Shown here: positions 1-64,000 of the stretch, in pieces
Numbering within the stretch: the first letter of the stretch is position 1
Layout: every line of letters begins with the position of its first letter
Source: Asterias rubens
Taxonomy: Eukaryota
Length of the DNA stretch: 64,000 bases
NCBI RefSeq assembly: GCF_902459465.1
Contig: NC_047074.1
Span: 1,984,001 to 2,048,000, forward strand
Direction of reading: 5' to 3'
Program-made: the position numbers and the translations under genes
Notes under the pieces: model-generated
What the model was told of the DNA's origin: nothing
Databases searched by the model: none
What the model saw: the letters and a program-made list of their open reading frames with translations, nothing else

Positions 1-97
1 AAAACGGCTGTAACATAAACAATATCAGTGGGACAACAAATAATTAGCAGATAAATCTTGTAAACGTATAGTTTAATGATATATATTGTAAAAACAG

Positions 98-580
98 AAT
101 TCAATTCAATTCAATTTTTTATTTGTCCCACCATGTAGGAAACTCTGTATGAATACATGCAATACAGAAAGAAAAATAAATAACACACAATCGTAAATAA
201 ACTACTGGAAATGTTAATTAATCAGAAAACTACATTACTAATAAACCACAATTTAATTATACTGAAAACTATATCTAAGCAGAAAGTAAACAAAGTAGTT
301 AAACACGGTTGAGGAGACGGACGGAGTATGTGATGAAGTACCTGCCTGTTTTGCACCTAAGTGACTGCCATCTCCTACCACTTCCAAGTTTGATGAAGAA
401 TTTGTTTAATGGATGGTTGGTGTTACATACAACAGCCTCTGCTTTAGCTAGAACCTTATCTTTGCAAGTTTCATCAAGATCGATGTCTATCCCTAGGATT
501 TTTGATGCTTGTTTCTAATACATTTCAAACTTATTGTTGTCAGCTATTTTGCCCGAAATTTCAATCATAATTTGATGCAC
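98..580 (-). mobile_element. 5'-truncated LINE 3' end (Rex1/Babar-like), with (ATTGA)n tail
   Basis: Minus-strand translation 514->302 reads KQASKILGIDIDLDETCKDKVLAKAEAVVCNTNHPLNKFFIKLGSGRRWQSLRCKTGRYFITYSVRLLNRV*. This matches the HPLxxxFxxLPSGRRxRS...IRLLN C-terminus typical of Rex1/Babar-type RT ORFs. It is followed by AATAAA and ATTGA repeats at 98-115. Confidence 0.7.
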
Positions 581-1386
581 TAACACAGTGTAAGTATAAT
601 TTTTTGTAACCGAAAAGTTTAAAGTGAACGTGTATTTATACATCGCCTAGAGGTTTTTTTTTTTTTTTTGAAGGAATCCTTTTATACATTATGTTCTTAA
701 TTAGGTTTTTGTCGGTTCGTGTAGCCTACTTTAAAATTAGAGAATACATGGGTTATTATCTTTATAAATATTAAAGTAGCACTTGGAGTACGTTTAATAC
801 TTTATTGATAGCACATGTACATCGATTCGTTGACTGATATAATGCATGGGGTAGTTTCCTCCAAAAATTGTATCACAGGTAAAATAACTGTGTTTTGGGC
901 ACAATTCTTTTTTCTAATGATCTGAACAGATAAATAGATGTACCCTGGACCCACCTAGCACTAATAACATGTGTTGTGTTTATATATTATAATGGGTCCA
1001 TATACTAAAGTGCTATTCACACGACAGCATTTTAGCTGGGGTCCCTTGCTTAATTTTAGCATGTACGAGGTACATTATTTGTAAAAGTTTGCAACAATGT
1101 TACAACTAAGAAGGGACCCTTGCTTAAATTGCTCTCGTGTGAAAGGGGCTTAATCTGTCACCCCACACTGTTGTCAACCCCTGAGTTTACCCACCCAACA
1201 ATCAGTTACTATACACGAAAATTATGAGAGAACAAAATTATATCTGAGGAGGATGGTTTAAAAAACAAAACAAAAGCGGAATTAATCCACAAATTGTTAT
1301 AGTTATCATACCAATACCAGTAATATTTCCAACAGTAATCTTGAATAAAATATAAATCGCACATTAATTACCAAACCACGTCAATG

Positions 1387-1526
1387 GGAGACTTTCTGGG
1401 ACGATAGAGGGCAGCAGACTTACCGGGTAAATCCATTGTTCTCAGAATTATGCGCATGTTCAGAACTACGTAAACAATGGAAATTTACCCGGTATGTCTG
1501 CTGCCACCTAGCGTTGGAAAGTCTCC
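1387..1526. mobile_element. MITE with GGAGACTTTC...GCAGCAGAC(T/A)TACC(G)GGTAAAT inverted arms
   Basis: Long inverted arms (gggcagcagacttaccgggtaaat / atttacccggtatgtctgctgcc). Related copies occur at about 6430-6585, 37330-37570 and 38260-38280. Confidence 0.75.
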
Positions 1527-1591
1527 TATTATATCTCCAGAAAGGGTTATAATAACAATATCAACAAACTTGTAATGCTACATACCCACTC

Positions 1592-1946
1592 TGCTGGGTA
1601 CCTTTTCAAAATGTCCATAGATTTTCATTAAACTTACAGGGTTTGAAGATAATGATAGTGGAAAGCTTCCCTTTAAATAATACTTACTGAGGTGCTGTAG
1701 TTTTTTTAGAAATGAGTAAAACAATGTCATGAAAATACGTTTGTAAATGATTAAAAAAAAATTCGTCTCATGAGACGAAATTTTTTTTCATGACATTGTT
1801 TTACTCATTTCCCAAAAACTACAGCACCTCAGCACGTAACATTTTCAGGGAAGCTTTCTACTATCATTATGTTCAAACTGTGTAAGTTTAGTGTAAATCT
1901 GTGGACATTGTGTTTTTTGTCCTACAAAAGTTACATAGACCCTTTA
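1592..1946. mobile_element. Palindromic foldback MITE (ACTGAGGTGCTGTAGTTTT / AAAACTACAGCACCTCAG family)
   Basis: Near-perfect internal palindrome centred on cgtctcatgagacg. Related copies occur at about 25130-25530, 28230-28550, 47570-47830 and 59470-59880. Confidence 0.7.
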
Positions 1947-2105
1947 AAAACCTGCGACATAAGATCATTTTTGAGAAGAGATTAAGATTTTGCGGTACAG
2001 AGACAACATCAAAGATTAAGCGGTAGAGTGTTAACCAACTGCGTAGAAAAATATATAAACACAAAAATGTTTCTTCGTCTCTGTAAAATAAAAAAGATCT
2101 AATTT

Positions 2106-5100
2106 TTAGGTTCTGTTCATAAAAACAATAACAACAGCTAAGCATAGTATAAAGAGTTCACTTGACGATCTGTAGGAAATAGCGCCCCCACACGGCATGA
2201 CTGGATTCTCTGAGTCTTGGAAGCCGTGCGGATACCAGTTACCACAGCGTGGAAAATCCTTGGGTTTTGGCGGTAGGTCTTCTTGGGTACCAACACGAAC
2301 AAGGAGAGACATACCGATCTTAAAATTAAGGCACAGAGAGGAGAAAGATAACAAAAAAGTTCTACAAAAATAAGCGTAATTTTTAGACAGATTCAGAACG
2401 ATCTGATTAAAAGTCCATTTTGTGCAACAATGGTGGGGTTTTTTTTTCGATCACAATTTGCAACTTCGATGACCACAAATGAGCCAAGTTAATTTCTGTA
2501 AGGCTGTATACTCCCCACCAGGGAGCTGAGATGGGTTTAAGGAGTGATTTAAGGCCCAGTGACCAGGGGTAATAATGTGAAGCGCTTTGGGACGCCCTCC
2601 GGGTGTGAAAAGCGCTATATAAAAACGGGTTATTATTATTATTATTATTATTATTTCCACAGATAAGTTTTTAAATATCTGCCAATTTTGGGATGCACCA
2701 AGTGAAAGAAACTGGTCTCTGGCAATAACATTACCAAAGATGTCCAGTGCCTTTAAGACTAACGTCCCCATTTGCTTTAGAGTCACTCCACCCGTATCCC
2801 TTTTTCAAAATCCTCGGTATCATTGGATGCGCTCGTACGCCACCATTTGAGTAGAACCTTAAGCCAATGTGTCTTCAGAATCAAGCGTGTCAAAGGTGAA
2901 CAAGTTTTAAAAACCTCAAATAAATATTTAGTTTAAAGGCGGGCGTACTTTTGAATAGTTACAGACACATTCAAGTAGATTGGCAAATATTTAACTTTAG
3001 AGGGCGCACGTCACAAAAGCTCATACATTACTCTTTAATCTATTTTAGCACGAGACCCGACTTGAACTAAGTATAATACTTGATAACACATACAGGTCCT
3101 TTTCGAAACTAGTGCTTTGGCTCCTGATTCGGCTTAGGCTAAATAAGGTTGTTTTGACAATTGCGCGTGCTTTGTGTACGTGCTCAGCTATAGGGCTTCG
3201 GACGAGAGGACGGAGCCTGATCCGAATCCGAAGCCGAAGCCGTCATTTCGAAAAGGGACCGTATAGAAGTGCGACTGGAAAACACATTTAGTTGGACTTA
3301 CCTCGACGTGAAACTCTAGATGGCAATGAAATAGCCACCAGCCGGGGTTATCAGCTTCAAATCGGATAGCAGTCAGACCACCGTCGGGAACGATCACGGT
3401 ATCCTTCCGAGGGGCGCCGGTCAACTTCCGGGTTATGTTACCTGTGTGTAAATTAATTTAGACTCGTTACAAGTCGTATCTGATGTTTATGATTAACCCC
3501 CTTTCTCTCTCTGACGTAATTACTCAAATAAAATTGTTAGCTCAAAAAGTACTTATACTTTGTAATGAGAAATGGAGAGCAGGGCCCAATTTCATAGAGC
3601 TGCTTAAGCAGACATTGCTTGACACGTTGAGCAACAAGAGTGTTTTCCCCCCAGTATTCTCTTGCAACTTCAAAAACCAAGTGACTCTAAATTTCCGCAG
3701 GTTTGTTTTGTATGCATATGTTGGTATACACCCAGTTGAGAATACGGGTCTTTGACAATATTGCCAAAGGTTTCCAATGCCTTTAACATAACATTGCCAG
3801 GAACCTCGGCCTTACCTTTAGGGTCTGACCATCTCTTTGAGTTCAGCTAAAGGATGTGTCCCTGACTGTACTAACCTGCTCTGTCAAGTGCAATGACTTC
3901 TTGTACGCTGGTAGATGGGCCCAACTTCTCGAGGGCAACCACACGAAACGAATGACCGTGTAAATGCATTGGATGACTGGCGTCAAAAGTAACACCTTCG
4001 TCAACAAGAACAAACTCAACAACCTGGCGAAAAAAGGGAACAACGATTTTTTTTTTATTTTTTTTCGAGGCAAATGTACTGAAAAAGGCTGGTCGTGATG
4101 ATACAGGGCGCCACCCGTGGTTACATGAGGAGTGACCCGTCACGTTTGGTTTGGGCGTAATACAGACAGATTAATACCTAAACCAAAATGACAATATAGA
4201 TTTTGACCCGCAAGAACCAGACCCTGTAAACAATTACATAATGTAAAGCATCAAGGCATAGGTCATATTTTTGTATGACTTAGCGTAGCCGCACAATACC
4301 TTGCAGGAAAATACTGAATATTGAAGCGCCTTGAGCGTCACGGGGTGACTGATACGAGCGCTATCTTTGCACATGACGTCATTGGCCGCCATTTTGTATA
4401 CAACGTGCACGCGTGAAAGACTACCATTGGCTGAGAGTTGTGCGCAGCGCGTATAACACATTCTTAAAATATGCATCCCTTTGTGGAGACATCTTTTTGT
4501 TCTTTCCATTGTCCCTGTATTACTAAAGATTTCCCCATAGACTTGGTACACAATATTGCTTGTGGAGCACGGTCTTTATAATTTCCCGATGGAGTCCTTT
4601 TATTTCCCCTTTTTCGTTTTGTCCGTTGTCTCCAGAAGGTTACAGAATATGAGAGCACGCGTGCACTTTTCATATTATCATCAATAAATATGGCGGCCGA
4701 TGATGTGCAATCCATGCAATAAGAAGCCATGAATATTATTTAATTGTTATACCTACCTCACCAAGTTTAACTTGAATAGTGTATATGCACTCGCAGTACT
4801 CTTTCACACAGTCTTTATCCAATGTGGTCTCGGGTGTACACATCTGATCCATAGGGATGTCCTCAAACTGAGTCAGTGGTGGTGATGGAGGGAATTTGAA
4901 GGACAGATGGTTGATTTGAGGCGAGTAAAGATGGTGGGATCTTTCAATGTCTTCGATGGGATAATTGATCGGGTCGTGGAAGTTGTAGTTGTTGACTTTA
5001 TTAAAGTCTAGACCAAGGTAGTAAATGGCGTCAGCTCGCTCAACGCTTGTTGCGTCATCTTGTTCTGTTGAAGTGAAGTGAATTAAATAAGGGAATAAAA

Positions 5101-8100
5101 GGGTAGCTACTAGTTACTTCACGGCCGTTTAAAACAGGCAGGGTCGAATTGCCGTGTGATAAAGGCCCGACCCGAAGGCGAGGGCCTTTGTCACCCCCAC
5201 GTGACGTACTCTTCACCAATAGGAATAGCGAAACTGTCTGAGGCATTAAACTATAATACAATTCTAAGCTCTTTTTGACAGAATAAACTATTTTTCGAAC
5301 TGCCTCCCGCTACCGGGCAATCTCAGTGGTCTACCTGTGACACTGCTCTTGAATTACAAAGGTCGTGGGTTCGAATCCCAACCAGAGTGTGTTATTCGTA
5401 TTTTCAATGAGCTCTGGGAAGTACTGAGTATACAAATGTGCTAACACACATCGGTGTACATGGGGTAAAACCCAAATTATTTACAAACTGGGTATGGTGT
5501 TAGGAAATAATATATTACCTGCCGCATCAAGATCAGCTACTGAAATAGCCGCACTGCTGGACATTTCGTTAAACGGATTAACAATCACCCCTTGCCGGTC
5601 AATGGTCTCGTCCTCTATCGGGTCCTCTTTGGGGGCGCCCTCGTACCGTACCACAGCTAGCTCTTGGTTGTAGCGGCAATCGGCGAGTCCTTTCACGCGC
5701 ATCCAGTAGTTCCCGATGGGGGCGTCAGCATGAAGGACAAAATCGTATCTTTCCCCTCCGTAAATGATGAACGCGTCCGTTAAGGTCGGCTTCAGGGGGG
5801 CCCCGTCGCTTGCGATTATAGTCAGGTTGTGGCCGTCCACGGATATCTTGAGGGCGCAATTCGTAATGGCGTTACTGATGACGCGGAATCTATAACGCAT
5901 TCCATGTTTGACTGAGAAAGTCTCACGAGCCGTAAACGCCGTCTGATTGGTGTCCGGATTGACGAATAAGAGTCGTCGACCCTTACCGTTGATCAGCACC
6001 GACTCTGGTTTGTTGCTCCCGCTGTCATGGTGATGAGCGCCGAACTTCACCAACGTCATCTGGTCCAGCCAATCGTGGACCAGCACGACGTGCTCGGGGA
6101 GATCCACATCGTAGAGGGCGTCGTGCCGCTCCCGTTTGTCGGACTGCCGCACCACCAGCGCGCCGAACACCCCGTCCGCCCTCTGCATGCCCGAATGCGA
6201 ATGCCACCAGTGGGTTCCGTACGTAACCGCATCAAACCTATACGTGAAGCTGGTACCCATCGGGATAGGACATTGTGACGTCATAGCCGTGCCGTCCATG
6301 TAGGGTGTTTCAAATTGATGTGGTCCGTGCCAATGGATTGTGGTCCCTTCGGCATAGCTCTTCAGGTGGTTGATAACTTTGACCTCGATCGTGTCCTTTT
6401 CACATACCTAGGAAAACAAAAATTTACCAAGATGGAAGACTTTAAAACGCTAGGTGGCAGCAGACTTACTTGGTAATTTAAATATTCATTGCTTACGTAG
6501 TTCTGAGCAAACGCACAGTACCAAATGATAATGGATTTACCTGATGAGTCTGCTGCCACCTAGCGTCCCAAAAGTCCCCCATTAAAACACTTCCAACGGT
6601 TAAAAGTTTTTAGTTTTGTAGTCACTTAGCGTCCAAAATATCCCCCATTACTTAACTTTCCAAAGGGGTGAAATGATTGATAAAAATTTATTGATTTGAA
6701 CTTGGATTCCGGAACAAAAAAAGTTTAATTAGATTCATTTTCATTACATACAAAAGGCGCCATGTTGGTCCTCCATGTTGAGTTCACCCACCACTGGCTA
6801 TAGTTTGTATAATGCCTGGATAAAGCATGGGAAAATTACCATCATGACACTTTAGATTGACTTCCAAACACTGTATTAGTGAGTTACCTGCACACTTGGA
6901 CCGGGGAACATTCGGTTGACCACAGCGATGGGTCTGGACACGCCGTTGAGCGGAATGCAATCCGGGCGGGCACAGTCGGTCAAGTTAAAGGGGCAGTCAT
7001 AACAAGCCTTGGATAAGGTATGGTACCACTCCAGGGTAAATTCATACTTGCAAACCTTGGGCTGGGCTGGCCACTCACAGGGTCGAAGGCACTCGTGCGA
7101 GAGATCGGATGGTGACAAAGCTAGAAACAGTCCAATACGAAAATAACTGTTAAAACCCTTAACTTTCACCACTAATCACCACTTTCAAAATGCATCTGAG
7201 ATGAAGAACATTATTTTATTATTTCCTTTGTCCCCCCTGTACTTAAAGGGAAGGTACACGTTAGGTAATTGTCAAAGACCAGTCTTCTCACTTGGTGTAT
7301 CTCAAAATAAGCAACATACCCATTAGCCGTGAGAGCTGCAGTAGTCTCGCTGGGGCCAGGCAGTCTCACGAGAATATGCCAGTGTCGCGGGAATCGCGCA
7401 GAATGATAGTCGGATCGCTCTGACCGCGACAGACATGTTACGACTTGTCCAAAATTCTACATTTATACGTGCTTCCCATAACTCTGTCCAAACATGGTTC
7501 AACCTTGGTTGCCAAACACTCAGGTTGTAATGTTTTCAATAGAAAGGTCTATAATAGCCCTGATGCTGATTTGACACCGGGGTTACAAAGGGAAATGACA
7601 CAGACCTTGTAAACACGCTGAAAACACGTTCCTTTAAAGAATAACAACTGGTTTGAACCATTCGTAAACACTGATGTGTGTTCGACACTGTGTACGTAGT
7701 ACCATCCTGCGATTGTGAAACCATAAATCCACATGTACATAAGTCCGATAACACTCAATTATAATTGCCATGTTTGCTTCTTTCTCTGGGTTTGTATGTT
7801 AAAGGCAGTGGACGCTCTAAATAATTATCAGCATAAAACCTCACTTGGTAACGAGTAATGGGGAAAGGTTGTTGGTATAAAACATTGTGAGAAACGGCTC
7901 CCTCTGAAGTGACGTAGTTTTCGAGAAAGAAGTAATTTTCAACGAATTTGATTTAGAGACCTAAAGTTTAAAATTTGAGGTCTCGACATCAAGGATCTGA
8001 AAGCACACAACTTCGTGTGGCAAGGGTATTTTTTATTTTTTTCATTAATTACCCGCAACTCTTTGTGAAATCGACCTTTAGCTCTTTTGTATAACGTGCT

Positions 8101-11100
8101 TGTAAAATGCTTTGAACTATTCAGTATACTGAATAGCTGAATAATTGAATTATTCAGTATACTGAATAGTTCAAAGCATTTTACAAGCACATGTAAAAGA
8201 ACCCAGTGCACTTATCGAAAAGAGAAGGGGTTCGCCCCGTTGTTCCTGGTTGAAGCTGCTTAATGCGCCGTAGCACCTTGTAAACCCTTATAAGGTGCTA
8301 AATAATTGGGTCTCAGAATTCATCACTGCAATAACCTATCTTTCTGAAAGTTTGTATATACTCAGCGCCTTGAGTACCTTGTTTGGTAGATGCATGCGCT
8401 ATATAAGACTTCGATATTATTATTATTAACTCCGACGACCAATCGAGCTCAAGTTTTCACAGGTTTTTTATTTTAAGCATATGTTGAGATACACCAAGTG
8501 AGAACACTGGTCTTGAACGATAACCAATAGTGTACCTTCCCTTTAAAGCATTGTTATACAATTCTGCATATTATTATCTTCCTCGTTGCACAATAAATCC
8601 GCTCCATCCAGTAGAAGTGGATTTCCTTACATAACAATCTCAACTTAATCTGTATACTGAATAATTCAAAGCATTTTACAAGCACATTATACAAAAGAGC
8701 TGAAGGTCGATTTCACAAAGAGTTAGGGCTATTCCTAACTATAGGACTAGTCATTAGGAGATATAAAAAATTTAAAGCTAAGTAACTCGTCCTAACCCGA
8801 TATAAGTCAAGTCTTTTACCCGTTGAAAAAGTCAAAGTGTACAAGACTAAGTTTGTTTTTTTTTCTTTTCTTTTTAAAGCCATTGGACACTTTCGGTAAA
8901 CACTATTGTCCAAGGCCCACACTTCGTGTATCACAACTTCTATATCAAATAACAAACCTGTGAAAATTTAGGCTCAATCGGTCATCGGAATCTGGAGAAA
9001 ATAACGGGGAAAACCCACCCGTGTATCCGCGCGTTTCGCCGTGTCATGACATGTATTTAAAATAAATCCGTAATTCTCGCTAACGAGAATTGATATTGTT
9101 TAACTGTTTTCTCAAAAAGTAAAGCATTTCATGGACTAATATTTCAAGGGAAGTCTTTCACCACTACCTTCTGTAAACCCTGTAAGTTATTTGTAAATCT
9201 GTGAACTTATTTGTTTCTGTACCGAAAGGGTCCAATGACTTTAAAGAAGTGAACAATTTATTTTAAATATTACAGTGTGTTTTCTTTTAAAAAAGCGAGA
9301 ATATTGAAATGAAAACAAACCGTTCATTCAATTTGCCGGCCGACAACTGCACTGGTATGGATTGTTAATGACTTAACTATAAACAATATAAATTGTTGCT
9401 TCACCCATATACACCGATGTGTCTCAGCACTGTATTACCTACCTAGTACCTTTCCGAGTTCTCTGAAAACAAAACACAGTCATGTAATACTCGGGTGGGA
9501 TTCGAACCCTCGCCCCTTAGCAATTCTAGAGGCAGTGTCTTACCAACAGTACAACATAATTATAAACTCAGGTTGGATTCGTACCCACGCCCTTAGCAAT
9601 TCTAGAGCAGTGCGATACCAACTACACCACTGAGATTGCCCGGTAGCTTGAAGTAAACTATTCAACTGGTAAACAAGATAAAACTCTTTCTCTGTGCTGT
9701 AAAACTCTTCCTCTCTGTGTGCTGTACATGCGCGTATAGTTGTAATAGTGTTTTCATAATGTTGTATTGTTCTTTGTTTTGTTATTGTATGACTGGGGTC
9801 TCTACTCCACAAGCTTCCTTATGTCTTCCTTAATCATTATAACATAATGTAATGTAAATTATATCACGTGTCCTGTGTGTGGTAAAAATAAAAGAAATGA
9901 ATGAATGAATGAATGAATGAATTTACGCACGTAAACAGCAGTCATTGCTACCTATACAAGGTCTACCACATAGATTAAGTTCGTCGTCATTGTTATAGAT
10001 TCCATTCCAGACTTCATGGTCTATCGATTGCAATCAAAATGCTCTTCCCTTTTATTTGTGCAAGTCAGACACCTATCGAATACAAGAAAAACAACTCCAA
10101 CGGAGACTATTGTTATTTTTTTCCAATTATTGTTTTTGGTTTCACCAATATAAACACCGATGTGTAACAGCACTGTATACTCGGTACATTCCCGAGTTAT
10201 GTTAAAAGAAAATCACATTATGGTTACTCGCGGGTGGGGGATTCGAACCCAAGAATCACAGTCCGTGGTCATCTTTTGTTCTCAGATCCCCGCTTCGTAT
10301 GTAGCGTTGAAACAGTGTGGCCCTACTCTCTCAATGTAAAAGAGTGAAAAACACCACTCTTTACATTTCGAGCTGTCCCTCATATTTATATGGCTCTTCA
10401 AAAAGAGTGGTGGTTATTTCACTCTTTTAGAGAGGTTTCACTCCAGGTCAGAGTGAAAAATCACTCAAAAAGATGCAAACTTCAATCTAAAAGAGTGGAA
10501 TACCACTCGAAAAGAGTTGTCCAATTCATATGGCTCTTCAAAGAGTGCATTTTCACTCTTTTACATTGAGAGAGTAGCATAATAAGTCCTTTTGTTTTCA
10601 ATTTAGCATCAGTCCCTTGCTTTTTTAGCATGGTTGTGAAACTTTATAAATTTGACTTGATTTTGTGAACGGACAACAATGTTTGAACTGTCTAACGTCC
10701 CTTGAAATCTTTATTTGTTGTCATTTTGATAAACACGGTTTTCCTTTAACACGAGTGTAAACTAGCAACCATGCGAAACAAAATAAAGCAAGACACCCTC
10801 GGTAAATCGCTGTAGGCACGAGAGCATAAAAGCAAGGGTCCCTTGCTAAATTGTTGCATGGTTGTCAAATTTGACAAAATGTTCCTCGTGTGAAAATACA
10901 ACAATGTTTCTACTGTCCAAGTTCTCTTGCAAAATGTTTTCAAACATTGTTACATTTTACAACCATGATGCAATAAAAAAGCAAGGGACCCCCGTTAAAA
11001 TTCTGTCGTGTGAATAACACTAAGGGGATATTGTATAGACTTACCAATAATGTGTGACACTAGAGATCCACAGAGTATCACTGCACGAAAGATCGCAGCG

Positions 11101-11132
11101 ATACAACCTTCTGATGATCCGGTCTTGACCAT
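2106..11132 (-). CDS. Laccase-like multicopper oxidase, about 690 aa, with signal peptide, Cys-rich N-terminal region and hydrophobic C-terminal tail
   Basis: Exons (minus): 11132-11045 ([29 protein letters not shown], signal-like), 10020-9967 (tentative), 7120-6888, 6407-5519, 5064-4757, 4023-3876, 3441-3302, 2318-2106. All junctions are GT-AG and phases match. All four copper motifs are present: HWHG, WWHSH, HPMHLHG and [12 protein letters not shown] (Met axial ligand). Confidence 0.93.
2478..2654 (+). mobile_element. SINE/LINE-type 3' tail ending in (TAT)n, inserted in a Kolobok-like MITE
   Basis: aagcgctttgggacgcc...gaaaagcgctatataaaaacgggt(tat)n. A related reverse copy lies at about 58822-58890. 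The flanks are pieces of the TTAAAGGCACTGGAC MITE (terminus at about 2745-2757). Confidence 0.65.
3095..3260. mobile_element. MITE with GGTC(C/T)TTTTCGAAAC termini
   Basis: Terminal inverted repeats ggtccttttcgaaac / tttcgaaaagggacc. A second copy at 34329-34499 shares the internal gaggacggagcctga..ccgaatc.gaagccgaagccg sequence. Confidence 0.75.
5308..5478 (+). mobile_element. tRNA-derived SINE (family B)
   Basis: Box B GGTTCGAATCC follows a degenerate box A. Homologous reverse copies occur at about 9395-9650 (with an internal duplication) and 10140-10255. No complete cloverleaf or 3' end is present. Confidence 0.7.
7798..8722. mobile_element. Nested transposon cluster (Kolobok-like MITE pieces, a second TIR element and a SINE)
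   Basis: TTAAAGGCAGTGGAC start at about 7800. Inverted arms ctctttgtgaaatcgacct (about 8059) and aggtcgatttcacaaagag (about 8704-8722). SINE central and tail domain at 8188-8428. Confidence 0.65.
8878..9240. mobile_element. Kolobok-like MITE, subfamily with AGCCATTGGAC termini and TTAA target duplication
   Basis: TTAA|AGCCATTGGACAC ... GGGTCCAATGACT|TTAA. A second copy lies at 28891-29232 in opposite orientation. Confidence 0.75.
9690..9921 (+). mobile_element. Retroposon 3' UTR remnant with (TGAA)n tail
   Basis: ggggtctctactccacaagcttcc...aataaaagaaatgaatgaatgaatgaatgaatgaa. Confidence 0.5.
10323..10577. mobile_element. MITE with CTACTCTCTCAATGTAAAAGAGTGAAA TIRs and internal AAAAGAGTG subrepeats
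   Basis: Perfect 27-bp inverted termini: ctactctctcaatgtaaaagagtgaaa / tttcactcttttacattgagagagtag. Confidence 0.8.
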
Positions 11133-13652
11133 GGCTGCTGCTTACACGCGGGTTCTGCGCTCAAACAAAGTGAACTTTGCAATACAACGAAGGCGGTTAT
11201 CGCAATATTTTGTTAGCTGATGTAATAACACTAACAGATAGCGCCTATCTGATCCGATAAGCAGTTGTCGGAAGCGCGAAGGTTTTCTGCTGGCGAAGCT
11301 AAAAGCTACTAGTCTTGATTTGCGACGTTAATCGTGTTAACACCCTATCACACCAAACTCGTTCTCTCTACGTTCTGAATGTAGTCGTATTGCAAGGCGA
11401 TAGTGTGTGCGCGGCGGGGAGGGAGCGAGCGGGGGAATGCGATAGTTGAGTGATCGTGTAAAACAACGTCTTACACCGAGACTACATTATCAGAACGTGG
11501 GGTATTACATAGTTGCCGATTATCGCAACACGGATACGGTCCGCAGTACGAATTACTGGAGAAGAGATGTTTGACACAAACTTTCGGATTACCAGATGTG
11601 TAGACTTGCCCCAGTCCTTCCGAGTCGGGCTCTAAACGGTTGATGTAGCGCCTGTACTGGGCCCATTTTCATAGCGCTGCTTAGCGGCCGATTTTGTGCT
11701 TACTGTGCGATTTCCATTTCAAAGCGCGGCTAACCGTAAGCACACGTAAAGGCATGCTACCCTTCCGGTGCTTACCGCACTGAAATAAAGGGCGTCACAA
11801 TGCAAACGGATAAACGCCCAATTTTTCTGCTAACCTGTGAAATACGCTTAGAAACTTTTTCTGCTACAGTAAGCACGAAAAATTGCCTACCGTTAAGCAG
11901 CGCTATACAAAAACAGGGTCAACAATCAAGATTATAGCCAAAGGCACGCGTGATATAACAATGAAGCTAGGTATAGCACTTTTGACTTGTTTTAATAACA
12001 TCATTTACAATAGTTAGGCGCTGAAAAGCGCATGAGTGTGCGATAAAAGGATAAATGTTGGCAGTTTCGAAATTGTTTCTTTGTGATATGTAACCTAGTA
12101 GTCCCTTCATAGTCCCTTCAAACTGGTTTGTAAAGACACACAAATGGAAGTTGTAGACCCTACTTTCCAGTGATTATATTATAGTAAGTGATGCCTAAAA
12201 AACTGGCCGCCATTCAATCAAAAAATGCCATTTTGAAATTTAAACTTCAACTCTGAAACCTTCAATCGGAACCGGTCTATCGTGGTGAAGTTGAAATGGT
12301 GTAGCGGAGTCTCGTCCCATTACAGAACACGATAAAGGTGTTAGACTTAACTTGTGCAAACATTCCACTCTAAATAAAAATTATCTTCGTAAAGAATGTT
12401 GTTGGACTTTATCTCTGTGTGATGATAATTATCTTTAAGTGAAGCCTATAAGCTACTGTTTAGGTAATAGTTATTTAATGATTTAAAGTGCATTGACATC
12501 TTAAAGGCACTGGACGCTCTTGGTAATGTTACTCAAAACATTAGCATACAAATTACTCGGTATTAACGAGCAATGGAGAGTGGTTGAAATATAAAACATT
12601 GTGAGAAACGGCTCCCTCTGAAATAACATAGATTTTGAGAAAGAGGTCATTTCTACTCATTCAATAAGTTCAGGTCTGAAACAATTTTCAGGCACCTACC
12701 AAAAGCACACTTTGTACAACAAGGACGTTTTTTGTGTTTTATTTTGCATTTATCCCTTGCAGCTTCGTCGATGACCAATTGAGTCAAAATGTTCACAGAT
12801 TTGTTATCTTATGTTGGGATACACCGAGCGAACTAAATACAGTGTAACGGTTGGGGTTTTTGAGGATCGGTCGAAAATGGCAGCACAATGAAATAAAAAG
12901 ATAAGCAATATACCAAAACTGTACTTTTGTTTTCGTTTGCCCTTGTTTTAACAACAACAAAAGCACAGCCATTAGTTTGACCATGACCGGTCATTCGATG
13001 TGGAAATGACTGAAGGCCACAGGCGGTGGCTTTGTAGCTAAATGTGTAGTCTTGCTCCAATACTCTCATACTCATACTCGTAAAGCAATACGTAATAACC
13101 CGACAGAGGGCGCGCTTTTCTTCTTAAATTCATTTCGGAACCTGGAAATCAAACCAAGAATAGATTCGCGCAAAGCTAGCAGGTGAATCGGCGCGCTGCC
13201 CATGGTAGCGAGGCATGGGAAATAAATAATATTATGCGAAGGTCTTGGAACCAAGACTACTATGAGTGTTATCAAAAGAGATGCAAGCGTTTCCTTCCTT
13301 CTGTTGCTCCTCAATAGACCCAACTGCGCACGAGTGTGCAAACTGTGAAATCATTGTATCCAATGAAATCCCTGGGGAGGTAAAGCCATTACCTGTCTTT
13401 TTCCTCGGATATTAAAGACAATGGAACCAGTAGTCTAGATGCCGTTCTGAATCAAGCGACTTCGGCTATTCGCTCGGCCCCAGCGGACAGTCTATCCAGG
13501 ACCGCTGGGATGGGCTAATCGCTTGCACAGATTCTTGTTCAGGAAGTACGTCATTGTATGCAGTGCATAGAAATATGGTGCAGTGTGAGTGTGATGCATG
13601 ATGGGACTGCGCATTATTAAACCAATGACAGTGCATGATACGTTTGCCCAAA

Positions 13653-14024
13653 GGCAGTGGACACTATTGGTAATTGTCAAAGACTAGCCTTCACAGTTGG
13701 TGTATCTCAACATATGCATAAAATAAAAAACCTGTGAAATTTGAGCTCAATCGGTCATCGAAGTTGCGAGATAATATCGAATGAAAAATTACTCTTGTCA
13801 CACGAAGATGTGCGTTTACATGGTTGATTTCGAGACCTCAAGTTCTAAATCTGAGGTCTCGAAATCAAATTCGTGGAAAATATACTTCTTTCTCGAAAAC
13901 TATGGCACTTCAGAGGGAGCCGTTTCTCACAGTGTTTTATACCATTAACCTTTCCCCATTACTCGTGACCAAGAAAGGATTTATGCTTATAATTATTTTG
14001 AGTAATTACCAATAGTGTCCACTG
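13653..14024. mobile_element. Kolobok-like MITE (AGGCAGTGGACAC family)
   Basis: Matches the consensus shared by more than 15 copies in the window (internal gatttcgagacctcaa..gaggtctcgaaatc palindrome and cagagggagccgtttctcacaatg). Confidence 0.85.
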
Positions 14025-14159
14025 GGACGAGCGAACTTCGGCTACGGCATGGCTGTCAGCACTGAAGAACAGGCCTTGCCCGTTAGCTCGCCCGTTGACC
14101 TTGGCTATAGAGGCCACTCTCTGGCGCTATTCGCGAGCCTCCAAGTGTAAAGACGTCAG

Positions 14160-14312
14160 GAGTGCGTTTTGGCGACCCCAACCAAAAACTGTTTCGGTTG
14201 TTGGTCGTTGGTTCTGCTGTTCAGACTGAACGATAACCGAGTTGTGAGCTCGGTTACCGTTTTGGTTATGACGTCAGAAACAGTTTTTGGTTGGGGTCGC
14301 CAAAACGCACTC
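14160..14312. mobile_element. Small MITE with 36-bp TIRs and CAG target duplication (PIF/Harbinger-like)
   Basis: cag|gagtgcgttttggcgaccccaaccaaaaactgtttc ... gaaacagtttttggttggggtcgccaaaacgcactc|cag. A related terminus occurs at about 44200-44228. Confidence 0.75.
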
Positions 14313-14787
14313 CAGATGTTCAAGAAGCAGTAGCCTGGACATCTGACGTCCAACGTCGAGGCTCGTGAATAAGACAGGGGCCCAGTCTAAGGACGCAGTT
14401 GCTCGCCGTTTAAACTTCAACAGCGCCCCCTGTCGACACACAAAGGGGAGGGATATAAAGAACAAAGTGTATTGTTGGCACACATCACGACGCTCTTTCA
14501 AGTGAATAATTGTTCTGGGGACGAAATACAGAGTAATAAAGCTCGATGGTCGTACGCCCCACACCGCCCTCATTAGGCCTACACACAAATTGTTTTTGTC
14601 GTCCTGATACAAACAACGTTGTTGTGGTGAGTGAGCCGCCGTTTGGTTAAATTTCACAACTCTCAAAACGAAGTGACTAGTGGGTGGGACAGCCGACAAA
14701 CGTAACATGCAGTTTATGTCCAAATCCATTGCGAGTGACGTGTTGCAGAAACCGCGAAGTAGCTTGGCTGGACATTATGAGTGTCAA

Positions 14788-15138
14788 AGGCACTGGACAC
14801 TATTAGTAATTGTCAAAGACCAGGAGGCCTAATATTCTCACTTGGTGTATCCAAGTATGCATAAAATAACAAATCGTTGAAAAATTCTACTCAATTTGGT
14901 CATCGAAGTTGCAAGAAAACACTCAAAGAAAAAAATTGTTGCACACATGCTCTCATAATGTGCCTAAAAGGGACTTCAAAACATGAAGTCTCAATTTCCG
15001 TTTTTTCAAAAACGTTTTTGTTTTCAGTAGAGGGAGCTTTACAGTGTGCTATACCATCAACAACTCTCCGTTGCTTGGTATACCAAGTAAACTTGTATTC
15101 TTACAATTTTGAGTTATTACCAATAGTGTCCAGTGCCT
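14788..15138. mobile_element. Kolobok-like MITE (AGGCACTGGACAC family)
   Basis: Both TIRs are present and the right end is followed by TTAA. Confidence 0.8.
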
Positions 15139-15689
15139 TTAAATGCACACAGCAAACGTTTGGGGAGGAAAAACAGAGCACAGCTGCATAAAGAGATTCC
15201 AACAACCAAAACAAGCCCGAGTACAAGCCTGAGTTTAAAAAATAGAAAATAAAAATAATAAACGTTCAAAACTTTATGCAATTATTCCGTCTTCAACGCT
15301 AGTTGTACGATGTACTTCCCGGACCCCCACCCCTTTTATGATATCTTTATAAAATACTAAAAAACTTGGGGTGAACGTTAATTTATTCTTCCCAAAACAA
15401 TGCTGTACTTTTCCTGTTAATAATAACTGTCGATATCGTTTGCTTTTCTGTGAAATTGCAGCTCCGGGGACCAACACACAATGCTGGCAGTAGTAGCACC
15501 ACAATACCCATCGTGCATCGTTCGCGTGAATGGGGCATCCACGCAGCAACAAATATCTGATACTATGTCTCACGAACGTCGCAGGGGACACAAAGCTGAC
15601 AGCCGCCCCTACAAAACAGAGTCATTAGCCCCTTAAGACAGCCTTAAGACTGCCGCATTAATGTCATTATAACCCGTCATTAAACACAC

Positions 15690-17160
15690 CTTATGTGAAG
15701 GCGTTTGCCAGACAATGGGTCCACAGCCGTGGGTTGGGGACGCCTCTACTTCGGGGCAGCCCGGCGCTGCTCGTCCCCAAACTGGTAAATCTCAACCCGT
15801 TAAAGAGGTACTTATCACAAAGCGTGTTGCGACTGCGTGGAACCTGCCTTAAACCAGGGACTCTACAAGAACACATCAAAAATGCCATCCTCAAAAAATG
15901 CTACTGCTGTTTTTTCCCAAGGCCGACCCCCTTTAAAAGGGATGTGGCCAGATTTTACGTGCGTGACGTCAGACTGTTGCAGGACGTCCATGTATGGATT
16001 CCTAATTGGTCTAAAGAAATTCACGTATACTCGTGTTGTTACGGATGGTAGGCTAAAATATACATGCGACCGGTCCCATTTGCGAACGTTGGTCCTTATT
16101 GTAAAAGTGCACTGCATCTAAATCAGTTAATTGCAATATTCGCATATGGGCTAATTGACTACAATTCGGTAACTTGTGACGTTGCGCGCAAAGTGTCTGT
16201 TTCATAAAACCATGCACCTTTAAACATCGAACCAGTCTACCAGGTGCGAGTCTTTTTTTTATAGTGGCAGGAGCACACGTGGTTTTGTAAGTGATAATAC
16301 TAACGTTGCAATCACCGTTATTGCATGACTGTGAGTGATGCACACACAAAATAGGAACTTGGTGAACTGCCAGCTATTATGGTGTGTTGGGGGGGATATT
16401 ACCCCCTATGAAGACTGGCTCCCAGCCACTGACGCCACTGCTCCCTCCGAGGAATTCGTCAGGAATCCAGACTGGGTTTATAAATTCAACATTTACCCAC
16501 AATGCTTATGTAAACTCTTGAAGTGTCGTCTGCCTCCACTACTACTTTCTGAAGGGATGTCATTTGGAAATCAGATCGCAGTTCGTCGACATTTATTTTT
16601 TTCTCAACTGGCGTTTGTAAAACCTGACTGTGGATTTAACACCAGCGTTGCCATCAACACATAGAGAACTGATTGACGATTTTGTGTGAAACCTGGAATT
16701 TCAGAGACGGACAAAACTTTGTCACCAGTTCAAATACTTTTCAAAGGTGAGTTCAATGCCTATTGTAATCTATCATCTTTTAACCATTTTCATTGTTCAA
16801 TTATAAATGCTAGAATATTATTTTTTCACATAAAAATTTTATTGTTCATTCACTGCGAGTTTAATTACCAAAGCGGAATCTTTCAAAGTATGTTCTGATA
16901 GCGTATTCGTCTTTGAAAGTTCCCGACGTTTCATGCAGTTTTTTTATGTCTTCACGGGCACTGTTGAGAATTTATATTGGGATTCAAGGGTGTGGAAAGT
17001 CCCTATCGCTGTTTGAGTCTTTGTTTTATTAACTCTTAATTCGCATAAATAGTTTATCAGGGTTGCTCTTTTGCAGTCCTCAATCGTCACTTCTTCAAAT
17101 CTAGCACCCGAAATTCTCTCAATATGCTTCTTTTTTAGTTTTAGTTTTCTTATCAGGGTC
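15690..17160 (-). pseudogene. Tentative decayed gene remnant with DM9/DUF3421-like motifs
   Basis: Frameshifted minus-strand fragments: GWEPVFIGGNIPPNT/IIAGSSPSSYFVCASL, RLAPGRLVRC and YMDVLQQSDVTHVKSGHIP. These resemble the DM9 pattern W-x4-GG-x-IP-x-NA-x2-G...PGK...YEVL by eye only. Many stops and frameshifts. Confidence 0.25.
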
Positions 17161-18143
17161 TTCGTTGATACTTTTTGTTTTAATATTATTAATTTTACCC
17201 AAATTAATATGTGATCTGTTTGTTTGCTTGTTTTGGGGGGTCTTTGTTTATTTGATTGGTTATTTATTTATTTATTTTTTTCTTCTTCTTCTTCTTGTTC
17301 CTCTCAATATCATTCCTCCTACCGACATTCATTTTGTTTCTTAAGACTTCGTACTTTGACCGACTCCGGTCTCCATTTTGTGTTAATAATTAAGTGAATT
17401 TATTCTCTTAAAAACGTTACTGGTGTTTCTCTAAGGACTAAATAAGTGGTGCATTCGGTGAAAAGGCAGGGCTTCATCGACCCCCCCCCCCCCCCCCCCC
17501 CCACCCTCTTCGGTCACTCTTGTAGATGTAGATAAAACAAAAAAAGTTAATCTTAAAATGAAAATGTCAATGCGTCGATAAAGTTTTGTCGACTCATTCT
17601 TTGACTCAAGTTTTCATTCGCGTTGATTATTCCAACCCCCACCCCCCCCCCCCCCGAAATCACAAGCTTGCTTAATTTCACGATGGATTTTATGGGGAAT
17701 ATAGAAGAACTTTGCCAACCCTATCGCCAGCCCCAGTGCACTCACTCCTCCTACAAACCATTTACTAAACAAAACAGTAGCACTCTCAGTGGGCATTTCA
17801 TGCCTTATAGATGATCAAACAGCTGACATACCAACGCCAACAAAAAAAATCGACTCCAAAGTTGCGTTCACCCCCAAGTGATATACCCTAACTGTCAAAG
17901 TTGTATATGGAAGTCGTCTATCTACCACCACCGGAGGGACACGGAGTCTCGGCGGAGAGCCTCCGGTTCTAGCCGCCTTGAGCACCCAAACCCCGCCACC
18001 CGTAACTGTCAAAACATACAACACGTATAGTATCGCTTAGACCAAACTCCCCCCTTTCTGTCACACAACTAACGCGCGCTCGAGCTACCATTCCACGCGA
18101 GCTACCCTCAACGACTGTTCCGTGTTTACGAGTCAATCTAGCC

Positions 18144-21100
18144 ATGCACGTAAATAATTGTGTACGCCGCCAACCCCAATGCATGCCTGTCAAAACGCAA
18201 GCCGCTCGCTTGTCATAATTGTGACGGTCTGATGGCATGAATCACGATGGTCCGTAATGTGTTTACAGCATACATTTTTTTATAGGGGATGGTTTTTTTT
18301 TTGCGGCTGGGGAACGAACAAGTGCAGGGTGAAAAATAAATGACGGGTAGACTTTTAACCGTACGCTGTCCACATGAGTGCGTTAAACTTTACCAAACCT
18401 GAACAGAATACCACAATGTTAAATTGAGAATATAAAATTAGCTGTTGCAAACAACTTACCAACAAATGGACCCGATGATTTAATATAAATGCAAAATAGT
18501 TAATTGCCTAACGTTTCGACCCTAGCAGACATTAACTATTTTTTGCACAATCTTAAATTGAGTTCTCTTTCAGGAAAGAATGCAAAATCAATGTTTTTTT
18601 TTTTTGTTTTTTTTTAAAAGCCTTCTACCATTTGCGGTTCGTTAGTTTACTCTCTATACGCGCTTGTACGTAAAAATATCTTCACCTTTAAAGTGCCGGT
18701 TCGTTGCATGTGAACAACCCCCTTCAGTTTGCGGCCTGCCGATTTCTACCTTAGTCACATTGAAACTTGAAATAAGCAATTAATAAACCGTTATACAAGT
18801 CAGTTAGGGTGACACGCCCACAAAATATTGTCGTTCTGTACTTTGTCACTGTTTATATTTTACAAACTTTAATATTTAAATATCAATTTCTTTCAACTTT
18901 GTAATTTTGTGCTCAATGTGTGTTGGATGGGTACACCCCCCTACCCCTTATATATTGTGTTTTCATTGTGTTTTGGAATCTCATGGAATTCTCTAAAGGA
19001 TTTTTAGGAGAGATAAGCATGTGCAAGAGGAAGACTGGTGTGTTTTGGAAGTATGGGAACATCGGGGGGGGGGGCACACTCTACCACAATATCAGGCACT
19101 ATATGAGAGCTCGTTGCATATGTTCATTTTGTATCGCTGGTGTCTTTCTTTCTCAGACTATTGGTGTCATGCTTATCATGTCAAGCTTCATATCGCTGCT
19201 CATCACATCTTCGCTGGTAGCCGTCACATACGCAACACCATCCGGCTTAAGAAGACCACGCAATGGTAAGACATTATTTTTTCTTAATAACACAGTTAAG
19301 AAGTCATTTTGTTTTGACGTGAATATTTTCTCTTTTTTCCATCCCGACCTCATGGCTTTTCAGTTTTATTGGAGGGTATACAGTGCGCTCCCGCTGGCAT
19401 TGGCTTTCCCCGTATAAAAGCATTGGATAACTCAAAATAATTTTTAGCATAACAACTTAATTGGTAACGAGCAGTGAAGAGCTGTTGGTAGTATAAAACA
19501 TTGTGAGAAACGGCTCCCTCTGAAGAAACGTAGTTTTTTTCAGAAAATGGTTTCTCACTCAAATATCTCAGGCCTGAAGCCTTACTTCGACGACCAATTT
19601 AGTCAACATTTTCACACGATTTATTATTAATTTATGCATTATGTTGGGATACACAACATAAAAATACTGGTCTTTGACAAATACCAAAGGTGTCCAGTGC
19701 CTTTAAATATTGCCGGCTTGCGGGTTACGCTAAAGTTCATTACCCTTAAGTAACGGCAGATTGTGAAATCCACTATACGTTCCATCCTGTGTTATACTAC
19801 TATTGCAACAGGTTGGTTGGGGTGGGGTAGGGCACTTCCTCCATAGGGTTAGGGGAGATGGATGTGCGAGGATGGTCTATCACACCCAGGGTCTGACGAC
19901 CCATCAATCAACCTGTCATCTCACTCAGAGATGTGACAGTCGCTATTGAAACCCGTCCCTCTGTGTGCTATGTGACGAATCACAGAAAATCTCTCTCTCT
20001 GTTCAACGTTAACAATTCTTCCAAGACACAAATCCTAGTCGATGTAAACATAAAAATGAACAACAAGAGAGTGGTAATTTAGTGTTGTCTCCACACGTGT
20101 GTAAGGCTTCTGGCTACAGACAAATAAAGAAAAAAAACGGACACAAAACAACACCAGTCTTGTGTCAAAACATCATCTTTAAAAAACTTTAACAATGGAC
20201 TACCAGGGGTGATGGGGCGGGCCGTTTCGAGAGCGCTTTCACCCGGGGACATTGTTGTCCGTGTTGGGGTCTTTTTACCATGTTGGCTGCTCGGTGTCTA
20301 GTGGCGGGGTAACTGGTGACCAATTGTCGCTCTTGCTCAGTGTTTTTGTTGTAATGACACACGACGGAGCAGAAAGGGGTACTGTTGGAAGGAACCGGAC
20401 TGGCTGGAGACTGGGTCTCATGCTGGGTGGAGCGGGTCTTCCTTGGAAGAGGGGAGACCACTGCCGGGGAATCGTTTAAGCGGAAAGTCTTCCATCATTT
20501 TTATTTTTTCCAAGCAATTGACCTGGGAAAAACAAGTTAGTGGTGAGATGCTCTGGAATTTTGACTATGTACCACAAAGCTTGTCACCCCAGTTTAAAGT
20601 CGGCGTAACTACTATACATATCCGTCTTTAAACTTTCTTAACTTCAACAATAACTATCATGGTTTGACGGCGGTTGTGTATATTTTTCTTTGCTCAACCC
20701 AAAAATATTTACAAGTTTCCCTTGTGTTTTGTTACATCAAAACTGTTTGACACTGCAATGTAAATAATATAATAAATGAATAAATAATGAATTTCTTAAA
20801 AAACATATTTTAACATAGAAACCAATCGATTCAATCATCACATTATATTGAGCAACCCAGGGTTGAATAACTGTGCGTAGTTTTCACAGCTAAAGCCACT
20901 GGACACACGTTTGGTAATTATTACCAAAGACCATTTCTCACTTGGTGTATCCCAACTTATGCATAATATACAAACATGTGAAAATTTTTACTCAATTGCT
21001 CATCAAAGTTGCAAGAGATTTTTGCAATTTGTGATTTAAGTAAGAAATTACCCCTTTCTTGTAAACCACGTTACTTCATAGGGAGCCGTTTCTCGCAATG

Positions 21101-24100
21101 TTTTATATTACCATTACCAACAACTCTCCGTTGCTCGTTACCAAGTAAATTTTCCCTAACAATTGTTTCGAGTAATTAGCAAAAAATGTCCAGTGCCTTT
21201 AAATATCTTGAGTACTTTCCAAGTCGATCCTGCTCTTAGACTTTGTTGACAGTTGCAAGTACTTGAAACAAGATATAAAACCTTGTTTAGAAAACCGAAA
21301 AAAATATTTGGTGGAGCGCGGCGGCAGGTCTACCCTCGCCCGGAACGAAAGTCACTGAGCCTCGGTCTCCCGCTTCACCCCCGGGTCACGGCTAGTGCCA
21401 AATTAGCGCCCGTGACTCGTGCCCTTTCCCTGGGATATGTGGGCTAAACGGGGCACCGGCGGGGCTGCACAATGACTTTGTAAATATTCGTCTCACTATA
21501 CTCCTTAACTGTCGAGTTGTGTCATGGGCATGACACAGTCAGCCCGGTTATGAAAATAATCACAAAGTTGACACTCGGCATGCACTCTGTGTCGCCACAT
21601 GCAATTTAGTTTTGATTACTGCATATGGAGAAAATGTTTCTGTTTTTTCGGCCAAGCTGGCGAAAATAAATCATAAATTTAACTTTCCTTTTGCAAGTCA
21701 AAGCAGGGAACAACCGTCAGGCAATTTTGCGCAGCGAAACGTTTTGACTGACATAACTTCTTTGGGTACACACTGAATCTTAGTAATGACTAGCAAATTG
21801 GTGATTTTGTGTAGCATTTTGCTCCGCCGTACAAAGGAAGTCATTCTCGGCGAAGATGGAGTATAAAACAACAGTTCCACAACATGTTTTGAAGAGCGCG
21901 AGTGTTGTGTACTTGGATCAATAGTTCTTTTTACGGACTGAAAGAAGATGCAACTTTACCCTCTAGACAATCTGATGTAAAGGGAGGTTCAATCCCATAG
22001 TAACATTGAATACATACTATCATTTTCTAAGATGGGTATGATAGAAACAAATGATTTAAAACCAGTAAATTTATCTGATCAATAAGTTGTGAAGTCCGCT
22101 GAAGCCATGTGTCGTACATCCAACATTATTTACTTACAGTGTTTATAAAGGGTAAGATACATACACAAAATTGTCTGGTACTATTTCATCTTTAATAGGA
22201 GCTCAGCCGTCGATTTTGCCAAACTCTTCCAAACTTAGGATTATTCTTAGGACTTGGGATGAGTTAAGTTCCGTATCCGGATCCATAAACATTTATAGAA
22301 CGCATTGAACTATCCTAAAAAGTTAGGACAAGCATGGGACAAGTTACTCTCCTAACTCGAGATGGGATCGATCATAATGAGGCTAATCCTAGCGTTTCGT
22401 GAAATCGGTTGCAGGCTCACCAAAATAACCAACTGGGCATACCTCCCCTTTAAATTGAAAAGGTCAATAAACTGAATCGGGAGTTAAATGACGAGACTAT
22501 ATAAACTTGACCACCAACAACGTCTCCGGAAAAAAACACTATAATGAAAATCTCGTTCAAGATGGTAGATCCCACTTGAGAAACCCGCCACCCAGCCGAG
22601 GCAGTGCGGGCGCCAAGTCTATAAGTGCCGCTCCTATAGTTTGTTATGGTATATGATGGGCCAGTAAAAATGATGGCTGGCCCACTTATTGAAGATTAAT
22701 TAAAATAAGGAAGAAGGGGGATATCAAAATATCGGTCGACCACAAGACGGGAATCTGACGGATTTCATTTCTATCGTGATTTCATCCTCCTTTTGAGCGG
22801 TTTTTCGGCTAAACTTGAGATTGGGAGTGACGTGGAGTGGTTTTGGGTGTTCCTGACCGCGTTCTGTCGTCTTGATTTTGACGATCTTTTTAACGGCATG
22901 GAAGAAAATGAAGATATCAAATCTACCGCCGCAGTAGATAGCAGATACCGTTGATGAGTTCGTAGCCGCGCAGTCATCCGTGATGTTTGAGAAGTCTAAA
23001 AATACAGACGACTTCCTGTTACTTTTTTATGTTGCATACCGCAATATCCCACTTGAAATTCTGACGGCTTCATTTATTTTATTATATTTGAGCAACAGTA
23101 TTTCGGAAGAAAAAATGGAATGGCACACACAAGTTTTCTAAAATGTTTGTGGTTTGGCCGTACAAACACATTTGTATTCAGTCCCCTTAATGTTGATACT
23201 ATAAACGGACAAAGGCAAACTATGTAATTTTTGGAAAATGACCTTCAGCAAAGGGTTCATTTAACTCCAGCTAAACTAATGGATCAATTTTACGACCAAG
23301 CGGCGCTCTATAATTTTCAGTTAACGAACTTTTTATGGCTGTTTATTTGACTAATTGAAACGTACAATTTCAATATAAGTAAAAAAAATAAAAAATAAAA
23401 TTGAGCCGTGCAGTGTGTTTGAAATAACAACTGTACGATTGGACTATTTGACTGTCAGTATGAAGAAAGTTTCCTTCCGAAACTTTAAAGTACCGTCAAA
23501 TCCCAGAGCCCTAACGTAAACACAACCCCTCCCCATAAATGCCGCAACCCAACCCACCTTCACCCAGCCTATCATCACGACCACGCCCCCACCATTATGC
23601 GCCGTTCAATGCCGACGGCCGTTTAATGTACCAATTGATACACACACTACGAGCCCTAAAATCGACTTCATAGAGCTGATATAAGCACAACAGTAGCTAA
23701 GCACATCAACATGGTTACCGGGATAATGCTACGTGCAATTTGTGATCAGTATCCAGCCCATTTCTGCTAAGCAGAAAGTCGTTATAATTTTCTGCTTATC
23801 TGCAGCTCTATGAAATGGGCCTGGGTACCATTCATCTTGAGTGTGCTACGTCACAGTGATCAATAGAGATATTCCGAGGAATTGTTTTGTTCCATTGTCC
23901 TGCCCAAGATCTTCAAGCGAAGACAATGACATGAATTTGAAGTGTTTGTTCTTCTTCCTCTTCTTCTCCTCATTGAGGAATGATTCTTACTCCATGTTCT
24001 TTTGATGCGTAAACCTTAACAGCGCACAGTATACGCTGTTGAATGAATGATCTGGAGTTTCTTTGTCCATTGTCCTTCCGCTCCCCCAAGATCTTTCAAG

Positions 24101-25604
24101 CGACAATTTCAATTACAAGTATTTTTTCTTCGTTCTGAACCATGTCCACAAACCTTTGCAGCGCATAGTCGTTATTGCATGTCCTGGAATTTCGTTGTCC
24201 ATTGTCCCTGCTCTACATCTTCTATAGCGATAAATAATGACATGAATTTGAACTATTTTCTCTTCCTATACACCCGGTGTCCACAGATGATGTGTGTAAC
24301 TTCGGCAACGCACAGTACGCTGTTGGCGATAGCTGGCACCCATACCTCCGACCCAACGGGATAGACTACTGCATACTGTGCTCGTGCCACGCTGCTGGGC
24401 AGGTACGGTGCGACGGTAGGACGTGCCCCCATCTTACCTGTACGTATCCCAGGAGGATACCTGGACAGTGCTGCCCGACGTGTGCATCAGGTAAGGTGAA
24501 CAAAACTAACTGAAAGAGAGATTTGAAATAGGTCAAATTTCGGTTACAGTCATGTTTATCCGGTAAAATAAAAAGCAAACTGGAAGAGGTAGTGGTAAAA
24601 TTTCCGTATTATCCTGCCATCCTTTTTTACAAAAAGGGAATAATATTTCATTTTGATTAATTAGATACTATTTTATTGCATACCAAATGAAAAGTAGGTC
24701 AGGATACGAAAACTTTTCAGAGAGAAAAATGTCCGCATGCTGCCAACACTTTTTCATTATTTACTCAAAACTGAGATCATATTCCTTTTCTTTTGGTAAA
24801 AATGAGTGACAATGTGATGGCAGGATACGTTATCTTTCCCGTGGCTTGTTAAAATGCTTACCACTTTTTCAATGTTGCTTTACGCAGGGTATGAAACAAC
24901 AACAGAACAACCGATGACGTCACCACAGCAATGTCAGTATAAAGGCCTGGAGTATCACCACGGTGCTATGTTTTCAGCGACGGATATTTTCCGATCAAGG
25001 CGAGAGGACCAATGTGTTCAGTGCAGTTGCTCGGTAATGGTTTATAGCAATCCTGCCATTGTTTTTTCTTCTTATTATTCTTCTTCTGTTCTTGAGAAAT
25101 TAAAACACTTTATAAAGGGTTTTGATACTTGTTGTACCGTCCACAGATTTCCATTAAACATAACGGCTTAAAGGTTATGATGAAATAAAGCTTTCCTTAA
25201 CTATTACCTGCTGTCTGTGCTGAGGTGATGTAGTGTTTGAGAAATGAGTAAAGCAAGTCATGAAAACAATTGTCTTATTAGACACAAAATATATTACCAT
25301 GTACAACGTTACGCGACTCTCTTAGAAACATTTCTCTGTGATTTTTATTTTTTTCTAAAAAACTTGACGACTTACGAAGCTGAAACTTTTACAAGATACA
25401 TACATTTTCATTCACTGATTTGGAATTATTTTCATGGCCCAAAACTTGATCGAAAAGAGGTATCAAACCCATTATTACGAGCTGAAACTTTAACTGCTTT
25501 AATTTGTCTTGTAACATTGCTGTTAAAAATGACCTTGTTTTTAGGTTTATATAGCAATCGTGTTAGTAACGGTCTTGATTATATATATATATATATATAT
25601 TATT

Positions 25605-25635
<31 letters not shown>

Positions 25636-28600
25636 TCCAGAGTGGGCGAGTGTACTGTGCGTTGAGGACGTGTCCTGCCTTACCGTGTGCAAACTCAGTA
25701 GTGCTGCCCGATTCATGCTGTCCCGTTTGCGAATCCACAGGTAGGTGAACTTCTGATCGCAGCGGCCATCTTGTTTTACGATACCATTAATACTACTAGT
25801 AGCTTCTTATATATAGCGCATATCCGTCACTCAGTGACGCTCACGCTTTAACATACAGCATTTTCCTGAAGGGTATTGGGACGTTTGAATTATGAGACCT
25901 TCTCCTTTAACATAGCACCATGTAGTGTTTTACAAGCTGCTGTGGTGCAATATGCTGCCAATCAAACCAGGAATACTGGGGCGAACCCCTTCTCTGTTTC
26001 GATAAGTGCACTGGGTTACTTTACGTGCGTTACACAACACACGGGACCAACGGCTTTACGTACCATCCGAAGGAAACAGCCTCATGAATAAGTGTCTTGC
26101 ATGTGTCATGACTGGGACTCGAACCCACACTCTGCTGATCAGAAACATTAGAGTTTGAATTCGGTGCTCTTAGTATGCATCTGAAGCATACGAAGTAATG
26201 CAACAAGGGTGTTTTTTCTTTCATTATTAGCCATGAAACACCATCAATGTACATTTACTTTACTTTCTTTATTTGTTGCCAAAGCTACGGAGGAAGACTA
26301 CGAAGATGAAGACCTTACTGGAGGAAACAATCTCCACGGCTCAGTCGAAATATTACCTGACGAACCGTCGACTGAAGGATCGTTCCCAGAGAACACTGCC
26401 ATAGTGCACCCAGCTGAAGAGGACGATGTTAGAATATCCGAACTCGATCCCAGCCGATATGGTGAGTTTAATGCATTGTTCTCTTCCCATGCCGACCATC
26501 AATTTTCTATGGTAATTGTAATAAAACAAAAAGTCTGTGAAAGTTTGGACTCGATTGGTCATCGAAGTTGCAAGACAATGACATTCATGACAAAAAACAC
26601 CCTAAATTGTTGCATAACTTTGTGTACTTGCTCATTTAAGTGAGAAATTACCTCTTTCTCTAATACCACATTACTTCAGAGGGAGCCGCTTCGCACGATG
26701 TTTTATACTATCAACAGATATCCGTTACTCGTTACCAAGTAGGTTTTTTGGCAACAATTTTTTTGAGTAGTACCAATAATGTCCAGTGCCGCTTAATAAA
26801 CACAATAGAAGGAAAACAAGAGTGTTGATCCAAAGTTGTTTCATCTCCCCCTTTTTCTTTTTCTTTTCTGAGTCACCTTTACGAGCATTGTCGGTCAAGC
26901 TGTCTATACACAATAAACTCCCGACTGACCAAATATTTTCCAGAAAGTCAGAGGGAGCCGTTTTATTGCCCCAGGAGGCGGTCTTGGGAAATCAGAAGCA
27001 AGCAGCGAATCATAAATATTTATTTGCTCTTTGGGGGGGGGGGTTCCTCATTTTGGATTTCTAATCATCATGAAGTCATCATAGCTTACTAAGCAGAAAT
27101 GAGCAAGACGCCTGTCACAAATTGTATATTATGTGACATAATATTTTGGCTGGTAATCCTGTTATGGTAAGCGTGAATATAAGGTGCTTAAACCTGGTAT
27201 TGTGCTTAAAGCAGCTCTATGAAATTAGGTCCAGATTTCATCCACTTGTACACTAACAGAAAAACAAAAATGCAAAAGAAAAATAATATTTCACCTCAAA
27301 GGAACAGCATTCTATGAAACTGTGCCTAGGCTAGATTTTACCAACTTGAACACAATATCAGAACATTTCAACGACAAACGACAAATAATATTTCAACTTG
27401 CAGGAAGTAGCATTCCATTTGGACCTAAGCATCGTATGATTAGCGTCATACCCTACTTAAGGGTACGGCACGAGTTACCTGACTAACGCATTTTGACAGC
27501 CTGTCCCAGAGCGAGAATTTTGAGGTTTCATGGGGGGACGGATGCGCCTATCACCCGGCGCGCCTCAGCCGCAACTGACACTAAATAGAAGTGACGGGAA
27601 TAAAAACCTCAGGGAAAAATTCTTGATTTTTCAGTGTCGATTTTATGCCCCTCAAAAAACAACATCAACACCAAAGGAGTGGGCCCCGGGGATTAAACCT
27701 CAAACCCCCTCTAAGTAAACCGAGAACAAACAATGTGTCATTCGGAATGATTTAGTGTTTATACGGAAATCAGATCTCGAGTTTTATACAGATTCTTTTT
27801 AAAGAACTGTGTTATTAAGGCAGTGGAAACTATTGGTAATTGTCTAAGACTAGCCTTCACAGTTGGTGTATCTCAACATTATGCATAAAATAACAAAACC
27901 TGTGAAAATTTGAGCTCAATCGGTCGTCGAAGTTGCGAGATATTAATGAAAGAAAAAACACCCTTGTCACACGAAGTTGTGTGCATTTAGATGCTTGATT
28001 TCGAGACCTCAAATTCTAAACTTGAGGTCTCGAAATCAAATTTGTCGAAAATTACTTCTTTCTCGAAAACTACGTTATACTTCAGAGGGAGCCGTTTCTC
28101 ACAATGTTTTATACTATCAACCTCTCCCCATTACTCGTTACCAAGTAAGGTTTTAAGCTGATAATTATTTTGCGTAATTACCAATAGTGTTTTGTTTTTA
28201 AACCATAATTGGTAAAACAATTTAAAAACGGCTGGCTGTAATGTTAAAGTTTTTTTACCCTTTGTAGATCAACTTTTTAGCTATGACATGAATCCCTACT
28301 CTCTGTGGATTAATGTATCTATGTTTTGTTATAATTTATAGTTAATTTGCCTGTGGAAGTTTCAGCTATATATTATAAGTCGTCAAGTTTTTGAGACAAA
28401 AAAGTGAAAATCACACAGCAATGTTTTCAGGAGAGTTGCATAGCACTTTGTAAATCTTAAAATAATGTTCGCTCACTGAGAATTTTTTTTTTTAATTTTT
28501 TTTACTAATGTCTCATAAACTACAGCACCTTAGCCTTCCCCTTAAATTTCCAAGCATAAAAATTAGTCACTGAAATTGCCTCGACGCATATTAAAATAAC

Positions 28601-31600
28601 AATCCTTATGGTATTTCCCCCACACGTGTACAGAATTCCCAGAAGAAAACTTCTTTGAACGGGGTTGGGGTGGAGGGTGGTTTACGGTGGTGGCATGACT
28701 TTGGAATTCGTCAAAACAAAATGCTAGAATGTTAGAAATGTTATGTGTGTGTTTTGTTCATCTGACTGAAATTCGCGTGCACCCTTCGGGCATATGTTAA
28801 TGTTTAACTTTATTATGATCCGATCACGCATTCTCAAATGTGCATCCCTGTGGAGACATCTTTTGTTCTTTCAATTGTCCTTGTCCTTAAAGCCATTGGA
28901 CCCTTTCACAGATTTACACATAATTTACAGGGTTTACAGAAGGTAATGGTGAAAGACTTCTCTTGAAATATTAGTCCATGAAATGCTTTACTTCTTGAGA
29001 AAACGGTAAAACAATATAAATTCTCGTTAGCGAGAATTACGGATTTATTTTAAACACATGTCATGACACGGCGAAACGCGCGGAAACAAGAGTGGGTTTT
29101 CCCATTATTTTCTCCCGACTCCGATGACCGATTGAGCCTAAATTTTCGCAGGTTTGTTGTTTTATAATATAAGTTGTGATACACGAAGTGTTGGACTTCG
29201 ACAATACTGTTAACCGAAAGTGTATAATGGCTTTAAAATAGACTTTGTACATAACAGTCCTTGTGGAGCACCCCGATCTTTAGAATTTCCCTGTGGAGTC
29301 CTTTTGTTTTCCCTTTTTGTTTTGACCTTGGTCTCCAGCAGAAAATACCAAATGAGAGTACAGTCTGAGATTGGGCGAATTGAAGTGTTATGTGGCGTGT
29401 GTCATGGCCGAGCGGTCTAAGTTCACCGGACCCAAAGCTACGGTACTGTCAGCAGAAGAGTATGGGTTCGAGTCCCGGTCGTGATGCATGTGTCCTTGAG
29501 AAAGACAACTAACCATAATTGCTTCGTAAAAAGTAGACATCTTCAATGAACATATGAGTCAAAGTTTTCACAGGTTTGTTATTTTATGCATATGTTGGGA
29601 TACACCAAATGAGAAGACTGGTCTTTGTCAATTACAAAAGGTGTCCAGTGCCTTTAATGGGTAAGCATGAATGCACTAACTAATAGGCTTAATACTGAAA
29701 AGTACTTTCCGGTTTCCGTGAACCCATTGCAAACTTTTAGACGACCCCCTGAAGTTAAACTGAGATTCAGTGATTACACCAGACGAAGGAGAAATACTAA
29801 ACATGCCAAACCATCTTGCGGTCCACGACGTGCCAAACTCCATTTCATCAAAAGAAATAAAAGTCATTAAAGATGTTATGACAAGTGTAATCGACTTCTC
29901 GTCTCAACAAAGAATATCCGTTTCTCTGATGTTTTGACAAACGCCTCCTGCTCAGGGCCAGTTTGAATTATATCGAGCCTCGAGTGTTGGTTTTTATGGG
30001 GGGACGACGTGGTGGTTACGGGGTGGTTAACCAATGTTTAACTGATGGTATGCTATATTCACACTTAGCTATGTGTCACCGTTGATCACGGTCATGCCCT
30101 GTCGCTATAGGCGATAATCAGGTGGAATTACTCACAGATAACTATGGGAAATTGAAGATTTCATTTTGATCTTGTTTGATTATTGGTTTGAAAAGTTTGT
30201 TAACAAGATAGATTTAAATTGACGCCAATGTCATGGTTAGAAGTGCATGGAAGCGGTTCTCGAATATAACTACGGTGGCCATTTTAAATACGTCATCATC
30301 AAGAAAGCTTCATTAATGACGCGTAATGTCTCGTACTAGCCCACCTTGTTGAGCTGTTAATGGCTCCGCTTTTAACATCGGTCTCATCACTGTCACCATT
30401 ACAGTCCACCTTCGATACATGTCTTAAACGCTAAGTTTCCAACGGTCGCAAAATGCGTGGTAGTTTGATTGCAATTTTCTCCCAATTAAAAAAGTCCTAT
30501 ACTACTCCAACATACCTCATTTTATTCCTTACATTTGTGGAATTACTATGACACATAACAGGGCTTACTAAATGATGACTTTGTCCAGTTGTGATGATTT
30601 GAAAATTGGTCCAAAAAATCGTGTACAAAAATTACATTTAACGTGACATGTTCTCTACGAAATTTCGAGACCTCGAAATCAAATTCTGATGTTTCGAAAT
30701 CAAATTCAAACATTTTTGTGAAAAATTGCTCCTTTCTCAAAACCACGTCACTTCCTTCCGAGGGAGCCGTTTATCACAATGTTTTATACTATCAACAACA
30801 CTCCATCCATAATTACCAATTAGTAGTGTCAATCGCTTTAGGCTCGTTTCTATATATGAAGATTGTTTTTGTGGAATTTTATTAGTTTCCAGCAGACAAC
30901 AAAAATAATATGGGGAGACCCGCGCGTAATATTACTCATCCTGTGACGTCACACCAGTCAGTAGACGGTGCCACTAATTAATTGTCCAAATCACTTCCCG
31001 CGTTTATTGTAAAACCACCATCGAGAATTAATCCGGCTGGATCCTTACCGATTATTGGCTGAGTCACGACAGGTAATGACCAGGTAACTTTTATTTGGAC
31101 CCAGCCCAAAGATCTAGCTGGGCTCACTTTCATGGCTCTGCTTACCGTAAGCAAAGAATCGACGCTTACGGAAGCAGGAAATTATGCACTTTCCGTAAAG
31201 CGTATTTCACATACATGCAGGGAATGTTGGCTAGTACATACATGGCCCAGTTTCATAGAGCTGCTAAGCACAACAATTTGCTAAGCATGGAATTTTGGCC
31301 TTCATAAAAAACAGGATTTCTAACAAAACTTCCACGTGATTTTCAGGATAAGCAAACAACAGTTGAATATCAGTACAGGCAATCATTTTTTACGCATCAA
31401 ATGGAAATTTTGTTGGGTATCATGTTTTTGTCAAGGAAGACATTTCATGCTAAGCGAATTTTTGTGCTTAGCAGCTCTATTTACGTTAGTATTCTTCGCT
31501 TTGATACACACATCTAGCAAAGAAATTCGGGGCTATAGCCCTGCAAGCGTAGAATTGTGATCGTAAGCGCAGAATTCGGCCCAAACGTTAAGCAGGTGCG

Positions 31601-34600
31601 AGTTTTGTTGTTATTTGTTAGGCAATTATTTTATGTACAGTGAACATCTGTGTAAACGGTTTTGCTTTATCATGTGGTTTTGGTCCATTCGTAAAACAGC
31701 GAGCTGTTAAACAGAAGTTTGTATACTTATATAATTATTTGATATGCAGTGAACATCTGCATAAACTGTTTTTGCTTTATCATGCGGGCTTGGTCCACTC
31801 CTAAAACAAAAGTGGGTGGAAGGGCGACACTTGGTCCCGGTGAGGATCTGCCAGGAGCCCCCGGTGCTATACCAGGCTGAGCCTGGTTGTCAACGCGGAC
31901 CATGTGAGGCCCTGGCAGTGCCGTCTGCACGGAGCCGAGCATGTGTTCCCGGTGATCTCGTTGGAGCCAGGCTGAGTGGGGGCAGGGTTTACGAGTCGGC
32001 ATTGTGAAAAGAGTTTTCCCCTCCCTGTGGTATCGCTCTTTAACTGTCCTGGGCCCAATTTGATAAAACTGTTAAGCAGAAAATACTGCTTAGCAAACTT
32101 CTTTCATAAGGAATATTTTGTGTGGCACCAGTTGCCGCAATGTAAACTTTGTTGATTTATGGCTGGTAAACCAGTTTCTCTAATCACAATTTGTCTGTGC
32201 TTAGCAAGTATTTGTGCTTACAGCATTTATGCAGCCCAATTTCATTGAGTTAAGCAGAGAATAATACTTAACAATGTTATACTAAGCAAAAAAATTAAGC
32301 AGGGCACAGTCCATGGTACAGTCCCATACTTATACTTCCTTGTGACGTGGTATTATAGCCGGTAATAAACCTTCCTATTCTTCTAAGCATAATCATTTTG
32401 TGCTTAGCTACTTTTTGTAACATAAATTATAACGACTTGTCAACAAGTCTATCACCAGTCCCTCGCCAGCATTAGGGCAAAATCATACTATCCAGGGATC
32501 GTAGAGACAGGATTAACAAGGTGTTCTTTAAACACCACGCCCATTTTATGCCAGGTATCTTTGATAGCCCAAGACACATGCACGGCGCCGGACTACCATT
32601 ACCTCGGCTCTCGGTTTGGTCGCAATGTATTTGCGTGAACACGAAAATGCAAAGTTCAAAAAAGGTTGTTAAGATTTTGTCATGAAGTCAATAGCCAAAA
32701 CCAAACTTAGTTTTCCATCTTGAGAAAAACTACGATATCCGAGAGAGCCCACAAGATTTATATGAACATCACTTTTAAGTCTTAGCAACTGCCATTATTA
32801 ATTGGTATCGGCTTATGCCATTTCCTAATTAAAATAATGTCCTAATTAATAATTAAGGTGAGGTCCCACCCACGTTTTAAAATACACCTTAATTGTACCT
32901 GTGCAAAGTCTTCTTTTCTAAGTTTAAAGGCGCTGGACACTTTGGTAATTACTCAAAATAATATATTAAAAGGGTTTGCATACACCTTCATTCACAGTGA
33001 GTAGGCATTCATACCTTGGTCAAAAAACATGATTTTACAAAAAAGGTATCACAACCCTTTATAACAACAACTTATTTGGTAAACGATCAACGGAGAGCTG
33101 TTGATTGTAGAAAACATTGTGCGAAACGACTCCCTTTCGAAGTAACGTAGTTTTGAGAAAGAAGTCAATTCTCACTAAAATATTTGAATCTGAGAAAGAC
33201 TCTGCAATAATTATGCAGTATGGAAAGATGCTTTTGAAATGGCTCATTGTTCGACACATGATTCTTAGCAAAGCAAGAGTGTATGGGGGTGCGAAGAAGC
33301 AGATAGCCTGGTTCCAAACTCAAACATCAAGAAACGAGGAACTAGGTCGGACACACTGGTGGTAGCACAATTTTTCCATGAAAACTTTAACTGCATTCGG
33401 TTCTGAAAAATCAATAAACAAAAAACAATTCTGTGCGTTGTGGTGTCACAAAGAGTTCAAGATCAGATGTAATAAGAGTCCATCATATTCTAAGGAACCA
33501 CGATGCCGGATCCATGACAGTTCATAATCAAAACTCAAACAACATTCCTCGAATTTCTAGAAAAATATGACTCAAGGCGGAACGCATAATGGTCCATTTA
33601 TAACATAATATTAGGCGCCGAAATGAAATTCTTGAAATAGTTATGTTACACAATGACAAGAATCCATTGTACGCTCGTCCTGGGATCGTGAATGCATAAA
33701 CAAAAGAGTTGTTTAAGAGGGTTGTATGAGTGGGGTCGGGGGTCAAGTGGTGCGGTCTAGAAGAAATACTGCCTTATTTATTGTAATGCAAATATTGGCG
33801 AAGAATTTATGTTCAGAGTGTGTGGTGGGACTGTAGTGTTCATCCTTGCAGAGTGTATAGGGTTAACGACCTAGGCCTATGCGGCACCTTTTTTTAAGGG
33901 GGGGGGAGCACGTTTGTCAAATTTGCGAGTTGGTGGTACGTTGGTAACCGAGAGGGGATTTAGAATCATGCATTGGGAAGATTATCTCATTCCTTCCTCC
34001 CGATTCGTTGAAAGTTGTTAGTTGGTACCCTGCTTTATTATACGAAAATTTGTCTTTGAATAGCCGGTCTATAATAATATTATTTATAAGGAAGCTGATT
34101 GATGTTTTCTGCGTGATCATTTGTGTTGCTTTATAATAATTATAATCTATTGATCTATTTTTGTTGACCAACAGTTTGCGAGTCCAACGGCAAAACATAC
34201 TTCGAAGACCAGAGCTGGCATCCGGTACTGGTACCTTTCGGCAGAATGGAATGCATCCTGTGCACTTGCAAGGTAAGATAGGATAGATGAGACAGGGTAC
34301 AAGATTGTTGCCCTGCCTTCTATATAGTGGTCTTTTTCGAAACCACGGCTTCTGCTCCAAATTCCGCTCCGGTTAGCTTGGCCCTGCGGTTGTTTTGACA
34401 ATATTGCACGTTTTTTGCGTATACGTGCTCAGGGCTTCAGACAAGAGGACGGAGCCTGAAGCCGAATCTGAAGCCGAAGCCGTGGTTTCGAAGAGGGTCT
34501 TTATTTGCTTGCCTTTTTCAAATCCAATCGTCATAAAGTTTATACAAAACGGTAAAACTACAAACTGTGGGTGTTTTTATTTATTTAATTATTTACTTAA

Positions 34601-37300
34601 GTAATTTATTATCATGTTGGGGAGCTGTTAGGAGTTTTTTTATTATTAATTTTCATATTTGTTTTAAATACGTAGGATAAATAAGAATAATGTCTGACTC
34701 CAACCCTGAATGTCTTCTTTTTTCTTAACAGAGAGGAGAGGCTGTATGTGGTAGGATGAGATGCCCAAGTGAGAACAGCTTGCCATGTGCGAATCCCATA
34801 CAGCACAGGGGATCCTGCTGTAAAGTATGCCCAGGTGAGGAACATTTCACGGTTAATTTTAAAAACTCGATGTGAGTATACGGATGGGTAGTAGTTTTAA
34901 CTGTTCATGGATTTCCCCCCCCCCCCCCCCCCGTCGCGGCATAGTGACATATGAAAACACAGCTATAAATCATGTTATTGTTTTCATTTTCAAAAAACAT
35001 TTTTGCCAGTTTATTGATTTGCTCTGGTAAAAACAGAACTTTTACACTGATCGAAACATGGTGCTTGTCTATGTTGAAAGCCCAATCAAATATGCTTATA
35101 CATTTAGAAAAATTAAAATGTGACCAAACGTCGTTTGCAAAAATACAAAGTTTTTGGAAAATAGTTTAGGTCGGAAAATAGACTCTAAAGTGTAGATTCA
35201 TGGATAGAACGTTCCAGCATTATACACGAATCTACACTTTCTCGTCCATTCTCCATAACAAAAAATAATCTATTGGCAGATATACCGACACAATCGACGG
35301 GGTCTTCCGACGACGGGCCGTCCGAGGACATCGAGGGTATCGATGAGGCTGCCCTCTGCCTCCGTAAGACGGAGAAAATACTCCTGCATGAGTTCGTGCC
35401 GTACTTGGTGGAGTCGCCGGACACCTTGCAGACGTTTCGATTCGTAGTTGAAGACCTGGACGCTGGGGTCTTTGAACATCATTTGTGGGAATTCAGAGAT
35501 GGTAAATAATGAACTGGTATATTAATTAATTAATTAATTAATTAGTGATTGATAAACAGATTTGAGCCTCATTTGTGGGAAATCAGAGATGGTAAATAAT
35601 GAATTATTCTCATTAACTAAATTAATAAGTGATTAATTAACAGATTTGAGTATCATTTGTGGGAATTCAGAGATGGTACATGAACTTATTTTTATAAACA
35701 AAATGAATTAGTGATATTAGTCATTTGTGGGATTTAGTCATTTGTGGGAAGGGAGAGAGTGAAGTAGTGAACTATTCTAAAAACTAAATTAATTCAGAGA
35801 TTGTAAATGAACTATAAACACATTTTTTTAAAGATGGTAAAAATCAATTACTCTTATAAATAAGTAAAATGAATAAGTGATTAATGGAAGATTTTAACCC
35901 CCCAAAAATAAAAATGAACTTGTAACTTTAAACTTTAATAAAGCAACTAAAATAAAAAGACTAACAAATAAGTGCAGTTTCGTTTTTTGTAAGAAAAAAA
36001 AAAAAAAAAAAATGAGACGCGTCTAACATCAAGAAATAAAAAGGGTTCACAACTTGAATACTATGTGCATTTTGTTTCTAAATTATTGTTAATTAGGAAA
36101 TACAGTCGAAATCTTGTTGAACTTTCATATTTGGTATGGAACTAAAGATGTTTTCAGAAAAAGTTCACATTTTTTTATGTTAATTTATGCAGGACTGATT
36201 TCGGATTTTCAAATTGAGCCAATGACAGACGAGGACTTCCAAAACAAACAGGAAACCAATAGAACGGGCTGGTTCCAACTTGCAGGCGCTTCAACACACC
36301 GTAAGTAATATTACACAATATAGGTTTTCTCGGTCAATTTCGGAAAAAGAGCAGCCAATTTAACCACCAAGCTATTTTTTTTCGCGCAAAATCGAATGCT
36401 ACTCAAAAGAGTCATTCGATTTCGTTTTGGGATTAGTCAAATGTAATGTTGCGTCATTCGAATAAACAAAATAATCATTCAATTTAACAATTCATCAGAG
36501 CAGCATTCAAATTCGCAGACGCTTCTTGAGGCGTGTGTGTCACGAAAATGAATGACGCTACGCTAAATTGAACAGAGTGCTAAAAGAGTTTGACTCGACC
36601 AAAAACGAAATTGAATGGCCGAATTCTGAATTTGAAACGCAGTATAACAACTGGAGATGCAAAACAGCTTTGATTTGAACGCATGACCATGAAATTGACT
36701 GCTCATTTGCCGAATTTGACCGAGAAAACCTATAGTAATTACTTTAGAATGTTTTTGTTTTAATTCATGCCTTATTGTCGTCTTGATTGTTGTTAATTGT
36801 TTATTTTTATCATTATGTCCTGTCGCTGACAAAGTTGCACAGATAACAGAATGCTGCTGGGAATTTTCAAGCTGCCTCCATTCGGCCAGAGCTGAATCGG
36901 TCGCATATTAAATGTCACATTCATTTTAAATGTGTACAGCTTATTTAATTTGATCATGCATCTGTATGGTATGGCCTACTTTGTATTTTGGGCGTTTTTT
37001 GTACGTTTTGATGTTTGCCTATTGTTGATTGTTTGTATTTTTATGTAACTTTAGTATTTTCAGTGTTGCCTTCAACAATTTCTTCTTTTTACATTTTGAA
37101 TGTCCACAGATCGCCTGCAGAAACTCAAAAGAAAAGAGCGCAAACTGGAGAAAAACTGCATCTCAAACTGTCAACGACAGGTCGTTCGACTAACGCGAAT
37201 GCTCAGACCAAGGGCAATTGAAAGAGGAATTGAATGCACCCAGGCACCCGACACAACACCCAGGCAAAGGGGGACACTTGTAGTCCCAACTAGTGGGTGA
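18144..37300 (+). CDS. CHRDL: Chordin-like protein (three VWC/CR domains plus CHRDL-type C-terminal region), about 487 aa
   Basis: Exons: 18144-18149 (tentative ATGCAC|gt), 19157-19265 (signal peptide [22 protein letters not shown]), 24287-24490, 24888-25033, 25641-25740, 26285-26461, 34175-34272, 34732-34834, 35280-35501, 36193-36300, 37110-37300. All junctions are GT-AG and phase-consistent. VWC motifs: [35 protein letters not shown] and [24 protein letters not shown]. Confidence 0.88.
18424..18548 (-). mobile_element. Penelope-like terminal repeat fragment with hammerhead-like motif
   Basis: Reverse complement GTCTGCTAGGGTCGAAACGTTAGGCAATTAACTATTTTGC is shared with 37417-37495 and 39468-39507. 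Flanked by the inverted repeat gcaaaatagttaat / attaactatttttgc. Confidence 0.5.
19420..19702. mobile_element. Kolobok-like MITE
   Basis: Family consensus, ending in gtgtccagtgcct|ttaa. Confidence 0.75.
20894..21198. mobile_element. Kolobok-like MITE
   Basis: agccactggacac ... tgtccagtgcct|ttaa. Confidence 0.75.
21788..23140 (+). pseudogene. Tentative degenerate Toll-like receptor remnant (TIR-like segment about 22640-23140) inside chordin-like intron 2
   Basis: Frameshifted plus-strand fragments follow TLR order: [13 protein letters not shown] (signal-like), [20 protein letters not shown] (LRR-like), [33 protein letters not shown] (juxtamembrane, TIR box 1-like), [63 protein letters not shown]. 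Pattern recognition only. Confidence 0.35.
25790..26155 (-). mobile_element. Near full-length tRNA-derived SINE with conserved central domain (MetaSINE-like)
   Basis: Minus strand: box B GGTTCGAGTCC, central aacccagtgcacttatcgaaacagagaaggggttcgcccc, tail gcgctatataag. The same central domain occurs at 8188-8260, and a head copy with box A TGGCCGAGCGG lies at 29393-29530. Confidence 0.7.
27818..28190. mobile_element. Kolobok-like MITE
   Basis: Family consensus over about 370 bp. Confidence 0.8.
28891..29232. mobile_element. Kolobok-like MITE (AGCCATTGGAC subfamily) nested in another repeat
   Basis: TTAA duplication at 28887-28890 and 29233-29236. The flanks match the uninterrupted repeat at about 4470-4650. 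Confidence 0.75.
35476..35760 (+). repeat. Degenerate tandem repeat derived from an exon end and its splice donor
   Basis: TCATTTGTGGGAA(T/A)TCAGAGATGGTA recurs at about 35479, 35570 and 35653, with truncated copies at 35721 and 35738. Confidence 0.8.
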
Positions 37301-38730
37301 ATTGGGCATCTTGACTCAACTGGTACAAACTTTTAAGACGCAGTTGACAGCAGACTTACCCAGGTAGATCCAGGTAATACGGAGCGCATGTTCTGAAGTT
37401 TTTAGCCTTCGAGATAGACTCTGCTAGGGTCGAAACGTCAGGCCATTAACAATGTTGCGCATTTTGGTTGGTAAGTTGTTTGCAACAGCTAATTCTCTCT
37501 CGTATTCAGAACTCTTATTTACAATTGCAATTTACCTGGTGAGTCTGCTGCCACCTAGCGTTCTTAAGACTCACATTCATTAACAATGTAAAACAATGAA
37601 GCTTCTTTGTGTAGTTCTTGTACCCGCCCGCCTTTTGCCTATTGTCATGGCCAGTCATTTAAATTACCTAACACTATGATAGAAAATTAAAAACACAGTT
37701 TATCCCCAAACGCCCTTCCTGAACTGTGGCCTGGACAAGCTGTTTTTCACAATTAATTCTTAAAGGCCCTGGACACCTTTGGTAAAATGTCAAAGACCAG
37801 TATTCTCTCTTGGTATATCCCAACACAATGCATAATATGAGGTGTAGCTGCGTTAGAAAAGGTAATTGGATGCAAATTTGATGCATATTTGATGACAGAC
37901 TTATAGTACATGTAACATGTGACGTCACACGTTTACAGAAGCGCCACATAGCCCGAACTTCCTGCAGATAAAAGTTGTACACGGCCCATCCAGTGGGAGA
38001 AAAAAATCATGCATTTTACCAACTTTATAGAAGGGAAGTAAGGAGTGTACATTTCAAAACTTGTCCAGCTTGTTTTTCTAACTGTCGAATTAATGTAAAG
38101 TTATTACACAAAATTAACAAGTTTTCATGCAACCAGTGTAGTATCTTGCCTGCCAGGCAAAGCCCTGGAATGTACGAGGTCAGTCACTCTTTTTGTAAAC
38201 AAAAGTTACATGATCCGATAAACAAAAAAGAACAAGGGTGCATTAGTCAAGTCTGCTGCCACCTATCGTTTCAAAAAAGTCATGCACCATACAGAACCCT
38301 AATCTTCCTAATAACGAACGTACTTTGTAAATAGTGAAACTTTCTAGCAAATTGATATGTGTGCATTTCCTAAGTATTATATTTAAAAAACTGGTTGCGG
38401 TATGGGCAACAGAATTTGCGAAGAAAAAAATAACTTTATTTGGCAGTTATCAACTGCGAACATCTTGTACATTAAAATGTTTATTTGTTTTAAAATAAAA
38501 TATGAAACTAACGTTTCAATTAATAATATATGATGATAATATTATATGTATAATACCTTTATGAATATTCATAAGATGTAGAAATGAGATGAATATCATT
38601 CATTTTTAACGAATACATGCATGTTATTTTATATAAACTTATTGTTTACAAGTAGCTGGCATTATTCGGCCAACAGGGTACTGTAGATGGGACAAATGTT
38701 TTTTTCTGTTATCCTTTACCAATCCTGTAA

Positions 38731-39108
38731 AGGCAGCAGACACTTTTGGTAATTGTCAAAGACTAGCCTTCACAGTTTGTGTATCTCACCATATGCATAA
38801 AATAATTAACCTGTGAAAATTTGAGCTCAATCGGTCATCAAAGTTGCGAGGTAATAATGAAAGAAAATAAACCCTTGTCACACGAAGTTGTGTGCGTTTA
38901 CATGGTTGATTTCGAGACCTCAAGTTCTAAATCCGAGGTCTCGAAATCAAATTCGTGGAAAATTACTTCTTTCTCAAAAACTATGGCACTTCAGAGGGAG
39001 CCGTTTCTCACAATGTTTTATACCATCAACCTCTCCACATTACTCGTCACCAAGTAAGGTTTTACGCCAATAATTATTTTGAGTAATTACCAATAGTGTC
39101 CACTGCCT
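38731..39108. mobile_element. Kolobok-like MITE
   Basis: Family consensus with both termini; right end followed by TTAA. Confidence 0.85.
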
Positions 39109-39646
39109 TTAATAATGCAAAGGAGGGGGGTCAAAGTTAGCAGCACATTACTTTGTGCTTAGCTACATGTTGTGCTTTAAAGCAGCTCTATTAAATTGGG
39201 CCCTGACAAAATCAAAGGTTCTAAACAAAAGTGCTTATTAGGGAGAGTTACAAAATGAGTACAAAGTTTGAACAAACTTGTTGTGTAGAGTATCATTTAT
39301 TTCATGTACATATAAATCAAATGAAGCACATGTAGTCATATTTTCTTGATGCTTTCTTGCATTTTTAATTTTGTCCAGGATGACCAGAAATGTTGAACCT
39401 GGTTCAAACTTCACCCGAAGAGCGAAAGTGAAGCGAACCTTGTGTCACAATTGGCCCTCCAGATTACAGACTCTGCTAGGGGGTCGAGACATCCGGCAAT
39501 TAACTATATGTTTATACAATGGCCATGGTATAAATACAAGAAATGCATTGGTCATTTTGGTTTGTAAGCAGTCTGCAACAGCTACATGTAATTCAATTTT
39601 GTAACAAAATGGAAAACAGTGAACATCTGATTATGTGCGCTTCATA

Positions 39647-39799
39647 GGGTCCGTTCATTTAGCTTCCCTGGGTCGTTTCGGTGTGTGGCGTTTTTTTTTT
39701 TTCAAGGACGAACGTGTGCAAATAATTACCCACAATCGTCCTGGAAAAAAAAAACGCCACACACCGGGGTCGACCCAGGGAAGCTAAACGAACGCACCC
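39647..39799. mobile_element. MITE with GGGT(C/G)CGTTC(A/G)TTTAGCTTCCCTGGGTCG TIRs
   Basis: Long inverted arms including ggtgtgtggcgtttttttt / aaaaaaaacgccacacacc. Confidence 0.75.
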
Positions 39800-40513
39800 A
39801 TAGTTTGCTTTCACATGAGGTTTGAACTGGGCTTTTATAAGAAGCAAATAAACACAACTCAGTGTGAAACAAATTATATTAATGCATAAAGGAATGCCAT
39901 TGGTACAAAATGCTTGCTAAAATTTTAGCCAGTGGCAAGACACTGATGTGGGAGAATGGCGACTTGAAAAAGATCTAAAGTATAAATACAACTAAGATGT
40001 GTGCATGATGTATGTGCACAAACTTGTACATTGAATAAATAAAGTATGATACACTGCAGTGAAATGCATATGCACGATTCTGGATTCAATTTATGTAAAG
40101 TGGTTGGTCATGTGAGGTATATACGGTGCCGTGATTGGCCATTACGACATTTGGCAGTTAACTTGTACCTCCAATTGTCATACAGGGTTCTGCCAAGGAT
40201 TTCTTATGTGGTGGAAAATTGTTTTTCCCTTTAACATAACAGTAGACTCTAACCAAAGAAGTACTCAAAATGTATAGCTTTGGATACCATTGTGTTTTAC
40301 TGGTAAATACACAATTGATCATTTGTTGAAATCCTTTGAAAGGAAATTGCAGGTTGTAACTACACAAATTTGGAAACTGTGTGGTGGTCGGAAACAATTC
40401 TGCCAGTGGTGGTTGGAGAATACTGAGTGCAGGGCGGGTTTTCCGGCACAGACCACTGAGGAAAGAACCCTGGTGATAGCATATTGTGCCAAAGGTGAAT
40501 TTTTTTTCTGTTC

Positions 40514-43500
40514 TCATTTTTTCTTAAAGAAACTCATCAGTGATCTTTGCTTTGCCTTCCCACTCCCACTTCCACTTCCGGGCGAGGTCTTTTTCTTACC
40601 CTCATCCTCTCCTCCGTCTGTCTTGGGGGCTCCTCCCTCCTTAGGGCTTGGCTGAGACGGTAACGAGCTGGGTGTGGTCTTTGCGGGCGGGGCCTCATCT
40701 TCACTGGCATCTGTGGACTCACTTTCCCACACCTTATCAGTGACTGATGAATTAAAAAGTAAAATGAAAAATGACCGTAAAGAAAGAAGTGCTTAAACAG
40801 CAACTATACCTGCAGTTTTCTGCATATACTCCACCCCCTGTGGGTTTCAGTCCCACTCAAGCCTGCATGGCCCAACGACCTAAGCCCAGCTTATCCAGTT
40901 TTATCTATGAAAATTTGCCCCAGTTGTTTATTGGAACAAAAATCTACGCCAAATAATTCCCTGAAAGACGAAACCTACCCATACAACCGTCATCATCGAT
41001 AGTAATCTTTTTCTTTAGAACTCTCTTCCGTCTGCGTTTCTTCCCGCTGCTGGGTTGAGCACTCGTTCCGTGGGAAGACCTCTCAGGAACTACTGTCCCC
41101 TCTTCCTCCTCACCATCATCAGAGTCATTCGTCTCCATCGCGGGAGGGGGCGGGGTCGGCGGTATCGGACTGTCTTCTTCCATGTCTGAAACGGACAAGT
41201 TTTAAAACGTAAGAAATCGCAACGAGAAATACACCGAGTTTCGTTGTGTATCTGAGTTAAAACGTTGTGAAGTTTTGTTGTTCATCCAAGTTGTGTGTCT
41301 CCTATGTAAAGGGCACCTGTATGAGGAAATGTTGTAAATTTCCACTGGATCATTTCTAGGACTGATGCACCGTTCTTGAAAGAGAAGTGCACCAAGGCGC
41401 TTTCTCCTTTCTATGATGAAAAGTTGTAAATTACCATTGAGATGTTTCAAGGGGCACCATGGCAATGACCAGGGGCACTGGTTGCCCTGGTTGCCTCTGT
41501 AAATCTTCAGGCGTGCAAATCAAAAGCACATCAAGCTAAACTTACCACTCAGCTCTTCTTCACTCTCGCTACTACTGCTGTCTTGTTGTATGATCCGTCG
41601 TCTGCGTTTTGATGATTGTTTGTTGGTCGTGTCATCTTCTGTAACATAAAAAAAGAATACAGATATAATTAAACCAGGGTCCAGGGAGAAAGATTATTAC
41701 ACAGTGGCATGGTTGGCTTGTGCGTAAAGCGCTCGCCTCTCACCAAGGTAACCCCGGTTCGATTACCGGCCAGGGCCATATGTGAGTTGAGTTGTGCGTT
41801 GGTTCTCTGCTGTGCCACGAGGGTTTTCCAGACCATCCGGTTTTCCTCCCTCGGGAAAAATCAAACACTTTCGATCTTGGCTGTGCTCCGTGGTCATAAT
41901 GGGTTGATGTGGCTGGCAACCAAAGGTGCCCTTGCATGCTTGCTTCTCGAACACGTTGTAGCCGCGTCCTTTGCAATTCAGCTCTAAGCTGCGAGTAAGG
42001 AGAATTAGCCGCCAAAATTATTATTAATATTATACTGAAAGTCAATTTCCTACATCCAAAGGTAGTTCCTAAACCTGGGTTAGCTCGGTAGTCTAGCAGC
42101 TAAAATCACTGGCCTCGGGGTCTGCGGTCCCGTTAATTTCAAGCCCTGCTTTGAGCACCAGACTGCTGATTTAGCTTTTCCTAACTGGGTACGTTCAGTA
42201 GTTTAGGGGCTAGAAGCACTGGCCTCCGGTCCCGTGTTAATTTCAAGCCCTACTTTAAAGGGATTCCTTTGACTTCCTACCTACTTTATACCGAAAACTT
42301 TACTCACCCGAATCAGAATCTGAAATATTACTCTTGGTCGCTTTTCTCTTGCTCTTCACTCCTGCATCTTTCTTCTTTTGAGATGTTTGAACCACAGGTT
42401 CTGAAGGAACAGGTTCTGAAGAAACTGGTTCTTTTGGCGGGGTACTTTCCTCCTCTTTCTTGACCTTCTTGGTTGAGGGTTTGTTCAGGAATGCCATCAT
42501 GCCCCCCTTGGCCTTGCTACTGGGCTGTTGTTGATTCAAAACAACAAAAGGAAAGAAAATACATTTTTTATAGACTCATTTCCTCCGAAAAGAAAAAATA
42601 TAAATGTTGTTCATAGTTTCATCAAATAATAAACCACAAGGGAAACTGACCGAGTAAGTTTTAAATGATTTGGGGTTGACGAAAAAAAAGTTACTAAAGC
42701 AAGATATCTGTTAACCAGGAGGTCGTTGTTTCAATTCCCCCTCTAGTCAATTTTTCTTTGTTCAACCCCAAATCATATAATTTGTATTACGATTAAAATG
42801 AAAAACTGGAATAACAATTGCTGTCCTAAGACCCACGGTATTGAGATGAGATGTTTTGCAATACAAGAATGGATCCAAGTGGTGGTGAAAAAGGTGATTG
42901 AACTTACACCCTGTTTCTTTGAGGTCTCCTGTTTCTGAGTGGCAATCACCTCTTTCGTCTTCTCCTCTGATTTCTCCGAGGAACCCTTTCCGCTCGTACC
43001 TGAGAAAGCTTTGAATGAGAGTTGTCCCTGACCCTTTTTGGGTTTAGAAGCCAGACTCTTTTGCGGCTCCGGTTTGAGATTCTCAATGATGTGCTTCTCA
43101 GCGTTCCCGTTCATCTTCGGTCGTGCTGGAGGGGTATTGGGGGCAGAAGCGTGATCATTGCCTGAGAGCTCTGCCAGTTCCTCTGGAGTTCTTTGTTTGG
43201 CCTCTGTGCATTTGATTGCACTATACCTGCAAAAACCAAAAACAAAATTAAGGTTAGCTTTTAAGGTTAACCAAATTAAGGTTAGCTTTCTTGAGAGAAT
43301 GTTACCAGGCAAAGTAAAGCATTTCAAAATGAAACCTCCTCAACTGTTTTTTAAAAAGTGATGGACAACACAAAGATTTGTGTTCTTGAATTGTGTTGCA
43401 GTCACCAGACAGCCTGTGAAATGTCTATAGAGGGACAGGGTTGCAGGGAAAGTTCACCCCAACAAGAAACAAAAGTAATTAGTTAAGGCACTGAACACAT

Positions 43501-45490
43501 GTTACCTGTTTGGTTGTGTAATATTTTCTTTGATAATCTCATAGTCTGTCATGTAGAGACTGTTGGTGTCTTTCAACTTGGCCTGCTGGACGCTGTAGAC
43601 ATGCTTGCTGAGGACCTTGCTTAGAGACGCTTCTGATTCTATTTAGAATCAAGACAAACAAAGAGTTAGCTTAGCTGATGCAACATTGCTACTGTCAGGT
43701 TCTTTCTGCACACTGCTACACTTTGAACTCTGCTAAACGCAAAACCAACCAATTGAACTCTGCTAAACGCAAAGACAACCAAAGTTTGAAAGCTATGGTT
43801 TCTGAAACAGATGTTTTGAGATAAATGTCTTAAATTGAGACCAAGTATCTGCTCGTCTTAGTTTAAGTAGGAGGCTATTCCAAAGGAGATGGCCAGGCAC
43901 ATGAAAAGCAATGACTACCCCAGGAGTGCTGGAAATGTGGAATGTTCAAGAGCAGGTTGTTTGAGGTGCGAAGCTGTCTGGAAGGTTTGTACACATGAAT
44001 TAAGTCATTGATGTATTCAGGTGATGTGCCATTCAGGGAGTGGAAGATGATAAGAAGAACTTTAAAGATGATGCAGTCTCAAACAGGAAGCCATTGTAAC
44101 ACATGTCAGGTGTCTTGAAACTAAACCTTATGGACTCAAAAAGTCTGTAACTGTTTGTTTGGAACCACCTCGTCACCGCGGTTCAACCGAACACGCATAA
44201 TTTTTGGTTGGGGTTACCAAAACGCACCCTTGCCAGATTGATAAAGTTTCTTCTTCTTTGATTTTGTTACTTACTTTTTAAATTGTCGTCAGACACTAAA
44301 GTAACTATGTTAACTTTGACTCCATTTTCTTTCTCCTCTATACCACTCAATAGGTATGTGACGTTGACTGCTTTAGGTTTTGTCTGTTCAACAAATGTTG
44401 CCAACATCCTAACAAAAGGGGGAAAAAAGGGGGTTCGGGTGAGAAAGCTTCTCTCATGCAATTGTTTGTCAACGACATAGTATGATGTACTCACAAGTTA
44501 GTCAATCGTCTGTGTTTTATTTGATAAAAGATGGTTTTTAAAAGTTCCATTAGATTCATTTTCAAATTTTATATTTCTCCGTTTCCCTCCACTTAGGAAA
44601 CAAGTTGCGTTCACACTTACTGTTTTGCTCTGTTGACGTGCACTGACAATGTCTGGCTCAGCCATCGATACGTCACCTGACAAAATGAAAAATCACATGT
44701 TTAGTTGTGGTCACTGGACATGTGGTCCAGTGGTTTGACTCACTGACCCTGAGTGCAGGACTTGCAATTACAAGGTTGTGGGTTCCGGGCCAAGCAAGCT
44801 GGGCCAATTATGATAGAAAAATAAGTAGGCCCTTAATATTATTAATATTAAAAATATTCCTTGCACCTTTTTCACTTGTAAATAGATTATGTCGTGTTCC
44901 TGATCGCTCACTTTGTACCTTAGAGTACGACTATACTCTACTACGAGAGAAATGTACTACACCATGATAGATGGATAGACATGATAGATAGATAGATGAT
45001 AGATAGTAGTGTAGTTGTCACTGATTATGTAATTTGTTGTTCTGAATCACAATTTTTTGGTTTGTGCAACCTACCATTACCAATTATGTTTGTAAATATT
45101 GGGAAAACCTCTGTTTCATAAGTTCGAATGGAGAAGTGGTGGCAGGATTTGTGTTTACAAATTATAGTAATCCCCCTACCCCCCCCCCCCCTGTCATTTT
45201 GTGCAGGGGAAATTGCTGAACCCGGACATGCCGGACCCCTCCTGTTGACTTGACGCGCGGTGTTGTTTACAGTTACGCAGTTACAAAACTTTCAAAATTG
45301 GAGATAAACATCTTTGATCTGATCAACCCTTCTAATTCAATTGTGTTTCTAAAGTAAAGGTAAGCTCCGTTTATTAACACATTATTATAAGTTACTTATG
45401 CAATTTCGATATAATGTTAACTGTAATTACCACTTTGTCTTCGTCAAACACAAACTCCTCCAAGTTTTCCAAGTACATATCACCCGCCAT
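40514..45490 (-). CDS. POLD3: DNA polymerase delta subunit 3 (p66/Cdc27), about 482 aa
   Basis: Exons (minus): 45490-45431 (MAGDMYLENLEEFVFDEDKV), 44676-44621 (VTYRWLSQTLSVHVNRAK), 44408-44275, 43638-43506, 43226-42908, 42524-42308, 41638-41546, 41185-40979, 40743-40514. Phases are consistent. C-terminal RKRVLKK...DDDGCMVTDKVWESE and PIP box QRSLMSFF. Confidence 0.95.
41703..42030 (+). mobile_element. tRNA-derived SINE (V-domain-like)
   Basis: Box B-like GGTTCGATTACC, then atatgtgagttgagt..ggttctc..gggttttcc..ccggttttcctccc, and a TTA/TAT tail. Confidence 0.6.
43790..44130 (-). mobile_element. L2/CR1-type LINE 3' fragment in POLD3 intron 3
   Basis: Minus-strand translation LQWLPV*DCIIFKVLLIIFHSLNGTSPEYINDLIHVYKPSRQLRTSNNLLLNIP...LWNSL..KLR...FK..LF matches the conserved L2-type RT C-terminus. 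Confidence 0.75.
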
Positions 45491-45946
45491 TTTGCAAAAA
45501 CTGAAGGGTGAAGACTAAACCAATGCAACAGCAGGAGGTGATCGCAAAGGGCGGGCGTACGGTGTACGTGTGTGGGGCGGGGGCTTTCAACAATTACAAA
45601 ACTTGCTTTTTTCCAAAAATATTTTATGCTGAAGTATAAATTTACAAAATGGAAATAACATTAACTCCTAAATGACTGGTATTTTAACTAAGTTAGAGGA
45701 ACTTTTAGTGAGAATGTACTATTTTGGGGGTAGACGCCACGCCTACATTATTTTACTGCTTGGTTTATACGTGGACAAAAGTCTCGACATTTGCCGATAA
45801 CGCCAGATTGGGGATCCAAATACGTATAAAGAGCGCGCTGCACGCTGTCGATCACCTGACAAGTCACGTGATTGAAGCCAAGTGTCGGAAGTAACCCGGT
45901 CAAAATTGGTGGTGTCGTCAAAAATAAGCTCTGTTATTGATTGAAA
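45491..45946. promoter_or_regulatory. Bidirectional promoter between POLD3 and TMEM256
   Basis: The two ATGs are about 456 bp apart, head-to-head. Motifs: CCAAT about 45520, GC boxes about 45549 and 45574, GTCACGTGAT about 45863, CGGAAGT about 45886, and a YY1-like GCCATTTT overlapping the POLD3 ATG. Confidence 0.7.
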
Positions 45947-48096
45947 ATGGCTGAGATTTTTATCCGGATTGCTGGAGTGTCAGGATTTTTAGCTGTTGCA
46001 CTTGGGGCTTATGGATCTCACGGTAAGAAATAAGCCCATGTAGAAAAAGTTTATGAATTAATTTGTTCAAAAAAAAAAGTGTGTGAGTGTTGACCGGCTA
46101 TAGTCAGTATTCTCTTATGTCTATCCCTACTAATAAGCGTTCACACACTTGTATCAGTTCGTCCTACTTACTAGATCTATGAGGTTCGTTCGGCTTTACT
46201 AATTAATAGGGGATAACTTTCTGTATGGCGCCACCACTTTTTCACTCATTTTTAGAAAAAGGGATATCTCATTATGAGGTAAATTAGATACTATTTATTT
46301 CATATTGAATGAAAAAGTGGTGGCGCCATACAGAAACTTTTCCCTTGAAAGTGTTAATTGTTTTTCCCCTACCATTTTAACCTAGGTCTGAAGAAACATG
46401 TGGATGCCAAGACATTTGAGGTAAACAATATATTTATAATTTCACTAAAATAAATAAGTTTGAAATAATTAATTTCCTCTGATTGTTAATGTTGTAAATC
46501 ATGTAAATAATTATTATATTGCATACCTTATTCTCTAACAAGTCTTGAGTAAAATTTGCTGCCTGATGTATGTGTCCTGAGATCAATACAATAGGGTTTA
46601 TCGCGAATAGCAAAATAACAAGAGAGGGCGCTGTTGAACCCACACAAAGGTATAGGCGTTGCATGCCAAGTATTAGAAACTGCATAGAAACCGCCCCATA
46701 TTCCTTCCCACAATGCATTGCGTTTCTGAATCGCGATAAACCTTAATCTGCAATACTATGTGGACCAGTGATGTGGACTCACACACGCCCACACAGTGTT
46801 ATTAACAATGCTTACATTTTTGAAGAAAATACTTTTTCTTTGTGCAAAGAACAAAGGAATGTCCATGCAGCAACACAGAGCTTGTTTGTGTGTGTGTCAT
46901 CATTTTGTACAAGTTGTTTCTTTGTTCTCGCTCTCTCAAAATGGTTTAATAATTCAGCTGAAAGAAAAAATCAAACTCTGTTCTGCTTTTATTATGTAGA
47001 TGTATTCCCTATTGGTTAATTTTCTAATTTTTTCCTTTTTTTTGTTTAGACCTTCCAAACAGCAAACAGATATCATTTTATTCACACCCTAGCCCTCCTT
47101 GCTGTGCCAATGACAAGACATCCGATGATGGTGAGGATTTTATTCACAGCACTTAAAAAGTTTAAGATGGTTTGGTAATTATTTTCACAAAACACAAAAA
47201 ACAATCATCCACAAACAAATTTTTCAAAACAGTTTAATTACAAACAATCATTGTTTTGTGTTATTTTTGCTGTGTGCACTATACCTTTCACCGTACCTTC
47301 ATTTCAATAATCAATATTGTTATTGTTATAAACTAAAACCTATTAATTTATATTATAAAGGGTCCAGGCTCTGTATAAGCCCAGGCTTTTTCCTGGTGCC
47401 CTCCTCTTATCACTCATTGTTCTTATTTCTTGTATGTTTCATGATTATTTATTGTGATATTTGGAAAATAAAAAACAAACAAACAAACAAACAAACAGAT
47501 GAACATGAAACTAAAAGAGGGTATAAAAATAATGATGATATAATTCGAAATCTCCTTTAAAATATTACAATTGCTGAGGTGGTAAAAAAAAAAATTTTTT
47601 TTGCTAATTTCTCAAAAAAATTACAGCACCTCATAGGTGCTGTAGTTTTTTGAGAAATTAGTAAAGCAATTTTTTAGCATACTGATTATCTGTTGAAATG
47701 AAAATAAATGTCTTGAAATGAATACTTACACGGATTTACCCGACTGACCCCGACTCGCCTTAAAACACTTTTTCAAAAACTTGACAACTATTGAGGCTGC
47801 AACTTCTACAGGTAAATTATATTATATAACGTCTTCATTCCCTGTGAGTAAGCAATTCATGTCATGGCCAACAACTTGATCTACAAAAGTTACCAAAACC
47901 CTTTTGATGACTCTCTTTGTTTTTGTTTGTTTATTTTTTCTTTCATCAACAGGTCGGCTGGCTTTTAGCCGTAGGAATGCTTGGTTTTTGTGGGACGTGT
48001 TACTACTCTGCGTTAACTGGAACCACAACGTTTAACAGGTTCACACCATATGGGGGAATGACTCTGATGGCAGGCTGGTTAGCGATGGCATTCTAA
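45947..48096 (+). CDS. TMEM256: Transmembrane protein 256 (DUF423), 111 aa
   Basis: Exons 45947-46022, 46386-46420, 47050-47130, 47953-48096. Translation MAEIFIRIAGVSGFLAVALGAYGSHG..TANRYHFIHTLALL..FCGTCYYSALTG..TPYGGMTLMAGWLAMAF contains the GAYGxH, A.RYH..H and TP.GG...GW hallmarks. Confidence 0.95.
46210..46344. mobile_element. Small MITE in TMEM256 intron 1
   Basis: Inverted arms ctttctgtatggcgccaccactttttca / tgaaaaagtggtggcgccatacagaaac. Confidence 0.75.
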
Positions 48097-48136
48097 TTTT
48101 TTCAAACATGGCATTTTGTATGTTTGTTTTTACATG

Positions 48137-48452
48137 AAGACTCCACCCAGGTAAAAGTTACAGTTGAAACCAGTTCAACTAGTGTTGTTAACTGGTCCCA
48201 ACTGGTCCAAACTGGTCAAGTTGAACTTGGACTTGGTAGCTGGTTTGAACTGGTTCGCTGGTTTTGAACTGGTTCGCCACACTAATTACCAGCTGGCAAC
48301 TTCTTCTTTCAATCAACTTGTTTCAAAATTCAACTGGTTTCTTTTGCAAGACTCCACCCAGGTAAAAATTCCAGTTTAAACCAGTTTAAACTAGTGATAA
48401 CTGGTCCCAACTGGTCCAGGTTAACTGGTTAAAACTGGAGTTTTTCACCTTG
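48137..48452. repeat. ACCAGT/ACTGGT-rich repeat with two direct units
   Basis: gactccacccaggtaaaa...aactggtcccaactggtcca occurs at about 48140 and 48351, with many aaccagt/actggtt words between. Confidence 0.65.
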
Positions 48453-49476
48453 GCCAGGGGGTAGATTGTTTCTGCAATTTTCTCAGTTTTTTTTTAAAGG
48501 CGAATTTGTCTCGTGGTTGACTAGATTGCATTTCAAATTATTCTTAATGTGTATCCAAAGAAAAATCGTTTAATTTTAAGCATGAACAATTTAGTTATTT
48601 AAAAATAAAATCATTTTATTTGGAAAGTTGTTTTTCTTCTAACTATTCTGTCAGGAATTTTGTTAATTTCATTCATTGTTTGAATAATAAATTAACTTTG
48701 TTATATACAACGACAACAGTCTCAAATGTGATTTTTTGTAGTTATTGACGTTACAATTATCTTGTGTAACATTCATACATTTTGCAAATCGGTATGCTTT
48801 GTTAGAAGATTTTGGGCTTGTGCCATCTTTTTGTAAGATTATTACATAAATAAAGCTGGAAATAAAGTTAAGCTGGTAAATGTCTCAAACTTTGTGTGTG
48901 TGATTACTGAACCATTGCAATTGTGGTATGTTGTCTAACTTTTTTTAGTCATTTATTCTGGCAAGGCTGAAACAATCTATACATAGGGCTTTTTATACAT
49001 GGAAGGGATCTGATGTGAACAGTATGGTTTTACAGTTATAAATGATAACTAAGGTCTGATAATAACAATTGACTGAGTTTTTGTTTGAGAAATAATAAAT
49101 TCATTCTTTTTTTTAATTGGTTGAATCATGGAGCTTTTTATAGCTTCATGGCCGAATGCAGTTTGCCAATAATGTCTGTTTATTTTGCAACATAAACTTT
49201 AACAAGTATGAAAAACTAAGTCACATACTGTTGAGGGCGCCCTTCCTTTTTATGGCACTCGCTTACTACTGTGGCCGTCATGAGTTGTGGACTTCTTGAG
49301 AATCGCAAATGGGCGGATTTCGCATCTGGGTTTTATTTTCGGCTTTACAAAAATGGCGGCGCGCTAGGTAGGATCAGAGTTCCCCCTTTGAATAAACGTT
49401 TATTTCATCAAGTAGAGACACAATTTTAAATGAAAGGGTTCCTTCCAAGCTAGAGAGGCTTCCAGGATTGTCAAAC

Positions 49477-52400
49477 ATGAAGTAAGTCTATTTTGAACTT
49501 TTGAATTTGAGAACAGTTCATTGTTTGGTTTGGAATTTAATTTTATTTTTATAAAAAATTAGGCCTATTTAATAATAATATGATTATGATCATTTTCATG
49601 GAATCATGGTCTTACTTTATTTTTGAGGTGATATATTTTTTATGACTAAAACAATTTATGACTATGAGAGATTGAGATTGATTGATAATTGAATGAGATT
49701 GAAAACACGATAAATTAATAATTGTTTACAAATTATTTTATTTAGCTCTTTTTATTAAAGTTTAAACTTCATTATTCATGGAATCATGATCACCATCCCC
49801 CACCCCTCCTGAATTCCAACCACTCAAAATTTCTTTTAAAAAATAATTCAGCGCCCGTCGCCCCAGTTAATGGGTCTACTACTACTACTACTACTACTTG
49901 GCCAATAAGCTAAACTGGATTCCTTCCTCCAAAAATCCAATCAAAGTCCAACCATGGAAGGGTATGAAAGTTTCATGGAAGGTTGGCTGGTGGTTGGCTG
50001 GCGGTATACTGTACTTCCTCTAGAAATAGAACTACATCATACATGTATGAATATGATGTTTGCTATCATAATCATGGAGGTAGCAGAACCAACCTCATGT
50101 CATGATAGACAGGGGTGAGTAGTTGGCTGGTAAATCTGTTTTCTAAGTCAGCAATGTGAATTGACAATGACACGGGTATGAGTCACACCGGGTAATTTAA
50201 TAATCTCAAATTGTTTCTGAATAATGCCATTTTGATATTTCTACCTCCAGCCCGCTTACTAATGTGAAGAACATCAATAAACTAAATGAAATTGAAGCAG
50301 AGTTGGGCCTAACAGGCGGCAAGACATCGTGGCATCAACAATATAAAGACAGTGCCTACATATTCATCGGCGGTCTGCCCTTTGACCTCACTGAGGGTGA
50401 CATCATCTGTGTTTTCTCCCAGTAAGTGACCCCCCCCCCCCCCACTCCCCCATGTCTATCTTACCAAACCCCCAGTGGCATACTGAGTAAGCCTGTGCAA
50501 CTAGTGTCGGAGTCATTGCTATTAATTTAATAATGATACTAAGAAATTCTTACTGTTAAAGCGCATTTCACGATAATCGTATCAATGCACTTTTCATTAG
50601 AGCCCTGGTCATTGGGCCAACTAATTGGTTATTCGTGCCGCCCTGACTACAACAAAAATAGTCACGATGGTTGTTGGATTAATTTTCTTCTTGCAAACTT
50701 ACACAAAGCCTTCAAAAGTGCCCTTTAAAAAAGAGATTATTCTACCCATAACTCTGGTCTTGCATTTTTTATGTTAAAAACTTTAAAGTTCAGGAGTAGC
50801 AATTTATTCACTGTAAAAAACGTAATTAAAAATACAACTTTGGTGCTACTAAAAAGGAACAAGGTAAGTTTCTATTTATTTTGTTATAATTTATTCTCTG
50901 ACGATCTTCTTTCCTCAGGTATGGTGAAATCATGAATATTAATCTTGTGAGGGACAAGAAATCCGGGAAGTCCAAAGGTTACTGTTTCTTGGCCTACGAA
51001 GATCAAAGGAGTACAATACTGGCTGTAGACAACCTCAATGGCATCAAGGTAGGCATTAGCCTTTTGTCAAGGCCTTTGTGGCTCGGACAGCTTCAAAGAG
51101 CCGCACACACTGGGAGACCACACGCGAGTGGCTTCACTTGTTTGCGGTTTCTTATGTGTTGCTTGAAATCTCAACTTTTGCTACCCAAATGGTAGCAAAA
51201 GTCCAAACCATTCAGAAGCGATGGGGGTCAGCGGGTCAGCATACAGTAATGCATGTTTCATACTCTATGAATAATTCATCAACAAAACTGCAAAACAAGT
51301 TGGAAAAGGCCCTCGTGGCTTCGCCACTCGCTTATGTGGTCTCCAGTTCCAGTTGCTTGGGACCGCGCGGCTCTACGAAGCTGTCCATTCCAAGCCACGA
51401 AGGCCTTGACAGAAGTCTAGGTAGGCATGTAACCTGACGCGAGATGTGACCTGACGCTATGCATCTAAAGACTCTAGACACTATTGGTACTTGGTAGTTA
51501 CTTGAAGTGATTGTCAGCATAAAAACTTACTTGATAACCAAGCAATTGATTATGGTGAGCTGTTGATAGTACAAAACATTGTTAGAGACAGCTCCCTCTG
51601 AAGTAACATAGTTTTTGAGAAATAGCTAATTTGTCTTTTGCCTGAAGCCTTTTTCAGGTATCTGAAAGTACACAAACTTGTGCATCAAACTTATTTGTTT
51701 TTATTATTATAGTTCTCTTGCAACTTCAATGACCAAAATATTTCACATATGTTTGGATACACCAAGTGAGAATACTGGTCTTTGCCAGTTACCAAAGCTG
51801 TCCACTGCCTTTAAACACACTACATGTATAGACATCTGTGAAGAAGTTTAATCTCATTTGTCTTTTGGGGTCTATTATACTTAAAAGTATAACTTAACAG
51901 AATTAAAACATAGTTTTAAGACTCTGAGTCCACATTTGAACATTTGTTTCTGTTCAAGACAGTAAGGTACAAATGGGAAACACAAGACCAGCACCCTCCC
52001 CAGCGGGCATTTGCAGGGTTTTCCCCCAACTTTTTCAGTGACTGGCCAGCAGGACCATTCGTTAGTCCATAAGCTTTGTCAGTAGTCAAATATTTCAACT
52101 GAATTATGTATGCATTTCAAGATATACTCTGACCATGGTTGAAGCGTCAGCTCGTTAACTTTTTTTGCATTATGATTGATTTGAACAGATTCTTGGTAGA
52201 ACAATCCGCGTGGATCACGTCAGTAACTACCGTAAGCCCAAGGAGGATGAAAATGACGATGAAATCACTCTGATGTTAAGAAAAGAAGGATGTGCTCCCA
52301 AGACACCATCTCCACCTGTATCTGAAGATGAGGACACCTCGATGATTCCTCATAAGAAACCGAAAAAAGGTACCGGTAATAAAACCAAATACTGTAACAC

Positions 52401-53855
52401 TAAAATCCTGTGTCAATAATAACAACAATACAGAGCAATAAAAACCGGCATTTCTGCTTGACTTCCTGACAGTTTTCTTCAAGACATCCGTTCTTAACAA
52501 TACACAAATCTAGACACAAAGAAACATCTCTAGGCGCACGGGTTTTCCCAATCTTCCAGCAGGGGACTCCACCAGCAACTAGCTCCACCGCGGAGTTGTG
52601 CTGGCACCATCTACTGGCTGATTGGCACAAATGCTACGCTACCTCAGTCTTAAGGTTTTCCAAAAGTGTTTCCAAGCTAAACTGGTAAAGCCCGGTTCAT
52701 ACTTCCTGTGACTGCGAATTTGATACAAATTTTTACATCACAAATTCGATGAAGTGTGTTCAACTCCTTTGAAACATTTTACTGGGAAAACAGCCATGTG
52801 ATGTCAAAATTTGCTTCACATTCACAATGAGAAAAACGAATGGGTGTGTACATTTCAATTAGGAATCTGCGCATCAGTCATAAGGTCAATCTCAATGCAT
52901 GAATTCAAACGTTTTGGGGTGAAAAAATTATCCAAATCAAAACTTTGAAAGGAATCTTTGTTCAAAATAGTTTTTAATCTCAAAAGCTGCAGTGCTTCTT
53001 ACCAGTAAGTTTGTAATTTTGTTCATAGTATTTACCAATCTATTACCATGTATTACCCTACCTTTGATAACTTTGGAAGACGCTGTTTTCGTTGTTTACA
53101 AAACACATGTTTATGTTTCCTTGCCAACAGACCGCAAGTCAAAGTCTCACGACAAGAAGAAGAAAAAGAAGAAGCACAAGAAGAACCCCTCGAAGCAAGT
53201 GGACAGTTCCGACTCGAATTCCGATCACACGGATCAGGGCCAGGGTTCACCAGTACCGATACGCGTCAAGCAAGAGGTCGATCGTGGTTATGAGGCACAA
53301 CAACAGAAGAAGAGACCGATCCAGCATGACGACAGACACTTCAGAGATGAGATGCAACAGAGAGAAGATGAGGAGCGCCAAGGTAGAAGGACTGAGGGCT
53401 CACAAGGCAAACACAGACAAGATGACAGGGGTCGATTCCAAGACTCCAGCATCGCTGAGGGACGGGGAGATAGATGGAATGAGAAAAACTCTGATAAAAG
53501 AGAAACTCAAAAGTATCACGGAGGAAGAGTTCGTGATCAAGGAAGCGATAGAGAGATTGACAGAGAGAGAAGTCGAAATCGGGAAAGCCGTCAGGAGGAT
53601 GAAACGGATAGAGCAAGGGGTCGACAAAATTCAGACCGGGGTTCCGGTAAACCGTGGGAGGCCAAGCTGGAGATGAGAGGAGAAACTGAAAGAGATAGAT
53701 ACAGAGGTAGCGATGAGACGTACGGAGAACGGCAGAGGGACAAGCGCCAAGACCGGGACAGATCTGATGAAAGACAAGAAAGATACTCTCATCGGGAACC
53801 TGAGAGGAAGTCTTACAAAAGCAGTGGAGCAAGAAGAGACGATTCAAGGCGATAA
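49477..53855 (+). CDS. RBMX2: RNA-binding motif protein X-linked 2 (Snu17/Ist3, RES complex), about 403 aa
   Basis: Exons 49477-49481 (ATGAA|gt), 50251-50421, 50919-51048, 52189-52369, 53131-53855. Translation [101 protein letters not shown], followed by a Lys-rich and an RD/RE-rich tail. Confidence 0.96.
51062..51412. mobile_element. TIR element with long inverted arms in RBMX2 intron 3
   Basis: tgtcaaggcctttgtggct..ggacagcttc..gagccgc..ggagaccaca..gcgagtggc is mirrored at 51320-51412. Confidence 0.7.
51469..51810. mobile_element. Kolobok-like MITE
   Basis: Family consensus, ending in tgtccactgcct|ttaa. Confidence 0.75.
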
Positions 53856-54818
53856 ATGAAATAAACTTTTTATTTTACAATTAAATTCTTGCGTTTTGTT
53901 GAAAAGACATGGATAGGAATAACTCAGATGTGGGCTGGGAGCATCTTCTTTGATGGAACAGGGTAATTTTTCACTTTGCCAAGGGCACTTCCAATGGTAA
54001 TTTGTTTATGTCAGCACTAACTTCCACCGCTGGTTTATATAAGTCATTGTAGTTCTCACTTGTCTAATAAACTTGAAGAATGTCATAACATAGATTTATG
54101 TTTTTGTCAATAAAATGTGTATTGGTTCCTATATCTCGGTGCCATGTGGGTTGTTTTTTCGTTTTCTTTACATCTCTGTACAGCACTACTAGTGGTTTAG
54201 GGTGTACTTTGGTTTTAAAAGTACTAGGTCGTAGTTGATCGGGGAGTAGGCCAACCCTGCCAATATTCAAGATGTGAACAGGAAACTTTCTAGGGGCTGA
54301 ACAACATTAATTTGGAATTGATTCGTTCTTCAACAAAAGTTCATTCTTGTCAATACTGTGAGAATTATAAAGTGTGAGAGTTGTATTTTGGAGTTTTTTT
54401 TGTGGGGGGTGAAAAGCGAATGATAAGTGAGGAAGAAAGACACAATCATCACTGAATGATGAATCGTACAAAGAAATTAGTCACTGTGGTATAACAACCA
54501 CTTAAAAATATTTGGTTGTTTCCCCATCCCAAACATTTTGATTGGCTTCTTTTTAATTGATAAAGAACATATTTTGGAGGTATGCCAGACACGGCTGGAG
54601 ATAATACAAATCAATAATTTTGTTCCGTCTTACCATTAATTGGGCAGAAATCAGATATGTCATTAATAATGTCTAATAGTTTTGGCCCCTAGAAACAAGA
54701 CTTATAATTTGGATGGCCTCTTACTGACTGATGTCGCAATAGTTGTCCATGCGCGGTACCCTGACTGCTGCCAACAAGATTTGTAATGTATACGTGTAAC
54801 ATGTAAAGGCGCCATACT

Positions 54819-54832
54819 ATTCCTTTTTCTCC
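54819..54832 (+). promoter_or_regulatory. Candidate TCT initiator / 5'TOP pyrimidine tract of TCTP paralog 1
   Basis: ttcctttttctcc lies about 70 nt upstream of the ATG. TPT1 mRNAs are known 5'TOP mRNAs in vertebrates. Confidence 0.5.
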
Positions 54833-54898
54833 ATTGAGCTGTTCGGCGTTGGGCCTAAAATATTTGACTGCCAAAAGCAATCCGAAGAATCCTCCAAA

Positions 54899-57800
54899 AT
54901 GATCATTTTCAAGGATAAGAATTCCGGTAAATATGTTTCTTTGATATGTAATTATTTTATCTTACTGTTTGTTAAGAAAAAAAATTAAGTATTTTTTGTC
55001 TAAAAACGGCATTTAAAAATTAAATATACTGACTGTCATTTTGTGAACTGCACAATGACATCATTATTGTACACAACTTTGTGTTTTTTTATATCCACGG
55101 ATGATAGTAATGTGTCAGCTTTCGGAAATCCTTTAGGAGTAAATTAAAGAAAGACTTCCGTATCCTGCCCTGCCACAACTTGTTCACTTACTTTTACAAA
55201 ATATATCTCATTTTTTGAGTCGGTTACTTTTTAGTTGGATAAGATTACGAATAAAGAAATTGAAAAAGGATGCGGACATTTTTTCCGAAATCTTTCAGAG
55301 ATTCAATGAGCTGCTGTTCCTTGCTCTATGGTGTGAGAGATGAGTCTTAAACTTTGATTTTTTATATTAATATGTAAAAGCAAAAACAGTTTCCCTCATT
55401 TTAAAACCTTGTTTTGATTAAATTACACTTTAACGAAGTAAGGTAAGGCTAAGCAGCTAAGGGAAACATCATGTCCGTTATTGTAATTATATAAAATATT
55501 CCATCCATATTTCACACTCGCCACATCGTCCAGTCACGATGTCCGTCATTCAGCATGCTTACAAATACAAGTTACAACAGCAGCGCTGCTGCACAACCTT
55601 GTAACACCCCCCCCCCCCCCTTTCGGATTTAACCATTTCATGAATCATAAAATGGTTTATCCAACTCGGCCGCGGCTCATCTGTTCCTCATCAACTGTCC
55701 TGGTACCCGTGGGTACAGCGTTGGTGACCAACAAAATATAAAGCAAGAATTCCAAAAACTTACGATAAAAACTACAGAAAAATAACAGTAAGTATCGAGA
55801 AGAAAATTTAATATTTGTTATTGTAACTCAACAAAAAAAAAGCAATCCTATGTCTTAATTAAAGGCAGTGGACACTTTTGGTAATTACTGAAAATAATTA
55901 TTGTCATGAAACCTTTCTTGATTGCGAGTAATGGGGAGAGGTTGATAGTATTATAAAACATTGTGAGAAACAGCTCCCTCTGAAGTGACATAGTTTACGA
56001 GAAGGAAGTAATTTACCACGAATTTGATTTCGAGACCTCAAGTTTAGAATTTGAGGTCTCACAATCAACCATCTAAACGCACACAACTTCGTGTGACAAG
56101 GGTGTTTTTTTTCTTTCATTATACTCTCGCAACTTAGATGACTGATTGAGCTTAAATTTTCACAGGTTTGTTATTTTATGCATATGTTGAGATACACCAA
56201 CTGTGAAGTCTAGTCTTTGACAATTACCAATAGTGTCCACTGCCTTTAAAGTATATTAAGTGGAGAAAGTTTTGGTTGCGTGGTACAAATGCAACTGGAG
56301 TTATTGATCATTGATGGCAAACGACTGTAAAATTTTCATCTATCAACAACGATTTTTGAAAACGTACAACTTTATAAGGGGGCCAAAAATGTTGGCCCCC
56401 CCTAAATAGTTTCTAGAAGTAGCATAGCAGCAGCTGTGTGGCCAACACTCTGAATCCTTGGCCACGCCCGTCTGGATTGTCTTTTGCACATAATTGTTCC
56501 TCAGGCTCTGTCCTTTCCCATGGCTCAATTTTATGGCTCTGCTTCATCACCATTCTCGGCCAAAAGATTGCCTATTACAGTAACAAGCACAGGTTACGCA
56601 CTATCAAAAGTTTCCTGCTAACCCAGTGAAACACACTTGATGCATAAGGTGAAATTTTCTGCTTCCAGGAGCACCGATTCTTTGCTTATGTTACGTTCAG
56701 CAGAGCCATGAAATCAGGCCCTTGACTTGCATTGTTAGTATTACATAATAGTATTAGGCTGAAAATGGTGATGGTAAGCACAGTAAGTGCCCACTTTTTT
56801 TTTTTTTTTTTTTTTTTCTCAAAAAGCCTTTATGCTCACAATTTTGCTAAGACCAAGTGTTTGTTTTGTTTACCAAACAGGTGCGGAGATGTTTACTGAT
56901 GCAACCAAGTACACATTGGTGGATGATGTTGTGTACGAAGTTGAAGGAAAGGTGAGGGTCATTTTTATTTCAGCCAGATTTTTACCGTTTTGTGCCCATA
57001 GCAGAGAAAGAGCCACAATCTTTTGGTTTGAAAATACTCACGACTAGTGACAAATTCTTGACGAATTTAAGCTCAATTAGTCGGATTTCCAATGCTGAAT
57101 TTTTGAAAGGGCAAGGGCACCAAGGCATTTTTCCTTTGTAAAGGTCACCCTGTGACTGACTAAACTGTAAATTTCTACTGGTACTGGAGCATTTCAAGGG
57201 CACCAAGGGCACATACAGGCAATCGCCTTCGTTGCCTTAGTGAAGTAAATAAGCCTGGATATGTATGCTTTATATGTACACCATTATTATTGTTTTTAAA
57301 AGAAAGTGTATTTGTTATCAATGAATTGTTTTACAGATCATAACTGTGAAGGATGACATGAGCAACGTTAACATCGGAGCAAATGAGTCTCAAGAAGAGG
57401 CCTCAGAGGGTCTTGAAGAAGGCATGAAAAGAGGTGTGAATGTTGTTATTTACAGTCGGCTTGAAGAGCTTACAGACTTCGCCAAGTACACCGTTGAACA
57501 GTACATGAAATACATGAAGTCCTACATGAAGACGTGAGTTAGATTTTGTCAAGCGAGGGCACCCAATTTCATGGTTATAATAATATACAGTCGACTCCCG
57601 TTATTACGAGCTCGCATGTTACGAGGTTCCGGTTGATACAAGGTTTTTTGCCGGTACCGTTCGCCCATGCATGTTTCAATGCATTAAAATACTGATTATA
57701 CGAGCACGGTAGTAGCGAGAACACGGTTATAACGAGGTAATTTGGGAGACCCATTACGAGCAAAACATTGTTTAAAACCCTTCTATAACAAGAACAATTC

Positions 57801-60169
57801 AAAAACCAACTAAGGAAATACCTGTACAGCCGGTAAAGTCGATATTTGTGGCTTAAGACACACAATAGAGGTGTTAAGTGGACGCTAGCAACTCTAAATC
57901 CGAAATCGGGAGTCACGAGTCAGCAAGCAAGGTTGTTAATTCCAAACTCCGGACAATGGTGAGATTAGGAAGCTTGCATGGTTCAAACATGAGAAATCTT
58001 AAGAAAAGATACTGATCCACTGAGTTTATAAGCGCATTATAAATTTCCAGAAGAAAAAAACCACCCGCAATTCACAAGCAAAACTAGTTGCATGAGCAAT
58101 ATTATTGAATGCAAAAGCAAGATTTTACCTGGTATCCCACATTGGCAATGAACCATCTAACATGACACAGGTGTTTACCAATGAAAATCAAGATTCTATT
58201 TTTTGTTGCTGCAACGAGTGTATTGCACGTGCACACACATGCATTAGGAATATAACACAGAACAGCACAATCTTCCCTGGTATCTCGCGTTAGCACTGAA
58301 CTACGGCCAAAGTTTTTCACAGCATGTGCAATATGATTGCAGCAGCAAGATTTTCGCTGGTATCTTGCAGCAGCAATGAACCATCCAGCATTAAATAGGT
58401 GGTTACCTATGAAACCAAGACTCTATTTATTGCATTGGCAATAAACTGCCGGCGACCAAAGTTTTGTAGGGGAAACTTCCCAAACAAGAACGCAAGTTAA
58501 AATCTCACCATTTTTTTTCAATCTTGTAAAAAGTAAATTGATTTTAAAATTGAATTTAAAACTAAACTAACAGTTTTATTAGCCTAATTTTGTGCTTGCT
58601 TTTGCAGTACATCACACACTACTCTATGCACACACACACAGTAGTCCATTGCAGCTCCGCCATGCATCTGTGTACACGTGCGGCCACTATGTCATGCACT
58701 TTGTGCATAGTTCAATGAATATTACTGCGATCGGATGTAACAAGGTTCGGATAATACGAGGAAAACGGGCCAGTCCGGCGGACCTCGTATTAACGGGAGT
58801 CGACTGTATTGGTACATGTATGTAGTGCTTTCACACAGTCCGAAGGGGTCTCAAAGCGCTTCCAACATTATTACTCCTGGACACTGGGCCTTAAAGGCAC
58901 TGTACACGTTAGGTTATTGTCAAAGATCAGTCTTCTCACTTGGTGCATCTCAACACTCTTTCAGATGACTAATAAAAGGTTCAGGCCTGAAATCTTTGAA
59001 TACGTTTACTTCAAGGGAGCCATTTCTTGCAATCTTTTATCCTTGCAAGATAGTTGCAAGATAATAATGAAAGAAAAAACAGCCTTGTCACACAAAGTTG
59101 TGGGCTTTCAGATGCTTGATTTTGAGACCTCCAAATCTAATTCTGCAGTGTGACTTGGCTTTTGCGGACATTGAGGATTCTGTGATTCATAGTGGGCTAT
59201 TTAAATGCTGTTCATTATTATGAAATTGGGTTTTAGTTGGCGGTAAAAGAAAAAGCAGTATGTTTCTCTTTTCCCCTGTGGCCTTTGCTCCCTGCTGTGC
59301 AGCAAACAACAAAACAAATAAAAAGCTACATGTACTAGAACTGTGTGTATCAACTTACCATTGATAATGGAGAATAATTCAAATTCGTTCACCAACCTTG
59401 TTTCGACGATATGTTTTGCTCAGAAGGTTGGGCAAAAATTGTGAGACCTGGGCTGTCCTGCTTTTGCCTTTGAGGATTCGGGTAATTTTTTAAAATGTCC
59501 ACAAATTTATATTAAACTTACACAAATGGAAGATATTGATAGCTTTCCTTCAAATACTACTAGGTGCAGTAGGTTTTGAGATTTCAGTAAAACAAATCTT
59601 AAAATAATTTTTGTCTCATGAGACGAAAGCTAGTTTAGCATGTAAAAACTCATTAACCAGTATTATAAATACCATAACTGGTTAATAAATACCATAACTG
59701 GTTAATGAGTTTTTACATGCTAAAACTGAAGAAAATTATTTTTGTGACAGTTTTTTACTTATTTCTTAAAAACTACAGCACCTCAGTAAGGTTTAATGGA
59801 AGCTCTCTGCTATCATTATCTTCAAACTGTGCAAGTATAACAATAATGTGCGGGCATTGTGTTTTGTAGAATAAAGAACAGCATTCTCCTAAAGTCATCC
59901 ACATTTCTTGTAATCGATTATACTGTAGGCTGGCGCTTCCAGAGGACGCCGAGGAGAAAGCTGCCCTCCAGAAGAAGATCTCCGGCTATCTCAACAAAGC
60001 ATTGGGCAAGAAGTGGAAAAATTTAGAGAAGTTTGATCAATTTTACGGCGAGGGTGCTGGAATCGAACCCGAGAAACTCCCCATGGTTGTTCTGTTGAAC
60101 TACAGAGAAGAGGATGACACGCCGTATTTAGTTTACTTCAAGCATGGTCTTATCGAGGAGAAAGTATGA
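54899..60169 (+). CDS. TPT1: Translationally controlled tumor protein (TCTP) homolog, paralog 1, 178 aa
   Basis: Exons 54899-54926 (MIIFKDKNS), 56881-56951 (AEMFTDATKYTLVDDVVYEVEGK), 57337-57533 (IGANESQEE..YMKSYMK), 59929-60169 (FYGE..MVVLLNYREEDDTPYLVYFKHGLIEEKV*). Phases are consistent. Confidence 0.92.
55863..56245. mobile_element. Full-length Kolobok-like MITE with TTAA target duplication
   Basis: TTAA|AGGCAGTGGACAC ... GTGTCCACTGCCT|TTAA, 383 bp. Confidence 0.88.
57588..58806. mobile_element. Non-autonomous Tigger/pogo-like DNA transposon (TA target duplication)
   Basis: TA|CAGTCGACTCCCGTTATTACGAG ... CTCGTATTAACGGGAGTCGACTG|TA: 23-bp TIRs with 1 mismatch. No transposase ORF. Confidence 0.82.
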
Positions 60170-60965
60170 ATAGGTAAGTGTGCAGGCCTTGCTCTTAAAG
60201 GGACTCCTTGCCTTGGTGTCATGCCCTGAGTCGTCCCCCGGCCTCTGCGGCCATGACCTTCGGTGGTTGTTGTACACAAACAGAATCTCAAGTTGAATCA
60301 ACAAAACTTGAACACAATCAAAAGAAATTCCAAGTCATGATTGTGGTGCTTTGGTCATAACTAAATAGAACCTTGTTACTCCTGTACAACTTCAAACTGA
60401 GGAAACAAAAGTAGTTCTTAAAAACTCATATGACTCTGTGACATGTGGATCTGGCAGTTTTTATCTATGAAGAGTGGTTGAAACTGTTGTTATAAAAAGG
60501 ATCTGGTTAGAAAGATGATTGAAAAGTAGAATAATGATCCACACAAGTTTGCCTCTACATTGCGTGGTTTTCTAGTTTACTTTGCAAACTAACACGGTTC
60601 GCCATTTTGTGGAGTCAAAAGTTTGACACGATACTACAAATGCTTTACTATTGAAAGCTGTTGTCCTTTTAACCAAGTAAGTTTTTGTTGCCATAAATTT
60701 TTAAAGTGGTTACCAAAGGTAAACCTTTCCTTTAATTGTGTATAAATTATTGTCTTTTTCAAACAGGACGCTGTAGGATAGACTGGGAATTTATCAACGT
60801 TTTAGAGGGACATCACTGGACTGGGGAACATCGGCAAGTGTGCCAGAATTGTAAAAAGAATTTATTTAGTCCACTTTGTCAAAATGAATCATCATCTCGG
60901 AAACACTTCTGCTGGAGTCGGCTAGTCAAAACAATCAAAAGGCATGTTCTTTTGGAAAGACTTAA

Positions 60966-61120
60966 GCCCGGTTCATACCTCCCGTGTATGCGATACGAAT
61001 TTTGGCGTCACAAATTCGCTACAAATAATTCCCTTGAAATGTGCTCAACTCCTGTAAGACATTCACAAGCCCTTTGACGTCAACATTCAAAATCGCATTC
61101 GCAGGAAGTATGAACCGGGC
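60966..61120. mobile_element. MITE with GCCCGGTTCATAC TIRs, TTAA-flanked
   Basis: ttaa|gcccggttcatac ... gtatgaaccgggc|ttaa. A related left end lies at about 52689. Confidence 0.75.
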
Positions 61121-62097
61121 TTAAGGCAGTGCTAGGTGGCATTGGACTTTCAATAGGTAGATGCGAAGATTCTTTGAAGTGTGGGTTGTGCTCGGAAACT
61201 GAAAGCTTGTTGTGTTTGCTGCCACCTAGTGTCCAAACATCCTCCATCTTTTCTTCACCGGCACAGATTTCCTGGAGAACAGATCTGTTAAACCTCATGC
61301 AATACGAACAAAAGTGTTTAACAGCACTGGACATGTTTGGTAATTGTCAAAGACCAACTTGGTGTTTCCTTATACATGTGCATAGCTTAACATATCTGTG
61401 GAAATTTGGGCTCGATTGGTCATTTTGGGCCATGATCATTATTTCAGACAGAAACTTTGCACTGTAGAATTTCTACACTAAACAGTTTACTAATAAACTT
61501 TGTTGTCATCATTTTGTGTAGTCTCCTTTGTTGCAATTACAATTTTATACATTTTGGCTCACTGTATGAAACAGTTGACTTATGAAAAAAAGTAGTGTTT
61601 TAAACAAAAATTATTTGTTTATTCTGCTGTGTACAGTAAATTAAATTTAACAACCTGTGAATGTACTACTGTTATAAGTATTGCATTTTTTTGCTGAGCA
61701 TCTATCTGATGTATGCTTATCAATTTACTCTTACATGTGGATTTTATCATAACAAGTCAGCACTAGGAACAAAAGATGACGAATCATGACGTCGGTCTGA
61801 AACGGAATAAGAAACTCGGATATTTCTTTAAATTTTACACTTGGAATCCAAGTTTGATTTTAGAAAGGAACAGGACTCGTTTGTGTTGTCATTATGTTGG
61901 CATTATTTCATAACTGGCATTGTTTACTAGCTTTGAAGACTGTAGGGGTTTAACAAAAACAATCACACATATTTATTCTATAATTGTAGAAGTCAAGGGG
62001 AGAATTAAAGAACATTTATTAATTAAAATTGTGTACCGATTCTTTGTTCCTGGTAGTCGGTATTAGGTTTGCGGTGACACCATGGCATATATCTTAA

Positions 62098-62334
62098 AGG
62101 CAGTGGACACTATTGGTAATTACTCAAAATAATTGTTGGCATAAAACCTTTCTTGGTAATGGGGAGAGGTTGATGGTATAAAACATTGTGAGAAACGGCT
62201 CAATTAAATTGGGAATTTAGTAAACATGTTTTAGTTGGTATTTAAATGAATTAATAGCTCTCTGTGGTTGCTCGTTACCAAGTAAGTTGTTGTACTAACA
62301 ATTATTTTGAGTATAATACTTGTTTCCAGTGCCT
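62098..62334. mobile_element. Kolobok-like MITE abutting the TCTP paralog 2 stop codon
   Basis: TTAA (62094-62097)|AGGCAGTGGACAC ... TCCAGTGCCT|TTAA (62335-62338). Confidence 0.82.
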
Positions 62335-63755
62335 TTAATATTTTTCATTATAAAGTCCTTGCTTAATGAACACAAAATACGGCGAGCCGGAGTCCCTGTG
62401 ACCCATAAGGATACACATGCCTTCGTTATCAAACTCATCGTCTTCACCCCAGTACATGAGAAACTTATCCAGGTTCTTCCAGCCTTTGCCCAGTAGTCCA
62501 TCAAAATATCTTTTAAGCTTGAGTTGAAACAAAAGCTTCTCATCAGGATCGTCGAAACGGCCGCTGAGACTGAAGAAGAACAAAAGACAAGACATTAATT
62601 ATATAACATGAATAAATACCCCCAGACAGTTTCGCTATTCCTAATGGAGGAGACCACATCACGTGGGGTGTTTAAACAGTTGATAATGATCAGCTGGAGC
62701 TGTTTATAATCGGTGTTTTCGGATATAATAATGTTAGATGCATACTACGCGCACGAATGCATATCCGAAAACTGCCCCAGTCACAAAAAATAGCAACACA
62801 CGTGCTGAACTCCAGGACGTTGTAAAACGGATAAGTCTAACGGAGTTTCATACTTCATGACGCCTTTTAACTGAAAAAGGCATATGAATGGGAATAAAAG
62901 AATAGTGACTCGTTCTTAAACTGCCGTTTAAAACCATGCACGGCCACGACGAAGTAACGCAGTTTTTGAGAAAGAAGTTACTTCTCACTAAAGATGAATT
63001 GAATAAAGGCATCAAATCAAGGCATCCAATGGCTTTAAATGGAAGAATGGGGATTAATCTGAATGCTTGGTTACTTACTTCTTCAGGTATGCCTTTATCT
63101 GTACCTTCTTGTCATCTACAGGACCCTCCACAAGATTCGAAGTCTCGACAAGGTCAGGCACTACGTCTAAGTCCTCATCAACTTCCGCATCTGCCTTCAA
63201 CAAAGGCACGGATTCCATTCCATTGTCTATGGGCTTCAGAGACATCAAACATAATCACAAAAAGGAAAGGAATTGTTTAGCGTCCTGACTTCTTTAAATA
63301 AAGGAAGGAGGACCGTTCCCACCCGACCCCCTCCCCACTTAAAAAAAAAACTATTAATAATAATAAAATCGCCGCCTGACCTTTTTTTAAGGCAACTTGC
63401 TGGGATACTTTTTTAGATTTTTTTTCTTTTGCGTCAGATCTTTGAAAATCTTTTTTTTTATACCAATAGAAGACAACAGAAGAGGAGGTATTTTAATTCA
63501 AACTGCTGGTCGCCAATATTCATCACTTTTAAAAGAAAAAGACAAACAAGATGCGGCATCAAGAAAGGATGAGGTGGAAGGGACGATCTTCTGGTTCTTA
63601 TTTTAGTTGGCCTAATGAGACAATTATTATATCACTATATTGTCGTACTTATTGTAAATCGAAGCCTTGTAAAATTACCTTATACTTTGCTTCAACCTCG
63701 TACACAATGTCATCCACCAACGTGTACTTGAAGGAATCAGTAAACATCTCATTGC
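62335..63755 (-). CDS. TPT1-like: Divergent TCTP-like paralog 2 (5'-partial; exon 1 not found in the window)
   Basis: Exons (minus): 63755-63679 (NEMFTDSFKYTLVDDIVYEVEAKYK), 63233-63079 (PIDNGMES..IKAYLKK), 62569-62335 (..GKGWKNLDKFLMYWGE..GMCILMGHRDSGSPYFVFIKQGLYNEKY*). Intron phases are the same as in paralog 1. Confidence 0.85.
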
Positions 63756-63804
63756 CTTCACGAAAAGAAAAACATCCAAATCTATTAAGTTTTGTTATCA
63801 TTGA

Positions 63805-64000
63805 AGGCACTGGACACCTTTGGTGATAGATATGAGTATTCGCATTGGTATATATCTCAAGAAAATGCATTGAACCATGTGAAAATTTGAACTAAATTAT
63901 TGGTCGTCGAAGTTGCGAGAGAATATTGAAAGACAGAAGACACTTGTCGTACAACTTGAGTAAAGCCTTCAAAACGCCCATCCATATTTAACACAAAAAC
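63805..64000. mobile_element. Kolobok-like MITE, left part, truncated by the window end
   Basis: aggcactggacacctttggt followed by family-like internal sequence. Confidence 0.6.

Follow-up and report, generated by a model that had tools for sequence, protein, structure and literature searches.

Ancestry, gene structure and transcription of the convergent chordin-like/POLD3 gene pair in the sea star Asterias rubens

The same two gene families, chordin-like and POLD3, adjoin in the sea star Asterias rubens and at the vertebrate CHRDL2-POLD3 locus (human 11q13.4; chicken chromosome 1), where the order POLD3-CHRDL2 has been reported for human and chicken (PMC3179935), which raises the questions of whether the adjacency is inherited and what has kept it. 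We addressed them in a 64,000-nucleotide stretch of A. rubens contig NC_047074.1 (hereafter the window). The pairing is real and ancient, yet it is already published: chordin-like2/polD3 synteny has been described across vertebrates and invertebrates, A. rubens included, and traced to the bilaterian ancestor (PMC12425909, 2025), and the same paper uses it to recognize CHRDL2 as the copy that stayed in the ancestral place and the gene of invertebrates as the state before the duplication. What we add are exact gene models for the window, RNA evidence that the gap between the genes is mostly UTR, the pair in three further genomes (Acanthaster, Amphiura and Ptychodera), lineages, both sea urchins among them, in which a 10-kb flank does not contain it, and the finding of no conserved non-coding elements in the gap or the POLD3 introns, which weakens the idea of regulatory constraint. 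The reading that we favor, with a probability of roughly 85%, is that these are two ordinary intact genes, the pro-ortholog of CHRDL1/CHRDL2 and POLD3, that stand tail to tail by ancestral inheritance and are likely kept together by their packing.

With the chordin-like protein of Acanthaster planci (P0003) as the tblastn query, we mapped ten colinear coding exons of the chordin-like gene on the plus strand, from the ATG at 19169 to the stop codon at 37298-37300, with GT-AG at every exon border and a spliced frame that stays open through 478 aa. The encoded protein is 97.5% identical to the chordin-like protein of Asterias amurensis (P0151) and 76% identical to P0003, and it contains three VWC domains, with Pfam matches in the exons at 24.2 kb (43.2 bits), 25.6 kb and 34.2/34.7 kb; three VWC stretches are likewise found in P0151. 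Exon 1 (19169..19265; tblastn with P0003, donor GTAAGA) carries the start codon and a hydrophobic N-terminus that is identical to that of P0151, aligns with the N-termini of both P0003 and P0151, and resembles a signal peptide, which we regard as putative. Exon 2 (24287..24490) holds the whole of VWC1, which gives the 43.2-bit Pfam match and matches the PDB chordin entry 9rd6 (E 3e-23). VWC2 is divided between exon 3 (24888..25033; 73% identity to P0003) and exon 4 (25641..25740; partial Pfam VWC match and tblastn), the acidic linker between VWC2 and VWC3 is encoded by exon 5 (26285..26461; 56% identity to P0003), VWC3 is divided between exons 6 (34175..34272) and 7 (34732..34834), each with a partial Pfam VWC match and a tblastn match, and the C-terminal region begins in exon 8 (35280..35501; 63% identity to P0003); splice sites delimit all of exons 2 to 8. 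Exon 9 (36193..36300) is spanned by RNA contigs of X1, X10 and X12, which cover 36192-36300 and continue at 37110, and this junction (36300|37110) agrees exactly with the model. The coding part of exon 10 (37110..37300) is placed by tblastn, splice sites and the same RNA junction. The original prediction began the gene at 18144, a position that we had to reject as the start codon: its ATG is GTG in Acanthaster, and the homologs place the start at 19169. Position 18144 falls instead in a conserved non-coding block (18102..18172, plus strand), about 1 kb upstream of the coding start, that is 76% identical to and colinear with Acanthaster L001:9376-9444 in a blastn comparison, and may be promoter or 5'UTR. 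An acceptor-like site lies immediately 5' of the ATG at 19169.

POLD3 occupies the minus strand with nine exons, from the ATG at 45490 to the stop codon at 40514-40516. Its exon peptides match, in order, the CDC27-annotated neighbor genes in Acanthaster (L001), amphioxus (L007) and two other genomes (L004 and L005). The coding part of exon 1 (45431..45490) is placed by its open frame and by tblastn and blastn to amphioxus, exon 2 (44621..44676) by its open frame and blastn to Acanthaster and amphioxus, exon 3 (44275..44408) by tblastn to Acanthaster and splice sites, and exon 4 (43506..43638) by tblastn to all four of these genomes and splice sites. The borders of exon 5 (42950..43226) are predicted from the open frame, splice sites and tblastn to Acanthaster; exon 6 (42308..42524) has an open frame, GT-AG borders and a blastn match to Acanthaster, its acceptor being at either 42524 or 42512. 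Exon 7 (41546..41638) is given by an RNA contig of X10 and splice sites, exon 8 (40979..41185) by RNA junctions on both sides, and the last coding exon (40514..40743) by the junction 40979|40743, which, like 41546|41185, agrees exactly with the model. The last two exons match Pfam CDC27 (PF09507) with 34.8 bits (exon 8) and 28.1 bits (last exon), above the cut-off of 24.5. The protein ends in QRSLMSFF followed by KKK. The PCNA-interacting PIP box has the consensus Q-x-x-[LIM]-x-x-F-F, so that this C-terminus is PIP-box-like. POLD3 (Cdc27/p66) is an accessory subunit of DNA polymerase delta that binds PCNA. Gene models and RNA junctions thus bear out the predicted arrangement of a plus-strand chordin-like gene with three VWC domains ending at 37300 and a minus-strand POLD3 ending at 40514, convergent and with no gene between them.

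To which vertebrate gene does the chordin-like gene correspond? In a phylogenetic tree from which BMPER and KCP were left out, the spliced window protein groups with the CHRDL proteins (99/97 support), with chordin CR2-4 as the outgroup, as had been anticipated; within this clade, vertebrate CHRDL1 and CHRDL2 together form a single clade (100/100), outside of which the window gene lies. Grouping the invertebrate deuterostome genes with CHRDL2 to the exclusion of CHRDL1 is rejected in an AU test (p 1.5e-5), and the gene has intron positions in common with the amphioxus, bird and annelid genes. Single window exons gave no Pfam match to the CHRDL C-terminal domain CHRDL_1_2_C (PF19548, cut-off 27); with the nearly identical P0151 serving as proxy for the window protein, the scan gave a sub-threshold match of 18.3 bits, close to the likewise sub-threshold 18.7 bits of P0003, while the Saccoglossus ortholog scored 29.8 bits and a shark protein 177 bits. 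No CHRD domain was found by Pfam in P0151 or P0003. The tree, the AU test, the shared intron positions and the weak match to the C-terminal domain all support the proposal, made in the original prediction, that the sea-star gene is the pro-ortholog of both CHRDL1 and CHRDL2. It is the single sea-star copy, with a predicted signal peptide, three VWC domains, a chordin-like C-terminal region and no CHRD.

The protein resembles CHRDL1 (neuralin/ventroptin) and CHRDL2, which are secreted BMP antagonists, in having three VWC domains, the last of them set off by a long linker, in the lack of CHRD domains, in shared intron positions, and in its size, 478 aa being within the CHRDL range of about 450-500 aa; its C-terminal region may resemble PF19548. 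On the other hand, its identity to its vertebrate counterparts is no more than about 30-32%, and in sea stars the match to the C-terminal domain stays below threshold. By homology, the product is predicted to be a secreted BMP-binding antagonist. It shares with Chordin/Sog a WHP-type motif in the VWC domains; chordin 9rd6 is its best solved-structure match, and VWC1-3 align colinearly with chordin CR2-CR4. Chordin, however, is a protein of about 900-1000 aa in which four VWC domains are combined with CHRD domains, and it is the outgroup in the tree.

The convergent pair is present in seven of the 12 genomes examined, the window included (the window, L001, L002, L004, L005, L007 and L010). Stop-to-stop gaps are 2.5 kb in Acanthaster, 7.2 kb in the ophiuroid Amphiura, 5.1 kb and 1.6 kb in the hemichordates Ptychodera and Saccoglossus, respectively, 2.9 kb in Branchiostoma, and 8.8 kb in the bird Rhinopomastus, whose CHRDL2 and POLD3 likewise converge without an intervening gene. 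In the remaining five (L003, L006, L008, L009 and L011), namely, the sea urchins Strongylocentrotus purpuratus and Diadema, the crinoid Antedon, the hemichordate Glandiceps and the annelid Owenia, no such pair was seen within 10 kb; with a 10-kb flank, a small insertion and a true separation of the pair look the same. A gene look-up returned no chordin-like gene on record for Lingula. Hence the gene order proposed for comparison held in the other sea star, amphioxus, Ptychodera and Saccoglossus, and was missing within 10 kb in the two sea urchins and Glandiceps. One might argue from the five genomes without the pair that the adjacency has no ancestral meaning and is a matter of chance or of independent events in separate lineages. 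However, seven genomes across Echinodermata, Hemichordata, Cephalochordata and Vertebrata share the orthologs, their convergent orientation and the absence of a gene between them, while a given pair of genes would adjoin by chance with a probability of about 1e-4 per genome, taking about 20,000 genes; the phylogenetic spread of the pair already effectively refutes such an origin, to which we assign a negligible chance. The occurrence of the convergent pair in echinoderms (asteroids and an ophiuroid), two hemichordates and chordates (amphioxus and a bird) supports the adjacency as an ancestral deuterostome microsynteny, as originally suggested. The tail-to-tail arrangement was most likely inherited from the last common deuterostome ancestor or earlier and, after the vertebrate duplication, remained with the CHRDL2 copy. 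Compared with the vertebrate locus, the sea-star one has a single pre-duplication copy, equally close to both CHRDL1 and CHRDL2, and its gap spans 3.2 kb, most of it transcribed, versus 8.8 kb in the bird.

The stop-to-stop gap in the window (37301-40513) measures 3,213 nt and contains no protein-coding gene. RNA contigs cover 37110-37445, 37534-38775, 39088-39727 and 39778-40743, and since the intron stretches have an RNA contig depth of 0, DNA contamination of these contigs is argued against. As the contigs span most of its non-repeat sequence, the gap is largely 3'UTR and interspersed repeats; the contigs are strandless, so we infer which gene owns each part. The chordin-like 3'UTR (37301..38775, plus strand as inferred) extends to 37445, where the contig of exons 9-10 reaches 37436/37445, and probably continues to about 38775, the contigs at 37534-38775 matching it in depth in three runs. 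It is followed by an interspersed repeat copy of about 390 bp (38720..39113), which has extreme RNA contig depth and copies of 88-91% identity at 13650-14024, 27817-28190 and 55858-56254. The transcribed stretch 39088..39727 is covered by an RNA contig in three runs, whose depths agree with those of neither gene; a hand calculation for the three runs also found no mix of chordin-like and POLD3 transcripts that fits the depths. A hairpin (palindromic) repeat with high contig depth lies at 39646..39842, and the 3'UTR of POLD3, at least 736 nt long (39778..40513, minus strand), is covered by X1, X10 and X12 contigs that run unbroken from 39778 to 40743 and are spliced to 40979-41185. Scans of the gap returned no tRNA, no Pfam family above its curated cut-off in its two 119-aa ORFs, and, in Rfam, nothing but miRNA-family matches far below threshold (56 bits versus a gathering score of 245) on both strands of the palindromic repeat.

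What, then, has kept the genes together? Tight packing is the most likely reason that we see: the two 3'UTRs would fill most of the few-kb gap, which leaves few places where a break between the genes would spare both transcripts. Such packing does not make the pair unbreakable, five of the genomes lacking it within 10 kb. A stronger version, in which the two genes have common or overlapping 3' ends and a physical or regulatory coupling of the 3'UTRs, for example by sense-antisense overlap or shared termination, has kept the pair for more than 500 million years, seems unlikely to us, even with transcription covering almost all of the 3.2-kb gap. We regard as rather improbable a genomic regulatory block, in which enhancers of the chordin-like gene in or beyond the bystander POLD3 would hold the pair and a break would disconnect them. 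It would account for the pair being kept in the bird despite the 8.8-kb gap, and human skeletal-trait GWAS signals have been assigned to the POLD3/CHRDL2 locus (PMC10167361); our search found no literature that treats rs3824999 together with CHRDL2. Moreover, the pair joins a developmental-signaling gene to a housekeeping gene, like the ancient metazoan microsyntenic pairs described by Irimia et al. (2012), in which unrelated genes of these two kinds stay adjacent across phyla and whose conservation that paper ascribes to cis-regulatory constraints (PMC3514665). In the present pair, however, the bystander POLD3 yielded no elements of this sort. All colinear non-coding blocks between Asterias and Acanthaster in our blastn comparison lie upstream of the chordin-like gene or in its introns 1 and 5, those conserved blocks including 16493-16582, 17876-17921, 18102-18172, 20251-20329, 21373-21469 and 31872-31958, while in the alignable sequence no non-exonic block was found in 37311-40514 or in the POLD3 introns; in blastn against the more distant loci, exons alone align across phyla, and the pair is missing within 10 kb in several lineages. 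Thus the search for conserved non-coding sequence that the original prediction called for succeeded in the chordin-like introns and failed in the gap and POLD3 introns, and the shared regulatory constraint on the pair that it envisaged appears unsupported in these alignments, leaving tight packing of inherited neighbors as our preferred account.

In both sea urchins, S. purpuratus and Diadema, a carboxylesterase gene lies directly downstream of the chordin-like gene. If coupling at the 3' ends were true, this echinoid insertion would be a natural experiment on the uncoupling of chordin-like and POLD3.

The six-frame scan of the window (G+C 33-45%, without assembly gaps) yielded cysteine-rich open stretches on the plus strand at 24241-24510, 25635-25745, 34168-34278 and 34729-34872, all four of which match Pfam VWC; the first also matches the solved chordin structure 9rd6 (E 3e-23). 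Using this first VWC exon in a HMMER search of 1.84 billion representatives, we retrieved many 3-VWC proteins (~450-500 aa) and 4-VWC proteins (~900-1000 aa), the best full-length 3-VWC match being P0003, named chordin-like protein 1 of Acanthaster planci by NCBI. Kielin-like multi-VWC proteins, also retrieved, differ in architecture and are without full-length similarity. Comparison of P0003 with the window by tblastn placed ten exons in colinear order on the plus strand, and the junction search found canonical GT-AG borders in all nine introns. The exons lie at 19178-19265 (P0003-based model), 24287-24490, 24888-25033, 25641-25740, 26285-26461, 34175-34272, 34732-34834, 35280-35501, 36193-36300 and 37110-37300, and the spliced product of 478 aa, open in frame throughout, is 97.5% identical to P0151, the chordin-like protein of Asterias amurensis, and 76% to the Acanthaster protein. 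The N-terminus of P0151 is three residues longer, and the window has a matching in-frame ATG at 19169; since an acceptor-like site lies immediately 5' of this ATG, the gene probably has an untranslated first exon. The original prediction placed the start of the gene at 18144, which we could not uphold as a coding start, since Acanthaster reads GTG there and the small ORF closes after 24 codons. Position 18144 falls inside a 71-nt block conserved with Acanthaster, which is a conserved non-coding element and not the start of coding.

The POLD3 gene on the minus strand starts with an ATG at 45490, which begins a typical POLD3 N-terminus, and comprises nine exons, at 45490-45431, 44676-44621, 44408-44275, 43638-43506, 43226-42950, 42524 (or 42512)-42308, 41638-41546, 41185-40979 and 40743-40514, the borders of exons 4 to 6 being predicted. 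The last two exons exceed the Pfam CDC27 cut-off, and the C-terminus, QRSLMSFF-KKK, is a PIP-box-like motif followed by a stop codon at 40514-40516. The gap between the two stop codons is therefore 3,213 nt long (37301-40513).

We placed Logan contigs from four runs, picked by shared words, on 36100-42000. They span the junctions 36300-37110, 41546-41185 and 40979-40743 in exact agreement with the gene models, and the depth is 0 in all four runs at the intron stretches 36888-37084 and 41222-41418, so these libraries behave as RNA and their coverage is not DNA carry-over. One contig joins 37110-37445 with chordin-like exons 9-10, and coverage of 39778-40743 is unbroken with the POLD3 exons; the POLD3 3'UTR is thus at least 736 nt long, and that of chordin-like measures 145 nt or more and probably some 1.5 kb, as 37534-38775 is also covered, with depths following the chordin-like exons in three runs. 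A further segment, 39088-39727, is covered in three runs with depths of 115, 148 and 174, a profile that fits neither chordin-like (13, 45, 102 in the same runs) nor POLD3 (44, 353, 65) nor any mix of both. The contig breaks in the gap fall at repeats. One is an interspersed repeat of ~390 bp at 38720-39113, with copies at 13650-14024, 27817-28190 and 55858-56254 and many partial ones, the copies being 88-91% identical to one another; RNA contigs contain it in enormous amounts, with word depths in the millions, and it interrupts transcript assemblies in the gap. Another is a palindromic repeat near 39646-39842, in which the stretch 39660-39786 resembles miRNA families of plants and animals on either strand, but far below threshold (56 bits against a gathering score of 245); this is most likely a hairpin repeat or a MITE-like one rather than a miRNA gene. 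The coverage by these strandless contigs, together with the repeats at its breaks, indicates that the gap consists mostly of 3'UTR plus repeats. Neither of the two 119-aa ORFs in the gap has a Pfam match above a curated cut-off, and a tRNA scan of the gap found none. Hence, the claim of a convergent pair with no gene between is borne out for protein-coding genes.

For the gene order in other genomes, we took orthologs as named by their sources and examined their contigs together with 10 kb on either side. The gene calls refer to coding sequence, which for Acanthaster follows from colinear blastn matches at both stop codons. As in the window (gap 3.2 kb), a minus-strand CDC27-family gene lies downstream of chordin-like in Acanthaster (L001, 2.5 kb), Ptychodera flava (L004, 5.1 kb), Saccoglossus (L005, 1.6 kb), Branchiostoma floridae (L007, 2.9 kb) and, next to CHRDL2, the bird Rhinopomastus (L010, 8.8 kb). 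In Amphiura (L002, 7.2 kb), this position is held by a minus-strand 503-aa gene whose 3' exon matches the last POLD3 exon of the window. The convergent pair in asteroids, Amphiura, two hemichordates, amphioxus and a bird supports the proposed ancestral deuterostome adjacency. POLD3 was not found within 10 kb in Diadema setosum (L003), S. purpuratus (L008), Antedon (L009) or Glandiceps (L006), a flank that cannot separate an insertion from a true separation of the pair; no gene was called downstream of chordin-like in Antedon, and a mannose-6-phosphate isomerase (minus strand) lies there in Glandiceps. The genes called within 10 kb in Owenia (L011) are unrelated, as far as gene calls go. Both urchins carry the same 419-aa carboxylesterase directly downstream, on the same (plus) strand as chordin-like (L003:41233-44771 and L008:29680-33591), in the place that POLD3 takes in other deuterostomes, which points to one old echinoid event. 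The outer upstream neighbours differ, being a multicopper oxidase in the window, an ABC transporter in Acanthaster and an MFS transporter in amphioxus; since outer flanking genes are not common to the genomes, the conserved unit is the pair alone.

The maximum-likelihood tree (39 proteins, 461 columns, LG+C20+F+G4), rooted with seven chordins trimmed to CR2-CR4 and built with BMPER and KCP left out, groups the window gene with those of Asterias amurensis, Acanthaster and Amphiura (support 97/92), nested in a deuterostome chordin-like clade that also includes Trichoplax (99/97). Vertebrate CHRDL1 and CHRDL2 form one clade (100/100) excluding all invertebrate genes, and the AU test rejects a grouping of invertebrate deuterostome genes with CHRDL2 without CHRDL1, defined post hoc from the tree (delta lnL 51.9, p 1.5e-5). 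The window gene is thus the pro-ortholog of both vertebrate paralogs, as had been proposed, and corresponds to CHRDL2 by position. Introns at approximately aa 97, 146, 238, 305, 379 and 415 are shared with the genes of amphioxus, bird, urchin and annelid. PF19548, the C-terminal domain of chordin-like proteins, gives a weak match in the sea stars (18 bits against a cut-off of 27) and one above cut-off in the Saccoglossus protein. Source names are inconsistent (P0156, P0003 and P0151): the ortholog goes under chordin-like 1 in Acanthaster and under chordin-like 2 in Asterias amurensis, and the protein named 'chordin-like protein 2 isoform X1' in Cetorhinus clusters with Rhincodon CHRDL1 in the tree.

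Sensitive blastn aligned every coding exon and six colinear non-coding blocks to the Acanthaster locus. The blocks (74-85% identity) are confined to the chordin-like side, namely, upstream of the gene (16493-16582, 17876-17921 and 18102-18172), in intron 1 (20251-20329 and 21373-21469) and in intron 5 (31872-31958, which holds 1-nt indels and is thus non-coding), and are candidate regulatory elements of chordin-like. The same comparison, which covers alignable elements, found no conserved non-coding block in the gap or the POLD3 introns, and alignment to the brittle star, hemichordate, amphioxus and bird loci was limited to exons. Shared regulatory constraint, as originally suggested, and chordin-like enhancers housed in POLD3 thus find no support among alignable sequences. 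On the simplest reading, two genes only a few kilobases apart and with adjoining 3'UTRs would leave few harmless breakpoints.

The gene order KCNE3-POLD3-CHRDL2-XRRA1 is known from human and chicken (PMC3179935), and chordin-like2 was reported in August 2025 to adjoin polD3 in vertebrates as well as invertebrates (PMC12425909, Front Cell Dev Biol), with Asterias rubens, Branchiostoma floridae, Saccoglossus kowalevskii, Lingula anatina and Cryptotermes secundus among the species of its Figure 2. The authors of that paper trace the synteny to deuterostomes as well as protostomes and conclude that chordin-like1 is new to gnathostomes. The original prediction is therefore confirmed in its observation and supported in its interpretation, regulatory constraint excepted, yet was already published; our additions are exact gene models, the transcribed gap, further taxa that carry the pair or lack it, and the negative conserved non-coding result.

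Elsewhere in the window, multicopper oxidase (laccase-like) exons occur upstream of chordin-like at 3191-7175 on the minus strand (Pfam Cu-oxidase_3, Cu-oxidase and Cu-oxidase_2). Beyond the POLD3 5' end, an RRM-domain exon (Pfam RRM_1, 50902-51192) and a long Lys/Arg/Asp-rich open stretch (52971-53852), both on the plus strand, probably belong to a small RNA-binding-protein gene. TCTP-like exons are found on opposite strands, at 59870-60166 (plus, with a Pfam TCTP match) and 62338-62598 (minus, of similar sequence).

What the first reader, a model, noticed from the sequence alone, without database searches (positions are those of the whole stretch)
54899..63755. Two divergent TCTP paralogs in inverted, convergent tandem
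TCTP is usually a single-copy, slowly evolving gene. Here two intron-containing copies face each other, with stop codons about 2.2 kb apart. They share intron phases and a GKxWKNLxKF helix that differs from canonical TCTP, and both are clearly diverged from the vertebrate sequence. This suggests a lineage-specific TCTP expansion with possible neofunctionalisation, and more copies may lie beyond 64000.
Basis: partly seen in the sequence, partly recalled or inferred. Interest (0 to 1): 0.7.

Follow-up and report, generated by a model that had tools for sequence, protein, structure and literature searches.

The report
Two tail-to-tail TCTP genes in starfish
The common starfish carries its normal TCTP gene next to a second, much faster-evolving copy that is still transcribed, spliced and predicted to fold like TCTP but has lost the family's signature loop; both genes are already in the automatic RefSeq annotation, so this is a modest lineage-specific duplication.

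Summary
The genome is Asterias rubens. Copy A (54899-60169, +; 178 aa, XP_033637617.1) and copy B (62335-64308, -; 164-aa TCTP core, RefSeq model XP_033637615/6 of 215 aa) are complete four-coding-exon PF00838 genes. They are 36% identical, share intron phases 1/0/2, and their stop codons lie 2,165 bp apart. Exon 1 of B sits 281-308 bp past the window end. These are the only two TCTP loci in the 417.6-Mb genome, so no further copies lie beyond 64000.

RNA contigs from four studies show both genes spliced as modelled. A. amurensis has the same convergent pair. The syntenic Acanthaster planci locus has one TCTP only. A and B alone share a 4-5-residue insertion and the GKxWKNLxKF motif, which points to a duplication on the Asterias lineage, although the tree is unresolved.

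B keeps a confident TCTP fold (TM 0.84 to human TCTP). It has lost the TCTP1 loop signature and evolves about 6-10 times faster than A. Its dN/dS is about 1.2-1.3 on 24 changes, and its coding divergence is not significantly below that of its introns. Its first exon has an in-frame 51-codon upstream extension, which a young MITE interrupts in the reference haplotype.

This is a real, long-lived, fast-evolving paralog. Function is inferred, not shown. Interest is modest.

The parts
54899..54926 (+). Copy A coding exon 1 (MIIFKDKNS + first base of Gly; phase-1 donor GTAAAT)
   Evidence: Sequence reading and splice assembly. The assembled protein equals XP_033637617.1.
56881..56951 (+). Copy A coding exon 2 (71 nt, ends in phase 0)
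   Evidence: PF00838 24.9 bits for this piece alone. The 71-bp size matches exon 2 of Acropora TCTP (PMC5793182).
57337..57533 (+). Copy A coding exon 3 (flexible loop with IGANESQEE, first hairpin helix; ends in phase 2)
   Evidence: PF00838 42.5 bits. RNA contigs carry the end of this exon joined to exon 4 (loose end at L005:29).
59929..60173 (+). Copy A coding exon 4 (CDS to the TGA stop at 60167-60169, plus 4 nt of 3'UTR)
   Evidence: PF00838 33.4 bits. RNA contigs of four runs start exactly at 59929.
60174..60764 (+). Copy A 3'UTR intron (GT..AG), starting 4 nt after the stop codon
   Evidence: Joint L005 271->865 (cut +2), present in contigs of all four runs.
60765..62113 (+). Copy A 3'UTR exon. 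It is covered at least to 62113, and the contigs break inside the repeat.
   Evidence: RNA contigs X2 records 6, 8 and 9 and X3 records 12 and 13. Only 2.1% divergence from A. amurensis against 5.8% in the A introns (p = 1e-8).
62094..62201 (.). Copy of a high-copy interspersed repeat between the two 3' ends
   Evidence: At least 2,354 candidate copies in the genome, the best at 91-96% identity. Extreme summed depth and many chimeric joints in RNA contigs.
62175..62569 (-). Copy B exon 4 (CDS 62335-62569 including the TAA stop; 3'UTR 62175-62334, largely an inverted copy of the same repeat)
   Evidence: PF00838 25.5 bits for this piece. RNA contigs X1 record 4, X2 record 10 and X3 record 18. 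Repeat similarity is read from the sequence.
63079..63233 (-). Copy B exon 3 (shortened loop without the TCTP1 signature, first hairpin helix; ends in phase 2)
   Evidence: No Pfam hit on its own. Spliced to exon 4 in X1 record 4 and X2 record 10, and to exon 2 in X5 record 24.
63679..63755 (-). Copy B exon 2 (77 nt, two codons longer than in A; ends in phase 0)
   Evidence: PF00838 22.7 bits. It accounts for positions 551-626 of RNA contig X1 record 4.
63756..64000 (-). Copy B intron 1 (the part inside the window; the intron runs to 64280). Beyond the window lie exon 1 with the TCTP start codon (64281-64308), the in-frame upstream ORF (ATG at 64601), a 140-bp MITE insertion in the reference haplotype (64377-64516), and transcribed sequence up to at least 64727.
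   Evidence: Exon 1 found in G000:C14 beyond the window. RNA contig X1 record 4 joins 64280-64376 to 64517-64727. MITE anatomy.

Best explanation
This is a tail-to-tail (inverted tandem) duplication of the TCTP gene on the asteroid lineage leading to Asterias.

Copy A is the housekeeping TCTP. It has a conserved protein, a strongly conserved 1.35-kb 3'UTR exon, and abundant transcripts.

Copy B is a long-retained, fast-evolving paralog. It still folds as TCTP, with the beta core and the helical hairpin. It has lost the conserved flexible-loop signature (TCTP1). It is transcribed and correctly spliced. In insertion-free alleles it carries an in-frame 51-codon upstream extension whose AUG is the first one in a strong context.

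Shown here:
- the gene models and their splicing
- the copy number
- the arrangement in two Asterias species
- absence of B at the syntenic Acanthaster locus
- fold retention
- loop loss
- the rate difference between A and B

Inferred:
- B is kept by selection for a TCTP-like scaffold function that does not need the loop.
- The rest of its surface is only weakly constrained or is diversifying.

Not shown:
- what B binds
- where it acts
- whether the extension is translated
For: Gene models and family:
- Both genes have complete open reading frames with GT..AG introns and identical phases.
- PF00838 scores are 129.2 bits for A and 83.8 bits for B, against a cut-off of 24.3.
- Only two TCTP loci exist in the genome.
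- RefSeq already carries models for both.

Transcription:
- One 934-nt contig (X1 record 4) carries all four B exons joined at the predicted sites.
- Partial spliced B contigs occur in X2, and in X5 (exon 3 joined to exon 2). X3 has an exon-4 contig.
- A is spliced in all four runs.

Distribution across species:
- A. amurensis has the same B(+)/A(-) pair between the same neighbours.
- In A. planci the order is RRM gene, one TCTP, then a gene of about 1,600 aa. tblastn finds no B-like sequence in the 7 kb between TCTP and that gene.
- A and B share an insertion and the LGKxWKNLxKF motif. Both are absent from Acanthaster, crinoid, fish, fluke and fungal TCTPs.
- The motif's codons differ at synonymous sites (6 sequences), so recent gene conversion is not the cause.
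- B's best non-self BLAST hit is A.

Long retention:
- Synonymous sites between A and B are saturated (70 of 96 differ), yet the B reading frame and splice sites are intact in two species.
- B keeps 17 of 28 columns that are at least 90% conserved across TCTPs, against about 30% overall identity.

Fold:
- In the AlphaFold model most of the TCTP domain has pLDDT above 90.
- Foldseek's top 22 hits are all TCTP structures. Human 1yz1 gives TM 0.84 and rmsd 2.5 A.

Rate:
- B's tree stem is 1.92 against 0.19 for A, about 10-fold.
- Between A. rubens and A. amurensis the branch lengths are 0.092 against 0.011, and dN is 0.040 against 0.007.
- The long-term and recent rate ratios agree. That argues for a steady fast regime and against a recent collapse.
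Against: - Between A. rubens and A. amurensis, B shows dN/dS 1.17 for the TCTP domain and 1.32 overall (20 nonsynonymous against 4 synonymous changes). An omega of 0.37 or less is rejected (p = 0.009), and omega = 1 is not rejected.
- B's coding divergence (3.2%) is not significantly below that of its introns (4.9%, p = 0.15).
- Recent replacements do not avoid conserved columns (p = 0.31).
- A. amurensis has one extra A in a homopolymer just before the stop codon. This replaces the last residue and adds 38 residues.
- The A. rubens reference haplotype has a frame-breaking 140-bp MITE in the upstream ORF.
- The contig word depth of B is about 100-fold below that of A in the two single-animal runs. 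The tool warns that this is a poor measure of expression.
- The tree does not resolve where B branches. AU tests reject none of the placements tried.
- No B ortholog outside the genus Asterias was found in the databases reachable here.
Confidence: 0.65

Rival explanations
1. Copy B is a duplicate that has recently lost its function and is drifting towards a pseudogene. It is still transcribed and still open only because too little time has passed.
For: - dN/dS is about 1.2-1.3 between the two Asterias species, and coding divergence is not significantly lower than intron divergence.
- A C-terminal frameshift in A. amurensis and a 3-codon indel.
- A polymorphic MITE in the first exon of the A. 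rubens reference.
- Recent replacements are spread evenly over conserved and variable columns.
- The TCTP1 signature is lost.
Against: - The ratio of B rate to A rate is the same over the long stem (about 10-fold) and over the recent Asterias split (about 6-8-fold). There is therefore no sign of a recent change of regime.
- An unconstrained 164-codon frame with three introns would not stay intact over the time needed to saturate synonymous sites against A.
- Fold-critical residues are retained well above background, and the fold is predicted with confidence.
- The TCTP core ORF (from M52) is intact in both species except that the A. amurensis homopolymer change replaces its last residue. That change may be an assembly error, and the MITE lies upstream of the TCTP start codon.
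- Only 24 substitutions are available, so the interval on omega is wide.
Confidence: 0.15
2. The duplication is old, dating from before the asteroid radiation or even from an early echinoderm. B was lost in Acanthaster and others, and the resemblance of A and B in the GKxWKNLxKF patch comes from convergence or ancient gene conversion.
For: - The maximum-likelihood tree leaves A, B and the Acanthaster group as an unresolved trichotomy (A+B support 64/59).
- AU tests do not reject B outside A + Acanthaster (p = 0.49), or even outside all the echinoderm sequences used (p = 0.50).
- Synonymous sites between A and B are saturated.
Against: - The shared insertion and motif unite A and B to the exclusion of Acanthaster, P0112, P0097, crinoids and outgroups.
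- The two genes are adjacent.
- B's best hit is A.
- The syntenic Acanthaster interval has no B remnant.
- No B-type cluster was found outside Asterias in an exhaustive profile search of 1.84 billion representatives.
Confidence: 0.15
3. Assembly artefact: the second copy is a mis-assembled haplotype or a collapsed or duplicated region.
For: None found.
Against: - The copies are only 36% identical in protein and saturated at synonymous sites.
- The pair is present in an independent assembly of another species.
- Each copy has its own spliced transcripts.
Confidence: 0.01

Closest known systems
Canonical TCTP / TPT1 / HRF / fortilin (Pfam PF00838; human structure 1yz1, S. pombe 1h6q)
   Same: Copy A matches the full profile (129 bits) and keeps 25 of 28 highly conserved columns, including a recognisable loop signature (IGANESQEE). 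Copy B matches the full profile (83.8 bits). Its model superposes on human TCTP (TM 0.84), with the beta core and the two-helix hairpin.
   Different: Copy A is itself unusually diverged: 36-38% identical to fish TCTP and 46% to Acanthaster. It has an extra 4-5 residues with a Trp after the hairpin. Copy B lacks the G-x-N core of the TCTP1 loop signature, and its loop is about 10-14 residues shorter. It has changed several residues of the LLNYREDG-TPY region. Its mRNA has an in-frame 51-codon upstream extension.
Lineage-specific TCTP duplicates in other organisms (two TCTP genes in Hydra vulgaris, PMC5793182; from my own knowledge, not checked here: two in Arabidopsis and two tandem genes in Trypanosoma brucei)
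   Same: A normally single-copy gene has been duplicated in one lineage, and the copies differ in structure and regulation. Hydra TCTP1 also has an intron a few nucleotides after the stop codon, as copy A does here.
   Different: Here the copies are convergent neighbours whose 3' ends run into the same repeat. One copy has lost the loop signature and evolves about 6-10 times faster than the other.
Engineered loop-truncated human TCTP (PDB 6izb)
   Same: It shows that the TCTP core folds without the flexible loop. It is among the Foldseek hits to the copy B model (rank 13, TM 0.80).
   Different: 6izb is a laboratory construct. Copy B is a natural gene with a shortened, acidic, non-signature loop.

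Membership tests
TCTP (Pfam PF00838) | Full-length match to the family profile above the curated cut-off (24.3 bits) | tested here: met
   A scores 129.2 bits (residues 1-173 on profile positions 1-163). B scores 83.8 bits (residues 52-210 on profile positions 1-163). The A. amurensis B scores 76.6 bits.
TCTP (Pfam PF00838) | TCTP fold: beta-tent core plus a helical hairpin | tested here: met
   The B model has mean pLDDT 80.8, with most of the TCTP domain above 90. The Foldseek top 22 hits are all TCTP structures, the best being 1yz1 (E = 3.5e-11, TM 0.84). A was not folded. Its membership rests on sequence.
TCTP (Pfam PF00838) | TCTP1 signature in the flexible loop (I-G-[GA]-N-[AP]-S-[AG]-E-E type; pattern recalled from PROSITE, columns checked on a 52-sequence alignment) | tested here: not met
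   Copy B has gaps at the nearly invariant G and N columns and substitutions at the S and E columns. Copy A keeps I-G-A-N-E-S-Q-E-E. The 'not met' applies to copy B only. It is a signature, not a requirement of the Pfam family.
TCTP (Pfam PF00838) | Conserved C-terminal block (G-E ... L-L-N-Y-R-E-D-G-x-T-P-Y ... K-x-G-L-x-E-E-K) | tested here: inconclusive
   A keeps it (LLNYREEDDTPY ... KHGLIEEKV). B keeps G-E, L, R, P-Y, K, G-L and K, but has M, H, D, S, S and N at six columns that are at least 80% conserved (ILMGHRDSGSPY ... KQGLYNEKY).
TCTP (Pfam PF00838) | Ancestral metazoan gene structure (first exon of about 9-10 codons ending in phase 1, second exon of about 71 nt) | tested here: met
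   In A, exon 1 has 28 coding nt and exon 2 has 71 nt. In B these are 28 nt and 77 nt. Phases are 1/0/2 in both. Acropora has 9 codons and a 71-bp exon (PMC5793182).
Processed (retrotransposed) TCTP pseudogene | No introns, a poly-A tract, a disrupted frame | tested here: not met
   B has three coding introns at the parental positions, an intact frame and spliced transcripts.

The most novel reading that the evidence does not exclude
Copy B is a neofunctionalised TCTP made as an N-terminally extended protein. The extension has no acidic residue in its first 32 positions, carries 4-5 basic residues, and is predicted to form a helix over residues 9-28. It resembles a presequence or an amphipathic membrane helix. 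It would send a loop-less TCTP scaffold to an organelle or membrane. The high dN/dS would then reflect diversifying selection, perhaps in gametes, embryos or larvae. In the two marine metatranscriptome runs the B contigs have depths close to those of A, unlike in the two single-animal runs.
Probability: 0.1. Interest if true: 0.55.

Novelty: new member of a known kind. Interest (0 to 1): 0.3.

Why it matters
TCTP is one of the most conserved and most pleiotropic small proteins of eukaryotes. The role of its invariant flexible loop is still argued over. A natural paralog that has kept the fold for a very long time while discarding the loop signature would be a ready-made comparison. Whatever copy B still does, it does without the loop, and partners that bind A but not B would map loop-dependent functions.

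For echinoderm biology, where TCTP is used as a regeneration and proliferation marker, the practical point is that Asterias has two TCTP transcripts. These should not be merged in expression analyses or orthology tables.

Beyond that, this is an ordinary lineage-specific gene duplication and is already present in the automatic annotation.

Tried and rejected
- **Further copies.** The Pfam model and three exon peptides were searched against the whole genome. Only the two genes were hit.
- **B orthologs outside Asterias, profile search.** An exhaustive profile search of 1.84 billion cluster representatives with the exon 4 alignment gave only the A and B clusters, an A-type exon from an unnamed asteroid-like contig (P0004), and ordinary TCTPs.
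- **B orthologs outside Asterias, other searches.** The word-indexed search with the RefSeq B protein gave only A. amurensis and a genomic ORF fragment. A metagenome-contig scan gave nothing. These blanks are weak evidence. At B's rate, an ortholog in the species that carries the 87%-identical A (P0100) would be only about 35-40% identical, and most sea-star genomes are not in these collections.
- **Phylogeny.** The ML tree and five AU tests cannot place B. I rely instead on the shared insertion and on synteny.
- **Global MAFFT alignment of introns.** This inflated the mismatch counts to 6-16%. I replaced it with counts on local BLAST alignments, which give 4.9-5.8%.
- **Rfam scan of 54000-64000.** The only hit is a sub-threshold MIR6288 match (32.6 bits against a gathering score of 74) in A intron 3. 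I treat it as chance.
- **Transcript 3' ends.** Poly-A signal inspection could not fix them, and the contigs break inside the repeat. I therefore make no claim of antisense overlap.
- **The 140-bp skip as an intron.** I rejected this reading. It has no GT..AG at any of the positions the 8-bp duplication allows, it has terminal inverted repeats, it is absent from genomic ENA contigs and from A. amurensis, and it belongs to a family with near-identical copies.
- **Literature.** No paper in the searchable library describes TCTP paralogs in sea stars.
Full report
**Observation.** Reading the sequence and joining exons at canonical GT..AG sites gives two complete TCTP genes.
- Copy A lies on the + strand. 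Its coding exons are 54899-54926, 56881-56951, 57337-57533 and 59929-60169, and it encodes 178 aa.
- Copy B lies on the - strand. Its coding exons inside the window are 63679-63755, 63079-63233 and 62335-62569.
- Exon 1 of B (ATG CTC GTA TTC AAG GAT..., MLVFKDVIT, donor GTAAAT as in A) is at 64281-64308. That is 281-308 bp past the window end. I found it after fetching the flanking DNA.
- The B product from that start codon is 164 aa.
- Both genes have intron phases 1/0/2 at homologous positions.
- The proteins are 36% identical over their full length (E = 9e-31) and share GK(K/G)WKNL(E/D)KF.
- The stop codons are 2,165 bp apart.
- Against Pfam PF00838, the whole proteins score 129.2 bits (A) and 83.8 bits (B), with a cut-off of 24.3.

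**Identity of the genome and existing annotation.** Exact look-ups show that the contig (15,244,110 bp) is from Asterias rubens.
- Copy A is XP_033637617.1.
- Copy B is XP_033637615.1 / XP_033637616.1.
- All three are named 'translationally-controlled tumor protein homolog'.
- The RefSeq B protein is 215 aa because it starts at an upstream in-frame ATG.
- I found no paper in the searchable library that discusses TCTP paralogs in sea stars.

**Copy number.** I searched the whole 417.6-Mb genome with the Pfam model and with exon peptides of A (exons 3 and 4) and B (exon 4). Only these two genes were hit.

**Transcription.** I laid contigs of four public runs from four studies on window positions 59901-65900.
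- *Copy A.* Contigs in all four runs start exactly at 59929, preceded by the end of exon 3.
  - All four show a GT..AG joint that removes 60174-60764. This is an intron starting 4 nt after the stop codon.
  - It is followed by a 3'UTR exon from 60765 to at least 62113.
- *Copy B.* One 934-nt contig (X1 record 4) runs 62175-62569, 63079-63233, exon 2, 64280-64376 and 64517-64727. It carries every predicted coding junction.
  - X2 record 10 shows exons 4 and 3 joined.
  - X5 record 24 shows exon 3 running on into the first bases of exon 2.
  - X3 has an exon 4 contig.
- Contig word depths for A against B are about 4,700 against 37 (X1) and 685 against 4.8 (X2). In the two marine metatranscriptome runs they are 12.8 against 3.4 and 4.5 against 3.6. 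The tool warns that these depths cannot rank genes, so I treat this only as a lead.

**The 5' end of B.** The 140 bp that the RNA contig skips (64377-64516) is not an intron.
- It has terminal inverted repeats and an 8-bp target-site duplication (GGCCGGTC).
- It has no GT..AG at any position the duplication allows.
- It is absent from A. amurensis. It is also absent from genomic ENA contigs whose ORFs (P0099, P0107) read straight from the upstream region through exon 1 into intron 1.
- The 132-bp element has at least 724 candidate copies in the genome, and the best 40 are 98-100% identical.
- It is therefore a young MITE, and the insertion is polymorphic or private to the reference haplotype.

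Without the MITE, the first exon is continuous. The first AUG in a strong context (AAAGACATGG, at 64601) opens a frame that runs without a stop into the TCTP frame and adds 51 residues. With the MITE, that frame ends after 42 codons and the TCTP start codon lies behind nine upstream AUGs.

The extension has no acidic residue in its first 32 positions and carries 4-5 basic residues. Its maximum 19-residue Kyte-Doolittle hydropathy is 1.3-1.4, and AlphaFold predicts a helix over residues 9-28. Between the two Asterias species it shows 6 nonsynonymous and 1 synonymous change. There is therefore no evidence that it is constrained as coding sequence.

**Comparative evidence.**
- *A. amurensis.* It has the same arrangement: a gene of about 1,600 aa, B, then A in the opposite direction, then an RRM-domain gene. 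Its A protein differs from A. rubens at 3 of 178 residues. Its B protein is 89-91% identical.
- *Acanthaster planci.* The same neighbours flank a single TCTP. tblastn with both B proteins finds nothing in the 7 kb downstream, which contains one 235-N gap.
- *Tree.* A maximum-likelihood tree of 23 TCTPs puts A, B and the Acanthaster group in one asteroid-like cluster (80/93) inside an echinoderm cluster (90/94). It does not resolve their order, and A+B has support 64/59. AU tests reject none of five placements.
- *Shared insertion.* The more telling character is a rare change. A (including an 87%-identical relative, P0100) and B share an extra 4-5 residues and the LGKxWKNLxKF motif. Both are absent from Acanthaster, P0112, P0097, two crinoids, fish, flukes and fungi.
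- *No gene conversion.* The codons of the motif differ at most synonymous positions (sequences), so recent gene conversion is not the reason.
- *Nearest relative.* B's best non-self BLAST hit is A.
- *Conclusion on timing.* Together with adjacency, this favours a duplication on the Asterias lineage after its split from the Acanthaster lineage.
- *Intron phases.* The shared phases are an old TCTP feature. Acropora has a 9-codon first exon and a 71-bp second exon (PMC5793182). They do not bear on timing.

**What B has kept and lost.**
- *Fold.* In the AlphaFold model of the 215-aa protein, built on a 52-sequence alignment, most of the TCTP domain has pLDDT above 90. Confidence is low only in the loop (residues 93-103) and in the linker of the extension. 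The 22 best Foldseek hits in the PDB are all TCTP structures. Human 1yz1 gives TM 0.84 and rmsd 2.5 A, and a loop-truncated human construct (6izb) gives TM 0.80.
- *Conserved columns.* Of 28 alignment columns conserved in at least 90% of 47 other TCTPs, B keeps 17 and A keeps 25.
- *Where the losses fall.* They cluster in the TCTP1 loop signature, where the G and N are deleted and the S and E positions are changed. A second cluster is in the LLNYREDG-TPY block.

**Rates and selection.**
- A and B are saturated at synonymous sites (70 of 96 differ, nominal dS 2.7) with dN 0.55. The duplication is therefore old relative to the Asterias species split, where dS is 0.02-0.03.
- Between A. rubens and A. 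amurensis, A has 3 nonsynonymous and 2 synonymous changes (dN 0.007).
- B has 20 nonsynonymous and 4 synonymous changes (dN 0.040, dS 0.031, omega 1.32). For the TCTP domain alone the counts are 14 and 3, with omega 1.17.
- Binomial tests reject omega of 0.37 or less (p = 0.009) but not omega = 1.
- On local alignments, divergence by class is as follows:

| Sequence class | Divergence | Comparison |
|---|---|---|
| B coding | 3.2% | vs B introns, p = 0.15 |
| B introns | 4.9% | |
| A coding | 0.9% | vs A introns, p = 4e-8 |
| A introns | 5.8% | |
| A 3'UTR exon | 2.1% | vs A introns, p = 1e-8 |

- Replacements between the two B proteins do not avoid conserved columns (p = 0.31).
- A. amurensis also has a 3-codon insertion. 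It has one extra A in a homopolymer just before the stop codon, which swaps the last residue and adds 38 residues read from a repeat-derived 3'UTR. That could be a real change or an assembly error.

**Weighing the readings.** The recent data alone fit a gene under little or no constraint. Four points argue against simple decay.
- The ratio of B rate to A rate is the same on the long stems (1.92 against 0.19, about 10-fold) as across the recent split (0.092 against 0.011 in the tree, 0.040 against 0.007 in dN). B has been in the same fast regime throughout.
- A 164-codon frame with three introns would not survive that regime unselected for the time needed to saturate synonymous sites.
- Fold-critical residues are kept far above B's 30% background identity.
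- The core frame and all splice sites are intact in both species, and the gene is spliced in four independent data sets.

I therefore rate 'long-lived, fast-evolving, functional paralog with a conserved scaffold and a weakly constrained or diversifying surface' at about 0.65. I rate 'recently dead duplicate' at about 0.15 and 'much older duplication with losses elsewhere' at about 0.15. What B does is inference only. It most likely retains whatever TCTP functions depend on the beta core and helical hairpin, and has given up those that need the signature loop.

**Comparison with what is known.** Both genes are members of PF00838 by profile score, and B is also a member by predicted fold. B fails the TCTP1 signature. 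That signature is a hallmark of canonical TCTP but not a condition of the Pfam family. Lineage-specific TCTP duplicates are documented, for example two genes in Hydra, one with an intron just after the stop codon as in copy A here (PMC5793182). The finding is a new member of a known kind. It is already present in the automatic annotation but, as far as I could search, has not been described. My alignment confirms that.

**Limits.**
- All RNA evidence is from assembled contigs, so transcript ends, strand and abundance are not established.
- Only two B sequences exist, so selection tests have little power.

Noticed in passing
Beyond the window end: 64377-64516 (G000:C14:2048377-2048516; L005:4477-4616). 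A second copy lies at 65610-65741.: A 132-bp MITE with terminal inverted repeats and an 8-bp target-site duplication (a hAT-like footprint). It has at least 724 candidate copies in the genome, and the best 40 are 98-100% identical, so the family was active very recently. This copy interrupts the upstream ORF of copy B in the reference haplotype. It is absent from RNA contigs, from ENA genomic contigs and from A. amurensis.
   Followed up: partly
window 62094-62201 (+), an inverted partial copy at about 62215-62335, another in copy A intron 1 at about 55860-56250, and a short piece at about 62951-62983: A high-copy interspersed repeat of about 110 bp, with at least 2,354 candidates at 91-96% identity. 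It sits exactly where the 3' ends of the two convergent TCTP transcripts meet, and an inverted copy makes up most of the 3'UTR of copy B. It gives summed RNA-contig depths above one million and many chimeric joints, so it is embedded in very many transcripts.
   Followed up: partly
window 60174-62113: Copy A has an intron starting 4 nt after its stop codon and a 1.35-kb 3'UTR exon. The exon is 97.9% identical to A. amurensis, while the introns differ by 5.8% (p = 1e-8). The 3'UTR is under strong constraint, which fits the known translational control of TCTP mRNA. No Rfam family matches it.
   Followed up: partly
L008:12196-12324 (A. amurensis copy B, end of the CDS): One extra A in the homopolymer GAAAAAT just before the last codon shifts the frame. 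The A. amurensis B model ends ...NEKI plus 38 more residues read from the repeat-derived 3'UTR, instead of ...NEKY-stop. This is either a real change or a homopolymer error in the assembly.
   Followed up: partly
L005 (window 59901-65900), runs X3 and X5: Marine metatranscriptome runs contain spliced contigs of both starfish TCTP genes. The B depths are close to the A depths (3.4 against 12.8, and 3.6 against 4.5). In the two single-organism runs A exceeds B more than 100-fold. This may hint that B is relatively enriched in planktonic stages or gametes. The depths are too low and too indirect to conclude anything.
   Followed up: no
window 52992-53852 (+): A 287-codon open frame rich in Arg/Asp/Glu/Ser/Lys repeats. 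It is probably the terminal exon of the RRM-domain gene (about 400 aa) that lies next to TCTP in both A. amurensis and A. planci. It has no Pfam hit of its own.
   Followed up: partly
window 5484-6299 (-): A large exon encoding multicopper oxidase domains (PF00394 at 101 bits, PF07732 at 64 bits). This is an unrelated gene at the far end of the window.
   Followed up: no
window 59633-59725 (-), inside copy A intron 3: A weak Rfam match to the plant miRNA family MIR6288 (32.6 bits against a gathering score of 74, E = 0.002). It is most likely a chance hairpin or a repeat.
   Followed up: no
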